Source of the DNA: Candidatus Brocadia sp.
Lineage (GTDB): Bacteria > Planctomycetota > Brocadiia > Brocadiales > Brocadiaceae
Direction: 5' to 3'
Length of the DNA stretch: 32,000 nt
Assembly: GCA_021650915.1 (NCBI GenBank)
Contig: CP091279.1
Coordinates: forward strand, 2,940,001-2,972,000
Part shown: piece after piece, positions 1 to 32,000 of the stretch
Position numbering within the stretch: the stretch's first letter is position 1
How the letters are laid out: each line of letters starts with the position of its first letter
The notes under the pieces: generated by a model
What the model was told of the DNA's origin: nothing
What the model saw: only the letters and a program-made list of their open reading frames with translations
Database searches by the model: none
Made by a program: the position numbers and the translations under genes

Positions 1-612
1 TTTAGCTGCCTCGGCTTCGTGAACCAGGCTGTACTGATAATGGGCCTCATTATGGTTTGAAAGATTTGACTCGTGGATCTTCTCCCTTTTCCATTGGTCA
101 ATCATCAGGAGTGCGTCTGCAATATGCCGGGGGGAGAATTTCTCAAAAGAAGCGGTGTAGTGTTTTTTAAAATAGTTGATCTCGTTTCTCTTCTTCTCGT
201 ATTTTCTGCCGGCAAGTTTTATGAGATCAGAGGTGTTGTAGATGTAATCGGGATAGCCTTCAACAATGCGGAAGGAACTTTTGTCGAAAAGATTCAGGAA
301 GTCTTCGTAAACGTAATTGATGTAAGATTCAAAACCGCGGGTGTCATTCATTTCACGCATCAGGGAAAAACATTCATACAGGGTATTTTGGATATTGTTT
401 TTCCCTAACGGGGGGAGCATCATGCACATGCCTTTCGGCGTAACTCCAAAAAGGCAAAAGTTATTGTGGATTAATTTCCATAGTAACTCTATGGAGCCTT
501 TCCATATAAAATTGTTTGCAAAAGAATAATCACATAAATTTACCTCTTCTTTCTTTACATAATTGTCAAAAAGCCTTTTATCTTCAATTTTTAAACGTTT
601 TAAACCATACAG
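1..612 (-). CDS. DUF2156 (lysyl-phosphatidylglycerol synthase C-terminal-like) domain protein; 3' end runs off the window, start unresolved
   Basis: Absent from the ORF track. My minus-strand translation is open from 705 to 1: ..KLYGLKRLKIEDKRLFDNYVKKEEVNLCDYSFANNFIWKGSIELLWKLIHNNFCLFGVTPKG..GYPDYIYNTSDLIKLAGRKYEKKRNEINYFKKHY.. This resembles the N-terminal pattern of DUF2156 proteins (LxxEDK..f..Y...... S/D-Y-S/T-F-x-N-x-F-I-W). There is no in-frame ATG near the 5' end. The candidate start is CTG at 612; the ATG at 619 is out of frame. Confidence 0.55.
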   Translation of the reverse strand, partial: MYGLKRLKIEDKRLFDNYVKKEEVNLCDYSFANNFIWKGSIELLWKLIHNNFCLFGVTPKGMCMMLPPLGKNNIQNTLYECFSLMREMNDTRGFESYINYVYEDFLNLFDKSSFRIVEGYPDYIYNTSDLIKLAGRKYEKKRNEINYFKKHYTASFEKFSPRHIADALLMIDQWKREKIHESNLSNHNEAHYQYSLVHEAEAAK

Positions 613-994
613 CTTGCATTTTTCTTCGATACTGATACTACGTTCTGTTACTTGCGAGAGACTCGTTTCAATGAGTTGTAAAATGGTTTCTCTCCTAATG
701 TGGTATTACACCGGACCCACCCACACGACGGAGGCTCGAGGTCAAGTGCAAACCATTGTATAATTCTGGCAGACATCCCCTGCAGATGCCTGAACCAGGC
801 GTTATTGTTTTGTGTAACGTGAATCTTCCTTTTTGAAGATCTGATTTTTCTTGGAAAATTTTTCATAAAAATCACCCGTAATGCCTGAGAATATTTACCG
901 CTGAATTATACAATACCCGGAGAGATTTGCAAGAGAGAATTACCGCTGATTGAGAAATTTTTTGGTAGTGGCAAAAACCTCGGCCTGTTCTGCA

Positions 995-1103
995 CTAGTG
1001 TGTAGACATATTAATTACAAATTATATATTGTGGACAATTTTAGCTATATCGCGCTGCAAAACAGCATTTATATGTTTCGTTATTAATATGTCTCTACAC
1101 TAG
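995..1103. repeat. 21-bp imperfect inverted repeat (19/21) with 67-bp spacer, 20 nt downstream of the glgC stop
   Basis: 995-1015 CTAGTGTGTAGACATATTAAT versus the reverse complement of 1083-1103, CTAGTGTAGAGACATATTAAT. It could form a long hairpin in the glgC 3' UTR. Function unknown (terminator/stabiliser or MITE-like). Confidence 0.7.
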
Positions 1104-1122
1104 CTATAAGAAAATACGGCAA

Positions 1123-2409
1123 TTATATTGTGGTGTATGACGGCACAATACTGCCTTTGGGTATGATGACAATAGAATCACGAATCATGTAATTTTCTGC
1201 GTCGAGATATTCTATCTTCTGTTTGTTTTCTATCGTTACCTGTTCTCCGATATGTACATTCTTGTCGATAATGGCGCCCACGATACGGCACTGGTTGCCG
1301 ATGCCCGTGTCAGGTATTTTTTTAAACCGGTTCGTCCGAATATTCGCTTCTGTCTCGTAATAATCTGCGCCCATGATGATTGAGTTTTGGATCAGGGTGT
1401 TTTTTCCAAGAATACTCCGGATTCCGATCACAGAATTGGATATTTCAGCCTGATCAACCCTGCAACCATCGGAAATAATGGATTGTGTAATCTTGCAGCC
1501 GTTGATGATCGATCCGGGCAAAAAAAGAGGATTCGTATAGATCGGCACCTTTTCGCTGTACAAGTTAAAACTTGGCGTGAGAGATGCCAGGTTCAGATTT
1601 GCCTCATAAAATGATTTAATAGTGCCGATATCCTCCCAGTAACCGTCAAAGAAATACGCAAATACCCGCCGTGTTTTTATGATTTCCGGGATAATGTCTT
1701 TGCCAAAATCTGATTTACTGGTTTCCTTCAGGATTTCGGTCAATACCTCAAGGTTAAACACATAAATGCCCATCGAAGCGAGCAGACTGCGACCTCTGGC
1801 GCTAACACCCCGTCGTTCGAAAACACCTGCACCGAGCGAGAGAGAATCGATTATCGTCTCGTCTTTTGGCTTTTCAAAAAAGCCGGTAATACGGCCTTGT
1901 TCATCGATCTTTAAGATCCCTAAATTGGGCGACTCCTTTCTTTCCACGGGAATCGTTGAGATGGTTACCTCAGCTCCGTTTTGGATGTGTTCCTTAATGA
2001 TGTGTTCGTAATCCATCCGGTAAAGCTGGTCGCCGGAGAGGATCAGGACGAAATCGATGTTAGGTTGGTTGAAAAACCTCAGATTTTGCCGGACAGCATC
2101 CGCAGTGCCTTGATACCAATTCATACTTTCAATGGTTTGAGTGGCTGCCAGGATTTCTATAAAACCACGGGAGAAGTTGTCAAATTTATATGCCCGCGTT
2201 ATATGCCGATGAAGAGATGCCGAGTTAAATTGTGTGAGTACGTATATTTTATTGAGCTCTGAATTGAGACAATTACTGATAGGAATGTCAATAAGCCGGT
2301 ATTTCCCGGCAAGGGGGACGGCCGGTTTCGACCTTTCTTTCGTTAACGGATAGAGCCTTGTTCCACGCCCACCGCCTAAGATTACCGAAATTACGTTGTC
2401 CATCTTCAA
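1123..2409 (-). CDS. glgC: glucose-1-phosphate adenylyltransferase
   Basis: 428-aa ORF. The N-terminus has VILGGGRGTRLYPLTKERSKPAVPLAGKYRLIDIPISNC, the canonical GlgC nucleotidyltransferase signature. The C-terminus is a left-handed beta-helix-type region. Confidence 0.9.
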   Translation of the reverse strand: MKMDNVISVILGGGRGTRLYPLTKERSKPAVPLAGKYRLIDIPISNCLNSELNKIYVLTQFNSASLHRHITRAYKFDNFSRGFIEILAATQTIESMNWYQGTADAVRQNLRFFNQPNIDFVLILSGDQLYRMDYEHIIKEHIQNGAEVTISTIPVERKESPNLGILKIDEQGRITGFFEKPKDETIIDSLSLGAGVFERRGVSARGRSLLASMGIYVFNLEVLTEILKETSKSDFGKDIIPEIIKTRRVFAYFFDGYWEDIGTIKSFYEANLNLASLTPSFNLYSEKVPIYTNPLFLPGSIINGCKITQSIISDGCRVDQAEISNSVIGIRSILGKNTLIQNSIIMGADYYETEANIRTNRFKKIPDTGIGNQCRIVGAIIDKNVHIGEQVTIENKQKIEYLDAENYMIRDSIVIIPKGSIVPSYTTI

Positions 2410-2530
2410 TCCTGTCTTTAAGACTTTTTTCGTTTCGCGGCAAATGCATCAAGGTGGCTACCAAAGAAAACGAAAAATTTGCGCCATTGCCCGAAGCCGG
2501 CAACGTTAAACACCATTTCGCTTACCATTT

Positions 2531-3481
2531 TCACACAACAGGCCTGGGATATAAACCGGCCTGCCGGACAATTTCGGGGACGGCCTCTTCCCATTCAACG
2601 GCCATGATATGCACTCCGGCGACACCTTTAACTTCTCGCACCTGTTCTATAACCTCAAGACATATCTTCATGCCCTCTTCCTTCCCCTTTTTAGCAGCTG
2701 AGGCGACTGTCATGCGGTTCACAACCTCGTCAGAAACGTCCATGCCGGGCACATTGTGCTTCATATGTTTGGCCATGCCGGCAGACTTGAGCGGGGCCAC
2801 ACCGGCCAGGATGAACGTCTTTTCGTGGAGACCCATGTCAGTGACGATCTTCATCCATTCTTTGAATTTTTTCGTATTATAGATGATCTGTGTTTGAATG
2901 AAATCAGCGCCTGCGGCAATTTTTTTTGCAAGCCTGATTGCGCGGAATTTAAAGGGATCAGCAAAGGGATTCTCGGCAGCGCCAATAAAGAACTTTGGCT
3001 CAGATGCCTTTAACTCTTGCCCGCCCTGAAATTTTTTTCCATCCCTGAGCGTCTTTACCATATGAATTAGCTGAATGGAATCGATGTCAAAGACGCCTTT
3101 TGCCATCGGATGGTCTCCGAATTTTTGATGATCACCCGTTAAACACAACAGGTTTTTTGCCCCCAGCGCCGCAGCGCCCAGGAGGTCGCTCTGAATGGCA
3201 ATGCGGTTCCTGTCACGGCAGGTCATCTGGATAATCGGCTCTAATCCTGCATCCAGGACGATACGACTGGCGGCAATACTGGACATGCGCACCACTGCGG
3301 TTTGGCAATCAGTAATATTAAAGGCATCCCCGTAACCTTTTAATATCCCAGCCTTTTTTTCTATTGCTGAACGGTCGGCGCCACGAGGCGGCCCAAGCTC
3401 TGCCGTCACGGCGAATTGTCCGCTTCTCAGGAGCTTTTCCAGGTTACTGCCGGATTTTATGCCAGAACTATTTTCAACCAT
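2531..3481 (-). CDS. metF: 5,10-methylenetetrahydrofolate reductase
   Basis: 316-aa ORF with MetF TIM-barrel motifs (FAVTAELGPPRG, FNITDCQTAVVRMSS, LTGDHQKFGDHP, ADFIQTQIIYN). Confidence 0.9.
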   Translation of the reverse strand: MVENSSGIKSGSNLEKLLRSGQFAVTAELGPPRGADRSAIEKKAGILKGYGDAFNITDCQTAVVRMSSIAASRIVLDAGLEPIIQMTCRDRNRIAIQSDLLGAAALGAKNLLCLTGDHQKFGDHPMAKGVFDIDSIQLIHMVKTLRDGKKFQGGQELKASEPKFFIGAAENPFADPFKFRAIRLAKKIAAGADFIQTQIIYNTKKFKEWMKIVTDMGLHEKTFILAGVAPLKSAGMAKHMKHNVPGMDVSDEVVNRMTVASAAKKGKEEGMKICLEVIEQVREVKGVAGVHIMAVEWEEAVPEIVRQAGLYPRPVV

Positions 3482-3522
3482 ACTTCGGATTACAATACAA
3501 ATTATTATTTTTGCTCAGACAA

Positions 3523-3741
3523 CTACTTGTTCAACCATTCATCTTTCGTAATCTCTGCTTGTCTTAAAAGTCGCGTTAAAAACCCGATGCCAATTTCTGA
3601 TTCATGCTTATTGGGAATTATAACCGTCTGAGTTCCTTTCTTCATTTTTGGATGCTTTCCACCGAAGAACGGCCCTTCAAAACCAAGCTCCTTCATCCGT
3701 GAAACAAACTCTTGCCACGTTACAGGCTTTAATTTCTCCAT
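3523..3741 (-). CDS. hicA: HicA-family type II toxin (mRNA interferase)
   Basis: 72 aa. The WQEFVSRMKELGFEG..GGKHPKMKKGTQTVIIPNKHESEIGIGFLTRLLRQAEI pattern is typical of HicA/YcfA. Its start overlaps the hicB stop (TAATG). Confidence 0.8.
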   Translation of the reverse strand: MEKLKPVTWQEFVSRMKELGFEGPFFGGKHPKMKKGTQTVIIPNKHESEIGIGFLTRLLRQAEITKDEWLNK

Positions 3742-3986
3742 TATGTGACATGTTCTACAACATTAAGGTTTATGCCTTCAATTACAGGCAACTCGAGGTT
3801 GTTCTTTAACCTGAAAACAATCCATTCTTCCAATGCCTCTCTCAGTTCATCCCTGCATCTTTCAAGGGTTTCTGCCTTCCCCCATACACCTTGAAGGCCA
3901 GAAATTTCTCCCCAATATGTTCCTTCGCCTTCGATTATTTCATAATGGGCAAGCCCCATTGCCTTTTGAATATACTCTGTTAACAT
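3741..3986 (-). CDS. hicB: HicB-family antitoxin (short, N-terminal HicB fold only)
   Basis: 81 aa. YEIIEGEGTYWGEISGLQGVWGKAETLERCRDELREALEEWI matches the HicB N-terminal domain pattern. It lies immediately upstream of hicA and is coupled to it. Confidence 0.75.
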   Translation of the reverse strand: MLTEYIQKAMGLAHYEIIEGEGTYWGEISGLQGVWGKAETLERCRDELREALEEWIVFRLKNNLELPVIEGINLNVVEHVT

Positions 3987-4099
3987 GGTAGTTCCTGCTA
4001 TAAAAATAGGGTAACAATTTAGCTTTTTGAAAATTTCTCGTATCTATTCAGCGTACTTTCGCTCACAATCACTACGAGTGAACAAAATATCGATTCTGT

Positions 4100-4255
4100 A
4101 ATCCCGAAGGGATGACATGATTATAGCATATTGTTATGCAATTATGGTTAACCCCGTAGGGGTGGCATAGTATCGCTATTTTCTCGATATTTCACCCCTA
4201 CGGGGTTGAATAGGGTGGTGCGTTTTTTCTATAATCATGTCATCCCTTCGGGATT
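4100..4255. repeat. 156-bp nested palindrome built from four CCC-N3-GGG mini-hairpins
   Basis: The outer arms are perfect: 4100-4126 AATCCCGAAGGGATGACATGATTATAG and 4229-4255 CTATAATCATGTCATCCCTTCGGGATT. The inner arms are 4150-4164 AACCCCGTAGGGGTG and 4193-4207 CACCCCTACGGGGTT. Each arm is itself a small hairpin. Confidence 0.85.
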
Positions 4256-4295
4256 TTTCAAAAAACTAAATTGTTACAAAATAGGATGGGTTTTA

Positions 4296-4988
4296 TTATT
4301 TTTTCACAACCAAATGTTCCAGCACCATCTTGCGTGGATGGTTTTCCATGCCGGTTGTCCAGTCCTTGGGCGGCACAATCGTTTCCATCGTTGCCAGCAG
4401 TTGCTGAATGTCCAGTTGGTCATAGATCTGATGCCACACGCACGGGGTTTCCCGTGAGACCTCGCACTTCCCGTTTTGTGAACCGCCACACGGTCCGTTT
4501 AGCAAACTCTTTGCACACCGGCTTACCGGACACAACCCTCCGGTAGTTCCCACAATACAATTCCCGCACCCCGCGCACCGCTCCCAAAAAACACCCTGTT
4601 CGACCGGCCCACCCATAAAGGTAGTATTGAGACCGGGGAATATCCTGATCCTGGGAAATCTCTCGGCCATGTACTGAACGCCTACGCCACAGGCAATGGA
4701 AATGACGGCATCGCAATCTTTGACAACCCCTTGGATATCCCGAATAAATTCCCACTCACACTGCCGGAGCGTGGAATCTTCGATAACCTCAAGTTGCCTG
4801 CCCTCCAGTTTTGCAGCAAGCCGGAGTTGTGCGGCAAGCTCAGCAACCTGCTTTTCTCCGCCCGTATGGCATATCGTTACACACGAACCACATCCCAGTA
4901 CGCAGACCTTTTTAAAACCGGAAAGCATCTGCTTGATTTCCGGAAACGGCTTTGATGACGCTACAATCATGACACTAGTCCACCACAA
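4296..4988 (-). CDS. metV: MetV-like protein (methylene-THF reductase C-terminal, Cys-rich zinc/Fe-S domain)
   Basis: The C-terminal half has ERCAGCGNCIVGTTGGLCPVSRCAKSLLNGPCGGSQNGKCEVSRETPCVWHQIY, the hallmark of the MTHFR_C/MetV domain. It lies in the same transcriptional direction as metF. The start may be at a downstream Met (MIVASS..). Confidence 0.8.
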   Translation of the reverse strand: MWWTSVMIVASSKPFPEIKQMLSGFKKVCVLGCGSCVTICHTGGEKQVAELAAQLRLAAKLEGRQLEVIEDSTLRQCEWEFIRDIQGVVKDCDAVISIACGVGVQYMAERFPRIRIFPGLNTTFMGGPVEQGVFWERCAGCGNCIVGTTGGLCPVSRCAKSLLNGPCGGSQNGKCEVSRETPCVWHQIYDQLDIQQLLATMETIVPPKDWTTGMENHPRKMVLEHLVVKK

Positions 4989-5084
4989 ATTTCCACGAAA
5001 TTGACTCGAATTACAATATCTGCAACAAAACCCCCAGAATCGTTTCTTGCTCGTTCCTTAGCAACCCGGTAGGTCATCATCTGA

Positions 5085-7157
5085 TTATAAATGTCTCAGT
5101 TCCTCAACCATATCAAAAGCAATCTCAAGGATTTCCTTGCCATTCTGTGAAGAAATAAAATGGGTCCGAAACCTCCTGGTATCCATTCCCAACCCACTCA
5201 AGAGCTGGCTGGTAAATCTTGACCGTCTTTCAATCCATTCCTGCTCATGGCAAAAATGGCAGGTGTCGTCCTTACAAGCGGTTACCAATACCCCGTGAGC
5301 GCCCAACTCAAATGCCCTGAGATATAATGAAGGCTCTACCTTGCCCAATCCCAGAACACCTACCCGCCTGAAGTGAAAAACCAGTAAGTCGTCCGTTGCG
5401 CTTTCCTTGCCCTCTTTGTACGCACTATACTGACAATAAAAATTAACAATAAAAGGTTTAATACCGTGGACAAATTTTTCCTGAAAGACCGCTTCAAGGG
5501 CATCTTTTCCGCAATCTTCCATTGGGGTTTTAAAACGAATTGCCTTTGCAGGGCATTCTACAATACACAAACCACAGGACTGGCAATCTCCGTCAATGTA
5601 GGCCGTCGTATTGCCTTTCGCGATCTTTGGCACTTCAAAAGGACATATCCGTACGCAGGTGAGACAGCCAACGCAAAGATTATCGTCCACCGAGGCGCCG
5701 GCGCCGCAGTTCATACACCGTTGCGCCTCTCTTACCGCAGCATTCAGGGTAAACCCCAACTCTACCTCATCAAAGTTGCTGAGCCTTTTATCCAAAGACA
5801 TCGTAGGCATCTCTTGTTTTTGCTCTTTTTTAATAAGGGCAATTTTGGATGCGGCCACATCGGGCACGGCAGGCTTATCCGCCCATTTCTCATCTTTGAG
5901 CGCCGAACTTCTCAGGGTATTATGGATAGCAATCGCCGCCTTCTTGCCCTGGGCCATGCTTTCGGTCATGGTCCCCCGACCCAGCACAATATCGCCACCC
6001 GCGTAAACACCGTGAACAGAGGTGCTCAGGGTGGCCGGATTGGCAATAATGGTGCCGCCGCGCGTGACCTGAATCCCCTCCTGGCCTCTCAGGAAAGTGA
6101 GATTTGACGCTTGTCCTATTGCAAGGATAATCGTGTCCGCCTCGATAACGGATTCCGATCCTTCGTGGAAGGCCGGGTTAAATCGCTTTTGTTCATCAAA
6201 GACATATTTTACCTTCAGGATCTCCAAACCAGCTACTTTTCCGTCTTTCCCGATGATACGCTTTGGACCAACCGAGTTATAAAGCACCGCCCCTTCATGA
6301 ACGGCCTCCTCGATCTCAAAATCGGTGGTTGGCATCTCCTTCCGGGATTCGAGGCAGGCAACGGACACCCGGCCGGGTTTCAATCGCAGCGCCGTCCGTG
6401 CGCAGTCCATGGCAACGGCGCCCCCGCCGATGACCAGCACGTTCTTTCCGATCCGGGCACGTCCCGTCGTATTTACCTCATGCAAAAAGGAAACCCCCTT
6501 GAGAACCCCTTCGAGTTGCACCCCTTCAATATTCAAGGTGCGGCTTTCCAACAGGCCCACACCAAGAAATACCACGGAAAACCCGTCTTTCTTCAAGCTT
6601 TCAAAGGTAATATCGACTCCAAACGTAGTATTATACCGAATCTCTACCCCAAGCTTTTGAATGCAATGAACGTCATTATCAATGGATACCCGTGGAAGAC
6701 GATAGGTTGGAACCCCCATGCGAAGCATGCCGCCCGGAGTTGGATTTGATTCAAATATGGTGCAGGAATATCCTAAAATGGCCAAATCATTCGCTGCGGC
6801 AAGCCCGGCAGGACCGGCGCCAATGATGGCGATTTTTTCAGGGTATCGCTCGGAAACTGCTCTCCCGGGTTCCTCAGAAAAGTTATCACCGAGGAAACGC
6901 TTGAGCCATGCGATTGCGATGGGGGCATCCGTGCTGTTTCTCCGGCATTTTGTTTCACACGGATGGGTGCAGATACGGCCACATGCTGCTGGCAAGGGAT
7001 TTCTCTCCCTCACGAGCCGAAATGCCTCATTGAAACGTCCCCGGGCTATGAGCTGGACATAATCACGGGCATCCTGCCGTATAGGACAGGCCAGGATACA
7101 TGGCGCCTCTTCATTGATTTTTTTGTCAGGTGTTGCGCAGGTGCGTGTTGTTGTCAT
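5085..7157 (-). CDS. Three-domain fusion: GltD/NfnB-like NAD(P)H-FAD oxidoreductase + 2x[4Fe-4S] ferredoxin + MvhD/FlpD-like domain
   Basis: 690 aa. N-terminus: CILACP..NPLPAACGRICTHPCETKCRR followed by IAIIGAGPAGLAAA and VLVIGGGAVAMDCA dinucleotide folds (GltD-type). Middle: CMNCGAG..CVGCLTCVRICP and CQSCGLCIVECP. C-terminus: GVLGLGKVEPSLYLRAFELGAHGVLVTACKDDTCHFCHEQEW (MvhD-like). Confidence 0.8.
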   Translation of the reverse strand: MTTTRTCATPDKKINEEAPCILACPIRQDARDYVQLIARGRFNEAFRLVRERNPLPAACGRICTHPCETKCRRNSTDAPIAIAWLKRFLGDNFSEEPGRAVSERYPEKIAIIGAGPAGLAAANDLAILGYSCTIFESNPTPGGMLRMGVPTYRLPRVSIDNDVHCIQKLGVEIRYNTTFGVDITFESLKKDGFSVVFLGVGLLESRTLNIEGVQLEGVLKGVSFLHEVNTTGRARIGKNVLVIGGGAVAMDCARTALRLKPGRVSVACLESRKEMPTTDFEIEEAVHEGAVLYNSVGPKRIIGKDGKVAGLEILKVKYVFDEQKRFNPAFHEGSESVIEADTIILAIGQASNLTFLRGQEGIQVTRGGTIIANPATLSTSVHGVYAGGDIVLGRGTMTESMAQGKKAAIAIHNTLRSSALKDEKWADKPAVPDVAASKIALIKKEQKQEMPTMSLDKRLSNFDEVELGFTLNAAVREAQRCMNCGAGASVDDNLCVGCLTCVRICPFEVPKIAKGNTTAYIDGDCQSCGLCIVECPAKAIRFKTPMEDCGKDALEAVFQEKFVHGIKPFIVNFYCQYSAYKEGKESATDDLLVFHFRRVGVLGLGKVEPSLYLRAFELGAHGVLVTACKDDTCHFCHEQEWIERRSRFTSQLLSGLGMDTRRFRTHFISSQNGKEILEIAFDMVEELRHL

Positions 7158-7208
7158 AGCCAGATTTCATTGATTGAACAGATCGTCAGAAATTCACGAA
7201 AACCCTTC

Positions 7209-7622
7209 TTATTCTCCCATGACTTTTATAATCACCCGCTTGCTGCGCTGGCCGTCAAATTCGGCATAAAACACCTTCTGCCACTGGCCGAGGTCTAGCT
7301 TCCCCTCTGTTACCGGTATTACTACCTGATGTCCGAGCAGGAGGTTTCTGAGGTGTGCATCACCATTCACCTCACCGGTTCTATGATGATAATAATCATG
7401 GCCTTCCGGAATCAGCTTGAGCATCCACTCTTCGATATCCCGATGGAGTCCTGGTTCTGCATCATTCACAAAGATCCCCGACGTTATATGCATGGCAGAC
7501 ACCAAAATCATACCCTCTTTAATGCCACTCTTCTGCAAGACCCGTTCTATCTCCCGGGTAATATTAATAAACTCACGGCGCTTTTTGGTTTGAAATGTCA
7601 GATATTCGGTCAGATATTTCAT
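7209..7622 (-). CDS. yjbQ: YjbQ/UPF0047 family protein (secondary thiamine-phosphate synthase)
   Basis: 137 aa. Motifs [56 protein letters not shown] are typical of UPF0047. Confidence 0.85.
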
Positions 7623-7660
7623 AGGAAAAACCTTATTATTTCGATGCTCAGAAGTTTTAA

Positions 7661-7836
7661 ATTAGCTCTTCAGCGACCTTCTCAATGTAGAGCGACGAGC
7701 CTCGTCGCTTTACAAATGCAGCTTTGAATTTCCTTATCATTTAATTAGGCCTTCAGCGACTTTTTAGTATAAGGTTAAACCCATCCCTGAATCCCCTCCC
7801 AGGAGGGGATTTCTTTCGTCCCCTCTTGAGAGGGGG
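7661..7836. repeat. Cluster of intergenic repeats: a 20-bp direct repeat x2, a GC palindrome, and two CCCC..GGGG hairpins
   Basis: Direct repeat ATTAGCTCTTCAGCGACCTT (7661-7680) and ATTAGGCCTTCAGCGACTTT (7744-7763), 17/20 identical. Palindrome AGCGACGAG-c-CTCGTCGCT (7691-7709). Hairpins ATCCCCTCC-ca-GGAGGGGAT (7791-7810) and CCCCTCT-tg-AGAGGGG (7820-7835). Confidence 0.75.
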
Positions 7837-8181
7837 TTGGGAGTGTGTAAGGCAGAAGCAGAAAGATTGAAACTCCTATAACTCAGTTTTGAATCCTATC
7901 CCTTCATGAGAACCATTGGAATTCGTATGCCAGTACTTCACTTTCCGTTCTACTCGTTAAAAATCAAATTTTACCAGTAATCTTAAGCTATTCAAGAAAA
8001 TTTCATTATTTTTCCGTCATCCCCCTTAGCCCTTCGTTCTCAGCCTTGTCTCACCTGCGCAATCCATTATTTATTGGTGGAAAATCCGCAAGCCATAATT
8101 TGATTATACGAAAAAGAGATACCTTGTTATTTTTTTGGAAATTTTCTACTTCTGACAGCTGAGGTTTCACTCATTAAAAAC

Positions 8182-8210
8182 TTGACATTGTTTTGCCAAT
8201 TACTTAATAT
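8182..8210 (+). promoter_or_regulatory. Sigma-70-like promoter upstream of the tcmP/DUF5131 pair
   Basis: TTGACA (8182-8187), a 17-nt spacer, then TAATAT (8205-8210), about 160 nt upstream of the tcmP ATG. An AAGGA Shine-Dalgarno-like motif sits about 11 nt before the ATG at 8371. Sequence match only; no experimental support. Confidence 0.45.
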
Positions 8211-8248
8211 ACCGGCAAATAGTCTACAGAGCTTATTATATGCCCAAA

Positions 8249-8307
8249 TAGCCGTATAATTAAGTCATCAGTAACCGTATTATAGGTACTAATAGCCATA
8301 AAATAAG
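8249..8307 (+). promoter_or_regulatory. Three degenerate direct repeats at 21-23 bp spacing between the promoter and the tcmP start (possible operator)
   Basis: TAGCCGTATAATTAAG (8249), TAACCGTATTATAGG (8272), TAGCCATAAAATAAG (8293). The shared core is TA(G/A)CC(G/A)TA.A.T.A.G. The spacing is about two helical turns. Confidence 0.3.
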
Positions 8308-8370
8308 ACAGCTAATTCAAATAAGTAATATCTTAAAACTATTCATTAGTACAAACAAGGAATATCAGAA

Positions 8371-9525
8371 ATGGTTAACAATAGTTTTTTCGAAGAACAG
8401 AAAGAACAATCACTAGTTAAGTCCATTATCGTTGCCAAGTATTTTGATGTCTGGGCAAACGTTATTATCAACACACAAAAGAAATATCCACAGTATCCCC
8501 AGAAAATTGCCTATATTGATCTTTTTGCCGGTCCCGGGCGTTATAAAGACGGTACCCAATCTACACCAATAAAAATATTGACCAGCGCCATTGCCAAGCC
8601 AGATTTGCGAGATCGACTGGTTGCCATATTCAATGATAAGGATGAAAACAATTCAAAAACTTTACGGGCAGCTATAAACAACATTCCTGGAATTGAGACG
8701 TTGCGCTACCAACCAGAAGTTTACAATGAGGAAGTTGGCGACGAGATTGTCAAGATGTTTGAAAACATGAATCTGATGCCAACATTGTTTTTTGTCGATC
8801 CCTGGGGTTATAAAGGGCTTTCGCTTGGCTTGGTTAACTCTGTATTAAAAGATTGGGGGTGTGATGCCATTTTCTTTTTTAATTACAATCGTATCAATAT
8901 GGGCATTGATAACGAAGACGTGAGGCAACACATGAATGAATTGTTTGGCGAAGAACGAGCCGAAGAATTGCGTAAAAAAATCAGGAACAAAAATCCAGAA
9001 GAAAGAGAATTATTCATTGTCGAAGAATTATGTCAGGCTTTAAAAGCGTATGGTTCAAGGTATGTATTGCCTTTCAGATTCAAAAATGACCGAGGGAAAA
9101 GAACAAGTCATCATTTAATCTTTGTAAGCAAACATTTTCGCGGTTATGAAATCATGAAAGATATTATGGCTCGTGAAAGCACTAGCAATATGCAAGATGT
9201 GCCGTCATTTGAATATAACCCAGCTGATTTACTGCCCAAACAGATGCTTCTATTTATGCTTTTCCGCCCGCTCGATGATTTGAGGGATAGTTTGCTGCAA
9301 ACATTCAAAGGACAAAGATTAAGAATGCAAAAAATTTACGAACAACATAATGTAGACACGCCTTACATAAAAAAGAATTACAAAGATATCTTACGTCAAT
9401 TGTATGATGAAGACATTATCCAAGCCGTTTCATCGAAAGGCAAGCCGCCGAAGAAAGATACCTTTGGAGATGATATTCTGGTAACTTTTCCTAAAAGGAT
9501 AAAGCAATGGCAAGCAGTAAAATAG
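8371..9525 (+). CDS. tcmP: Three-Cys-motif partner protein TcmP-like (uncharacterised; Rossmann/methyltransferase-like motifs)
   Basis: 384 aa, adjacent to and overlapping a Gp37/Gp68 (DUF5131) gene, the defining context of the TcmP family. Contains IDLFAGPG (aa 49-56), an acidic FNDKD strand end (aa 87-91) and FFVDPWGY (aa 140-147). Order and spacing resemble class-I SAM-methyltransferase motifs I, II and IV. Confidence 0.7.
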   Translation: MVNNSFFEEQKEQSLVKSIIVAKYFDVWANVIINTQKKYPQYPQKIAYIDLFAGPGRYKDGTQSTPIKILTSAIAKPDLRDRLVAIFNDKDENNSKTLRAAINNIPGIETLRYQPEVYNEEVGDEIVKMFENMNLMPTLFFVDPWGYKGLSLGLVNSVLKDWGCDAIFFFNYNRINMGIDNEDVRQHMNELFGEERAEELRKKIRNKNPEERELFIVEELCQALKAYGSRYVLPFRFKNDRGKRTSHHLIFVSKHFRGYEIMKDIMARESTSNMQDVPSFEYNPADLLPKQMLLFMLFRPLDDLRDSLLQTFKGQRLRMQKIYEQHNVDTPYIKKNYKDILRQLYDEDIIQAVSSKGKPPKKDTFGDDILVTFPKRIKQWQAVK

Positions 9526-10295
9526 AATGGACAGAATCTACGTGGAATCCGGTTACCGGCTGCACCAAAATTAGTGCCGGTTGCAAAAACTGTTATGCGG
9601 AACGTCTGGCTAAAAGACTAAAAGCCATGGGACAGCCCAATTATAAAAATGGGTTTAAACTTACACTGCACGAACAAGTGTTGGAATATCCGTTACAATG
9701 GAAAAAACCGCAAACCATTTTTGTGAATTCTATGAGCGATTTATTTCATGAAGAAATTCCGGATGAGTTTATCTTTAAAGTATTTGATGTGATGAAGCGG
9801 GCGTATTGGCACAGATTCCAAATTTTAACAAAGCGTTCCGTCCGTTTAAAGGAAATGGCTTCATTGCTTGATTGGCCTGAAAATGTTTGGATGGGAGTGA
9901 GTGTTGAAAATTTATTGGCTAAATACCGGATTGATGATCTGAAAGCAGTTCCTGCATTTATTCGCTTTCTTTCTTTTGAGCCCTTATTAAGTCCACTTGG
10001 TCATTTGGTTTTGGGTGATATTCACTGGGTAATTGTTGGGGGAGAATCAGGGCCAAAGGCCAGGCCAATGAAAAAAGAATGGGTAGTTCAAATTAGAGGA
10101 CAATGTATTGAACAAGGTGTACCGTTCTTTTTCAAGCAATGGGGTGGAATCAATAAAAAGAAAACCGGAAGACTACTGGAAGGACGGACATGGGATGAGA
10201 TACCTTTGAAACTCATTGAACTTGAAGAAGAAATTGAGCATGACAAATCGCTGCGCCTGACCGCTATTCCGCTGGCGCTCCATAGCGGCAGGTGA
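9507..10295 (+). CDS. Phage Gp37/Gp68 family protein (DUF5131), three-Cys motif
   Basis: 262 aa. IEWTESTWNPVTGCTKISAGCKNCYAE (C19-x6-C26-x2-C29), IFVNSMSDLFHE, FQILTKR, FLSFEPLL, HWVIVGGESGPKARPM and PFFFKQWGG are the conserved blocks of this family. It overlaps tcmP by 19 nt. Confidence 0.85.
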   Translation: MASSKIEWTESTWNPVTGCTKISAGCKNCYAERLAKRLKAMGQPNYKNGFKLTLHEQVLEYPLQWKKPQTIFVNSMSDLFHEEIPDEFIFKVFDVMKRAYWHRFQILTKRSVRLKEMASLLDWPENVWMGVSVENLLAKYRIDDLKAVPAFIRFLSFEPLLSPLGHLVLGDIHWVIVGGESGPKARPMKKEWVVQIRGQCIEQGVPFFFKQWGGINKKKTGRLLEGRTWDEIPLKLIELEEEIEHDKSLRLTAIPLALHSGR

Positions 10296-10303
10296 ACTCG
10301 GGT

Positions 10304-10732
10304 GTTGAACGAAACCGCTTCGCGGCTGCATTTCAGAGAGAAGAGATTCGATAGTTTGTTCTTTGAACAAGGAAGAATTATTTGCCAGGCTTACCGGGAT
10401 TGATCCCCGGATATGCCATTGTTGTGGAAAAGGCACGATGGTGAGGAGAGAAACATTACACCCCCTCATTCATGCGCCCCTTGGGAAGGGCTAATTTCAG
10501 TCTTGATTTATTCCCACGGGAAGTGTATTGTTACCATACCAAGGGGAGAGGTACGCCCTTTTTGAGCAAACACCTTGAAAGAATACCTGAATTTTCAATA
10601 TGTCTCTGGAAAAACATGATGTTTCCGAAAGCATTATTGACAAATATCAACGACACAAGCAACAAAAACAGTATTTTACCCAGAAGCCGTACGATTGAAT
10701 CCCCATAGTGGGGAGCAGCGGCTTCGTTCAAC
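10304..10732. mobile_element. 429-bp segment bounded by 18-bp inverted repeats (16/18); probable decayed mobile-element scar
   Basis: Left arm GTTGAACGAAACCGCTTC (10304-10321). The reverse complement of the right arm 10715-10732 is GTTGAACGAAGCCGCTGC. The segment starts 9 nt after the DUF5131 stop and contains the transposase-tail remnant listed next, plus a CCCCA-tag-TGGGG hairpin (10701-10713). Confidence 0.4.
10309..10495 (+). pseudogene. Remnant of the C-terminal tail of an IS91-family (Y2) transposase
   Basis: A 62-codon open frame without a start ends ..SLNKEELFARLTGIDPRICHCCGKGTMVRRETLHPLIHAPLGKG*. The 'tGiD...C..CgkGtM' ending resembles IS91-family transposase C-termini. Recognised from memory only; there is no upstream transposase body. 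Confidence 0.35.
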
Positions 10733-10850
10733 GGTATTTTATCCGTAATTGAGCTTGCGAAGAGACAATGATAAGATTATTTCTCTTTTCGCAAATTCAG
10801 ACAAAGCTGGTGCGTTTTTTTATTCGGCTCAAATACGGATAAAATACTTA

Positions 10851-11924
10851 ATGTTAGGCACACCGAATACAGGCATTCGCATGGCGGCACGCATTGCAAT
10901 TTATGGTGGCACTGACTTACCGCGAGAACTTGTTGAATTCGTGCGTTGCCTAACCCGCAGTTTTCTCGCAATCCAAGATGTTGTCCTGGTCAGTGGCGGC
11001 TTTAAGTGTTTCAAGAAGTATCCCGACCGCATCTCTGTTGATCTCGCAGTATTGCGTGCGGCTAAGCGGTACATTAGCCAACCTCAGGATTTCGACCAAC
11101 GATTTGAAACGTGGCTCCCCGCAGAGAAGCTAGATCGTCCAAGCGATCAGGTCGAACGCTTCGCGGAAGGTACGGTCCACAGAATTCCAGGGACGGATCA
11201 AGCTAGACGTTTCAACTTAGTCAGGGCGGCTGACGGCCTGGTAACGATCATCGGCAAGGGAAATACTCGCACCGTTCTGGAGTTGGCATTGGCTCTGGAC
11301 AAACCAGCTTTGCCAATTGCCTTCACAGGAGGTGACTCAAAGAGCTTATGGGACGCCAATCGCGAGGAGTTCATCAAGTCTCTCAACCTTCATCCCCAGC
11401 TGACCAGCCGCCTTCAGGGTGATCCTCCGCCGCTGGCGGAAGTGGAAGGCCTTGCCAAGGAAATCGCTCAGGCTGTTTATGAAGCCGCGAAGAAACGCTG
11501 CTTGGTTCTGATGCCATTCGGATCTGAGCATGATGACTTTTATCAGAACGTACTTCGTGACGCGATCGAACGAGCAAACTACATCCCATATCGAATCGAT
11601 ATCGATGCCTACGCAGGAAATATTCCGTCTCTATTCCTATCCTCGTTGGAATGCGCTCGGTCGGTAGTCGTTGACGTCACTGGCCGGAATCCCAATGTGA
11701 TGTATGAGCTTGGCCAGGTCCATGCTCGTGGAATCAACCCGTTAATCATTGATCGTCGGCAACAGTCCAAGATGGATGCTGGCGCAATGCCGTTCTATCT
11801 GCGTCATGAGAAGCTGGTCAGTGAAGAGAATAACGAAGCCGGTCACCGTAGAATCGCCAACGTGCTAACGCAATACCTAAACGCTGTGGCTAAGAATGCA
11901 GATGAATATCGACGCCAACCATGA
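10851..11924 (+). CDS. SLOG-like domain + TIR-like / nucleoside 2-deoxyribosyltransferase-fold domain fusion protein
   Basis: The ORF is open from TTG at 10749. I prefer ATG at 10851 (alternative ATG at 10881). N-terminal half: RIAIYGG..VVLVSGGFKC..LVTIIGKGNTRTVLELALALDKPALPIAFTGGDS (GG / GxGT..E / GG pattern of SMF-DprA-LOG-type domains). C-terminal half: CLVLMPFGSEHDDFYQNVLRDAIE..YRIDID..SLFLSSLECARSVVVDVTGRNPNVMYELGQVHARGINPLII (the MPF..D..NpNV-YE-G-AhA pattern of TIR-like/NDT-fold domains). Sampled 60-nt lines are 55-67% GC versus 37% in the neighbouring genes. Confidence 0.6.
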   Translation: MLGTPNTGIRMAARIAIYGGTDLPRELVEFVRCLTRSFLAIQDVVLVSGGFKCFKKYPDRISVDLAVLRAAKRYISQPQDFDQRFETWLPAEKLDRPSDQVERFAEGTVHRIPGTDQARRFNLVRAADGLVTIIGKGNTRTVLELALALDKPALPIAFTGGDSKSLWDANREEFIKSLNLHPQLTSRLQGDPPPLAEVEGLAKEIAQAVYEAAKKRCLVLMPFGSEHDDFYQNVLRDAIERANYIPYRIDIDAYAGNIPSLFLSSLECARSVVVDVTGRNPNVMYELGQVHARGINPLIIDRRQQSKMDAGAMPFYLRHEKLVSEENNEAGHRRIANVLTQYLNAVAKNADEYRRQP

Positions 11925-11945
11925 ACGCTTGCAACAGGGTGGCCT

Positions 11946-12077
11946 GCCTAACGAGTGCTTGCAGCCGACCCGCCTTACGTCTGCGGTGTCCTGCGGTTCG
12001 CGGCGCTGCTTGCTGCCTGCGGCGTCCATCGTTCCGCTCTCCGCTGTGCGGTGGTCGGCTGAAGCCGAACGTTGTAC
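11946..12077 (+). other. Integron attC-like imperfect palindrome immediately 3' of the SLOG/TIR-like gene
   Basis: GCCTAAC (11946-11952, fits RYYYAAC) and GTTGTAC (12071-12077, fits GTTRRRY with one mismatch). AACG/CGTT pair. Unpaired spacers are AGTG and CCGAA. A 12-bp stem pairs CTT[G]CAGCCGACC (11958-11970) with GGTCGGCTGAAG (12053-12064), leaving a single bulged G. The 82-nt central region is GC-rich. Total length 132 bp. Confidence 0.4.
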
Positions 12078-12451
12078 GTAAACAATGCAATGAGAGGGGT
12101 AATCCATTGGGAAAACCTGAAGTCGAATCCACGATGCAAGTATATTGTGATTGTACAAATAAAAAAGGCGAAGTTATATATTCATCAGTGAATACTACAT
12201 GGATATGTAAATCTGAATAGCTTGATACAGTGAAAAGCGGCATTTTTTCTTCGGTAAATCGGTTCAAATATTATTGGGCATGCTTAAATTGTGAAAAAAC
12301 ACGAGATGTCGGCATATGGGACACCGAAGGAAACTCATAGGGTGTAAAAAGATAGACTACCATTTATATGCCCTGCGCATGTCAAGGGGAAAAACTTTTT
12401 TGTATACCATAATATTTGCAGACATGTTAAAATTCTTTAGGAGGTAAATCT

Positions 12452-12670
12452 ATGGCAACTACATACGTTAAAGACGATCTCATCGCCCAGGTTGAAAAAC
12501 TTCCTTACGACCTACAACTTCGGGTGCTTGATTTTGTTAAATCTTTGATTCCCAAAGGGGTTACAGGGAAAAATCTTTTACAATTTGAAGGAACTATTCC
12601 CGTTGATGATTTAGAGAGAATGTCTAAAGCAATAGAGGAATGTGAGAAGGTAGACACCAGTGAATGGTAG
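12452..12670 (+). CDS. Type II antitoxin (DUF2281/VapB-like) partner of the PIN toxin
   Basis: 72 aa. LIAQVEKLPYDLQLRVLDFVKSL resembles the DUF2281-type antitoxin N-terminus. An AGGAGG Shine-Dalgarno motif sits 8 nt upstream. It overlaps the downstream PIN gene by 11 nt. Confidence 0.65.
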   Translation: MATTYVKDDLIAQVEKLPYDLQLRVLDFVKSLIPKGVTGKNLLQFEGTIPVDDLERMSKAIEECEKVDTSEW

Positions 12671-13049
12671 ATTTCTTCTCGATACCAATATAATAATTGC
12701 TCTCTTTGCTAAAGACCCGAAAATTCATGACCGCATGGCTAATGCTGAGGAAATCTTTGTCTCATGCATTGCTATCGGAGAGATGTATTTTGGAGCTTAC
12801 AAATCGCTTAAAATTCAAGAAAATATCAGTCGTATTGATGAATTCGTACTTAAGAATACCGTGCTTTCATGCAATACCGAAACAGCAAAGATATACGGTA
12901 ACATAAAGAATCGTTTAAAAGACAAAGGACAGCCAATTCCAGAAAATGACATATGGCTCGCTGCAATCGCTCAGCAATATGGTCTAATATTAGTCACTAA
13001 AGATTCCCACTTCGATGCGATTGAAAATTTAAAAATTGAAAAATGGTAA
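12660..13049 (+). CDS. vapC: PIN-domain ribonuclease toxin VapC
   Basis: 129 aa, GTG start. FLLDTNIIIALF (first acidic residue), IAIGEMYFG, and IPENDIWLAAIAQQYGLILVTKDSHF (conserved D residues) are typical of VapC. Confidence 0.85.
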   Translation: MNGRFLLDTNIIIALFAKDPKIHDRMANAEEIFVSCIAIGEMYFGAYKSLKIQENISRIDEFVLKNTVLSCNTETAKIYGNIKNRLKDKGQPIPENDIWLAAIAQQYGLILVTKDSHFDAIENLKIEKW

Positions 13050-13109
13050 TATCGTTTGACCGCAAGACCAGATTGAGAAATATAAGACCGCGTACAACAA
13101 AAGCATCGA

Positions 13110-13160
13110 GAGGGACGGGGAATAGCTGTCGGATTTCATATTTTATATTCCCTGCCCCTC
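13110..13160. repeat. 15-bp imperfect inverted repeat (13/15) between convergent vapC and nadB
   Basis: GAGGGACGGGGAATA (13110-13124) and TATTCCCTGCCCCTC (13146-13160), with a 21-nt loop. It may be a bidirectional terminator-like hairpin, but no clear U-tract follows. Confidence 0.6.
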
Positions 13161-13282
13161 ATGCTTGCCGTTGAGCTTCTTGAGCGGGGGACATGGTCAG
13201 AGGTCAGATTTGTGATTACGGATTTTATTATTGCGGTGAAATAACGGAGGACTCTCAGGTCGGCTATCCCTTGCGATTCGGA

Positions 13283-14956
13283 TCAGGATTTCTGCCTTTT
13301 CACGGTAATATGTCTCTTCCAGTGAGTATTGTCTGTTTCGGGGTAATCAGAGCGGTGGTGAACACCGCGGGATTCCTTGCGTTTGCGGGCTGAAACGACA
13401 ATAAGACGGGAAACCAGCAGCATGTTCTGTAACTCCCATCCTGCCGGGTTGGCAAACTCTTTGTCCATGACGTACCGACACCACATTTCAATCATCTCTT
13501 CCGCCTCAAGCAGGTGTTTTTCGTCACGTTCTATCCCGGCATCCCTCCACATAAGACTCTTGAGGGAATTCCCAATATCATTCAGATCCAGCCAGCTGAT
13601 CTTTGATCCGCCCGCAAGCTCCTGAATGGGGTAAGGAAACAATTCCCGTTTCGACCTTTGGATTGACTTGCCGGCGTCTGCCCCGGCAACAGAACCTGCG
13701 ACCAGCCCTTCAAGCAAGGAATTGCTGCCAAGCCGATTGGCACCATGCATGCCGGTGCAGGCCACTTCACCGCAGGCGTAAAGGTGTCTGATGGTCGTTC
13801 GGGAAAAACGATTGACCTTCACCCCGCCAATCATATAGTGCGCGCTGGGACGCACCGGAATGAGGTCTTTGGCAATATCAATTCCAAAAGACGCGCAGAT
13901 CTCCCTGATTCTGGGGAAACGGGCATACAATCGTTCTTTCGGGATATGGCGTATATCGATATAGACATGGGTGCGATCGGTCTTCTGCATTTCTTTCAGG
14001 ATGCTCTGGCTGACGACGTCTCGTGGCGCCAGCTCCGCCTGTGGATGATACTTCGGCATGAAGCGTTCACCTCGTTTATTCCTCAAGATACCCCCTTCAC
14101 CGCGCACCGTCTCCGTGATGAGAAACCGCACCGCACCGGCAATATAAAGCGTGGTGGGATGAAACTGCACAAATTCCATATCCTGAAGGGTGGCGCCCGC
14201 CCGGTAGGCCATTGCCAAACCATCACCCGTGGCTACGCCGGGATTCGTTGTCTCGCGGTAGACTTGTCCGCACCCCCCTGTTGCCAGAATCGTCCGCTTT
14301 GCCCAGATCAGCATGCTTCCCTTCTTTGCGTGCCAGGCAATTGCGCCGTGACAAATTCCGTCCTCGGTAATCAAGTCGATTACAAAGGTATGTTCAAAGA
14401 CCTTGATATTTTTATTTTCTCGTGCAACGGCAATGAGGGTTTGCTCTATCTCTTTCCCGGTAGAGTCGCCCTGGGCGTGAATAATGCGGGGAAAGTGGTG
14501 TCCTCCCTCCTGCGTAAAAACCAGACGGTCATTTTCCTTGTCAAATAACGCGCCCCATGCAATCAATTCATTCACTCGCCGGGGGCCTTCGCTAATAAAG
14601 GCTTTTACCGTTGCAGCGTCACATAAACCCTGACCTGCATCCAGGGTGTCTTTGATATGCTTCGATACCGTGTCACCGGCGGAGAGGACGACCGCTACGC
14701 CTCCCTGGGCATAGGCAGTGTTATTTTCATCAATCCTTTCCTTGGTGACAACCAATACGCTATCACACCTTGCCGCCTGTATGGCGGCGCTGAGCCCTGC
14801 CACCCCGCTTCCCATCACCAGGACGTCGGTAAAAACGTGAGCGGTAGTGCGGCTGTCAAAGGAGACGAGGTATCTTTTTGGTTCCACTTGTTTTTTCACG
14901 GAACGAATTCTATCCTTAATAAATTTGTTTGTCAAAGAAAACTCCTTTATTTTCAT
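13283..14956 (-). CDS. nadB: L-aspartate oxidase
   Basis: 557 aa. DVLVMGSGVAGLSAA FAD fold, AQGGVAVV, RPSAHYMIGGVKVN and CGEVACTGMHGANRLGSNSLLEGLV are typical of NadB (fumarate reductase/succinate dehydrogenase flavoprotein family). There is an N-terminal extension of about 40 aa. Confidence 0.9.
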   Translation of the reverse strand: MKIKEFSLTNKFIKDRIRSVKKQVEPKRYLVSFDSRTTAHVFTDVLVMGSGVAGLSAAIQAARCDSVLVVTKERIDENNTAYAQGGVAVVLSAGDTVSKHIKDTLDAGQGLCDAATVKAFISEGPRRVNELIAWGALFDKENDRLVFTQEGGHHFPRIIHAQGDSTGKEIEQTLIAVARENKNIKVFEHTFVIDLITEDGICHGAIAWHAKKGSMLIWAKRTILATGGCGQVYRETTNPGVATGDGLAMAYRAGATLQDMEFVQFHPTTLYIAGAVRFLITETVRGEGGILRNKRGERFMPKYHPQAELAPRDVVSQSILKEMQKTDRTHVYIDIRHIPKERLYARFPRIREICASFGIDIAKDLIPVRPSAHYMIGGVKVNRFSRTTIRHLYACGEVACTGMHGANRLGSNSLLEGLVAGSVAGADAGKSIQRSKRELFPYPIQELAGGSKISWLDLNDIGNSLKSLMWRDAGIERDEKHLLEAEEMIEMWCRYVMDKEFANPAGWELQNMLLVSRLIVVSARKRKESRGVHHRSDYPETDNTHWKRHITVKRQKS

Positions 14957-15023
14957 GGTAAATTTGGCTTATGATGATAAAATGAGAGAAACGGATATTT
15001 CATGATTTTGTGGAGGACGTGCC

Positions 15024-15617
15024 ATGAAGAAAATAGGATTCGTGGTTTTTGTCGTTGTCATGATCTTTACAAGGCTTAGTCTTGCCCAGGATTCGCCCAG
15101 GGTGATCGTAGAGAGATACCTCGATGCCGTGCGGAACAACGACTATGATAAGGCATATTCTTTTATTTCGAAGACTGATACCACGATTATTAACTGGCTG
15201 AAACTCATACAGTACGTTAAAAAAATTGCACCGGTAAGACTTGCCGAAGTTATTGACCTCGCTCATCATGCCGTCCGGCAGGAGATCGCCAGCGTCGTTG
15301 TGGGCGGAAATACCTGCCTGGTAAAGATCCACTCAAGGATTCCTGATATGGAAGAGGGCCTGAGGATTACCCGGAATCCGGAAGAGATAAAGTCTCTTTT
15401 AGACCGTGGCAGATTACCGGCAAAAGAAAGATTCGGGGAGTGCACACTGATAAAAGAAGACGGTATGTGGAAAATTTCAAAAGTCAAAGGTGTTTCCTCA
15501 GATCAGGCTGCGGATATTGCAGCAGACTTTGCGACGCTCATTTTAGGCAAGGACGAAGCAGAAAGGATGAAGAAAAAAATCGATGACTTTATGCAGCAAC
15601 AGGAAAAGGGCGCTTAA
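15024..15617 (+). CDS. Secreted hypothetical protein (signal peptide; NTF2/DUF4878-like start)
   Basis: 197 aa. MKKIGFVVFVVVMIFTRLSLAQD is a signal-peptide-like N-terminus. The following VERYLDAVRNNDYDKAYSFIS is typical of small NTF2-like secreted proteins. Function unknown. Confidence 0.6.
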   Translation: MKKIGFVVFVVVMIFTRLSLAQDSPRVIVERYLDAVRNNDYDKAYSFISKTDTTIINWLKLIQYVKKIAPVRLAEVIDLAHHAVRQEIASVVVGGNTCLVKIHSRIPDMEEGLRITRNPEEIKSLLDRGRLPAKERFGECTLIKEDGMWKISKVKGVSSDQAADIAADFATLILGKDEAERMKKKIDDFMQQQEKGA

Positions 15618-15699
15618 TTTCGCATGCTGGTAAAGAAAAGGGCGGATGATTTTCTTCTTTTTTCATCAGCCGGTGTATCAGTAGTTTCTGATTTTTCTA

Positions 15700-15728
15700 T
15701 TGACATTTTCCAGAGAAACGCTTAAATA
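15700..15728 (+). promoter_or_regulatory. Sigma-70-like promoter about 245 nt upstream of the glycan cluster
   Basis: TTGACA (15700-15705), a 17-nt spacer, then TAAATA (15723-15728). Sequence match only. Confidence 0.35.
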
Positions 15729-15972
15729 GCAAACACTTAGAAAGATGAACACGCGTTGTAAGCAATAAATCTTTCGTATCTCTCAGCTGCGAAACCCCTG
15801 GTTTCTCCCGCAGATGGGTGTTCTGCAGGAGAAATGTATTATGCACCATAGCACAACCAAAAGACCACCTTCACAAGCGCGATGACAGGGAAAAGTCATC
15901 AAAGGCATAATACCAAGAAACAGCACGATCTTCCTGCACGAAAAAGGAATTTATCAGTTAAAAAACTGATGC

Positions 15973-17706
15973 ATGAAAACGCTGGGAATCCATATCGGCC
16001 ACGACAGTGGCAGCTCCTTAATAATTGACGGGCAAATTATCGCAGACGTATCGGAAGAGCGATTTGTCCGGCTAAAACATTATGCAGGGCTGCCGGTACA
16101 TTCCATAAACTTCTGTCTTGCTGCGGGAAAGATCTCCTTTGACGAACTGGATTTCATTGCAATATCGGGTGAAATCGCAGACCTGAAGCTGAAAACCCTC
16201 CTGAATCTATCCGACGAACAATTTGCTCACATCGTCGAGCAGAACCTGCCGCACCGATCCATCGGCAGAAAAGTAAAAGGCCTCCTGAGGAACAAAATCG
16301 TATATCAGGAATCTCCTCCGCTATATCTGAGATTTTTTAACCTTGCACCGAAGACGAAAGTAATTAAGGTCGATCATCATGTGGCTCACGCAGCTTCGGC
16401 ATACTATACCTCAGGGTATCAGGATTGTCTGATCATTACCTGCGACGGGGTCGGAGACGGGACGTCCCTGGCCGTCTGGAATGGCACTGGCGGGGTGATA
16501 AAGGAAATAAGGCGATACGACACCGCGGGTTCTTTCGGGTGGTTCTATAGCCTGGTAACTGAGGCACTGGGATGGTGGGTAGGTGACGGAGAAGGGAAAA
16601 CCATGGGTCTTGCGCCCTATGGTGACAGAAAGACGGTCACTAACAAAGAAATTCTTGCCCGGTACCTGCCGTGTTATCAAGAGGGAGAGCTCGTTCGGGG
16701 GATCGATTTTGGCGCCGTTAAATATTTTAAAGAATTTGATGCCTTTCATTGGCATTTTCCTGACGCACGGAAGATACAAAAGGCGGTTGAGGATTACGGA
16801 CCGGAACATGTAGCGGCGGAAGCCCAGTATTTATTGGAAGAATCGCTGTTGCAGTTTATCAGGCACTGGGTAATAAAAGAACAGGCAAAAAACCTGGCGA
16901 CTGCAGGCGGGGTATTTTTAAACGTAAAATTGAATCAGAAAATCCTTGAGGATACGCTGGTAGAAAATTATTACATCTTCCCGAATGCGGGTGACGCTGG
17001 CCTTGCATTGGGGGCTGCCTTCTCGGTATCCCAACATTTTTCCAGAGAAGGTGTTGCTCAAAGGATTGACCATATGTATTGGGGACCCCAGTATGGCAAC
17101 GATGAAATTGAAGCTCTTCTGAAAGAAAGAAATCTACCGTACCGGAAGGCGGATAATGTTGCGAAAGAGGCGGCAAGGGCGTTGGCTGACCAGAAGATCG
17201 TCGGGTGGTTTCAGGGAAGGATGGAGTCGGGCCCCCGGGCTTTAGGTGGCAGATCCATTTTATTTGACCCGGGAAAGCCGGAAAATAAAGATATCATCAA
17301 CAAGCGGGTTAAGTTCCGGGAGCCTTTCCGGCCTTTTTGCCCTTCCCTCATGGAAGAATATGCCCATGAATATCTTTCCACTTCGCATAAAGACCGGTAT
17401 ATGATTACCGCCTGTACGGTAAAGGATGAGAAAAGGAAGATTATCCCGGCGGTAACGCACGTCGACGGGACCTGCAGGCCGCAATTCATTTCACGGCAGA
17501 TCAATAAACGGTTTTGGGAACTGCTTGACGCCTTTCGCCAGTACACGGGTGTGCCGGTAATCCTGAATACTTCCTTTAACATCAAGGGGGAACCGATTGT
17601 GTGCAGTCCAAGGGATGCCATAAAATGCTTTTTCGATACGGGTTTGGACGCGCTCTGTATAGGGGACTTTGTTGTGACGAAGCAGCAATCCTTCAACCGT
17701 CCGTGA
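15973..17706 (+). CDS. Carbamoyltransferase (NodU/CmcH family)
   Basis: 577 aa. LGIHIGHDSGSSLIIDGQIIADVSEERFVRLKH, DHHVAHAASAYYTSG, GRMESGPRALGGRSIL and LNTSFNIKGEPIV are canonical NodU/CmcH blocks. Confidence 0.9.
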   Translation: MKTLGIHIGHDSGSSLIIDGQIIADVSEERFVRLKHYAGLPVHSINFCLAAGKISFDELDFIAISGEIADLKLKTLLNLSDEQFAHIVEQNLPHRSIGRKVKGLLRNKIVYQESPPLYLRFFNLAPKTKVIKVDHHVAHAASAYYTSGYQDCLIITCDGVGDGTSLAVWNGTGGVIKEIRRYDTAGSFGWFYSLVTEALGWWVGDGEGKTMGLAPYGDRKTVTNKEILARYLPCYQEGELVRGIDFGAVKYFKEFDAFHWHFPDARKIQKAVEDYGPEHVAAEAQYLLEESLLQFIRHWVIKEQAKNLATAGGVFLNVKLNQKILEDTLVENYYIFPNAGDAGLALGAAFSVSQHFSREGVAQRIDHMYWGPQYGNDEIEALLKERNLPYRKADNVAKEAARALADQKIVGWFQGRMESGPRALGGRSILFDPGKPENKDIINKRVKFREPFRPFCPSLMEEYAHEYLSTSHKDRYMITACTVKDEKRKIIPAVTHVDGTCRPQFISRQINKRFWELLDAFRQYTGVPVILNTSFNIKGEPIVCSPRDAIKCFFDTGLDALCIGDFVVTKQQSFNRP

Positions 17707-17751
17707 TCAGGAATTACCTTCTGCCGGCAGACTGCCGAAATTCATGGCATC

Positions 17752-19260
17752 ATGACCTCAGAAATCTATAAAAAAATTGGCGACAATTCGATGTATAATC
17801 TCATCCGCAGGCTTGTCGCACTTCCTATAGGATTGGTTCTGCCCCCGATAACGATTCAATATCTTGGGGTCGAGGGTTATGGTATCTGGGTCTTGATACA
17901 AACCCTCATCACCTATACCTCTCTTATGGACATGGGTTTCAGTCCGGCCATTACAAAGTATACGGCAGAATATGATGCACACAAGGATCACTTTAAAATA
18001 GTCCGGGTCTTTAATACCGTACTTGTCGTGTATATCTTCTTGTGCCTTATCGTGTTTGTTATCGTATATCTGGGCAAAGGGCTGATTATCAATTTTCTTA
18101 TCGGCCCCACGAAGATACCGAAAGAAACTATTTCCTTCGTATTGATAATTTCGTCTTTGGTCTTTTGTTGTAATATGGTGTTTAGCGCCTATCTTTCATT
18201 CCTGAATGGTTTGCAAAGGATGGGCATCACCAACAAGATCGGCAGTATCTCATCGATAAGCAATTGTCTCTTCTCGATCGTATTTTTATGTGTTGGCGGC
18301 GGACTGAAAAGTCTTGCCTTTGCAGGGGGTATTTCTGGCATACTGAGCGCTGTTATGTATCTGCGTGCCTGCAAAAAAATTGCCCCCTATCTTACCTTTA
18401 ATCCTTTTCTTTTCCGTATGAAAACGATAAAAGAGGTTTGGGGGTTTAGCAGTTATGGCGCTATGGGCAATCTGGTGGCGATGATACATTTTCAATCAGA
18501 CAAACTGATGATAAGCTATTTTCTTGGTGTAAGCAGCCTGGCCTTGTATGACGTTGCACATCGATTGGTTTTTTTCGTCTGGGGTCTGTCTGGTTCCTTC
18601 ATTACTCCCATTATGCCTGCAATCTCTCATGTCCACGCAAAATACGGCGTCGAGAAATCAAAAGAAGTTTTTCAGACCATTTTTTCCTATACGGCGCTCA
18701 TGGTTTGTCCCTTATTTTTCTTTGTTCCTGTCTTTGCAGACACCTTACTCCTTATCTGGTTAGGCGCCGGTTATGAAAACACAATTTCTGTTCTCAGGAT
18801 TTTGTCTTTGGCCTACTTATTCAATATCCTTTCCGGCCCTGGCGCATCAGTTCTGACCGGTATGGGGTTCTATAAGATTCCCTTTTACGGGGGAGTAATT
18901 ACCGCGGTTATTACCCTTCTGTTGTGTCCGGCGCTTATCATAAAATTTGGCATTTTCGGGAGCGCAACGGGAATCATGACGGCTTATGGAATCGGGGTTT
19001 TTTATCTCTTTCTTCAACTCCAAAAGGTCTTTGATTCTTTTTCAACCGCGCGCATTTTCTATCATTCATTACTCTTTCCCGCAGGAATGAGCATCGCTAT
19101 TTTTCTTGTAACAAACACCTTCATAACCTATTTCGTTCTGAACAAATATTTTGCATTCACCCTTGCTTCTCTGTCTCTTTTCATCGCATACGGTCTGATA
19201 CTTTTTAAAGACGGGAGATATCGTGCCGTATGGAAATCTCTTGCTGCTCTTCGATTATAA
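17752..19260 (+). CDS. Polysaccharide/oligosaccharide flippase (MOP/Wzx-like)
   Basis: 502 aa and highly hydrophobic, with many predicted membrane-spanning segments. The N-terminal LIRRLVALPIGLVLPPITIQYLGVEGYGIW pattern is typical of Wzx/polysaccharide biosynthesis proteins. Confidence 0.75.
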   Translation: MTSEIYKKIGDNSMYNLIRRLVALPIGLVLPPITIQYLGVEGYGIWVLIQTLITYTSLMDMGFSPAITKYTAEYDAHKDHFKIVRVFNTVLVVYIFLCLIVFVIVYLGKGLIINFLIGPTKIPKETISFVLIISSLVFCCNMVFSAYLSFLNGLQRMGITNKIGSISSISNCLFSIVFLCVGGGLKSLAFAGGISGILSAVMYLRACKKIAPYLTFNPFLFRMKTIKEVWGFSSYGAMGNLVAMIHFQSDKLMISYFLGVSSLALYDVAHRLVFFVWGLSGSFITPIMPAISHVHAKYGVEKSKEVFQTIFSYTALMVCPLFFFVPVFADTLLLIWLGAGYENTISVLRILSLAYLFNILSGPGASVLTGMGFYKIPFYGGVITAVITLLLCPALIIKFGIFGSATGIMTAYGIGVFYLFLQLQKVFDSFSTARIFYHSLLFPAGMSIAIFLVTNTFITYFVLNKYFAFTLASLSLFIAYGLILFKDGRYRAVWKSLAALRL

Positions 19261-19287
19261 GATTACGGTTCAATATGAGGGAAAAAC

Positions 19288-20232
19288 ATGCACAAAGAAA
19301 AAGTCCTCATTATTAAGCTCGGATATTCAGAAACCCTGGATGGCGAGATCGGGAAGATAACGAGCCTGGGAGACGTGCTCAGAAGCACCGTATTACTGCA
19401 TCTTTACAAAAATGCCCATGTTACCTGGCTGGTGGACGAGAAGGCATTTCCCCTGCTCAAAGGAAATCCCTTTATTCGCAGGATCCTCTCTTACGACCTT
19501 TCTTCTGTGCTCCAATTGCAGTCGGAACGATTTGATACCGTCATTAATCTTGAAAAGGTGCCGGGGTTGTGCGCCTTTTCGGATTCTCTGAATGCCTGGC
19601 GTCGATATGGTTTCCGGTTTGATCCGGAAAATGGGGTCGCGCTTGCCTACGATGGCTCTCAGCATGTTTTAGAGATCTGTATGGACCCAGAATATAAGAA
19701 AAAGACACGGAAATTCTGGGAGGAAACCCTGTTTGAGATGGTAGGGGCAAAATGGCAAGGTGAAGGTTGTATCCTGGGATACCAAACGAAGTCCAGCACG
19801 GCATTTGATATAGGCTTTAATTATGATGTAGGGAAAAAATGGCCGAACAAGGCATGGCCTATGGAATATTGGAAAGAACTGGAACGTCTTATCGGAAATA
19901 AGTACACCGTCTCCTGGCAGCAAGGCTTGAAAAACATTGAAGAATATTTTGAGTGGATCAGTTCCTGTAATCTTTTCATAACCAATGACAGCCTAGGGTT
20001 GCACATTGCCGGCGCTCTCAACAAAAAGATCATTGCGCTTTTCGGGCCTACCATGGCTTCCGAAATTTATGTGCCGAATGGCATCAAATTGCTGCCGACC
20101 ATTGATTACCCTTGCATACCTTGCTTAAGTCCGCGGTGTAAGCAAAGCACCTTGTGTATGCATTATATAGAACCGAACGTAGTTTATGATATGATAGAAA
20201 AAGTTGTTACGGGTTCCGTATCGCCAGCATGA
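19288..20232 (+). CDS. Glycosyltransferase family 9 (heptosyltransferase-like)
   Basis: 314 aa. VLIIKLGYSETLDGEIGKITSLGDVLRSTVLLHLY..VTWLV and the C-terminal ITNDSLGLHIAGALNKKIIALFGPT are GT9 hallmarks. Confidence 0.8.
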   Translation: MHKEKVLIIKLGYSETLDGEIGKITSLGDVLRSTVLLHLYKNAHVTWLVDEKAFPLLKGNPFIRRILSYDLSSVLQLQSERFDTVINLEKVPGLCAFSDSLNAWRRYGFRFDPENGVALAYDGSQHVLEICMDPEYKKKTRKFWEETLFEMVGAKWQGEGCILGYQTKSSTAFDIGFNYDVGKKWPNKAWPMEYWKELERLIGNKYTVSWQQGLKNIEEYFEWISSCNLFITNDSLGLHIAGALNKKIIALFGPTMASEIYVPNGIKLLPTIDYPCIPCLSPRCKQSTLCMHYIEPNVVYDMIEKVVTGSVSPA

Positions 20233-21818
20233 ATAAGAAGACGATCATACTCATTTCACCTCCGCCAATCACGACAGACTGGGAACCCAAAAAAGTACTC
20301 AGTGGAAGCCCCGGCGTTAGAATGGGACTTCTGTCCATAGGCAGTGTCCTGAGTCAGCACGGTTACTCCGTAAAAATACTGGATGGTATCCTGGGCAAGG
20401 TGGATTTGGCTTCTGAGTTACATCAGATACGTCCCCAGGAAACGTTATTTGTGGGAATCTCCTCGATGACAGCCCAATTGCCCTCTGCGGTAAAGGCGGC
20501 AACGATTATCCGGGAACAACATCCGTCGTTACCGATTATTTGGGGTGGAGTTCATGCAACTCTTTTTCCTGAAGAAACGTGCTCAGATAGTTTAGCCGAC
20601 ATCGTGGTCATCGGCGAGGGCGAGTATACTTGCCTGGAATTGACAGAAGCCCTTTCAGGGATAAGAGACCTTCATTCTATTAAAGGTATCGTGTATAAAA
20701 ACGGCGACGGGAAGACCATTTTTACCGGAAACAGGAGTCATCACGATTTAAACGCATTGCCCTTTCCAAAGTATGAACTTTTTCATTTAGACGACTATTT
20801 ATATCGTGCTATCATTGACAGAGAGGATATTAAAAACAGAAAATTTGGTAAAATGTTAAGCATTCATTCCGGTATGGGATGCCCGTACCAATGTACTTTT
20901 TGCATTAATACCACGGTTTATCGCGACGGGAAGTATTACACCAGGAGCCCCTATAGAGGCAAATCCGCCGTCAGGCTTCTTGATGAAATTGAGGTTTTAC
21001 TGAAGAAATACAACGTAGATTTTATCGATTTTATCGATGAAAATTTCCTTGTGGATAAAAGCCGTTTTTTTCAATTCCTGGATGGCATAGAAGAACGCCG
21101 GCTTACGTTTACCTGGTTTGCAGGTTCACGGGCTAATTATTTTAACCCGGGGTATTTAACCCATGACGTTATTGCACGGGCATCTGCCTTAGGGTGTGTT
21201 ATGATGGGAATTGGCGCCGAATCCGGCTCCCAGCGTATCCTGGATTTTCTGAAAAAGGGCATTACCGTTGAACAGATAGAGTATGCGGCAAGCGCGCTCA
21301 ATAAGCACCGGATTGTAAGCGAGTTTTCTTTTATGATTGGCCTTCCGCATGAGACGCCGGACGATATGTTAAAAACGATCCGCTTCGTTAAAAAACTGAG
21401 AACCATTGGGCCTTATGTTGGAACCCAGTCACCCCAGCTTTATCGACCCATACCAGGAGGAGAACTCTATGATGAATGCGTGAAGCTTGGTTTTGCCGCT
21501 CCGAAAGGCATTCGGGAATGGACGTCAGAAAAGTTACAGATATCCGGCTATCTGCATTTAGATAAACTGCCGTGGATTAACAGAGACAATAAGACGATAG
21601 TAATCATACGGTATGTTACGGGCATACTTTCCACCATGAAATTCAGGTGGTGGCTTATCGATAAAACGGGCAGTTTCTTTCTTAAAAATTTCCTGTTACA
21701 TGTGGTAAATATGGTATTCCTGCTACGGGAACGCATGGATTTCTGGAAGTTTCCGGTAGAATATACCTGTTTTGAGAGGCTTCAAAGGTTCAAAAAATAT
21801 TACCACCGGGTTAGGTGA
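20229..21818 (+). CDS. B12-binding-domain radical SAM protein (class B-like)
   Basis: 529 aa. The N-terminal Rossmann-like cobalamin-binding-type region has GLLSIGSVLSQHGYSVKILD..IIWGGVHATLFPEE. The radical SAM cluster motif is GMGCPYQCTFC. ATGA start/stop overlap with the GT9 gene. Confidence 0.85.
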   Translation: MNKKTIILISPPPITTDWEPKKVLSGSPGVRMGLLSIGSVLSQHGYSVKILDGILGKVDLASELHQIRPQETLFVGISSMTAQLPSAVKAATIIREQHPSLPIIWGGVHATLFPEETCSDSLADIVVIGEGEYTCLELTEALSGIRDLHSIKGIVYKNGDGKTIFTGNRSHHDLNALPFPKYELFHLDDYLYRAIIDREDIKNRKFGKMLSIHSGMGCPYQCTFCINTTVYRDGKYYTRSPYRGKSAVRLLDEIEVLLKKYNVDFIDFIDENFLVDKSRFFQFLDGIEERRLTFTWFAGSRANYFNPGYLTHDVIARASALGCVMMGIGAESGSQRILDFLKKGITVEQIEYAASALNKHRIVSEFSFMIGLPHETPDDMLKTIRFVKKLRTIGPYVGTQSPQLYRPIPGGELYDECVKLGFAAPKGIREWTSEKLQISGYLHLDKLPWINRDNKTIVIIRYVTGILSTMKFRWWLIDKTGSFFLKNFLLHVVNMVFLLRERMDFWKFPVEYTCFERLQRFKKYYHRVR

Positions 21819-21845
21819 GTCATAAAAGATTCGAGTTTTCGAAAG

Positions 21846-23243
21846 ATGAAAGGCGGTATGCTGAAAAGTTTGTTTCCGGAAAAAGAAGTTAATCAGGAGT
21901 TATCAGAAATACGAAAAACCGCTCCCCGGTTCTTTGAACTCCTGGAAGAAAAGATCGAAGGTACCAGATATCTTATATTCAAAAAGACGGCAAGGCAACT
22001 CCTGAGAAAAATGCTCGCGCTGGGAATAATGGGATGTTTAAAAGGCCTTTCAAACAAGGGCATTATCAGGGCGATAAATCGTCCTTCCGGGAAAAAGAGG
22101 ATCCTTTTCATTGCCGGATTACCCACGTTTAATCTTGCCGGGATAAGTGTCTGTCTGAGAAAAACCGGAGAATTTGAGACGGTACTTCTGACAGAGAATC
22201 CCTGGCTCGTCGGTTTTTTTCAGCGCTCTTTTGATAGGGTCTATGTCTTTAATTCGTATGCGGATGTTGCACAGATCCTCATGGCATCAAGACCGGATCT
22301 TATTCATATGCAGGGATCACTTCGGTATTACTTTTTAGGTGTTATGGCAAAGTGTCTGGGAAGAACGAACACCGTTATCGGATTTAATGACATTCCTTCC
22401 TTAACGGAGGTGCCGGAGGAAGACCGTAAAGAATTATGGGGCATCTCCCATGATGCTCAGTTGGACTATTTTTCAGAAGAATTTCTTTTTCAAAGGGCAG
22501 ACGGGATTATTCTTACAATGAATACCCTTGCAGCGGGGAATGCCTTACGCCTTCGCTATAAATCAACAAGCCCCTTACTTGAATTTCCTACGTATGTATG
22601 TGATGAGTTCTGCCGTGAGGAAGAAAAATACTCCCGGCACGACGGGAAGATCCATCTCGTATACGGCGGCATCATTGTCCCGTCTGACAAACCACGGGAA
22701 CTCTTCGGAGATAATCAATTTCTTGCGCTTGCAAAAAAACTTCTTCATCAGGGACTCTGCTTTCATCTCTATCTTTCTCCCCATTTTTCACCCTTTCAGA
22801 TCAAAAAATTATATCAGGATTATATTCAATTCGCCGCAGAAGCGCGTAATTTCAGCTTTAAGCAAGGACTTCCCCACGATGAGGCAATAAAAGAATTTTC
22901 ACGATACGATTTTGCGGCCATGATCAGTATCTTTGATGGAGTAAAATTAAATACGTTTCATTGGGAAACGGCAATGCCAAGTAAGTTTTTTACCTATTTA
23001 TCAGCAGGGTTGCCGGTTATTGTGAGTAAAGAGCATGGTAATATTTCTGCCCTTGTAAGAAAATATGGATGTGGTATTGTTGTTGATCAAAAAGATTTAG
23101 ATAAGATATCGGATATTATCAAACGCTGCGATTATGAAGAATTAAAAATCAATGTCAAACGAGCCAGAGAGGAACTTTCAATAAAAAACCATATCGGACG
23201 GCTCATTGAGTTCTATGAAAGAGTGTGCTCCGGAAATGGATAA
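21846..23243 (+). CDS. GT-B-fold glycosyltransferase-like protein, paralog A
   Basis: 465 aa. The C-terminal PSKFFTYLSAGLPVIVSKEHGNISALVRKYGCGIVV resembles GT4/GT1 sugar-donor domains. It is clearly paralogous to 27913-29277 (shared blocks SGKK(R/K)IL, ETxLLxExPWL, DGKIHLVYGG, EFSRYDF). Confidence 0.6.
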   Translation: MKGGMLKSLFPEKEVNQELSEIRKTAPRFFELLEEKIEGTRYLIFKKTARQLLRKMLALGIMGCLKGLSNKGIIRAINRPSGKKRILFIAGLPTFNLAGISVCLRKTGEFETVLLTENPWLVGFFQRSFDRVYVFNSYADVAQILMASRPDLIHMQGSLRYYFLGVMAKCLGRTNTVIGFNDIPSLTEVPEEDRKELWGISHDAQLDYFSEEFLFQRADGIILTMNTLAAGNALRLRYKSTSPLLEFPTYVCDEFCREEEKYSRHDGKIHLVYGGIIVPSDKPRELFGDNQFLALAKKLLHQGLCFHLYLSPHFSPFQIKKLYQDYIQFAAEARNFSFKQGLPHDEAIKEFSRYDFAAMISIFDGVKLNTFHWETAMPSKFFTYLSAGLPVIVSKEHGNISALVRKYGCGIVVDQKDLDKISDIIKRCDYEELKINVKRAREELSIKNHIGRLIEFYERVCSGNG

Positions 23244-24303
23244 ATATCGCATAGACAGCCATAAATTGATTTATCATGTGCAGAGGGTGCACGATTGGTT
23301 AGAAGGTAAAAATGTCTACCCCATCTATGCCGAAATATCGCCATCGGGAACTTGTAACCACCGATGCACGTATTGTGCCTTGGATTTTATGGAATATCAG
23401 CCGCGGTTTTTAGAGAAAGACCTGCTGAAGGAAAGGCTGTCTGAGATGGCATTGCTCGGTTTAAAGAGCGTCATGTATGCTGGAGAAGGCGAGCCGCTTC
23501 TGCACAAAGATATGGGAGAAATAATCCGTCATACACGAAACGCGGGGATTGACGTTGCCCTGACAACAAACGGGGTATGTTTCAAAAAAGATCTGATAGG
23601 GCGCACGCTTGAAAATATTACCTGGATAAAAGTAAGCATTAATGGTGGGACAAAAGAAACCTATGCCAAAATTCATCAAACAAAACCGGATCACTTTGAC
23701 CAGATAATAGAGAATATGTCTTATGCGGCAACATTACGACACGACAAGGGATACCGATGTGCCCTGGGTATGCAGCTCATCCTTTTGCCAGAAAACTGGA
23801 ATGAGGCAGAGCTTCTGGCCCGGCTGGCCAAAGAGATTGGTATGGATTATTTGGTTATAAAACCCTATTCACAGCATCCGTTGAGCAGGACAATGAAATA
23901 TAAAGATATAAAATATCGTGATTATCTTCACCTTGCCGACACATTACGCACTTTCAATGATCGCAACTTCAGCGTCATATTCCGCAGTAACACCATGAAA
24001 AAGTGGGACGAAGGACAGCGAAATTACCGGCAGTGCCTTGCCCTTCCTTTCTGGTCTTATATCGATGCCGGCGGGACTGTTTGGGGATGCAGCGCTTATC
24101 TCAGTGACGAACATTTTGCCTACGGCAACCTTTACAAAAATACGTTTCAAGAAATTTGGGAGGGCAAAAAAAGGCTTACGTCGCTTCGGTGGACATCAGA
24201 AAAGCTTGATATCAGTCAGTGCCGGATGAATTGCAGAATGGACGAAATCAATCGATATCTGTGGCAATTAAGGCATCCGCCCGAACACGTTAATTTTATC
24301 TGA
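23236..24303 (+). CDS. Radical SAM / SPASM-like protein, paralog A
   Basis: CNHRCTYC cluster motif, GEGEPLL, ALTTNG, and C-terminal Cys residues (CSAYL..CRMNCRMDE). It ends PPEHVNFI. I prefer ATG at 23236, where ATGGATAA overlaps the upstream stop, over the track start at 23206. Confidence 0.85.
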   Translation: MDKYRIDSHKLIYHVQRVHDWLEGKNVYPIYAEISPSGTCNHRCTYCALDFMEYQPRFLEKDLLKERLSEMALLGLKSVMYAGEGEPLLHKDMGEIIRHTRNAGIDVALTTNGVCFKKDLIGRTLENITWIKVSINGGTKETYAKIHQTKPDHFDQIIENMSYAATLRHDKGYRCALGMQLILLPENWNEAELLARLAKEIGMDYLVIKPYSQHPLSRTMKYKDIKYRDYLHLADTLRTFNDRNFSVIFRSNTMKKWDEGQRNYRQCLALPFWSYIDAGGTVWGCSAYLSDEHFAYGNLYKNTFQEIWEGKKRLTSLRWTSEKLDISQCRMNCRMDEINRYLWQLRHPPEHVNFI

Positions 24304-24331
24304 TTCCCCGATTCTTTACACGAGAACGATA

Positions 24332-25153
24332 ATGGTCAATGATCGGTTATCCAAAAAGGCAAATCAAATACGCAGGGATTTAATAGAGATTGCCATTCAA
24401 AATGGAGCTGGGCATATTGCACCCTCGCTTTCCTGTGTTGATATCCTGGTGGCGCTGTATTACCGCATAATGAAACTTCCGCCTTGTTCGTCGTGGGAAG
24501 AAAGAGATCGTCTCGTATTTTCCAAAGCACACGGATGTTATGGTCTCTATTCAATACTGGCTGACAAAGGATTTATTCAACGTCGGGACTGGAAGAATTT
24601 CTATCAGGGAAGTTTTTTGTCAGGATGCCTGGAACGTTGCGTGGAAAATGGCCTGGAAGCAAGTTGCGGTTCGCTCGGACATGGGCTGCCAATGGCTGTG
24701 GGTATTGCCTTTGGGGCACAATTACAAAAGAAGAGATACCGCGTATATTGTATCGTTGGCGATGGCGAAATGCAGGAAGGATCCAATTGGGAAGCAATTC
24801 AATTTGCCGCTAAATACAAGCTGTCAAATCTAACGGTAATCATCGATCACAATACCCTGCAAGCGATGGATTTTTTGAAAAATGTCCTAACGATGGAAGA
24901 AAGGAGGGATGATTTGCAAAGGAAAATGAAGGCTTTTGGATTTGAGACAAAAACCTGCAGCGGGCATAACATAAAAGACATCTCTTCTCTTATTGAAAAA
25001 TGGATCAAAAACCAGAAAAATCTCGTTGCGCCCCAGGTATTAATCGCAAGGACAACTAAGGGATATGGGTTAAAATGCATGGAAAATGTACCAAAATTTC
25101 ATTTCCGTATACCGACAGAGGATGAATTAAAAATGGGAAACCGTTATGAATGA
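24332..25153 (+). CDS. Transketolase N-terminal (ThDP pyrophosphate-binding) subunit
   Basis: 273 aa. GHIAPSLSCVDILVALYY, GSLGHGLPMAVGIAFG and the ThDP motif VGDGEMQEGSNWEA. Confidence 0.85.
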   Translation: MVNDRLSKKANQIRRDLIEIAIQNGAGHIAPSLSCVDILVALYYRIMKLPPCSSWEERDRLVFSKAHGCYGLYSILADKGFIQRRDWKNFYQGSFLSGCLERCVENGLEASCGSLGHGLPMAVGIAFGAQLQKKRYRVYCIVGDGEMQEGSNWEAIQFAAKYKLSNLTVIIDHNTLQAMDFLKNVLTMEERRDDLQRKMKAFGFETKTCSGHNIKDISSLIEKWIKNQKNLVAPQVLIARTTKGYGLKCMENVPKFHFRIPTEDELKMGNRYE

Positions 25154-25643
25154 CAGCATTAACAATTGCCGAAAGGATATCGTGAACAAAATTATTCCTT
25201 ATGCAAGAAGGGACAAGAGGATTGTTTTGCTTGTCTGCGATATGGGATTCGGAGTTACTGATAAATTTCAGGAAGAATTTCCTGACAAAATTTTTAATAT
25301 GGGTATGATGGAACAGGGGACGGTTGGTATTGCCGCGGGCATGGCAATGACCGGTTTTATACCCATTGTCTATTCCATCGTGAATTTCCTTGTTTTTCGC
25401 GCTATTGAACAGATACGCAATGATGTGGTACTGCAAAATCTGAATGTCAAATTTATTGCCACCGGGGTAAACAATTATTTCAGGTTTTTGGGACCTTCCC
25501 ACTGCTGCGGGGAAGACGACAAAAAAATCATGCGCCTGATCAACATGAAGGTATTTGATCCCTATGAGGGGAAAAAGGTCGAGATTGATACGTTGATAAA
25601 TGATTGGATTACCGATCCGGGGCCGGGATACTTCAGGGTGTAA
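25146..25643 (+). CDS. Transketolase pyrimidine-binding subunit, unusually short (165 aa)
   Basis: FNMGMMEQGTVGIAAGMAMTGFIPIVYS (Pyr domain with the conserved Glu). The ORF ends soon after the Pyr domain, with no room for the usual C-terminal TKC domain. ATGAATGA overlap with the upstream subunit. Confidence 0.7.
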   Translation: MNDSINNCRKDIVNKIIPYARRDKRIVLLVCDMGFGVTDKFQEEFPDKIFNMGMMEQGTVGIAAGMAMTGFIPIVYSIVNFLVFRAIEQIRNDVVLQNLNVKFIATGVNNYFRFLGPSHCCGEDDKKIMRLINMKVFDPYEGKKVEIDTLINDWITDPGPGYFRV

Positions 25644-25716
25644 CGATCCCTGTCAAAAGAACAGAGCGTACGGAAGAAAATGGCAGCGGGAACGAAAAGA
25701 TAAATGGGGTGAACGA

Positions 25717-26820
25717 ATGGGTGAATTGGTTCTTGACGGGCATAAGCTTGCCTGGCACAAAGACCGTGTCGATGCCTGGTTGCAGGGCGAACGGATTGCT
25801 CCGGTAACGATTGATTGTGCATTGACTCGATCCTGTACCTACCGGTGTGTCTATTGCTATGGGATGCTTCAGTCAAACGATATAAAGAGAATGACCCGGG
25901 ATGTCATATTCAGGTTTTTGGATGACGCAGCAGAAATTGGGGTAAAAGGTATCAGTTTTGTCAGTGATGGAGAAAGTACGTGTTCTCCTCATTTGTATGA
26001 TGCTATTCTCAGAGGCAGGCAAAACGGCCTGGATATGGCGTTAGGAACGAATGGATATCTGTTAAAAGAGGAACGATTAGAGGAGGCATTAGCGGCTTTA
26101 ACGTATCTTCGGTTCAATATTTCTGCGGCAGAAGCTGACCGATATACGGGAATACACGGATGCGAAGAAGGGTGTTATGGTAGGGTGATCAACGTAATAA
26201 AAGCATGCGTGAAAATAAAGAAAGAGAAAAATCTTGAGGTAACCCTTGGATTGCAGATGGTATTGTTGCCGGAATTTGCAGACCAGATTATACCGTTGGC
26301 AAAATTAGGAAGAGAACTTGGCGTTGATTATCTTGTCATTAAACATTGCAGTGATGACGAAAGGGGAAGTCTTGGCGTTGATTATTCAAAATATTATGAA
26401 TTGGCAGAGGTGCTGAAAAAAGCCGAAACCTATTCTGATGATAAATATCTGGTTAAGGCAAAATGGTCTAAGATTTTAAGCGGTGGAAAACGAAATTACA
26501 GCCGCTGCTACGGGCCGCCTTTTATCATGCAGTTTTCTGGTTCCGGGCTGGTAGCCCCGTGTGGTATGCTTTTCAACGAAAGATATAAAGAATACCATAT
26601 GGGAAATATTGCCGATACATCATTCAAAAAGATATGGCAGAGTGATCGTTATTGGGAGGTTGTCAATTTAATAGCTTCAGAAAAATTTGATGCCAGAACG
26701 ATGTGCGGCTCTCTCTGTTTGCAGCATAAGGTTAATGAATGTTTGTGGGCTTTAAGGCATGAGAACGCCATCCTTACGAGGGAAGACGCTCGGCCTCCGA
26801 TGCATATAAATTTTATCTGA
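25717..26820 (+). CDS. Radical SAM / SPASM-like protein, paralog B
   Basis: CTYRCVYC motif. It shares with paralog A the blocks HKLxxHxxRVxxWLxG, (T/G)TNG, LGxQxxLLPE, G(M/V)DYLVIK, RNYxxC, FxxIW, LWxLRH and the ending PPxHxNFI. I prefer ATG at 25717 (GGGGTG Shine-Dalgarno-like motif upstream) over the track start at 25600. Confidence 0.85.
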   Translation: MGELVLDGHKLAWHKDRVDAWLQGERIAPVTIDCALTRSCTYRCVYCYGMLQSNDIKRMTRDVIFRFLDDAAEIGVKGISFVSDGESTCSPHLYDAILRGRQNGLDMALGTNGYLLKEERLEEALAALTYLRFNISAAEADRYTGIHGCEEGCYGRVINVIKACVKIKKEKNLEVTLGLQMVLLPEFADQIIPLAKLGRELGVDYLVIKHCSDDERGSLGVDYSKYYELAEVLKKAETYSDDKYLVKAKWSKILSGGKRNYSRCYGPPFIMQFSGSGLVAPCGMLFNERYKEYHMGNIADTSFKKIWQSDRYWEVVNLIASEKFDARTMCGSLCLQHKVNECLWALRHENAILTREDARPPMHINFI

Positions 26821-26876
26821 CGGGGTTACAAAGGAGTCAGGACGAAAAGCTGTTGTCCTATTTTGGATAAACGCCC

Positions 26877-27725
26877 ATGAAACCAATCGTTATTCCACAA
26901 ACGTATAATTATATTGCCACATTTTTATCCCTCACCTGCAATCTCAGGTGCAGCTATTGCATTAATTATTTCGAGGAAGGTAATTTTAATAAAAAGCAGA
27001 TCTCCGGCAAAGAATGGGTTGAAGGATTGAACAGGGTGGTTCCCAGAGAAGATCTCCCCCTTTCACTCCAGGGTGGAGAACCAAGCCTTCATAAGGACTT
27101 TATCTCTATCCTGAATCATATTAAACCGCAGTTAAATGTTGATATCCTGACGAATCTGCAGTTCGATGAAGACGAATTTATCCGTAAGGTAGACCCCAAC
27201 AGAATTAAAAGAAAATCTCCTTACGCCTCGATACGAGTCAGTTATCATCCTGCAACCATGAAACTTGAACCTCTGGTTAAAAAAGTCCTTACATTACAAA
27301 GGAACGGTTTTAGTGTCGGAATTTGGGGAGTAATGCACCCGGCACAAGAAGCGGAGATATTGAGGGCAAAGGAGTATTGCACTGCTTCAGGAATAGACTT
27401 TCGCACGAAGGAGTTTCTCGGTGAACATAACGGGAAGAGGTATGGTACCTACCGTTACGAAGGGGCATGTGATAAAAAATTTGCAAAAAAAGTCTTGTGT
27501 AAAACAACAGAACTTATTATCGGCAGCAGTGGCGACGTTTACCGGTGTCACAGTGATCTTTATGAGAACAGGAAGCCGATCGGGAATATCCTGGATGAAG
27601 ATTTTGAGATAGAAGATACCTTTCGTGAATGTAATGTCTTTGGACATTGCAATCCTTGTGATGTGAAAGTGAAGACAAACCGTTTCCAGGAATTCGGTCA
27701 TACTTCGGTGGAGATTATCTTTTAG
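26877..27725 (+). CDS. Radical SAM protein (small; third type)
   Basis: 282 aa. CNLRCSYC motif, LQGGEPSL, and a C-terminal Cys cluster (CHSDL..CNVFGHCNPCDV). Confidence 0.8.
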   Translation: MKPIVIPQTYNYIATFLSLTCNLRCSYCINYFEEGNFNKKQISGKEWVEGLNRVVPREDLPLSLQGGEPSLHKDFISILNHIKPQLNVDILTNLQFDEDEFIRKVDPNRIKRKSPYASIRVSYHPATMKLEPLVKKVLTLQRNGFSVGIWGVMHPAQEAEILRAKEYCTASGIDFRTKEFLGEHNGKRYGTYRYEGACDKKFAKKVLCKTTELIIGSSGDVYRCHSDLYENRKPIGNILDEDFEIEDTFRECNVFGHCNPCDVKVKTNRFQEFGHTSVEIIF

Positions 27726-27912
27726 AAACGGGCTGGAACACTGGCAAACAAGGATTTTCAAAAGAGGAGATTATCTGAAGACAACGCATCTTGAGGTTAT
27801 GGCTTTTGCTGAATTTTGTTTCTAAGCCTGAAGTCAGACGGAAAGTGTTTGATACTATGAGAAAGTAGTTTTATCCGTGTTTACCCGCAAAAACCTGTGC
27901 CCTCATGAAATC

Positions 27913-29277
27913 ATGTCAATGGCAAATACGAATAGTATCAAAGAAAAATTCTCACCCATTCAAAAACTCAACAGCGAAGTGTATGACATCCTTGTTCATG
28001 ACAAACTCGAATTCAATCCCCTCGTACGGCTCAAAAAGAGTGCAAAACAATCCGTAAGAAGATACAAGGCCGGGGGATTAAAGGCGGTTTTTCATAACTC
28101 CCTTAAGCAGCTTATGAACAGAATAAACACCCCTTCCGGTAAAAAAAAGATACTGTATATCACGATCACCCCGTCCTTTAACCTGTTACGCCAAAGTATC
28201 TATATTCGTAAAAAGGAGGATTATGAAACGATTCTCCTCATGGAAAGTCCATGGTTGTTCAAACTTATGGAACAACACTTTGACGCTGTGTATATGTATG
28301 ATACCTATTATGAACTAGCCACTATCCTGAAAGAAGCAAAACCATTCATAATCCACGTACAAGGATCTATGCTGGGGTCCGATTTTTTGTGTATCCTTGC
28401 CAGACTGTTGAATGAAACAAAAGTAGTTTTTGAGTTTTTTGATGTACCAAGTCTTTGTATTGCAAAAGAAGATGGTATGCCTGTGTGGGGAAAGAAAAAT
28501 ACAGAGCTTGGTTTCTTTGCAGAACAATATGCCTGTGAAAACGCACATGGCATTATCTTAGGGTATTCTTATGAAGCCGCAAAAATCCTTAAAGAACGGT
28601 ACTGTGTAAAAGCCCCGGTTCTGGAATTCCATACTTACGTATGTAGCGAGTTTGTGTCAAAACAGAATACGACCAGGTATTCGGAGGAGGATGGAAAAAT
28701 TCATCTGGTGTACGGCGGGAATGTAGCGCCTTCCAATCTGCCGCAAAAGATATTCGCCGATGTTCAATTTCACGAATTGATAAAAGGAATCACAAAACAA
28801 GGCCTTTATTTTGACATATATGCGTCCCCCCATGTCAGTCCCGTAAAGTTTGAGTTATTTTTTTCTGATTATCTTGCCATCTCCCGAGAAAACAATCTTT
28901 TTAGGTTAAAAAAGGGGCTTTTCCCGGATACAGCGGCACATGAATTTTCCCGGTATGACTTTGGAATGATGGTTTATTTATTCAATCAGGGAACTTTTTT
29001 AAACGATGCCCTTCAAACGAGGTTGCCGGGAAAGTTCTTCTTATACCTGGAGGCAGGCCTCCCTATCGTAATAAGTGAAGAATTGGCGTATGTTGCAAAG
29101 ATCGTGAGAGAATATGAAATAGGCATTGTTGTACGCCAGGCAGAGATAGATAACCTCTCGAAAATAATTCCTGGCTACCATTATGAGCAGCTGAAAAATA
29201 ATGTCATTGCTGCAAGGAAGGAGCTTTCTATGGAAACTCATATTGAAAAACTTCTGAAATTTTATGAGAATTTATGA
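27913..29277 (+). CDS. GT-B-fold glycosyltransferase-like protein, paralog B
   Basis: Paralog of 21846-23243 along its whole length. PGKFFLYLEAGLPIVISEELAYVAKIVREYEIGIVV. The track starts at GTG 27877; ATG at 27913 gives an N-terminal length closer to paralog A. Confidence 0.6.
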   Translation: MSMANTNSIKEKFSPIQKLNSEVYDILVHDKLEFNPLVRLKKSAKQSVRRYKAGGLKAVFHNSLKQLMNRINTPSGKKKILYITITPSFNLLRQSIYIRKKEDYETILLMESPWLFKLMEQHFDAVYMYDTYYELATILKEAKPFIIHVQGSMLGSDFLCILARLLNETKVVFEFFDVPSLCIAKEDGMPVWGKKNTELGFFAEQYACENAHGIILGYSYEAAKILKERYCVKAPVLEFHTYVCSEFVSKQNTTRYSEEDGKIHLVYGGNVAPSNLPQKIFADVQFHELIKGITKQGLYFDIYASPHVSPVKFELFFSDYLAISRENNLFRLKKGLFPDTAAHEFSRYDFGMMVYLFNQGTFLNDALQTRLPGKFFLYLEAGLPIVISEELAYVAKIVREYEIGIVVRQAEIDNLSKIIPGYHYEQLKNNVIAARKELSMETHIEKLLKFYENL

Positions 29278-29439
29278 CTCAGAAAATAATGTTGGGAAAA
29301 TCTCCGTTGTCGTTCATCTGCTTCATTCTCCGCATGGCAGAAACCTCTTTTTTTCTATGGAGTATAACCGGCAAAATAGTTTATAATCAGCGCTATTGCA
29401 GATAGAAGCCAAGGTTCCATCATTTTCAGAAATGCGGAT

Positions 29440-31107
29440 ATGAATCAAAAAGAGAACGTAATAACAGATAAAATACTTTGGATACTCTTGCTTTTGGCTT
29501 GTGCAATACGCCTCTATATCTGGTATGTAACCCCGATAATCTCTACGGACGGCATCTCTTATATAAATACAGCAAAACATTTCGTAGCGGGAAACTTTTA
29601 CGAAGGATTAAAACACGCATACCATCCCTTGTATCCCCTGTTTATATCGGCACTCTCAGTTATGGGTATCGGATTTGAGACTGCAGGAAGGCTTGTTTCC
29701 TTATGTTTTGGCACACTTTCCGTAGCAGCGGTATATTTTTTTGGAAAAAAGATGTTTGACTTGAGGATAGCCGTTGTATCGGCAATTCTCCTTGCCTTCC
29801 ATCCTTATGCCGCGAGACTATCGGCCAATGTAAGGTGTGATGCGATGTATTTCTTTTTTTATCTGCTTGGATTTGGCCTGGGTTATTTAGCCCTTACTTT
29901 AAAGGAATCGTATCTCTTTTTCCTTGCTGGCATAGCAAGTGCATTTGCATATCTTACCAGACCCGAAGGAGTAGGTATCCTGCTCATAGTAAGCCTCTGG
30001 ATAGGTATCCAATTCATAACACGTGAGCGTTCTGCCTGGAGGAATTACCTGAAGAAATTCTGTCTACTGCTCGTTGGATTTTTTATCTTTTCAAGCCCGT
30101 ATTTATTATACCTGAGAGATTATACAAATTCCTGGACACTCACGCAAAAAAAGCAGATATCTGATATGAGCGGCATTACCGCTATGAGTGATATGGTGCA
30201 TAATTTCCAACAATGGAAAATTAATGAGGTGAATAACACACCATGGGATGATTTTTCCTATGATAAAGTGGTTCCTGAACGCGATGCTGGCAAACAAGGT
30301 CTTCATCCCGTCCACACGACAACCGTTAAGCATACATCAGGTACGAAATACTTCCAATCACTCTGTTCGGTCTTAAACGAATTTATTATTACTATCCATT
30401 ACCCATTCGTGATCTTTTTCATAATTGGCATTATGTACGTAATAAAAAATAAGAGAAAGAAAACGGTAAACTTCTATATCGCATCGTATCTGGTCCTTTT
30501 TTTATTGATATTGTATTTTCTGAAGTTAACGACTGGTTATGCTGGTCACCGGCATCTTTTAAATGTGATACTGATTACGCTCTTCTGGACGGGAATAGGA
30601 ATAAGCAATACCTATTCATGGCTCATAAAAAAGATACCACTATGGCAACCCGCACAAGCAGAGAATATTCTTTCCCGAAGCGGCATTATTTTTTTGTGTC
30701 TGATTGTCACTTTCTTTCTGCCAAAGACGTTAAAGTCTTTTAAATCCGAAGGCATTTACAAAGATGCAGGCCTATGGATCAAGACCTTTTACTCCAATGT
30801 TCCTGCGGTTCTCACAGACGATTCGATAATCACATTTTATGCAGGTGTTCAAAGGCTGAAGATACCAAAAAAGAATACGTACGAAGAAATCGTAGCATAT
30901 GCCAGGGCAAACAAAGTAGACCTTATTGCCGTAACAGATGATATTGTTGAGTATGATCAGGATTTCTTTTCAAAAATAAATCCCCATGATTTAAAAGAGC
31001 TGTATCGCGGAACGGCCAAAACGGAAAAGGTGGTTATCTATCAGGTTCTCCGTATAAATGAACAGCGAAGCAGTGCAAAACTTCATACCGATGAAAAAGA
31101 GGAATAG
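29440..31107 (+). CDS. GT-C-fold glycosyltransferase (ArnT/PMT, family 39/83-like) with C-terminal soluble domain
   Basis: 555 aa, multi-pass membrane protein. The N-terminal TDGISYINTAKHFVAGNF..YHPLYPLFISAL..GRLVSLCFGTLSVAAVYFFGKKMF..LLAFHPYAARLS fits the ArnT/PMT_2 pattern. Confidence 0.7.
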   Translation: MNQKENVITDKILWILLLLACAIRLYIWYVTPIISTDGISYINTAKHFVAGNFYEGLKHAYHPLYPLFISALSVMGIGFETAGRLVSLCFGTLSVAAVYFFGKKMFDLRIAVVSAILLAFHPYAARLSANVRCDAMYFFFYLLGFGLGYLALTLKESYLFFLAGIASAFAYLTRPEGVGILLIVSLWIGIQFITRERSAWRNYLKKFCLLLVGFFIFSSPYLLYLRDYTNSWTLTQKKQISDMSGITAMSDMVHNFQQWKINEVNNTPWDDFSYDKVVPERDAGKQGLHPVHTTTVKHTSGTKYFQSLCSVLNEFIITIHYPFVIFFIIGIMYVIKNKRKKTVNFYIASYLVLFLLILYFLKLTTGYAGHRHLLNVILITLFWTGIGISNTYSWLIKKIPLWQPAQAENILSRSGIIFLCLIVTFFLPKTLKSFKSEGIYKDAGLWIKTFYSNVPAVLTDDSIITFYAGVQRLKIPKKNTYEEIVAYARANKVDLIAVTDDIVEYDQDFFSKINPHDLKELYRGTAKTEKVVIYQVLRINEQRSSAKLHTDEKEE

Positions 31108-31289
31108 CGTTTTCTTGTTGTAATAAAGACACGCAGAGTATCAATCAAATATTGATAAAGTCTGATATCGACAATTTTTACGGTGTCGGTTATTTGCTTT
31201 GCTGTAAGAGGACGTGATTCTTTTATTATGAAAAAAATCGGGGCGGAAGGTTATTGATAGGTAAAGATACCGTGAAATGGTGGAAAAAG

Positions 31290-32000
31290 TTACTTCTTGA
31301 TATTGAGTTCGTCCAGTATCTCCTGCGCAAGCTCTCTGACGGAACCATCTTCATCGTTGAGTGCATGTTTTATAAACTCAATGGCCGCCTCATTACCCAC
31401 CTCGCCTAATGCTTCAACGGCGCTTTCACGCACCCAGGGATCCCGATCATTGAGCGCTACGGAAAGCACGTCGGCAACATTTTTGTCGCCAATATCCAGC
31501 AAGGCATCAATAGCGCTTAATCGAACATCTTCGATAGGGTCGCTTGCAAGCGCCTTCGAGAGAATTTCTACCGCTCGTATGTCTTTGCTTTCTCCTAACG
31601 CTATAATGGCATCCTCCCTTTTCCCCGGGTCTTCACTCTCTGCGGCGTCTTTTGCCAGGGTTTCAAAGGCAATCGGCTCCTTTTTTGCGTTGCTTTTTTT
31701 GGCGACGGGCAATCCGGGTTTTGGGGTAAGTTTTCTGGAAGGTTCCTCCTTTCCTTTGGTAAATATTTCTTTCGATTTGCTGGCGCTTACGATGGAAAGT
31801 TTTCCTTCTTTTCCATCATTGTGGGAAAAAACAAAGGCATAATTTTTATCTCTCAGAATTCTTCGAACCCCCTCTCTGATCGGTAAACTTTGGAATTCTA
31901 TGGTAATGGTTCCATCAATTGAGTCATTGAGCCATATCCTGGCTCCGCTTTGTGACATGATTTCTTTTAATACCGCTTCCAGCGGAGAGTTCTTCAGTTT
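31290..32000 (-). CDS. STN-like domain + HEAT (PBS-lyase type) repeat protein; 5' end beyond the window
   Basis: The reading frame stays open upstream of the listed Met to the window edge (..KLKNSPLEAVLKEIMSQSGARIWLNDSIDGTITIEF.., an STN/secretin-N-like pattern). The C-terminus has repeated DxxxxVRxxAxxALGxxG HEAT_PBS units (DPIEDVRLSAIDALLDIG, DRDPWVRESAVEALGEVG, DEDGSVRELAQEIL). Confidence 0.7.
   Translation of the reverse strand, partial: KLKNSPLEAVLKEIMSQSGARIWLNDSIDGTITIEFQSLPIREGVRRILRDKNYAFVFSHNDGKEGKLSIVSASKSKEIFTKGKEEPSRKLTPKPGLPVAKKSNAKKEPIAFETLAKDAAESEDPGKREDAIIALGESKDIRAVEILSKALASDPIEDVRLSAIDALLDIGDKNVADVLSVALNDRDPWVRESAVEALGEVGNEAAIEFIKHALNDEDGSVRELAQEILDELNIKK

Follow-up and report, generated by a model that had tools for sequence, protein, structure and literature searches.

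The DNA analyzed is a 32-kb window of a Candidatus Brocadia chromosome, to which all coordinates refer. The features described here, all on the forward strand, are located between yjbQ and nadB:

8017..10304, +, cassette 1: leader, TcmP, DUF5131 and attC-1 up to the crossover point between G and TT; 5' boundary tentative, 3' end fixed by R' GTTGAAC at 10304-10310
8182..8210, +, sigma-70-like motif TTGACA-17-TAATAT, candidate local promoter (consensus scan 10/12)
8371..9525, +, TcmP, 384 aa: predicted class I SAM methyltransferase-fold domain at about aa 1-270, C-terminal winged helix PF22560 at aa 281-357
9507..10295, +, DUF5131 (Gp37/Gp68 family), 262 aa: putative divergent radical SAM-type protein, C19-x6-C26-x2-C29
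10238..10310, +, attC-1, R'' GCATGAC ... R' GTTGAAC, 73 nt (nhmmer 65.6 bits, E 2e-18)
10305..10853, +, cassette 2, no recognisable gene
10726..10859, +, attC-2, R'' GTTCAAC ... R' GTTAGGC, closing cassette 2 (DNA hairpin z-score -5.5)
10878..11924, +, cassette 3 gene, SLOG-like + TIR-like protein (weak PF18306 and PF18185 matches); start uncertain
11946..12077, +, attC-3, R'' GCCTAAC ... R' GTTGTAC (hairpin z-score -2.7)
12452..13049, +, cassette 4 genes: VapB-like antitoxin (12452-12670) and PIN-domain VapC (12660-13049; PF01850 PIN at 2.3e-18)
13092..13176, +, attC-4, R'' GTACAAC ... R' GTTGAGC, last array site (hairpin z-score -3.45)

The TcmP and DUF5131 reading frames are both real and intact. 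Their coordinates bear out the 19-nt overlap described in an earlier, sequence-only reading of this DNA; the translational coupling proposed from it does not hold as a property of the module, since the overlap is not conserved among 76 related pairs and is a local feature. In most co-directional pairs of this set the two genes are spaced by -31 to +17 nt; the genes run in the same direction in 64 pairs and converge in 12, where their 3' ends overlap, and TcmP usually lies upstream. The low GC content attributed to the region is real (36.7–37.7% over 8-10 kb, versus 44–53% in the flanks), and the cited protein motifs are found: IDLFAGPG (aa 49-56), FNDKD (87-91) and FFVDPWGY (140-147) in TcmP; C19-x6-C26-x2-C29, GGESG (178-182) and KQWGG (210-214) in DUF5131. 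The conserved part of the DUF5131 protein stops near aa 233: the end of its reading frame (10238-10295, the last 58 nt, 19 codons) runs on into attC DNA and does not encode conserved protein.

The pair had also been credited with its own consensus promoter. The motif exists, 160 nt 5' of the TcmP ATG, and its exact string occurs only once in the window, but it is not conserved in related loci and is thus a local feature, rather than a property of the module. Promoter-like sites are not enriched in the region (9 observed, 8.8 in shuffles). No relative has an equivalent of the segment bearing the motif (8017-8313, 297 nt), not even L214, which is 95% identical: being missing in so close a relative, the motif is not an ancestral part of the module.

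The surroundings, previously taken for an accessory island, do form a mobile, conflict-related context, but consist of an integrase-less integron cassette array, which had gone unrecognised. The "island" (about 8017-13176) is made up of four cassettes, without integrase, inserted between yjbQ and nadB: they contain the TcmP–DUF5131 pair, an ORF-less cassette (possible reading frames in cassette 2 gave no Pfam match), a SLOG/TIR-like gene and VapBC. The two toxin-antitoxin pairs noted before are present, one HicA/HicB-like, the other being the VapB/PIN-VapC pair of cassette 4; the reported transposase scar, in contrast, found no match in a Pfam search. The cassette 3 gene has a GC content of 52.8%; candidates for its start include the listed TTG at 10749, within attC-2, and, at 10851, an ATG that straddles the crossover point. 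Its protein also weakly matches a PADLOC TIR effector (E 0.0013) and PHROG 3634 (1.7e-9).

The R' and R'' boxes of the four attC sites form a chain of complementarity. The R'' boxes of attC-2, attC-3 and attC-4 exactly complement the bases opening cassettes 2 (TTGAAC), 3 (TTAGGC) and 4 (TTGTAC), respectively. At the island junction, which reads TTTTTCC-G followed by TCATCC (8016-8022), five of six bases agree with the reverse complement of the cassette 1 R'' (GCATGAC). For the pair in three relatives (L011, L015, L215) the cassette 5' start exactly complements its own R'' (TTATGC versus GCATAA), while L214 shares sequence from 8314 on only, and does not follow the rule. The hairpin energy of attC-1 is by itself not significant (z = -0.67). 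A model of its family was built from 115 metagenomic copies, with consensus R'' GCCTAAC ... R' GTTAGGC and a bulged stem; 128 copies of the family on 120 contigs were examined, 96 of them located 3' of a same-strand ORF, and these 96 ORFs fall into 84 clusters of cargo genes. Two direct copies are present on 8 contigs, and the integron integrase IntI on 16 (TIGR02249, 470.7 bits, cutoff 265).

Neither intI nor attI is found within the window, and the ORF/Pfam survey detected no tyrosine recombinase beside the array. Native yjbQ DNA directly adjoins cassette 1: together with the lack of an integrase gene beside the array, this indicates an array of the CALIN type. Homology to the closest relative, L211, ends at 8014 and starts again at 13221, towards nadB; this chromosomal position is empty or differently occupied in related genomes, and the pair is missing at this locus in sister Brocadiaceae genomes. 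Phage defence systems are known on integron cassettes (bioRxiv 10.1101/2024.07.02.601719); what is new here is the cassette context of the TcmP–DUF5131 pair.

The family assignment of TcmP is confirmed by TIGR04474 (214.9 bits, cutoff 53), with residues 12-269 aligned to model positions 1-262 of 263; the PF22560 winged helix scores 73.6 bits. The methyltransferase fold anticipated for it emerges from the AF2 model (pLDDT 72.9), when compared by Foldseek with the PDB: the matches include Trm1 (2.8e-6) and RlmJ (4e-5), with probability 1.0, as well as MnmM, and of the 68 structural matches with E <= 1e-3, those listed are nearly all class I methyltransferases. Matches in a viral library are also mostly methyltransferases. 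As modelled, TcmP is a Rossmann-like class I SAM methyltransferase fold, followed by a C-terminal winged helix; no PDB sequence match was obtained, profile search included.

Conservation was evaluated on 85 representatives of the family, sharing 37–59% identity. G54, G56, D143 and G146 are invariant; N88, D89, P144 and Y147 are shared by 90% or more of the sequences, and motif I and D-P-x-G-Y are the most conserved columns. The earlier reading of SAM motif I agrees with these data, as D50-x-F-x-G54-x-G56 contains the invariant glycines and a conserved acidic residue follows beta2. The motif IV position is occupied by the variant D143-P144-W-G146-Y147, in a part of the model where residues 144-153 have pLDDT below 50; this loop presumably resembles the D-P-F-G loop of Trm1. 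DNA and RNA substrates are not told apart by the fold matches; the best of these, Trm1, RlmJ and MnmM, are RNA enzymes.

DUF5131 matches PF07505 with 342 bits (cutoff 28.9), over model positions 2-243 of 243, in agreement with the original assignment, and PHROG 2045 at 2.3e-96. C19, C26 and C29 do not vary among 50 close homologues, nor in the homologues of actinophages; from Brocadia to actinophages, the cysteines are accompanied by five other invariant motifs. In the AF2 model (pLDDT 74) the cysteine loop lies between beta1 and alpha1 of a partial beta/alpha barrel, with a GGE-like motif on beta6, not beta2. A radical-SAM-like barrel, suggested as a check of the earlier proposal, may be present: Foldseek does match radical SAM barrels, but weakly, with E around 1e-2 and TM 0.3–0.44. 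At this level of E, the matches are LipA, LIAS, spore photoproduct lyase and SuiB, and for LipA, spore photoproduct lyase and SuiB the probability is 0.94–0.99. No PDB sequence match was found for this protein.

The model TIGR04471 (radical SAM mobile pair protein A) scores 83.4 bits (E 1.5e-23), below its cutoff of 355: by sequence, DUF5131 is homologous to this family, but not a member of it. The cysteines are spaced as C-x6-C-x2-C, in place of the canonical C-x3-C-x2-C. Variant spacings are known within the radical SAM superfamily, so this makes membership less likely without excluding it. RadicalSAM.org lists DUF5131 as radical SAM subgroup Megacluster-5-2, and spore photoproduct lyase in a neighbouring cluster (PMC9477430). 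Overall, the model and the sequence comparisons weakly suggest a divergent radical SAM-type enzyme.

DUF5131 adjoins TcmP in 76 of the 80 genome loci analyzed, two of the four exceptions being contig ends, and no third gene conserved beside the pair was found in related loci. The identities of the two proteins to the window copies co-vary (r = 0.71). Relatives with at least 55% identity are found in at least 15 phyla, plus one archaeon, and TcmP forms 2833 representative clusters at 50% identity. In phage records DUF5131 is present in 180 cases, TcmP in 5, which suggests that DUF5131 is able to work without TcmP.

The neighbourhoods of the pair are heterogeneous, with many housekeeping genes. 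In Desulfonema, the pair lies within an rnf/nqr operon. Other neighbours include Type IIG and NgoPII restriction-modification genes, nSTAND3 and DUF4062, and in Gordonia phage ThankyouJordi the pair is found between integrase and immunity repressor. For S. meliloti, a putative transcription unit has been described that contains TcmP together with the defence gene Hna (PMC12445080). Where phages carry DUF5131 alone, the gene is surrounded by methylase genes and by genes for DNA recombination and replication; RecE/RecT, RusA and DnaQ genes lie beside it in lytic and early regions, and in prophiT36-2a a different DNA methyltransferase is encoded two genes away. In some prophage records of M. abscessus, DUF5131 is labelled 'RNA methyltransferase'.

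Both genes match the A and B models of the PADLOC candidates PDC-M30 and PDC-M41. For DUF5131 the B models match over the full length (PDC-M30B 388.7 bits, PDC-M41B 399.9 bits); TcmP is only a moderate match to the A models (PDC-M30A 85.7–89.6 bits, PDC-M41A 29.5 bits), and thus belongs to a different subfamily from those candidates. The literature searched contains no experiment or paper giving an activity to TcmP or DUF5131, nor any report of anti-phage protection by PDC-M30 or PDC-M41, which are candidate entries. The statement that neither family has an assigned function accordingly stands as far as functional papers are concerned, while overlooking two existing entries, PDC-M30/M41 for the pair and a radical SAM subgroup for DUF5131: public databases already contain the pair and list it as a defence candidate. 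A defence role is suggested by the PADLOC candidate listing and by gene context.

Taken together, the data make it somewhat probable that the pair is a mobile module of two enzymes that modifies nucleic acid in phage-host or mobile-element conflict, and is organised as a self-contained integron-cassette unit. The analysis shows that both genes are intact, to which families and fold class they belong, which motifs are conserved and that the pairing is obligate; it also shows the cassette structure, a wide horizontal spread and the presence in prophage immunity regions. The nucleic-acid modification or anti-phage role proposed from the sequence is compatible with folds and conflict context; we infer that cofactors are bound, that the substrate is nucleic acid, that the two enzymes cooperate and that they have a role in conflict. 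The pair would travel as an integron cassette, here fixed as the first of an integrase-less four-cassette array. TcmP would be a SAM-dependent methyltransferase-fold enzyme, its F-x-D-P-W-G-Y loop being possibly of the type that methylates exocyclic amino groups of bases, and the C-terminal winged helix would most likely place it on nucleic acid, probably DNA. The C-x6-C-x2-C loop of DUF5131 may bind a [4Fe-4S] cluster, and the protein may apply SAM-derived radical chemistry to the same substrate. Together, the two enzymes could install or elaborate a base modification used in such conflict, for defence or to shield the DNA of the carrier itself. A bolder version, in which the pair represents a new immune or epigenetic class using radical SAM chemistry on DNA and spread across phyla by integron cassettes and temperate phages, either restriction-modification-like, with a radical enzyme replacing the nuclease, or as a two-step pathway to a hypermodified DNA base not described before, is considered doubtful.

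Other explanations assign different tasks to the same two proteins. TcmP might methylate the carrier's own DNA at specific sites, with DUF5131 radically damaging or inactivating unmarked DNA, the unit also acting as an addiction module that stabilises the array. A compact two-gene cassette of flexible orientation, as common for Type II systems, would fit this scheme, as would its selfish, wide spread, an array shared with a toxin-antitoxin cassette, the location in a prophage immunity region and the prophiT36-2a gene close to another DNA methyltransferase. However, no nuclease-like domain is detected in the pair, even at permissive thresholds, and we know of no radical SAM enzyme acting as a restriction effector; most phage DUF5131 genes lack TcmP, so that a self-toxic effector would need some other protection, and TcmP does not show the faster evolution, relative to DUF5131, that would be typical of a specificity subunit. 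On balance the scheme is unlikely. Rather unlikely is also a repair or housekeeping function, in which DUF5131 would be a spore photoproduct lyase-like repair or RNA-modifying enzyme and TcmP an RNA methyltransferase, with incidental mobility and no conflict role. Spore photoproduct lyase is indeed among the best fold matches of DUF5131, and in the neighbouring RadicalSAM.org cluster; the recombination and replication neighbours of solo phage genes (RecE/RecT, RusA, DnaQ), the rRNA and tRNA methyltransferases at the top of the TcmP matches and the M. abscessus label point in the same direction. The patchy distribution, with horizontal transfer and cassettes and prophages as carriers, the absence from this locus in sister Brocadiaceae and the listing as defence candidate speak against it.

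Prokaryotic viperins, radical SAM enzymes working on nucleotides, are an established type of defence, and the pair has a defence-type context: DUF5131 might make a nucleotide analogue, with TcmP methylating the analogue or its precursor and the product poisoning phage replication or transcription. Yet TcmP has a winged helix, as proteins that bind nucleic-acid polymers typically do, the enzymes nearest to it in fold work on RNA polymers, and the nearest solved folds of DUF5131 include DNA-repair and protein-modifying enzymes, not viperin, making this very unlikely. Least probable, to the point of being hardly credible, is a non-catalytic TcmP, controlling DUF5131 or the cassette as a SAM-sensing winged-helix regulator. 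This would account for the joining of a SAM-binding fold to a wHTH and for the upstream position of TcmP in most pairs; but D143-P-x-G146-Y is conserved as strongly as the SAM-binding glycines, which a pure sensor would not require, and convergent pairs do not share an operon.

If the inferred function of the module is true, radical SAM chemistry would be tied to the marking of DNA or RNA in conflicts between phage and host, where, to our knowledge, only viperin-type nucleotide chemistry is established for such enzymes. The TcmP family is large, extremely conserved and present in at least 15 phyla and in actinophages, with no assigned activity, so that thousands of genes would gain an annotation from a single biochemical result. 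The cassette structure accounts for the mobility of a pair that has no own recombinase, and defines a minimal cloning unit of about 2.0–2.3 kb; it also means that anammox genomes carry integrase-less cassette arrays rich in conflict genes. As it stands, the pair is a good experimental target more than a discovery.

Among known systems, the pair is the same as the three-Cys-motif protein and TcmP pair of TIGRFAMs/NCBIfam, passing both models and showing the defining adjacency; the window copy has, in addition, an attC site and a cassette array setting. With PDC-M30 and PDC-M41 it shares the layout, two adjacent genes A/B. The array resembles integron cassettes and CALIN arrays in its four same-orientation attC sites, with R'' (RYYYAAC) and R' (GTTRRRY) boxes, and in the association of the attC-1 family with integron integrases and varied cargo; it differs from integron cassettes in the uncertain 5' boundary of cassette 1 and in a leader, bearing the promoter-like motif, that is unique to this copy. 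Trm1 (tRNA m2,2G26) and RlmJ (23S rRNA m6A2030), the best structural matches to TcmP, have in common with the model the class I fold, the glycine loop of motif I and probably a D-P-(aromatic) active-site loop, while identity is 12–14% and TcmP features a helical insertion and a C-terminal wHTH. DUF5131, as modelled, may be like the radical SAM superfamily in having a three-Cys loop that follows beta1 of a partial beta/alpha barrel, and is unlike it in cysteine spacing, sub-cutoff TIGR04471 score and lack of a PDB sequence match. Type II restriction-modification systems, finally, are likewise compact, mobile two-gene units of variable orientation including a methyltransferase; here, in contrast, the partner of TcmP is a putative radical SAM-type protein, in which an endonuclease domain is not detected.

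The two genes under study overlap by 19 nt in the window, as the sequence-only reading had it, and are poor in G+C (37%, against 44–53% in their surroundings). They occupy the first of four cassettes, each closed by an attC site, the recombination site of integron cassettes:

8371..9525, + strand: ORF1, TcmP, 384 aa (ORF call)
9507..10295, + strand: ORF2, DUF5131, 262 aa (ORF call)
10238–10310: attC-1, closing cassette 1 (the TcmP-DUF5131 pair); match to the attC family model with 65.6 bits, E 2e-18
10726–10859, + strand: attC-2, hairpin z-score -5.5, closing cassette 2 (10305–10853, 549 nt; no recognisable gene)
11946–12077, + strand: attC-3, hairpin z-score -2.7, closing cassette 3 (protein weakly matching SLOG and TIR-like families)
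13092–13176, + strand: attC-4, hairpin z-score -3.45, closing cassette 4 (VapB/VapC)

At the end of the DUF5131 ORF, about 70 nt of DNA are 81–90% identical in four distant loci, and the similarity runs on for only a few bases beyond the stop. A conserved C-terminal protein tail was considered and rejected, since the element carries frame-breaking indels in relatives and its sequence is that of an attC. Scanning metagenomes for exact matches to the core pattern of this element gave at least 128 copies on at least 120 contigs. Among the matches listed (128 copies), only one adjoins DUF5131; 96 trail a same-strand ORF, these ORFs falling into 84 unrelated clusters, and on at least eight contigs two copies in direct orientation lie 0.9–2.3 kb apart. 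The commonest gene on the listed contigs is an integron integrase (16 contigs; TIGR02249, 470.7 bits against a cutoff of 265). The consensus, GCCTAAC-AAGGCGCTnCACCTGACCGCTATTCCGCT-n-CTCCATAGCGGCAGGTGAGCTTGGTC-GTTAGGC, is a bulged hairpin framed by R'' (RYYYAAC) and R' (GTTRRRY) boxes. Because of these boxes and hairpin, of the unrelated cargo and of the prevalence of the integrase, the element is identified as an attC site. Its stems hardly vary among the metagenome copies, where no covariation is measurable, because the scan demanded an exact core; no Rfam match is found in 7600–10800. Sediment and hydrothermal metagenomes abound in this attC family (loci L091–L210; at least 120 contigs), whose 34-nt core hardly varies; among its highly diverse cargo are one cluster of DPPF-type DNA methylases (623 aa) and one of zinc-dehydrogenase-like proteins.

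Three more attC-like hairpins follow attC-1 in the same orientation. They form exactly the chain expected of integron recombination at G|TT: past every crossover, six bases pair as reverse complement with the R'' by which the next cassette is closed (TTGAAC/GTTCAA, TTAGGC/GCCTAA and TTGTAC/GTACAA, 6 out of 6 in each case). The "accessory island" proposed earlier is a four-cassette integron array, a nature that had been missed. Sister Brocadiaceae genomes feature nadB directly beside yjbQ, and homology with L211, the closest relative, ends at 8014 and restarts at 13221. The left junction, G|TCATCC (8016–8022), complements the R'' of the pair itself (GCATGAC) at 5 of 6 positions. No integrase was found adjacent to the array, which is therefore of the CALIN type, an attC cluster lacking an integrase.

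Cassette 2, bounded by two attC sites, contains no ORF with a Pfam match, and may be empty, decayed or non-coding. An IS91-like fragment was suspected here, the "transposase scar" of the sequence-only reading; the Pfam search of the cassette 2 ORFs did not confirm it. The gene of cassette 3 (ORF 10851/10878..11924; cassette 10854–12071) is foreign in composition (GC 52.8%), and its true start is placed further downstream than the annotated TTG (10749), because the latter falls inside attC-2. Weak matches are to PF18306 (E 0.015), PF18185 STALD (E 0.03), a PADLOC TIR effector (E 0.0013) and PHROG 3634 (1.7e-9); the product may be a SLOG and TIR-like defence protein.

At the nadB-yjbQ intergenic position that the array occupies in the window, L211 has a different gene (7701–8786; 361 aa, weak CarboxypepD_reg match); insertions may recur at this point. 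Upstream of yjbQ, a 265-nt segment (7641–7905) is missing from L211; it contains a G+C-rich, very stable hairpin (7774–7842; RNA dG -40.5 kcal/mol) and may be a MITE-like or terminator-like insertion. At about 3520–3990, a HicA/HicB-like toxin-antitoxin pair lies between two methylene-THF reductase genes (MTHFR, DUF5981); at this position it is missing from L211 and L212 and present in L213.

Further cassette copies of the pair are available. In L011, L015 and L215 the pair opens, some 30 nt ahead of the ATG, with G|TTATGC, and the first bases of its attC are GCATAAC or differ from this at one position (TCATAAC in L015); a further attC lies immediately upstream of the pair in L011 and L215. 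By these shared starts, matching attC sites and upstream sites, the pair is a genuine two-gene cassette in this subclade. In L016 the attC is a different one. Pairs known as cassettes are, at a minimum, those of the window, L011, L013, L015, L016, L020, L021/L135, L214 and L215: a simple home-made attC detector, positive in 12 of 62 loci and in 51 of 395 random windows, is too unspecific for a survey, so that the cassette share can only be given as a minimum.

The sequence TTGACA-17-TAATAT lies upstream of TcmP at 8182–8210, as had been claimed, and is the sole exact match in the window; promoter-like sites in the region, counted by a consensus scan, are as many as in shuffled sequence (9 versus 8.8). 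In L214, 95% identical, the sequence common to the window begins at 8314, and other relatives have nothing in common with it upstream of the ATG. The motif sits, therefore, in a 297-nt segment (8017–8313) unique to the Brocadia copy, and the module as such has no consensus promoter of its own. Acquisition of a local promoter may lie behind the motif, as would make sense for a cassette array deprived of the integron Pc promoter.

Both ORFs match the families to which they had been assigned, and all motifs quoted for them are present. ORF1 passes TIGR04474 (TcmP) in an HMM search with 214.9 bits (cutoff 53) and carries PF22560, a GMT-like wHTH, at residues 281–357; its N-terminal 275 residues have no Pfam match, even at E = 10. 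ORF2 is a PF07505/DUF5131 protein (342 bits; also PHROG 2045), with homology to TIGR04471, a radical SAM model (E 1.5e-23), though its score is far under the model cutoff. The pair corresponds to PDC-M30 and PDC-M41, both entered in PADLOC-DB as a "phage defence candidate"; their B models score 389–400 bits and their A models at most 90 bits. RadicalSAM.org counts DUF5131 among the radical SAM subgroups, in a cluster adjoining spore photoproduct lyase (PMC9477430). The literature searched yielded no functional study of DUF5131, TcmP, PDC-M30/M41 or their families, nor the source of the name "GMT"; PDB searches with sequences and profiles of both proteins gave only noise.

The AF2 model of TcmP (pLDDT 72.9) has 68 PDB matches at E <= 1e-3, those listed being almost all class I SAM methyltransferases, with Trm1 (2.8e-6), RlmJ (4e-5) and MnmM at the top; methyltransferases predominate in a viral structure library too. 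Model and matches support the methyltransferase fold suggested earlier, to which the wHTH is attached. The family comprises 2833 representative clusters; when the window protein is aligned with 84 representatives (37–59% identical to it) only seven columns are invariant, including G54 and G56 of motif I and D143 and G146 of the D-P-W-G-Y loop, and 90% or more of the sequences share D50, N88, D89, F141, P144 and Y147. SAM-binding and catalytic-loop residues of the predicted fold are thus conserved, the pattern to be expected of an active amino-group methyltransferase; the catalytic loop is poorly modelled.

For DUF5131 (pLDDT 74) seven strands alternating with helices are predicted, with C19-x6-C26-x2-C29 between strand 1 and helix 1. 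Fold searches of the PDB rank lipoyl synthases, spore photoproduct lyase and SuiB highest (probability 0.94–0.99, yet E of only about 1e-2); the three-Cys loop and these weak matches favour the radical-SAM-like barrel proposed earlier. From Brocadia to Gordonia and Mycobacterium phages the three cysteines are identical, and likewise NSMSDLFH, LTKR, EPLL, GGESGP and FKQWG, so that the loop of this modelled barrel is invariant.

With one genome scanned per species, 416 TcmP relatives turned up. The best 80 of the 416, none under 55% identity, belong to Desulfobacterota, Planctomycetota, Nitrospirota, Chloroflexota, Bacteroidota, Bacillota, Cyanobacteria, Acidobacteriota, Spirochaetota, several candidate phyla and one methanogen. 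DUF5131 adjoins TcmP in 76 of them, two of the four exceptions being contig ends. Most pairs (64 out of 76) are co-directional, mostly spaced by -31 to +17 nt, and 12 are convergent with overlapping ends; the 19-nt overlap is not, then, a property of the module. No third gene recurs beside the pair outside Nostoc synteny, and between divergent loci no conserved DNA flanks are seen, similarity being confined, attC excepted, to the two ORFs. The two proteins diverge together (mean identity 64.2% and 63.4%, r = 0.71). A faster evolution of TcmP, as for a specificity subunit, was considered and rejected because of these two means. An identical TcmP, in the same context, is found in several Candidatus Brocadia assemblies, including B. 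fulgida GCA_000987375.1, which assigns the window to an anammox planctomycete. In this last (L006, 11137–11924) DUF5131 is broken into ORFs of 187 and 75 aa and the downstream carbamoyltransferase gene is likewise split; frameshifts of the assembly or genuine pseudogenes may explain the breaks. In the window, unlike in L006, DUF5131 is unbroken. The two genes of the pair are intact there, and they are co-inherited.

Toxin-antitoxin, restriction-modification and defence genes keep the pair company. The genes next to it vary widely across 38 loci, those of restriction-modification or defence type being, by raw recurrence, the most recurrent class (Type IIG RM, NgoPII, ResIII, nSTAND3, DUF4062, HTH_3/M78). 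In Christiangramia the pair is surrounded by GIY-YIG, deaminase, NOV_C and NUDIX genes, in Electrothrix it comes after a group II intron reverse transcriptase, and in Desulfonema it lies within an rnf/nqr operon; in D. ishimotonii (L008, 8001–9910) it is found between FMN_bind (rnfG/nqrC-like) and Rnf-Nqr (rnfE/nqrD-like) genes, in the same orientation.

Besides the integron cassette, temperate phages move the pair. DUF5131 occurs in 180 phage records, mostly of actinophages, and TcmP, annotated "methyltransferase", in only five, all Gordonia and corresponding to three distinct phages. Temperate actinophages keep lysogen-expressed genes between integrase and immunity repressor, and in phage ThankyouJordi the pair occupies this position. 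Solo DUF5131 genes are found in early phage regions, beside RecE/RecT, DNA methyltransferase, RusA and DnaQ; that so many phage copies lack a TcmP partner shows DUF5131 to be active in its own right. The TcmP of S. meliloti (SMa2243) falls into one group with hna, a validated defence gene, and increases along with it in nolR+ cells (PMC12445080).

TcmP and DUF5131 would act together on one nucleic acid, probably DNA, and the resulting modification would serve in conflicts among host, phage and mobile element; this reading we hold to be somewhat better than an even bet. The pair could instead be restriction-modification-like, its two enzymes antagonistic, which is judged unlikely. A role in repair or in housekeeping RNA modification is a little less likely again. 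A nucleotide-analogue route like that of viperin seems quite improbable, and very small odds are given to TcmP as a SAM-sensing regulator. Fold matches of the two proteins cannot tell DNA from RNA targets. Joint modification of a nucleic acid remains the preferred reading, and the pair is a strong, well-delimited experimental target, not yet a surprise.

The pair itself is already catalogued, as the TcmP/three-Cys pair of TIGRFAMs, as PDC-M30/M41 in PADLOC and as a RadicalSAM.org subgroup. To these entries the present analysis adds fold-level support and family-wide motif conservation for the putative enzymes and, above all, the recognition of the "island" as a four-cassette integron array, in which the pair is a two-gene cassette.

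Follow-up and report, generated by a model that had tools for sequence, protein, structure and literature searches.

In a 32,000-nt window of Candidatus Brocadia DNA (the whole stretch that was analysed), we studied a gene whose product joins an N-terminal SLOG domain to a C-terminal N-glycosidase-type domain. We conclude, with moderate confidence, that its product is an N-glycosidase effector of Thoeris type, signal-gated and made of one chain. Both modules are already known in Thoeris, SLOG from types I, III and IX and the N-glycosidase from type VIII, and only their combination appears to be new. This agrees with the original prediction, which had proposed the logic of ThsA with a different effector: the SLOG clade is fused to TIR in sister proteins and the C-terminal domain is homologous to a ThsI-like effector domain.

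The open reading frame at 10851-11924 (+ strand) is intact and counts 357 aa from the ATG at 10851. Its product is 100% identical to BROFUL_02624 of Ca. Brocadia fulgida (P0001 in our homologue search), deposited with this same start and 357 aa. Translation probably begins at ATG 10881 rather than 10851, and the shorter CDS is retained in Table 1 because four observations converge: the 87% DNA identity with the locus of the nearest relative (L099) spans 10853-11952 only and leaves ATG 10851 outside (blastn), the ORF called in this relative begins at the position equivalent to 10881, in the majority of homologues the start codon coincides with ATG 10881 (MAARIAIYGG), and residues 1-10 of the 357-aa AF2 model have a pLDDT of 52. 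The gene had been taken as GC-rich against flanks at 37%, which was overstated: the ORF has 51.9% GC and a GC3 of 52.5% (46-60% in 100-nt windows within it), the same as other genes of the window, nadB (52.0%), MTHFR (50.1%) and the gene at 5085-7157 (50.7%). The outliers are the AT-rich immediate neighbours (36-41% GC), not the target gene. A foreign origin argued from GC was likewise rejected, since GC and GC3 of the target equal those of nadB and MTHFR.

Table 1. Features of the gene, its product and its surroundings (positions in the window)
Feature	Position	Strand	Basis or remark
GMT-wHTH protein (TcmP in the original prediction) and DUF5131 protein, upstream	8371..10295	+	Pfam, PADLOC
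Strong nested hairpin/palindrome, ending just before the homology block	10734..10847	+	inverted repeat, RNA fold
DNA homology block with L099, 87% identity	10853..11952	+	gene plus ~28 nt each side
SLOG + NDT-like protein, likeliest CDS	10881..11924	+	347 aa plus stop
SLOG core domain	10881..11330	+	residues 11-160 (357-aa numbering); Foldseek, profile, weak Pfam
Helical extension and linker between domains	11331..11489	+	residues 161-213
NDT/DNPH1/MilB-like ('CMP-hydrolase'-type, DrHyd) N-glycosidase domain	11490..11900	+	residues 214-350
Glu286 codon GAG (YELG), predicted catalytic nucleophile	11706..11708	+	invariant in 57/57 sequences
Antitoxin-like protein and PIN-domain protein, VapBC-like arrangement, downstream	12452..13049	+	Pfam

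The upstream pair corresponds to the PADLOC candidate system PDC-M30/PDC-M41 (PDC-M30A E 5e-26, PDC-M41B E 7.9e-121, PDC-M30B E 2.5e-117). In the downstream pair, Pfam matched PIN (E 2.3e-18) and, under its 26.5-bit cutoff, DUF2281 (E 4.3e-4, 21.3 bits). Both pairs are context and lie outside the protein. No TIR gene was detected in the window with the family-derived TIR HMM described below, and no other signal-generating gene was found. From the alignment of the two loci, the block conserved with L099 suggests a single-gene transferable unit, and the flanks beyond it showed no similarity to any homologue locus. The hairpin preceding this block consists of a 21-nt inverted repeat, 95% complementary, with a folding energy of -45.2 kcal/mol (z -6.0); it is unique in the window, has no Rfam match and may represent either an insertion scar or an element of regulation. 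The gene is flanked on either side by about 530 bp without coding sequence, and the downstream part includes a stretch of 65% GC (11925-12080). A decayed TIR or partner gene was searched for in these flanks (10296-10850 and 11925-12451) by tblastn, blastn and HMM and none was seen, nor any Rfam match. Scanning the flanks for promoters and terminators gave nothing informative.

The N-terminal half is a SLOG fold, of a clade placed between the Pfam families LDcluster4 and STALD. In the full-length AF2 model (pLDDT 90.6, pTM 0.86), its best solved match by Foldseek was the SLOG domain of BcThsA with 3'cADPR (7uxs, E 2.9e-6, TM-target 0.65), followed by TM1055 (1rcu, E 1e-5), the LOG proteins 5zbl and 5its, and DprA (4ljk); the ThsA structures 8btp, 8bto and 6lhx were likewise among the matches. 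The SLOG assignment made from the letters alone is thus borne out. The best profile match was again 1rcu (E 1e-3), over the R...D...G-x-x-G-T...GG region, and the ThsA SLOG was only weakly similar at the sequence level (E 0.09-1). The alignment of the target sequence to 7uxs spans the C-terminal part only. Against the Pfam SLOG models the target stayed below threshold (LDcluster4 15.7 bits for a cutoff of 26.3, STALD 14.4 for a cutoff of 24); some relatives pass a SLOG-model cutoff (P0199 with 32.8, L102 with 32.4 and P0275 with 27.2 bits), and LDcluster4 or STALD match at E <= 0.01 in 10-11 of 57 family members. A literature search for LDcluster4 found nothing related.

The motifs of the SLOG core are IYGGT, SGGF, SVD, RFETWLP, QARRF, GxGNTxxVLE, KPALP and FTGGDS, the glycine-rich ones reading IYGGT, VSGGF, GKGNTRTVLE and FTGGDS in the target. 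IYGGT, SGGF, GxGNT (a GxGT variant) and FTGGDS are invariant or nearly so across 57 family sequences. The glycine-rich pattern claimed originally is therefore present, but in non-canonical form, as its third motif is GxGNTxxxxE instead of GxGTxxE. LOG, TM1055 (TIGR00725) and PpnN share the SLOG fold with this half; they differ in their PGGxGTxxE motif, where the catalytic Glu of LOG (position T+3) is replaced by Val142 in the target, as aligned to TM1055 (GGEIGTAIE), and in lacking the second N-glycosidase-fold domain fused here. PF03641 did not match the target. With the LOG catalytic Glu missing, the protein is not a plain LOG housekeeping enzyme, and Val at this site would favour a sensor over an enzyme. 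In BcThsA, the residues of the 3'cADPR pocket include S290, R371, K388 and E403 (bioRxiv 10.1101/2022.05.07.491051). Conserved positions in the SLOG half of our family are Y18, G19, G20, T21, R119, R120, T139 and E144.

Between the two domains, DSSP assigned linker helices at residues 161-178, 182-189 and 195-213 of the model, and the pTM of 0.86 indicates a defined arrangement of the two predicted domains. The C-terminal half (pLDDT 91.3) is, as modelled, of NDT/DNPH1/MilB-type fold and also TIR-like in shape. Foldseek returned DNPH1 (8qhr, E 6.5e-5, TM-target 0.69), NDT (7o62) and MilB (4jem), with TIR domains interleaved in the list (MyD88, MAL, SARM1 and AbTir), a resemblance at the level of the fold, and a DNPH1/Rcl profile matched at E 6e-4. 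These results uphold the TIR-like/NDT fold proposed earlier, and the profile and structure searches did not assign the two halves to unrelated folds. PF05014 reached E <= 0.01 in 14 of 57 family members, the target itself falling below the Pfam threshold. No Pfam TIR domain matched the target at E <= 1; its sole TIR-profile signal was the PADLOC 'Effector TIR' (E 1.4e-3 over 48 residues).

The domain carries the motifs CLVLMPF, RID, AGNIP, DVTG, NPNVMYELG, HA and PFYLR, and we read them exactly as first given (CLVLMPFG ... RID ... NPNVMYELGQVHA). The conserved Glu pointed out in YELG is Glu286, found in all 57 sequences; it aligns to the Glu in the GYELG motif of DNPH1/Rcl, the catalytic nucleophile of these enzymes. 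DNPH1/Rcl, NDT and the CMP N-glycosidase MilB (PF05014; DrHyd) thus have in common with the target both the fold and the aligned (Y)ELG Glu, whereas the fusion to a sensor is found in the target only and not in these housekeeping enzymes. Family-specific conserved residues are C217, R248, D250, N280, N282, H291, R302 and PFY 314-316. By hhalign against human DNPH1, Phe262 stands opposite Asp80, a correspondence of low weight; with Phe at this position, the chemistry of the C-domain may differ from that of DNPH1. After strand 1 the family carries M-P-F223, and the alignments obtained for the domain cover parts other than this strand. A Tyr in strand 1 goes with deoxy-specificity and a Phe with tolerance of ribonucleotides, as in MilB and TIR NADases (PMC11204291).

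The two-domain architecture is common to 129 homologous clusters, in whose alignment 14 columns are invariant and about 45 nearly so; this conservation of the motifs is far above chance and the target keeps all the family-invariant residues. The family, counted at roughly 400 loci, is rare and scattered across phyla (Planctomycetota, Acidobacteriota, Bacteroidota, Chloroflexota, Desulfuromonadales, Proteobacteria and Actinomycetota), in a patchy manner and in variable contexts. A second homologue search, with the SLOG profile, returned largely the same family. The NDT-like domain was present in 106 of the best 150 representatives of the SLOG clade. Others carry TIR_2 (P0116, P0119, P0120, P0154, P0157, P0199 and P0223), EAD11 (P0168 and P0217) or DUF4062 (P0275), and the SLOG motifs are kept across all three kinds of fusion. 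The SLOG-TIR sisters P0119 and P0154 matched the family SLOG profile at E 1e-63 to 1e-67 (best 7.7e-67), and the TIR of such sisters is ThsB-like (PADLOC ThsB1, E 5e-45). The clade is an example of effector swapping, one SLOG domain being joined to alternative modules. Sister C-domains are elsewhere fused to GAF, PAS and LMWPc. In phages we found one weak match to the C-domain and no full-length counterpart; the top viral match of this domain is annotated 'CMP/hydroxymethyl CMP hydrolase', and BFVD contained no two-domain viral analogue. One full-length but interrupted family copy is carried by a Rhizobium plasmid.

Both halves could be related to validated Thoeris effectors. The type VIII effector ThsI is a 'CMP hydrolase and TPR' protein activated by cADPR, and the system is toxic once cADPR is supplied (Yirmiya et al., bioRxiv 10.64898/2025.12.03.692087). 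With the C-domain profile, hhalign matched a Pseudomonas plasmid protein (L100) with a probability of 98.9% and E 1.7e-17; this protein joins an N-glycosidase-like N-terminus to TPR-S, its gene being followed by one for ThsB_TIR, and N-glycosidase with TPR-S and then ThsB_TIR is also the order on a V. harveyi plasmid. BLASTP to the L101 protein gave E 5e-12, and L100 and L101 are both beside ThsB_TIR genes. We call these plasmid proteins ThsI-like because an N-glycosidase with TPR-S beside ThsB matches the architecture of type VIII ThsI, an assignment by architecture and context and not by identity to the tested ThsI sequences. The target C-domain is homologous to their N-glycosidase domain and has in common with them C-x-V-x-M-x-F-G, R-x-D, NPN-x-x-YELG-x-x-HA and F-x-L. 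TPR-S (PF20308), their sensor, is absent from the target, which has SLOG instead and the reversed domain order.

Similarly, type I ThsA (SIR2-SLOG; BcThsA 7uxs/8bto/6lhx) couples a SLOG ligand sensor to an enzyme destroying a nucleotide cofactor, and a ThsB-like TIR gene adjoins some members of our family. The target differs from ThsA by its N-terminal SLOG (reversed order), by an NDT/DNPH1-type effector in place of SIR2, of which Pfam and PADLOC detected no domain in the target, and by a window without thsB. 'TIR and SLOG' is the validated architecture of the type IX effector ThsJ (bioRxiv 10.64898/2025.12.03.692087), a type not activated by 3'cADPR; the tested ThsJ comes from B. cereus VD021. 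The SLOG-TIR sisters, in which TIR_2 or a ThsB-like domain replaces the NDT-like one, resemble ThsJ in architecture, and also the SLOG effector ThsD of type III; the target itself has no TIR domain by any Pfam HMM.

We then examined the neighbourhoods of the homologues. Of 49 family loci, 9 (~18%) have a TIR gene no more than 6 kb away, versus 1 of 40 loci having the C-domain only (Fisher p = 0.02, with an imperfect control set). The count was made with an 11-sequence HMM built from family-linked TIRs and used instead of phmmer seeded with two neighbouring TIR proteins, which was too insensitive. At three loci (L004, L010 and L070), the TIR gene is immediately downstream on the same strand. 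A Pfam scan of same-strand neighbours (24 downstream, 26 upstream) revealed no conserved partner gene or operon, the only recurrent family being TIR_2 (3 of 24 downstream). PADLOC models matched about 10-12 of 150 immediate neighbours: MkoA, TIR-TM and ThsB twice each, and SoFic, MkoC, mad2/6, bSEFIR and PD-T4-6 once. The association with defence islands is thus modest. The expected company of TIR, toxin-antitoxin and other defence genes does exist at some loci, but in a minority, and most loci consist of a single gene amid ordinary metabolic neighbours, without a defence match. Nor do the homologues sit in conserved metabolic operons: contexts are variable, and housekeeping operons are broken up by TA modules or islands, the L096 copy lying inside the his operon.

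For a Thoeris-type effector, the following course of events may be proposed. The SLOG domain would bind an ADP-ribose-derived or related nucleotide signal, and binding would alter the oligomeric state, as in ThsA. The C-domain, switched on in this way, would cleave some abundant nucleotide (NMP/dNMP or NAD+) at its N-glycosidic bond, deplete the pool needed by the phage and so arrest growth. About one fifth of family loci have a nearby TIR gene as potential maker of the signal; the Brocadia copy, whose window has none, would therefore need either a signal supplied in trans or another ligand. A more specific version of this scheme is possible, although we hold it as doubtful: a free-standing 'plug-in' effector, whose SLOG gate reads a signal from unlinked TIR or other enzymes or from the phage, maybe an undescribed ligand, and whose output is the depletion of ribonucleotides (NMP/CMP) and not of NAD+. 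Such a shared hub would explain the ~80% of loci without a partner gene and, if real, would be a Thoeris-like effector freed from operon linkage.

Other functions were weighed against the signal-gated effector. The same solitary loci amid metabolic genes would also suit a nucleotide nucleosidase of stress or metabolism following the logic of PpnN, in which LOG and NDT domains cooperate, or are controlled by a metabolite or alarmone, without any immune role. Both superfamilies indeed contain housekeeping N-glycosidases (LOG, PpnN, DNPH1 and NDT), present among the fold matches, and the GAF, PAS and LMWPc partners of sister C-domains are general small-molecule and signalling modules. We nevertheless judge this function unlikely: the family is rare, phylogenetically scattered and without conserved operon, the Glu of LOG catalysis is missing, each half has its closest relatives among Thoeris-type modules beside TIR genes, the fusions of the SLOG clade to TIR, EAD11 and DUF4062 are typical of conflict systems, and the gene appears mobile as a single-gene cassette entering TA-bearing islands. 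In Brocadia the gene might alternatively be an orphan left over from a Thoeris-like operon that has decayed, and now be functionless. A window without partner gene and the long non-coding flanks, with their GC-rich downstream stretch, speak for this. Against decay stand the intact ORF with all family-invariant residues, purifying selection (dN/dS 0.08-0.28 versus four homologues), flanks in which neither a TIR gene nor the genes downstream of the homologues left a trace, and an identical protein in the same Brocadia island in 23 of 23 contigs read (it is indexed in 118 collection blocks); we give this explanation hardly any credence.

Two further readings keep the link with ADP-ribose signals and change the role of the protein. 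Some SLOG domains have been proposed to degrade cADPR-like signals at ribosyl-adenine bonds (Iyer et al. 2022, PMC9503650), and islands rich in TIR genes, L010 for instance, harbour the protein, so the SLOG domain could capture a cADPR-type signal for cleavage by itself or by the NDT-like domain, as an off-switch or guard against leakage. This seems improbable to us, given that the homologous C-domain holds the effector position in a two-gene ThsI-like Thoeris operon, that the type VIII system is toxic when cADPR is supplied, that the swap partners of SLOG are of effector type (TIR, EAD11) and that phages, where signal-degraders are common, have no full-length counterpart. Conversely, the C-domain could itself make an ADPR product from NAD+ for binding by its own SLOG domain, as a feed-forward NADase, generator and receptor in one chain. 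The DrHyd superfamily takes in ADP-ribosyl cyclases and NADase effectors (PMC9503650), ThsB-like TIRs are carried on the same SLOG clade in sisters, and a protein of this kind would need no partner at its mostly solitary loci. However, the nearest sequence relatives of the C-domain are of DNPH1, MilB and ThsI type and not cyclases, there is no sign of a trigger-sensing module, and the TIR genes near 18% of loci suggest an external source of signal, which makes this possibility very improbable in our view.

Thoeris-type immunity reuses the same few ADP-ribose signals, made by TIR proteins, with many different effectors. As a signal-gated effector, the present family combines the sensor of types I, III and IX with the killing module of type VIII, a natural experiment on which signal is read by each module, and it may reveal what the little-understood 'CMP hydrolase' effector degrades; its interest would be minor if the protein were merely a regulated metabolic nucleosidase. 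Since a linked signal generator is lacking for most copies, that of the anammox bacterium among them, the family also provides a test of triggering in trans or by non-TIR signals.

The gene is a single long ORF whose 357-aa product (from ATG 10851, the residue numbering used here) is 100% identical to BROFUL_02624 of Ca. Brocadia fulgida, named 'nucleoside 2-deoxyribosyltransferase' in UniRef. The identical protein was found in an identical context in 23/23 contigs read (118 collection blocks are listed in the index). Several lines of evidence favour ATG 10881 as the true start, giving a product of 347 aa: the equivalent site (M-x-x-R-I-A-I-Y-G-G) is where most of the 129 homologous clusters begin, residues 1–10 are disordered in the AF2 model (pLDDT 52), and DNA identity to the nearest relative, locus L099 (87%), is restricted to 10853–11952, with the called ORF of L099 beginning at the site equivalent to 10881. 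The gene is intact and under purifying selection: it keeps every one of the family's 14 invariant columns and the ~45 that are nearly invariant, and its dN/dS is 0.08–0.28 against four homologues.

Features of the window and of the compared loci (locus coordinates where a locus is named)
Feature	Location	Strand	Description
HicA/HicB-like (UPF0150) TA pair	L103 1678-2141 (~window 3500-4300)		between MTHFR and the DUF5981 gene
GMT-wHTH (TcmP of the original prediction) + DUF5131 pair	8371-10295		upstream of target; both components of PADLOC candidates PDC-M30/PDC-M41, E 5e-26 and 7.9e-121
16-nt inverted repeat	10304-10319 / 10717-10732		1 mismatch; brackets the ~430-bp spacer between DUF5131 and target
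Nested strong hairpin	10725-10860		just upstream of target; outer inverted repeat 10734-10754 / 10827-10847
Target ORF	starts TTG 10749, ATG 10851 or ATG 10881; end 11924	+	SLOG + NDT-like protein
Non-coding segment	11925-12080		directly past stop codon; 65% GC
vapBC-like pair			downstream of target; PIN protein after a small protein with a sub-threshold DUF2281 match
TIR-rich island around a family member	L010 (JGI 3300057004, Ga0568869_0000168) 1574-16793		TIR-TM-like + receiver protein; SLOG-NDT gene; 477-aa TIR protein; 517-aa ThsB1-like TIR protein adjoining LSDAT/SLATT protein; 925-aa TIR-WD40 protein
NDT-like fusion	L087 3766-5385		SIR2_2 (ThsA-like SIR2) + NDT-like + HEPN/DUF4145
NDT-like fusion	L067 1417-2412		NDT-like + low-molecular-weight phosphatase
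Combined TIR systems	L101 (V. harveyi pVH3) 2920-6254		TIR + DUF4231 with TIR + ThsI-like (type VIII-like)
Plasmid homologue	L102 (Rhizobium leguminosarum plasmid p_2) 6001-7038		stop codon inside; annotated only from 6181; flanked by transposase and IS66 TnpB genes

The full-length AF2 model had a mean pLDDT of 90.6 and a pTM of 0.86. The best solved structural match of its N-terminal half was the SLOG domain of BcThsA with 3'cADPR (7uxs, E 2.9e-6), followed by TM1055 (1rcu), LOG enzymes, full-length ThsA, PpnN, TRPM and DprA. Profiles agreed weakly with the structure: Pfam LDcluster4 (E 0.012) and STALD (E 0.025) on the target, the same two at E <= 0.01 in 10–11/57 family members, and 1rcu in the PDB profile search (E 1e-3). 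The SLOG-like N-terminal half of the original prediction is thus borne out by both kinds of search. In the TM1055 alignment, the LOG motif GGxxGTxxE has Val142 in place of its Glu, and the family consensus at this position is GxGNTxxVLE. With one half of the LOG catalytic dyad gone, the domain more probably binds a ligand, in the style of the ThsA SLOG, than catalyses a LOG-type reaction.

A separate model of residues 192–357 (pLDDT 91.3) matched DNPH1 (8qhr, E 6.5e-5), NDTs and the MilB CMP N-glycosidase, with TIR domains (MyD88, MAL, SARM1, AbTir, TIR-STING) interleaved among them. The TIR-like/NDT fold proposed for this half was therefore recovered, its TIR-like side holding for the fold but not for the sequence: the signal lay mainly on the NDT side (PDB profile to Rcl/DNPH1, E 6e-4; PF05014 in 14/57 family members), no Pfam TIR match was found in the target and PADLOC gave one weak 'Effector TIR' match. 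The conserved Glu, also predicted, is Glu286 of NPNVMYELG; it is invariant and lies opposite the Glu of the DNPH1 GYELG motif, the catalytic nucleophile of that enzyme. Phe262 lies opposite DNPH1 Asp80, an alignment of low weight. The top match in the viral structure library was 'CMP/hydroxymethyl CMP hydrolase', and the C-terminal half is placed on the DrHyd side (Iyer et al. 2022, PMC9503650). A Phe as in TIR NADases, versus the Tyr of NDT/DNPH1, goes with tolerance of 2'-OH substrates (PMC11204291); the conserved Phe of M-P-F223 would by analogy hint at such tolerance, provided that it occupies the equivalent position.

By tblastn of plasmids, the C-domain was found in proteins annotated 'TRAFs-binding domain-containing'. 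On Pseudomonas plasmid pA7J1 its gene is followed, after a 6 nt gap, by a 134-aa ThsB_TIR gene, and on V. harveyi pVH3 it adjoins a ThsB_TIR gene, with a DUF4231 gene and its own TIR gene next door. Both plasmid proteins consist of this N-terminal domain and TPR-S. The family C-domain profile aligned with the pA7J1 protein at 98.9% hhalign probability (E 1.7e-17, 31% identity over 128 columns), all signature motifs being common to both, and pairwise BLASTP against a plasmid ThsI-like protein gave E 5e-12. In architecture and context the plasmid proteins correspond to ThsI ('CMP hydrolase and TPR') of type VIII Thoeris, a system that is validated against phage and activated by canonical cADPR, the ThsI substrate being still unknown (bioRxiv 10.64898/2025.12.03.692087). 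Type VII has a SLATT effector, and such co-occurrence of types as on pVH3 is described as rare (Yirmiya et al., bioRxiv 10.64898/2025.12.03.692087). The sole full-length plasmid homologue, in Rhizobium, is probably a pseudogene.

In an exhaustive HMMER search with the SLOG profile, E <= 1e-3 was reached by 467 representatives. Of the best 150, 106 carried the NDT-like domain, 31 were short or fragments and 13 had other domains which, where identified, were TIR_2/ThsB-like (e.g. P0119, P0154, P0157, P0199, P0223), EAD11 (P0168, P0217) or DUF4062 (P0275). A separate homologue search added two SLOG-TIR proteins (P0116, P0120), and PADLOC ThsB1 matched the TIR of P0116 (E 5e-45) as well as that of P0119 (E 2.6e-36). 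The SLOG motifs are kept across the NDT-like, TIR, EAD11 and DUF4062 architectures: one SLOG clade has exchanged its effector modules. Type IX has 'TIR and SLOG' as its validated effector, type III has a SLOG effector, and SLOG-patatin and SLOG-4TM figure among the candidates given as untested or negative (bioRxiv 10.64898/2025.12.03.692087); no SLOG + NDT-like entry was found in the text or available supplements of that preprint. The NDT-like domain itself occurs widely: of 6224 candidates scored, 2127 clusters reached E <= 1e-3, with GAF, PAS, LMWPc, SIR2+HEPN and also SLOG as fusion partners.

The target has no operon partner in the window and is surrounded by about 555 bp (upstream) and 530 bp (downstream) of non-coding DNA, within an island bounded by UPF0047 and nadB. 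The older assembly GCA_000987375.1 has the DUF5131 gene in two ORFs, and the HicA/HicB-like pair adds a second small TA insertion to this Brocadia region. Scoring of neighbourhoods, as originally proposed, covered 49 non-redundant family loci and revealed variable contexts and no conserved metabolic operon. At three loci (L004, L010, L070) the family gene is immediately followed by a TIR gene on the same strand, and TIR genes occur within 6 kb at 9/49 family loci versus 1/40 C-domain-only loci (Fisher p = 0.02). This enrichment is suggestive only, because the TIRs used to build the HMM were themselves associated with the family and the control set is imperfect. One further member (L096) lies within the his operon, in a small island that also carries HicAB and DUF4160/DUF2442 modules. 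Since just ~10–12/150 immediate neighbours had a PADLOC match, the association with defence islands, though real, is modest. Family members are rare, occur in many phyla and are essentially absent from phages, by phage search and viral structure library.

The target had also been called GC-rich. At 51.9% (GC3 52.5%) it is so relative to the adjoining GMT-wHTH, DUF5131 and vapBC-like genes (36–41%), but not to nadB, MTHFR and the 5085–7157 oxidoreductase (50–52%); its composition is thus uninformative on origin and was rejected as evidence. Homology to L099 ends ~28 nt either side of the CDS, with completely different flanks, which is a better sign of mobility. The upstream hairpin (21-nt outer repeat, 95% complementary; RNA fold dG -45.2 kcal/mol, z -6.0) ends 5 nt before this homology block; it is single-copy in the window, without Rfam match, and was not found in homologue loci. 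The 16-nt inverted repeat, with no further copies in the window, would fit a MITE-like element or the scar of an insertion. In the segment past the stop codon, only the first ~28 nt are common to L099; it lacks significant secondary structure (z -1.2) and shows no similarity to the homologues' downstream genes.

We observed two confident folds, an invariant predicted nucleophile Glu and loss of the LOG catalytic Glu, together with homology of each half to Thoeris effector modules, effector swapping, occasional TIR linkage and purifying selection. In the model we lean towards, as somewhat better than an even chance, the SLOG domain would bind an ADPR-derived or related nucleotide, binding would alter oligomerisation as in ThsA (bioRxiv 10.1101/2022.05.07.491051), and the C-domain so activated would split an abundant nucleotide by hydrolysis of its N-glycosidic bond, leading to growth arrest. 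The many plain genomic contexts would also suit a regulated PpnN-type nucleosidase acting in metabolism or stress, but the family is patchy as well as rare, its swap partners are of conflict type and its relatives are Thoeris-linked, which leaves this main rival improbable. Minor alternatives are an enzyme degrading the signal, a self-contained generator and receptor, and a dead remnant.

As a SLOG-gated N-glycosidase, the protein would work like the Thoeris effectors while lying outside the ThsA, ThsI and ThsJ families: unlike type I ThsA it has no SIR2, and the window no thsB; unlike type VIII ThsI it has no TPR-S, and unlike type IX ThsJ no TIR. It had been read as ThsA logic with a different effector, in an unrecognised combination; the ThsA match of the SLOG and the Thoeris-linked C-domain agree with this, but each module is known, SLOG sensor and ThsI-type N-glycosidase both being documented in Thoeris. 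The description that fits best is a new combination of domains, which may already be drawn in Burroughs et al. 2015 and is incremental because 29 Thoeris configurations were already predicted. The family is useful for learning what a CMP-hydrolase-type effector degrades and for asking if an effector without a linked partner gene can be switched on in trans.

Follow-up and report, generated by a model that had tools for sequence, protein, structure and literature searches.

The window analyzed here, a stretch of 32,000 nucleotides from the anammox bacterium Candidatus Brocadia fulgida, contains a surface-sugar cluster of 12 genes at positions 15973-31107. All 12 genes are located on the + strand, with coordinates supported by open reading frames, matches to Pfam and NCBIfam and independent gene calls on the public contig. 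The genes, and a promoter-like sequence in front of them, are:

15882-15911, +, promoter-like sigma-70 match (10/12) in the 355-nt gap 5' of the first gene; low confidence
15973-17706, +, NodU/CmcH-family O-carbamoyltransferase, 577 aa (Carbam_trans_N 155.6 bits, Carbam_trans_C 234.9 bits, both above the Pfam cutoffs)
17752-19260, +, MOP/Wzx-like flippase, 502 aa, about 12 TM segments (Polysacc_synt_3 3e-19, Polysacc_synt 3.5e-18, MurJ 1.9e-9)
19288-20232, +, GT9-like (heptosyltransferase-family) glycosyltransferase, 314 aa (Glyco_transf_9 45.1 bits, cutoff 22)
20229-21818, +, B12-binding (class B) radical SAM protein (B12-rSAM), 529 aa (B12-binding 61.6 bits, Radical_SAM 55.5 bits; CPYQCTFC at 218-225)
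21858-23243, +, GT-B-like glycosyltransferase A, Gtf3_C-like, 461 aa (weak Glycos_transf_1 2.5e-4, Glyco_trans_4_4 1.1e-3)
23236-24303, +, rSAM A, radical SAM protein whose C-terminal domain is twitch/SPASM-like, for one auxiliary cluster, 355 aa (Radical_SAM 73.5 bits, SPASM 32.7 bits); cassette core
24332-25153, +, ThDP enzyme, PP-domain subunit of the transketolase N-terminal type (TK-N), 273 aa (Transketolase_N 103.2 bits, DXP_synthase_N 67.6 bits)
25146-25643, +, ThDP enzyme, Pyr-domain-only subunit, 165 aa (Transket_pyr 63.3 bits, the sole Pfam match)
25717-26820, +, rSAM B, 367 aa (Radical_SAM 52.1 bits, SPASM 33.2 bits; CTYRCVYC at 40-47); cassette anchor
26877-27725, +, rSAM C, small, with a Cys-rich C-terminus (six Cys), 282 aa (Radical_SAM 32.4 bits; CNLRCSYC at 21-28); partner of GT9
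27919-29277, +, GT-B-like glycosyltransferase B, Gtf3_C-like, 452 aa (alternative GTG start at 27877; precomputed PF26337 Gtf3_C)
29440-31107, +, GT-C fold glycosyltransferase, PMT_2/ArnT-like, 555 aa, about 8 or more TM segments (PMT_2 42.7 bits, cutoff 26.1; PMT 23.5 bits)

An earlier note on this DNA had described 13 co-directional genes; the shared direction and the positions hold, but the count does not, since only 12 are present and the note itself names 12. The three start/stop overlaps that it quoted are exact: the start of the B12-rSAM gene overlaps the stop of GT9 (ATGA at 20229), the stop of GT-B-like A overlaps the start of rSAM A (ATGGATAA at 23236) and the stop of TK-N overlaps the start of the Pyr-only subunit (ATGAATGA at 25146). 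The other gaps within the cluster measure 27-193 nt, including 73 nt between the Pyr-only subunit and rSAM B and 162-193 nt before the last two genes. Sigma-70 sites were no more frequent in the cluster than in shuffled sequence and some fell inside it, so the match at 15882-15911 is at best a possible operon start, and no intergenic terminator stood out in a scan of the cluster. Twelve genes on one strand with such junctions is ordinary operon behavior; what goes beyond chance is not this layout but the recurrence of the core of the cluster across about 80 unrelated genomes.

The proposed glycan function of the locus is borne out by the MOP flippase, the GT9-like, the two GT-B-like and the PMT_2-type GT-C transferases, and the NodU/CmcH carbamoyltransferase. 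In NCBIfam, the carbamoyltransferase scores 158.6 bits against the NodU equivalog (cutoff 1000) and the flippase, with 12 hydrophobic segments, 60.7 bits against WZX_like (cutoff 300). The carbamoyltransferase is lineage-specific: of about 80 other loci with rSAM B, only 1 has it too. GT9 aligns to the NCBIfam heptosyltransferase I/II models with its N-terminal as well as its C-terminal part, but below their cutoffs, and unlike WaaC/WaaF it reaches only 42 bits where heptosyltransferase II demands 135; its identity is 82% in Kuenenia and 66% in Deltaproteobacteria MAGs. GT9 and rSAM C form a conserved pair, found together in 16 loci, whereas GT9 occurs alone in 1 and rSAM C alone in 3. The two GT-B-like genes are paralogs (41% identity) and both are present as described, but their assignment to GT-B is weak: GT-B-like A resembles PRK09814 galactofuranosyltransferase (1.5e-7) in addition to the marginal match listed above, GT-B-like B had no match in our Pfam scan or among PDB sequences, and both carry the precomputed PF26337 match. 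The GT-C protein has 8 hydrophobic segments and no detectable similarity to the GT-C-like proteins of related loci.

All four radical SAM proteins announced in the earlier note carry the CX3CX2C motif, at residues 218-225, 40-47, 40-47 and 21-28 in gene order. None of them can be placed in a characterized family of cofactor or RiPP maturases or attains the threshold of any curated family: their highest scores in NCBIfam are 37-134 bits, where 200-750 are required. Class B radical SAM methyltransferases, such as GenK and Fom3, are known from sugar pathways. The B12-rSAM protein, a putative methylase, shares the combination of B12-binding and radical SAM domains with these and with the diol dehydratase AprD4, which is its second-best PDB sequence match (4.8e-7). 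Unlike GenK and Fom3, it belongs to no curated family (BchE 134 bits, cutoff 481; HpnJ 132, cutoff 578; ApyD 129, cutoff 750) and is lineage-restricted: identities of at least 78% are confined to the top 14 full-length matches, which include a Brocadia sp., and from match P0485 downward they are at most 46%. The best curated family for rSAM C is STM4011 (36.8 bits, cutoff 200), and its fold shows only a generic SPASM/twitch likeness (SkfB, anSME, SpeY, EpeE; TM about 0.5); its identity across phyla is 67-86%.

The proteins rSAM A and rSAM B are paralogs (28% identity) encoded on either side of the ThDP enzyme, and both are closest to enzymes that act on sugars. The best PDB matches to the rSAM A profile are BlsE (1e-12), with MoaA and DesII at nearly the same score, viperin and BtrN. 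For rSAM B, whose gene starts at 25717 and not at the first ATG of the reading frame at 25600, an AlphaFold model (pLDDT 79.6, pTM 0.83) most closely matched DesII (E 2e-16, TM up to 0.67) and BlsE (TM 0.66/0.72). DesII is a TDP-4-amino-4,6-dideoxyglucose deaminase/dehydrogenase and BlsE a cytosylglucuronate decarboxylase, acting on a sugar nucleotide and a nucleoside, and the CX3CX2C core is common to all of them. However, the likeness is at the level of fold and family only, with 15-18% identity and peptide-modifying SPASM enzymes scoring nearly equally, and the NCBIfam scores are 38-47 bits for DesII (cutoff 450) and 24-44 bits for BlsE (cutoff 400). Unlike DesII and BlsE, rSAM A and rSAM B form a paralogous pair and have four and five C-terminal Cys, respectively, enough for one auxiliary cluster; in rSAM A, Cys40/44/47 and Cys267/285/329/333 are invariant across 36 homologs.

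The split transketolase of the earlier note needs a correction. TK-N matches the split transketolase 6yak with 174 bits and retains the GDGEMQEG...IIDHN ThDP/Mg motif, but the supposed C-terminal half contains no Transketolase_C domain in Pfam, only the Pyr domain, and lies 73 nt from rSAM B. Its best NCBIfam match is dxs (55.7 bits); it retains the cofactor-activating Glu (MEQ) and GPSHC and has lost the canonical TH..GEDG residues. A frameshifted transketolase C-terminal gene is ruled out by the length of 164-165 aa shared by 18 related loci, which identifies a genuine short form. In TK-N, Cys replaces the His of the GHP(D/E) motif, as in 19 of 26 TK-type cassette homologs. The B. fulgida transketolase is thus atypical, both in its Pyr-only subunit and in the Cys at a conserved catalytic-site His.

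At related loci, the ThDP position is occupied by TK_N and a short Pyr subunit in about 18-20 cases, and in most genomes (about 37-38 loci) by a pyruvate-dehydrogenase-type E1α/E1β pair (E1_dh 2e-80). No E2 or E3 genes were called in the full gene tables of two such loci (L095 and L096). Moreover, E1β is fused to a GT2 domain in two unrelated MAGs, the GT2 being a neighboring gene elsewhere, which suggests that the ThDP reaction is a late step. ThDP-dependent C2 branching of deoxysugars is known from YerE (yersiniose) and from the E1α/β-like pairs AviB1/AviB2 (avilamycin) and AlmDI/DII (aldgarose). As in these systems, the ThDP enzyme lies inside a sugar-tailoring cluster without E2/E3 partners, most homologous loci have an E1α/E1β pair like those of avilamycin and aldgarose, and the expected chemistry is the transfer of a pyruvate-derived C2 unit to a keto-sugar. 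In contrast, B. fulgida has a transketolase/DXS-like enzyme whose small subunit is Pyr-only, the sugar acted on is probably of heptose type and not a 4-keto-6-deoxyhexose, and the hosts are strict anaerobes, including archaea, instead of actinomycete antibiotic producers and Yersinia. Moreover, the window has no SDR 4,6-dehydratase, which would leave radical SAM chemistry as the source of the carbonyl. The earlier suggestion that a ThDP enzyme installs a C2 unit is strengthened by the stand-alone E1α/E1β pairs and the fusions; the branching of the product is something that we infer.

The earlier interpretation is only partly supported as a whole, and its view of the arrangement as unusual needs revision, since the core is not peculiar to B. 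fulgida. Among uncultured anaerobes, DPANN archaea and CPR bacteria included, the core of rSAM A, ThDP enzyme and rSAM B recurs beside glycan genes as a widespread and very highly conserved cassette, in no fewer than 80 species of more than 12 phyla. Across these 80 species, archaea and CPR bacteria included, rSAM B is 70-90% identical, and none of its top 120 cluster representatives falls below 75%. In 83 loci, the neighborhood of rSAM B contains rSAM A (54/83), the ThDP PP/E1α subunit (62/83), an HldE-like NT-PfkB protein (35/83), a B12-rSAM protein (35/83) and, within 2.5 kb, a GT2 (51/83); these counts are lower bounds because the calling of reading frames was crude. The core is usually followed by the ArnC/PpgS-like GT2, the whole catalytic domain of which aligns with the polyprenyl-phosphate glycosyltransferases ArnC, AglJ, PpgS and PgfS, and by large multi-pass membrane or PMT_2 proteins. 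The core cassette is evidently mobile. We found no published description of it in the literature, and its recurrence and conservation in more than 12 phyla make it a probable marker of an as yet undescribed route for modifying heptose-type sugars.

Several observations point to a heptose-type substrate. The cluster contains no nucleotide-sugar synthesis genes, as the earlier note stated, and the only nucleotidyltransferase in the window is GlgC-like, 14 kb upstream on the opposite strand. In other genomes, however, heptose-activation genes lie directly upstream of the core, which accounts for their absence from the B. fulgida cluster: an NT-PfkB protein with both RfaE domains (151 bits to HldE), a SIS protein (105 bits to GmhA) and a 322-aa protein of the GSU2086 family (370 bits, cutoff 250). 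With the GT9-like gene, they recall the ADP-heptose pathway (GmhA, HldE, GmhB; WaaC/WaaF) and the Geobacter GSU2084-2088 operon; in G. sulfurreducens, hldE and gmhA flank GSU2086 (PMC5585712; PMC3495685). Unlike HldE, the HldE-like protein is reversed, with the adenylyltransferase first and then the kinase. It and the GmhA-like protein score below their equivalog cutoffs, and the sugar may for this reason not be a canonical heptose. In Kuenenia, both ADP- and GDP-heptose are present (bioRxiv 10.64898/2026.04.20.719630) and the S-layer protein bears oligo-heptose O-glycans (bioRxiv 10.1101/2020.12.03.409086).

We therefore favor, at slightly better than even odds, the interpretation that the cluster is a surface-glycoconjugate operon built around a mobile, widely shared tailoring cassette in which rSAM A, rSAM B and a ThDP enzyme of two subunits are joined by the GT9/rSAM C pair. 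On balance we also lean toward a chemistry in which radical SAM activation and ThDP-dependent C2 addition would act on a heptose-type sugar that is then methylated, carbamoylated and exported. Measurements, from Kuenenia and not from B. fulgida, stand behind only the first of six steps (0-5), and we infer the others. An ADP-heptose-type nucleotide sugar would be supplied by genes outside the window (step 0). The DesII/BlsE-like rSAM A, with one auxiliary Fe-S cluster, could abstract a ring hydrogen, and oxidation or elimination would leave a carbonyl on the nucleotide- or lipid-linked sugar (step 1), to which the ThDP enzyme would add a two-carbon acyl-anion equivalent, giving a C2-branched or chain-extended sugar (step 2); the E1α/E1β pair of most other genomes implies pyruvate as the C2 source. 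A second radical step by rSAM B might be a reduction, rearrangement or epimerization (step 3). The class B enzyme would methylate the sugar or glycan and the NodU/CmcH enzyme O-carbamoylate it (step 4), so that the product may be C-methylated, branched and carbamoylated. Finally, the GT9-like and two GT-B-like transferases would assemble the glycan on its lipid carrier for the Wzx-like protein to flip, and the PMT_2-type GT-C would move the sugar to a periplasmic acceptor, either protein Ser/Thr of the S-layer or pilin type or LPS (step 5).

The last step resembles the ArnC/ArnEF/ArnT, GtrA/B/C and PMT O-mannosylation systems, in which a GT2 polyprenyl-phosphate-sugar synthase, a flippase and a GT-C cooperate. 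A PMT_2-type GT-C ends the cluster, and related loci have an ArnC/PpgS/AglJ-like GT2 beside rSAM B, large multi-pass membrane proteins and a small membrane-protein pair; in two Deltaproteobacteria MAGs the GT-C adjoins a type IV pilin-like gene and PilS/PilR. Unlike these systems, the B. fulgida window has a Wzx-type flippase and no ArnC/PpgS-like GT2, and the acceptor would be protein or LPS. Both the GT2 and the HldE/GmhA-like genes, which underpin the model, are missing from the B. fulgida locus, and this counts against it, as does a Brocadia sapporoensis enrichment in which heptose-containing glycans were assigned to Ignavibacteria and not to Brocadia.

An early action of the ThDP enzyme on a sugar phosphate would also fit the gene order isomerase, rSAM A, ThDP enzyme. 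The enzyme would then make a ketose (phosphate) precursor, perhaps sedoheptulose-7-phosphate or else a deoxy or otherwise unusual heptulose, for GmhA/HldE-like enzymes to isomerize and activate; no C2 branch would arise, and the radical SAM enzymes would only epimerize, dehydrogenate or deoxygenate the heptose. The strong match of TK-N to genuine split transketolases, the location of the ThDP genes just 3' of the SIS and HldE-like genes in the canonical order and the report of only ordinary heptose masses in Kuenenia S-layer glycans all agree with this. Yet the established reaction of E1α/E1β enzymes is the decarboxylation of 2-oxo acids, not ketol transfer to give ketose phosphates, and such a pair fills the ThDP position in most loci. 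The E1β-GT2 fusions, the retention of the ThDP enzyme where the surrounding ±10 kb contain no HldE/GmhA-like gene and the loss of TH..GEDG and of the active-site His likewise speak against it, and we regard it as unlikely, at roughly one chance in five.

That two or more independent units lie side by side, for example a glycan-assembly operon and a separate radical SAM/ThDP operon for another metabolite that are co-directional by chance, is improbable. The gaps of 73 nt before rSAM B and 162-193 nt before the last two genes would suit it, as would the internal promoter-like matches, albeit at shuffled-sequence frequency, and the observation that the carbamoyltransferase, Wzx, GT-B-like pair and window GT-C do not accompany the cassette in other phyla. 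Nevertheless, one of the three overlaps joins a GT-B-like gene to rSAM A, no terminator stands out between the genes, and wherever the cassette occurs, in more than 80 genomes, its neighbors are genes for glycosyltransferases, flippases, nucleotide-sugar metabolism and GT-C enzymes, although their exact identities vary.

We give even less credence to the possibility that the SPASM/twitch proteins are peptide (RiPP) or cofactor maturases, as automatic names such as MoaA, PqqE and "tungsten cofactor maturase" would have it. The best NCBIfam matches are indeed W_rSAM_matur, MoaA and StsB, public annotations read MoaA or PqqE, and the peptide maturases SuiB, anSME and SkfB are among the fold matches; but all scores are far below the curated cutoffs (e.g., 77-78 bits against 380), no precursor-peptide or cofactor-pathway genes are nearby, sugar genes are the syntenic neighbors in all phyla examined, and the top folds for rSAM B and top profile matches for rSAM A are enzymes acting on sugars or nucleotides. 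In anammox bacteria, the radical chemistry behind ladderane lipids is a well-known unsolved problem. A role in ladderane synthesis or hopanoid modification is the least credible and strongly disfavored, since the host's anammox lifestyle and the weak matches of B12-rSAM to HpnJ (132 bits), HpnR and the "ladder" B12 family (86 bits) and of rSAM A to HpnH (48 bits) are outweighed by cutoffs of 360-650 bits, by the lack of ACP, Fab, squalene-hopene cyclase or hpn genes in the window, by the fatty-acid synthesis genes that adjoin the radical SAM genes proposed for ladderanes (PMC2649909; PMC13459092) and by the frequent occurrence of the cassette in non-anammox phyla and archaea.

We read the glycan cluster, with slightly more than even confidence, as a surface-glycan operon arranged round a mobile cassette, in which sugar preparation by radical SAM proteins would be followed by C2 addition by a ThDP enzyme and by later tailoring. 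The window is an exact match to contig SOEW01000017.1 of assembly GCA_029760155.1, with identical copies in many sequencing runs, and the proteins of the matching contig carry the name of the anammox planctomycete Candidatus Brocadia fulgida in public records. Twelve ORFs occupy positions 15973-31107 on the + strand, with identities assigned from Pfam and NCBIfam.

Genes of the glycan cluster
15973-17706, +, gene 1, NodU/CmcH carbamoyltransferase
17752-19260, +, gene 2, MOP/Wzx-like flippase
19288-20232, +, gene 3, GT9-like transferase
20229-21818, +, gene 4, B12-binding radical SAM protein (B12-rSAM)
21858-23243, +, gene 5, GT-B-like protein A
23236-24303, +, gene 6, rSAM A, radical SAM/SPASM protein
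24332-25153, +, gene 7, transketolase N-terminal (PP-domain) subunit (TK-N)
25146-25643, +, gene 8, transketolase Pyr-domain protein, 165 aa (TK-Pyr)
25717-26820, +, gene 9, rSAM B, second radical SAM/SPASM protein
26877-27725, +, gene 10, rSAM C, small radical SAM protein
27919-29277, +, gene 11, GT-B-like protein B
29440-31107, +, gene 12, PMT_2-type GT-C

The earlier note had counted thirteen genes, where the cluster has twelve; the three start/stop overlaps that it quoted are exact, and its statement that nucleotide-sugar synthesis genes are absent holds throughout the cluster. Only one nucleotidyltransferase is encoded in the window, by a GlgC-like gene (1123-2409) on the strand opposite to the cluster. 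The carbamoyltransferase contains the Pfam domains Carbam_trans_N (Kae1/YrdC-like; 155.6 bits, cutoff 24) and Carbam_trans_C (234.9 bits, cutoff 27) and is not a NodU equivalog (158.6 bits against a cutoff of 1000). The GT9-like transferase matches PF01075 at 45.1 bits (cutoff 22), aligned over only 45 residues, and scores 34-42 bits against the heptosyltransferase equivalogs WaaC/WaaF/WaaQ, for which the cutoffs are 135-185. The GT-B-like proteins A and B are paralogs (41% identical) with a fold assignment from weak matches, and a PDB sequence search with protein B matched nothing. The GT-C protein has 8 hydrophobic segments and matches PMT_2 (42.7 bits, cutoff 26.1) and PMT (23.5 bits, cutoff 22.7). 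Rfam searches of the window identified no TPP, cobalamin or SAM riboswitch and no other RNA family. The frequency of promoter-like sites did not exceed that in shuffled sequence, terminator-like sites lay only about two standard deviations above it, and no site of either kind was prominent in any intergenic gap, so the scan is silent on operon structure.

The two ThDP subunits depart from canonical transketolase in domain content and in conserved residues. TK-N scores 103.2 bits against Transketolase_N (cutoff 22), has an intact ThDP/Mg motif (GDGEMQEG...IIDHN; PP-domain criterion, GDG(X)~26N) and strongly resembles genuine split transketolases (174 bits to 6yak). TK-Pyr scores 63.3 bits against Transket_pyr and keeps the cofactor-activating Glu, its MGMMEQG aligning to MGIAEQN of 6yaj. 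It ends at residue 165, directly after the Pyr domain and 73 nt before the next gene, and the name TK-C, under which it had previously been listed, is a misnomer given that it contains no Transketolase_C domain; this Pyr-only short form recurs in 18 loci. Transketolase contacts its substrate through two canonical elements, the ‘GHP(D/E)’ His of the PP domain and the ‘TH...GEDG..H’ block of the Pyr domain. TK-N has GCLE in place of GHPD, and the His position is likewise Cys in 19 of 26 TK-type cassette homologs, while TK-Pyr has TGVNNYFRFLGPSH where canonical transketolase has THAGLTVGEDGASH, retaining the last His alone. The block in TK-Pyr looks DXS-like, with ‘GPSHC’ instead of ‘TH...GEDG’. 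TK-N falls below the transketolase equivalog cutoff (206 bits against 488; PRK05899.2-5) and TK-Pyr below the NCBIfam cutoff for dxs (55.7 against 466).

At about 37-38 other loci with the cassette, the ThDP slot is filled by an E1_dh protein (2e-80) and an E1β protein with Transket_pyr and Transketolase_C domains. No E2 or E3 genes were called in the full gene tables of two such E1α/E1β loci, L095 and L096. In two unrelated MAGs, E1β is fused to GT2. These natural fusions, of 580 aa in a Nitrospirae MAG (L047:8235-9977) and 608 aa in a Patescibacteria MAG (L064:8154-9980), consist of Transket_pyr, a truncated Transketolase_C and a GT2 domain, and tie the ThDP enzyme physically to a glycosyltransferase. 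A ThDP-bound two-carbon carbanion is common to transketolase, DXS and E1, and its source in E1 and DXS is pyruvate. The interchangeability of the ThDP types and the fusion of E1β to GT2 argue for an enzyme dedicated to a late C2 transfer rather than to the supply of sedoheptulose-7-phosphate. That the transfer is specifically a late C2-branching step is plausible, although we would put it somewhat short of even. We also considered the possibility that the ThDP enzyme has an early, skeleton-building role, which we judge unlikely, as the interchangeability and the fusion both favor late transfer. In C2-branching sugar pathways of the YerE and AviB1-B2 type, a stand-alone ThDP enzyme, ALS-like or E1αβ-like, acts on an NDP-keto-sugar. 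The window (TK-like) and the homologous loci (E1αβ) each have a ThDP enzyme that stands alone among sugar genes, for which such a substrate and C2 transfer would be predicted by comparison with the YerE, AviB and Alm systems.

The cassette recurs in many genomes. rSAM B has thousands of database relatives, of which the 120 best cluster representatives show identities of 75% or more, and a scan of one genome per species identified at least 283 encoding loci. The best 80 of the 283 are 70-89% identical, and all are from MAGs or SAGs, with no cultured host identified among them. Their hosts include Planctomycetota (Brocadia, Scalindua, Anammoxibacter, Phycisphaerae), other bacteria (Nitrospirota, Nitrospinota, Desulfobacterota/Thermodesulfobacteriota, Omnitrophota, Elusimicrobiota, Latescibacterota, Dehalococcoidia, Bacillota, Gammaproteobacteria), CPR/Patescibacteria and DPANN archaea. 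The recurrent operon starts with a GSU2086-family protein, a small RfaE-domain-II-like nucleotidyltransferase, an HldE-like nucleotidyltransferase-kinase and a GmhA-like SIS isomerase, and continues with rSAM A, the two-subunit ThDP enzyme, a GT2 (~257 aa) and rSAM B. The genes after rSAM B are variable and encode a 600-700-aa multi-pass membrane protein (in some cases PMT_2), a pair of small membrane proteins, a B12-radical SAM protein, and SDR and DegT enzymes. For the counts below, ORFs were called in the homologous loci and clustered, and representatives were annotated; the ORF calls are crude, so the counts are lower bounds.

Genes near rSAM B in 83 homologous loci
rSAM A, at least 54 loci
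ThDP PP/E1α subunit, at least 62 loci
GT2, adjacent, at least 51 loci
HldE-like protein, at least 35 loci
B12-radical SAM protein, at least 35 loci
GT9, at least 17 loci
rSAM C, at least 19 loci
GT9 and rSAM C together, at least 16 loci

It could be argued that the glycan cluster of the window is nothing but a set of adjacent independent units, which seems quite improbable to us. Brocadia and a Nanoarchaeia MAG share 68-78% identity in the four core proteins, far more than is expected for vertical descent between domains of life, and we therefore regard the cassette as mobile. Kuenenia has the same core, GT2 included, at 80-90% identity, in a cluster interrupted by toxin-antitoxin and intron genes. 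In the Kuenenia stuttgartiensis loci (L006-L008), genes for PIN, HEPN/nucleotidyltransferase, Uma2 and group II intron reverse transcriptase are scattered among those of the cluster, and many cassette genes in L008 appear fragmented, owing to either strain-level decay or assembly error. About 30 of the 83 loci have the small membrane protein pair (~173-184 aa) after rSAM B (for example L023:4020-5125, L026:13182-13706 and L039:12699-13817), both members having 3-4 TM segments at the N-terminus and a soluble domain at the C-terminus. The pair has no match in Pfam or NCBIfam, is absent from the window, and may be a flippase or regulatory pair.

The genes at the start of the recurrent operon point to heptose metabolism. 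Their HldE-like protein matches both RfaE domains in reversed order, below the equivalog cutoff, their SIS protein matches GmhA, and their 322-aa protein is a true member of the GSU2086 family (370 bits against a cutoff of 250). In the reversed order, the adenylyltransferase is N-terminal and the PfkB kinase C-terminal. Non-canonical heptose-activation genes of this sort lie beside the cassette at, for example, L039:11150-12682, L016:3707-4195 and L047:2759-3727, and the set also has a second, stand-alone RfaE-domain-II-like nucleotidyltransferase and the GSU2086-family protein. HldE-like, GmhA-like and GSU2086-family genes are located immediately upstream of the cassette in another Brocadia MAG and in a Scalindua MAG. 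GSU2086 of Geobacter sulfurreducens is flanked by hldE and gmhA, and the same locus has gmhB and a GT2 (PMC5585712, PMC3495685). Measurements in Kuenenia have shown pools of ADP- and GDP-heptose (bioRxiv 10.64898/2026.04.20.719630), and the S-layer protein of Kuenenia bears oligo-heptose O-glycans (bioRxiv 10.1101/2020.12.03.409086). Given these neighbors and the Kuenenia heptose data, the nucleotide-sugar genes of B. fulgida are most simply placed elsewhere in the genome. We infer that a heptose-type sugar is the likeliest substrate of the cassette. The window itself has none of the heptose-activation genes.

The prediction of four radical SAM enzymes is borne out. The CX3CX2C motif, which binds the SAM-cleaving [4Fe-4S] cluster, is present in B12-rSAM (218-225), rSAM A (40-47), rSAM B (40-47) and rSAM C (21-28), with PF04055 scores of 55.5, 73.5, 52.1 and 32.4 bits, respectively (cutoff 29.5). 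Auxiliary clusters are bound in a Cys-rich C-terminal domain, one in twitch and two in SPASM proteins. By sequence, rSAM A, B and C are assigned to the SPASM/twitch subgroup, with SPASM (PF13186) scores of 32.7 bits for A, 33.2 for B and 19 for C, the last below the cutoff of 21.5. In an alignment of 36 rSAM A sequences, Cys40/44/47 and exactly four C-terminal Cys are invariant, which is predicted to suffice for one auxiliary cluster. rSAM A and rSAM B are full-length paralogs with 28% identity. B12-rSAM has PF02310 at residues 29-138 (61.6 bits, cutoff 32.1) and PF04055 at residues 216-387, a domain order that places it in class B, with predicted cobalamin binding and methyl transfer; the protein of the window is restricted to its lineage. 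rSAM C is 67-86% identical across phyla and nearly always paired with GT9.

None of the four proteins reaches any curated NCBIfam cutoff, the characterised families tested being MoaA, PqqE, W-cofactor maturase, DesII, BlsE, HpnH, HpnJ, BchE and the RiPP maturases, and rSAM A, B and C lie outside every curated model. The best matches are the tungsten-cofactor maturase W_rSAM_matur for rSAM A and B (77-78 bits against 380), STM4011 for rSAM C (37 against 200), and BchE (134 against 481), HpnJ (132 against 578) and ApyD for B12-rSAM, all about 130 bits against 480-750; DesII yields 38-47 bits (cutoff 450) and BlsE 24-44 (cutoff 400). Membership in well-characterised cofactor or RiPP families, which the earlier note had named as an outcome that would refute its reading, is not seen, and peptide or cofactor maturation is a very improbable function for these proteins, every score being far below the curated cutoff. 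The first matches of the rSAM A profile are BlsE, MoaA, DesII, viperin and BtrN, enzymes that each have a nucleotide or sugar substrate. An AlphaFold model of rSAM B (pLDDT 79.6, pTM 0.83) is most similar to DesII (E 2e-16, TM up to 0.67) and BlsE (TM 0.66/0.72), with peptide-modifying SPASM enzymes ranking next; the resemblance of rSAM A and B to DesII and BlsE is at the level of the fold, with 15-18% identity and no family membership. A fold search with rSAM C gave generic SPASM/twitch matches only. rSAM B has 218 representatives at E <= 1e-30 in a library clustered at 50%. We dropped the notion of an orphan family for rSAM B, as its relatives in this library grade continuously from 57% to about 25% identity.

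Least probable of all is lipid tailoring by the radical SAM enzymes: a link to ladderanes or hopanoids was rejected on the grounds that the window has no lipid genes and the cassette is widespread outside the anammox bacteria, and ladderane candidates sit beside Fab/ACP genes (PMC2649909, PMC13459092), which also counts against it.

For the glycan operon that we favor, the steps may be envisaged as follows. Radical SAM chemistry would prepare a heptose-type sugar, to which the ThDP enzyme would add a C2 unit, and a second radical step, methylation and carbamoylation could then follow. A bolder and more tentative proposal, which we think has perhaps a one-in-three standing at best, is that rSAM A, the ThDP enzyme (TK-like or E1αβ), GT2 and rSAM B constitute an undescribed oxygen-independent pathway from an ADP-heptose-type precursor to a C2-branched or C9 chain-extended sugar. 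The logic of NAD-dependent 4,6-dehydratases in known branched-sugar routes would here give way to radical SAM chemistry, horizontal transfer would have carried the pathway into anaerobic bacteria, CPR bacteria and DPANN archaea, and the product of the pathway would be a lipid-linked donor for GT-C glycosylation of surface proteins or LPS.

Alignment of the cassette GT2 with the polyprenyl-phosphate glycosyltransferases ArnC, AglJ, PpgS and PgfS extends over the catalytic domain, and large multi-pass or PMT_2 proteins accompany the cassette in related loci. An Arn/Gtr-type system comprises a polyprenyl-phosphate GT2, a small flippase and a GT-C; many related loci have this trio, whereas the window has the GT-C without the GT2. 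Searches of the window by tblastn identified no homolog of the cassette GT2s or of a 682-aa membrane protein from Kuenenia. The additional B. fulgida genes, for Wzx, the two GT-B-like transferases and the carbamoyltransferase, do not travel with the cassette elsewhere. Candidate acceptors are an S-layer protein, a pilin or LPS. The two Deltaproteobacteria loci L095 and L096 (3 kb-20 kb) contain a variant without rSAM B, in the order rSAM A, E1α, E1β, GT2, B12-rSAM, a ~160-162-aa protein, GT9 and rSAM C, back-to-back with PMT_2 GT-C and TPR proteins, a type IV pilin-like gene (N_methyl), PilS/PilR and PilC. This gene neighborhood hints at pilin or protein O-glycosylation.

A glycan biosynthesis locus with sugar-tailoring enzymes is a known kind of system. 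What is notable here is the combination of chemistries, the very high conservation and the reach across uncultured anaerobic bacteria and archaea; a full-text literature search returned context papers only and no description of the cassette. Few radical SAM enzymes are known to act on sugars, and nearly all of these belong to antibiotic pathways. A radical SAM pair locked to a ThDP enzyme now appears as part of ordinary surface glycan loci in a large fraction of uncultured anaerobes, with hosts that span anammox bacteria, Nitrospirota, Desulfobacterota, Omnitrophota, Elusimicrobiota, CPR and DPANN archaea and protein identities of 70-90% across domains. If the chemistry is as proposed, the cassette would make a new class of tailored heptose-derived sugars by a new enzymatic logic, with branched or extended sugars formed without oxygen or NAD-dependent dehydratases. 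It would also offer a handle on the S-layer and EPS glycans, so far poorly understood, on which granulation in anammox wastewater reactors depends, and on the cell-surface biology of metagenome-only organisms, and it could supply new biocatalysts that form C-C bonds on carbohydrates. The anonymous ‘MoaA/PqqE-like’ annotation of thousands of database proteins is thereby turned into a testable hypothesis.

Several features flank the cluster. A co-directional 197-aa ORF (15024-15617, +) lies 355 nt upstream, has a sub-threshold match to DUF4864 only, is kept in all copies of the contig, and may or may not be part of the locus. The downstream boundary is a convergent gene for a HEAT/PBS-lyase-repeat protein (31290-31958, -), cut by the window end and 276-326 aa long in public gene calls. 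At 8371-10295 (+), a GMT-wHTH protein (384 aa) is followed by an overlapping DUF5131 protein (262 aa), a pair with matches to two candidate defence systems listed in PADLOC, PDC-M30 (A 5e-26, B 2.5e-117) and PDC-M41B (7.9e-121), and then by an unannotated 391-aa ORF (10749-11924). A small ORF and a PIN-domain protein (129 aa, PF01850 2.3e-18) at 12452-13049 (+) resemble a VapBC toxin-antitoxin pair. Together with the defence pair, they form a small accessory islet between Wood-Ljungdahl genes and the glycan cluster, a stretch in which a NadB-like FAD gene (13283-14956) also stands. The genes at 2531-7157 (-), encoding MTHFR (316 aa), an MTHFR C-terminal domain DUF5981 protein (230 aa) and a 690-aa HdrA-like flavoprotein fused to an MvhD/FlpD domain, look like a methylene-THF reductase module for the acetyl-CoA pathway. 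The GC content of this region is 0.47-0.53, as compared with 0.38-0.48 in the glycan cluster.
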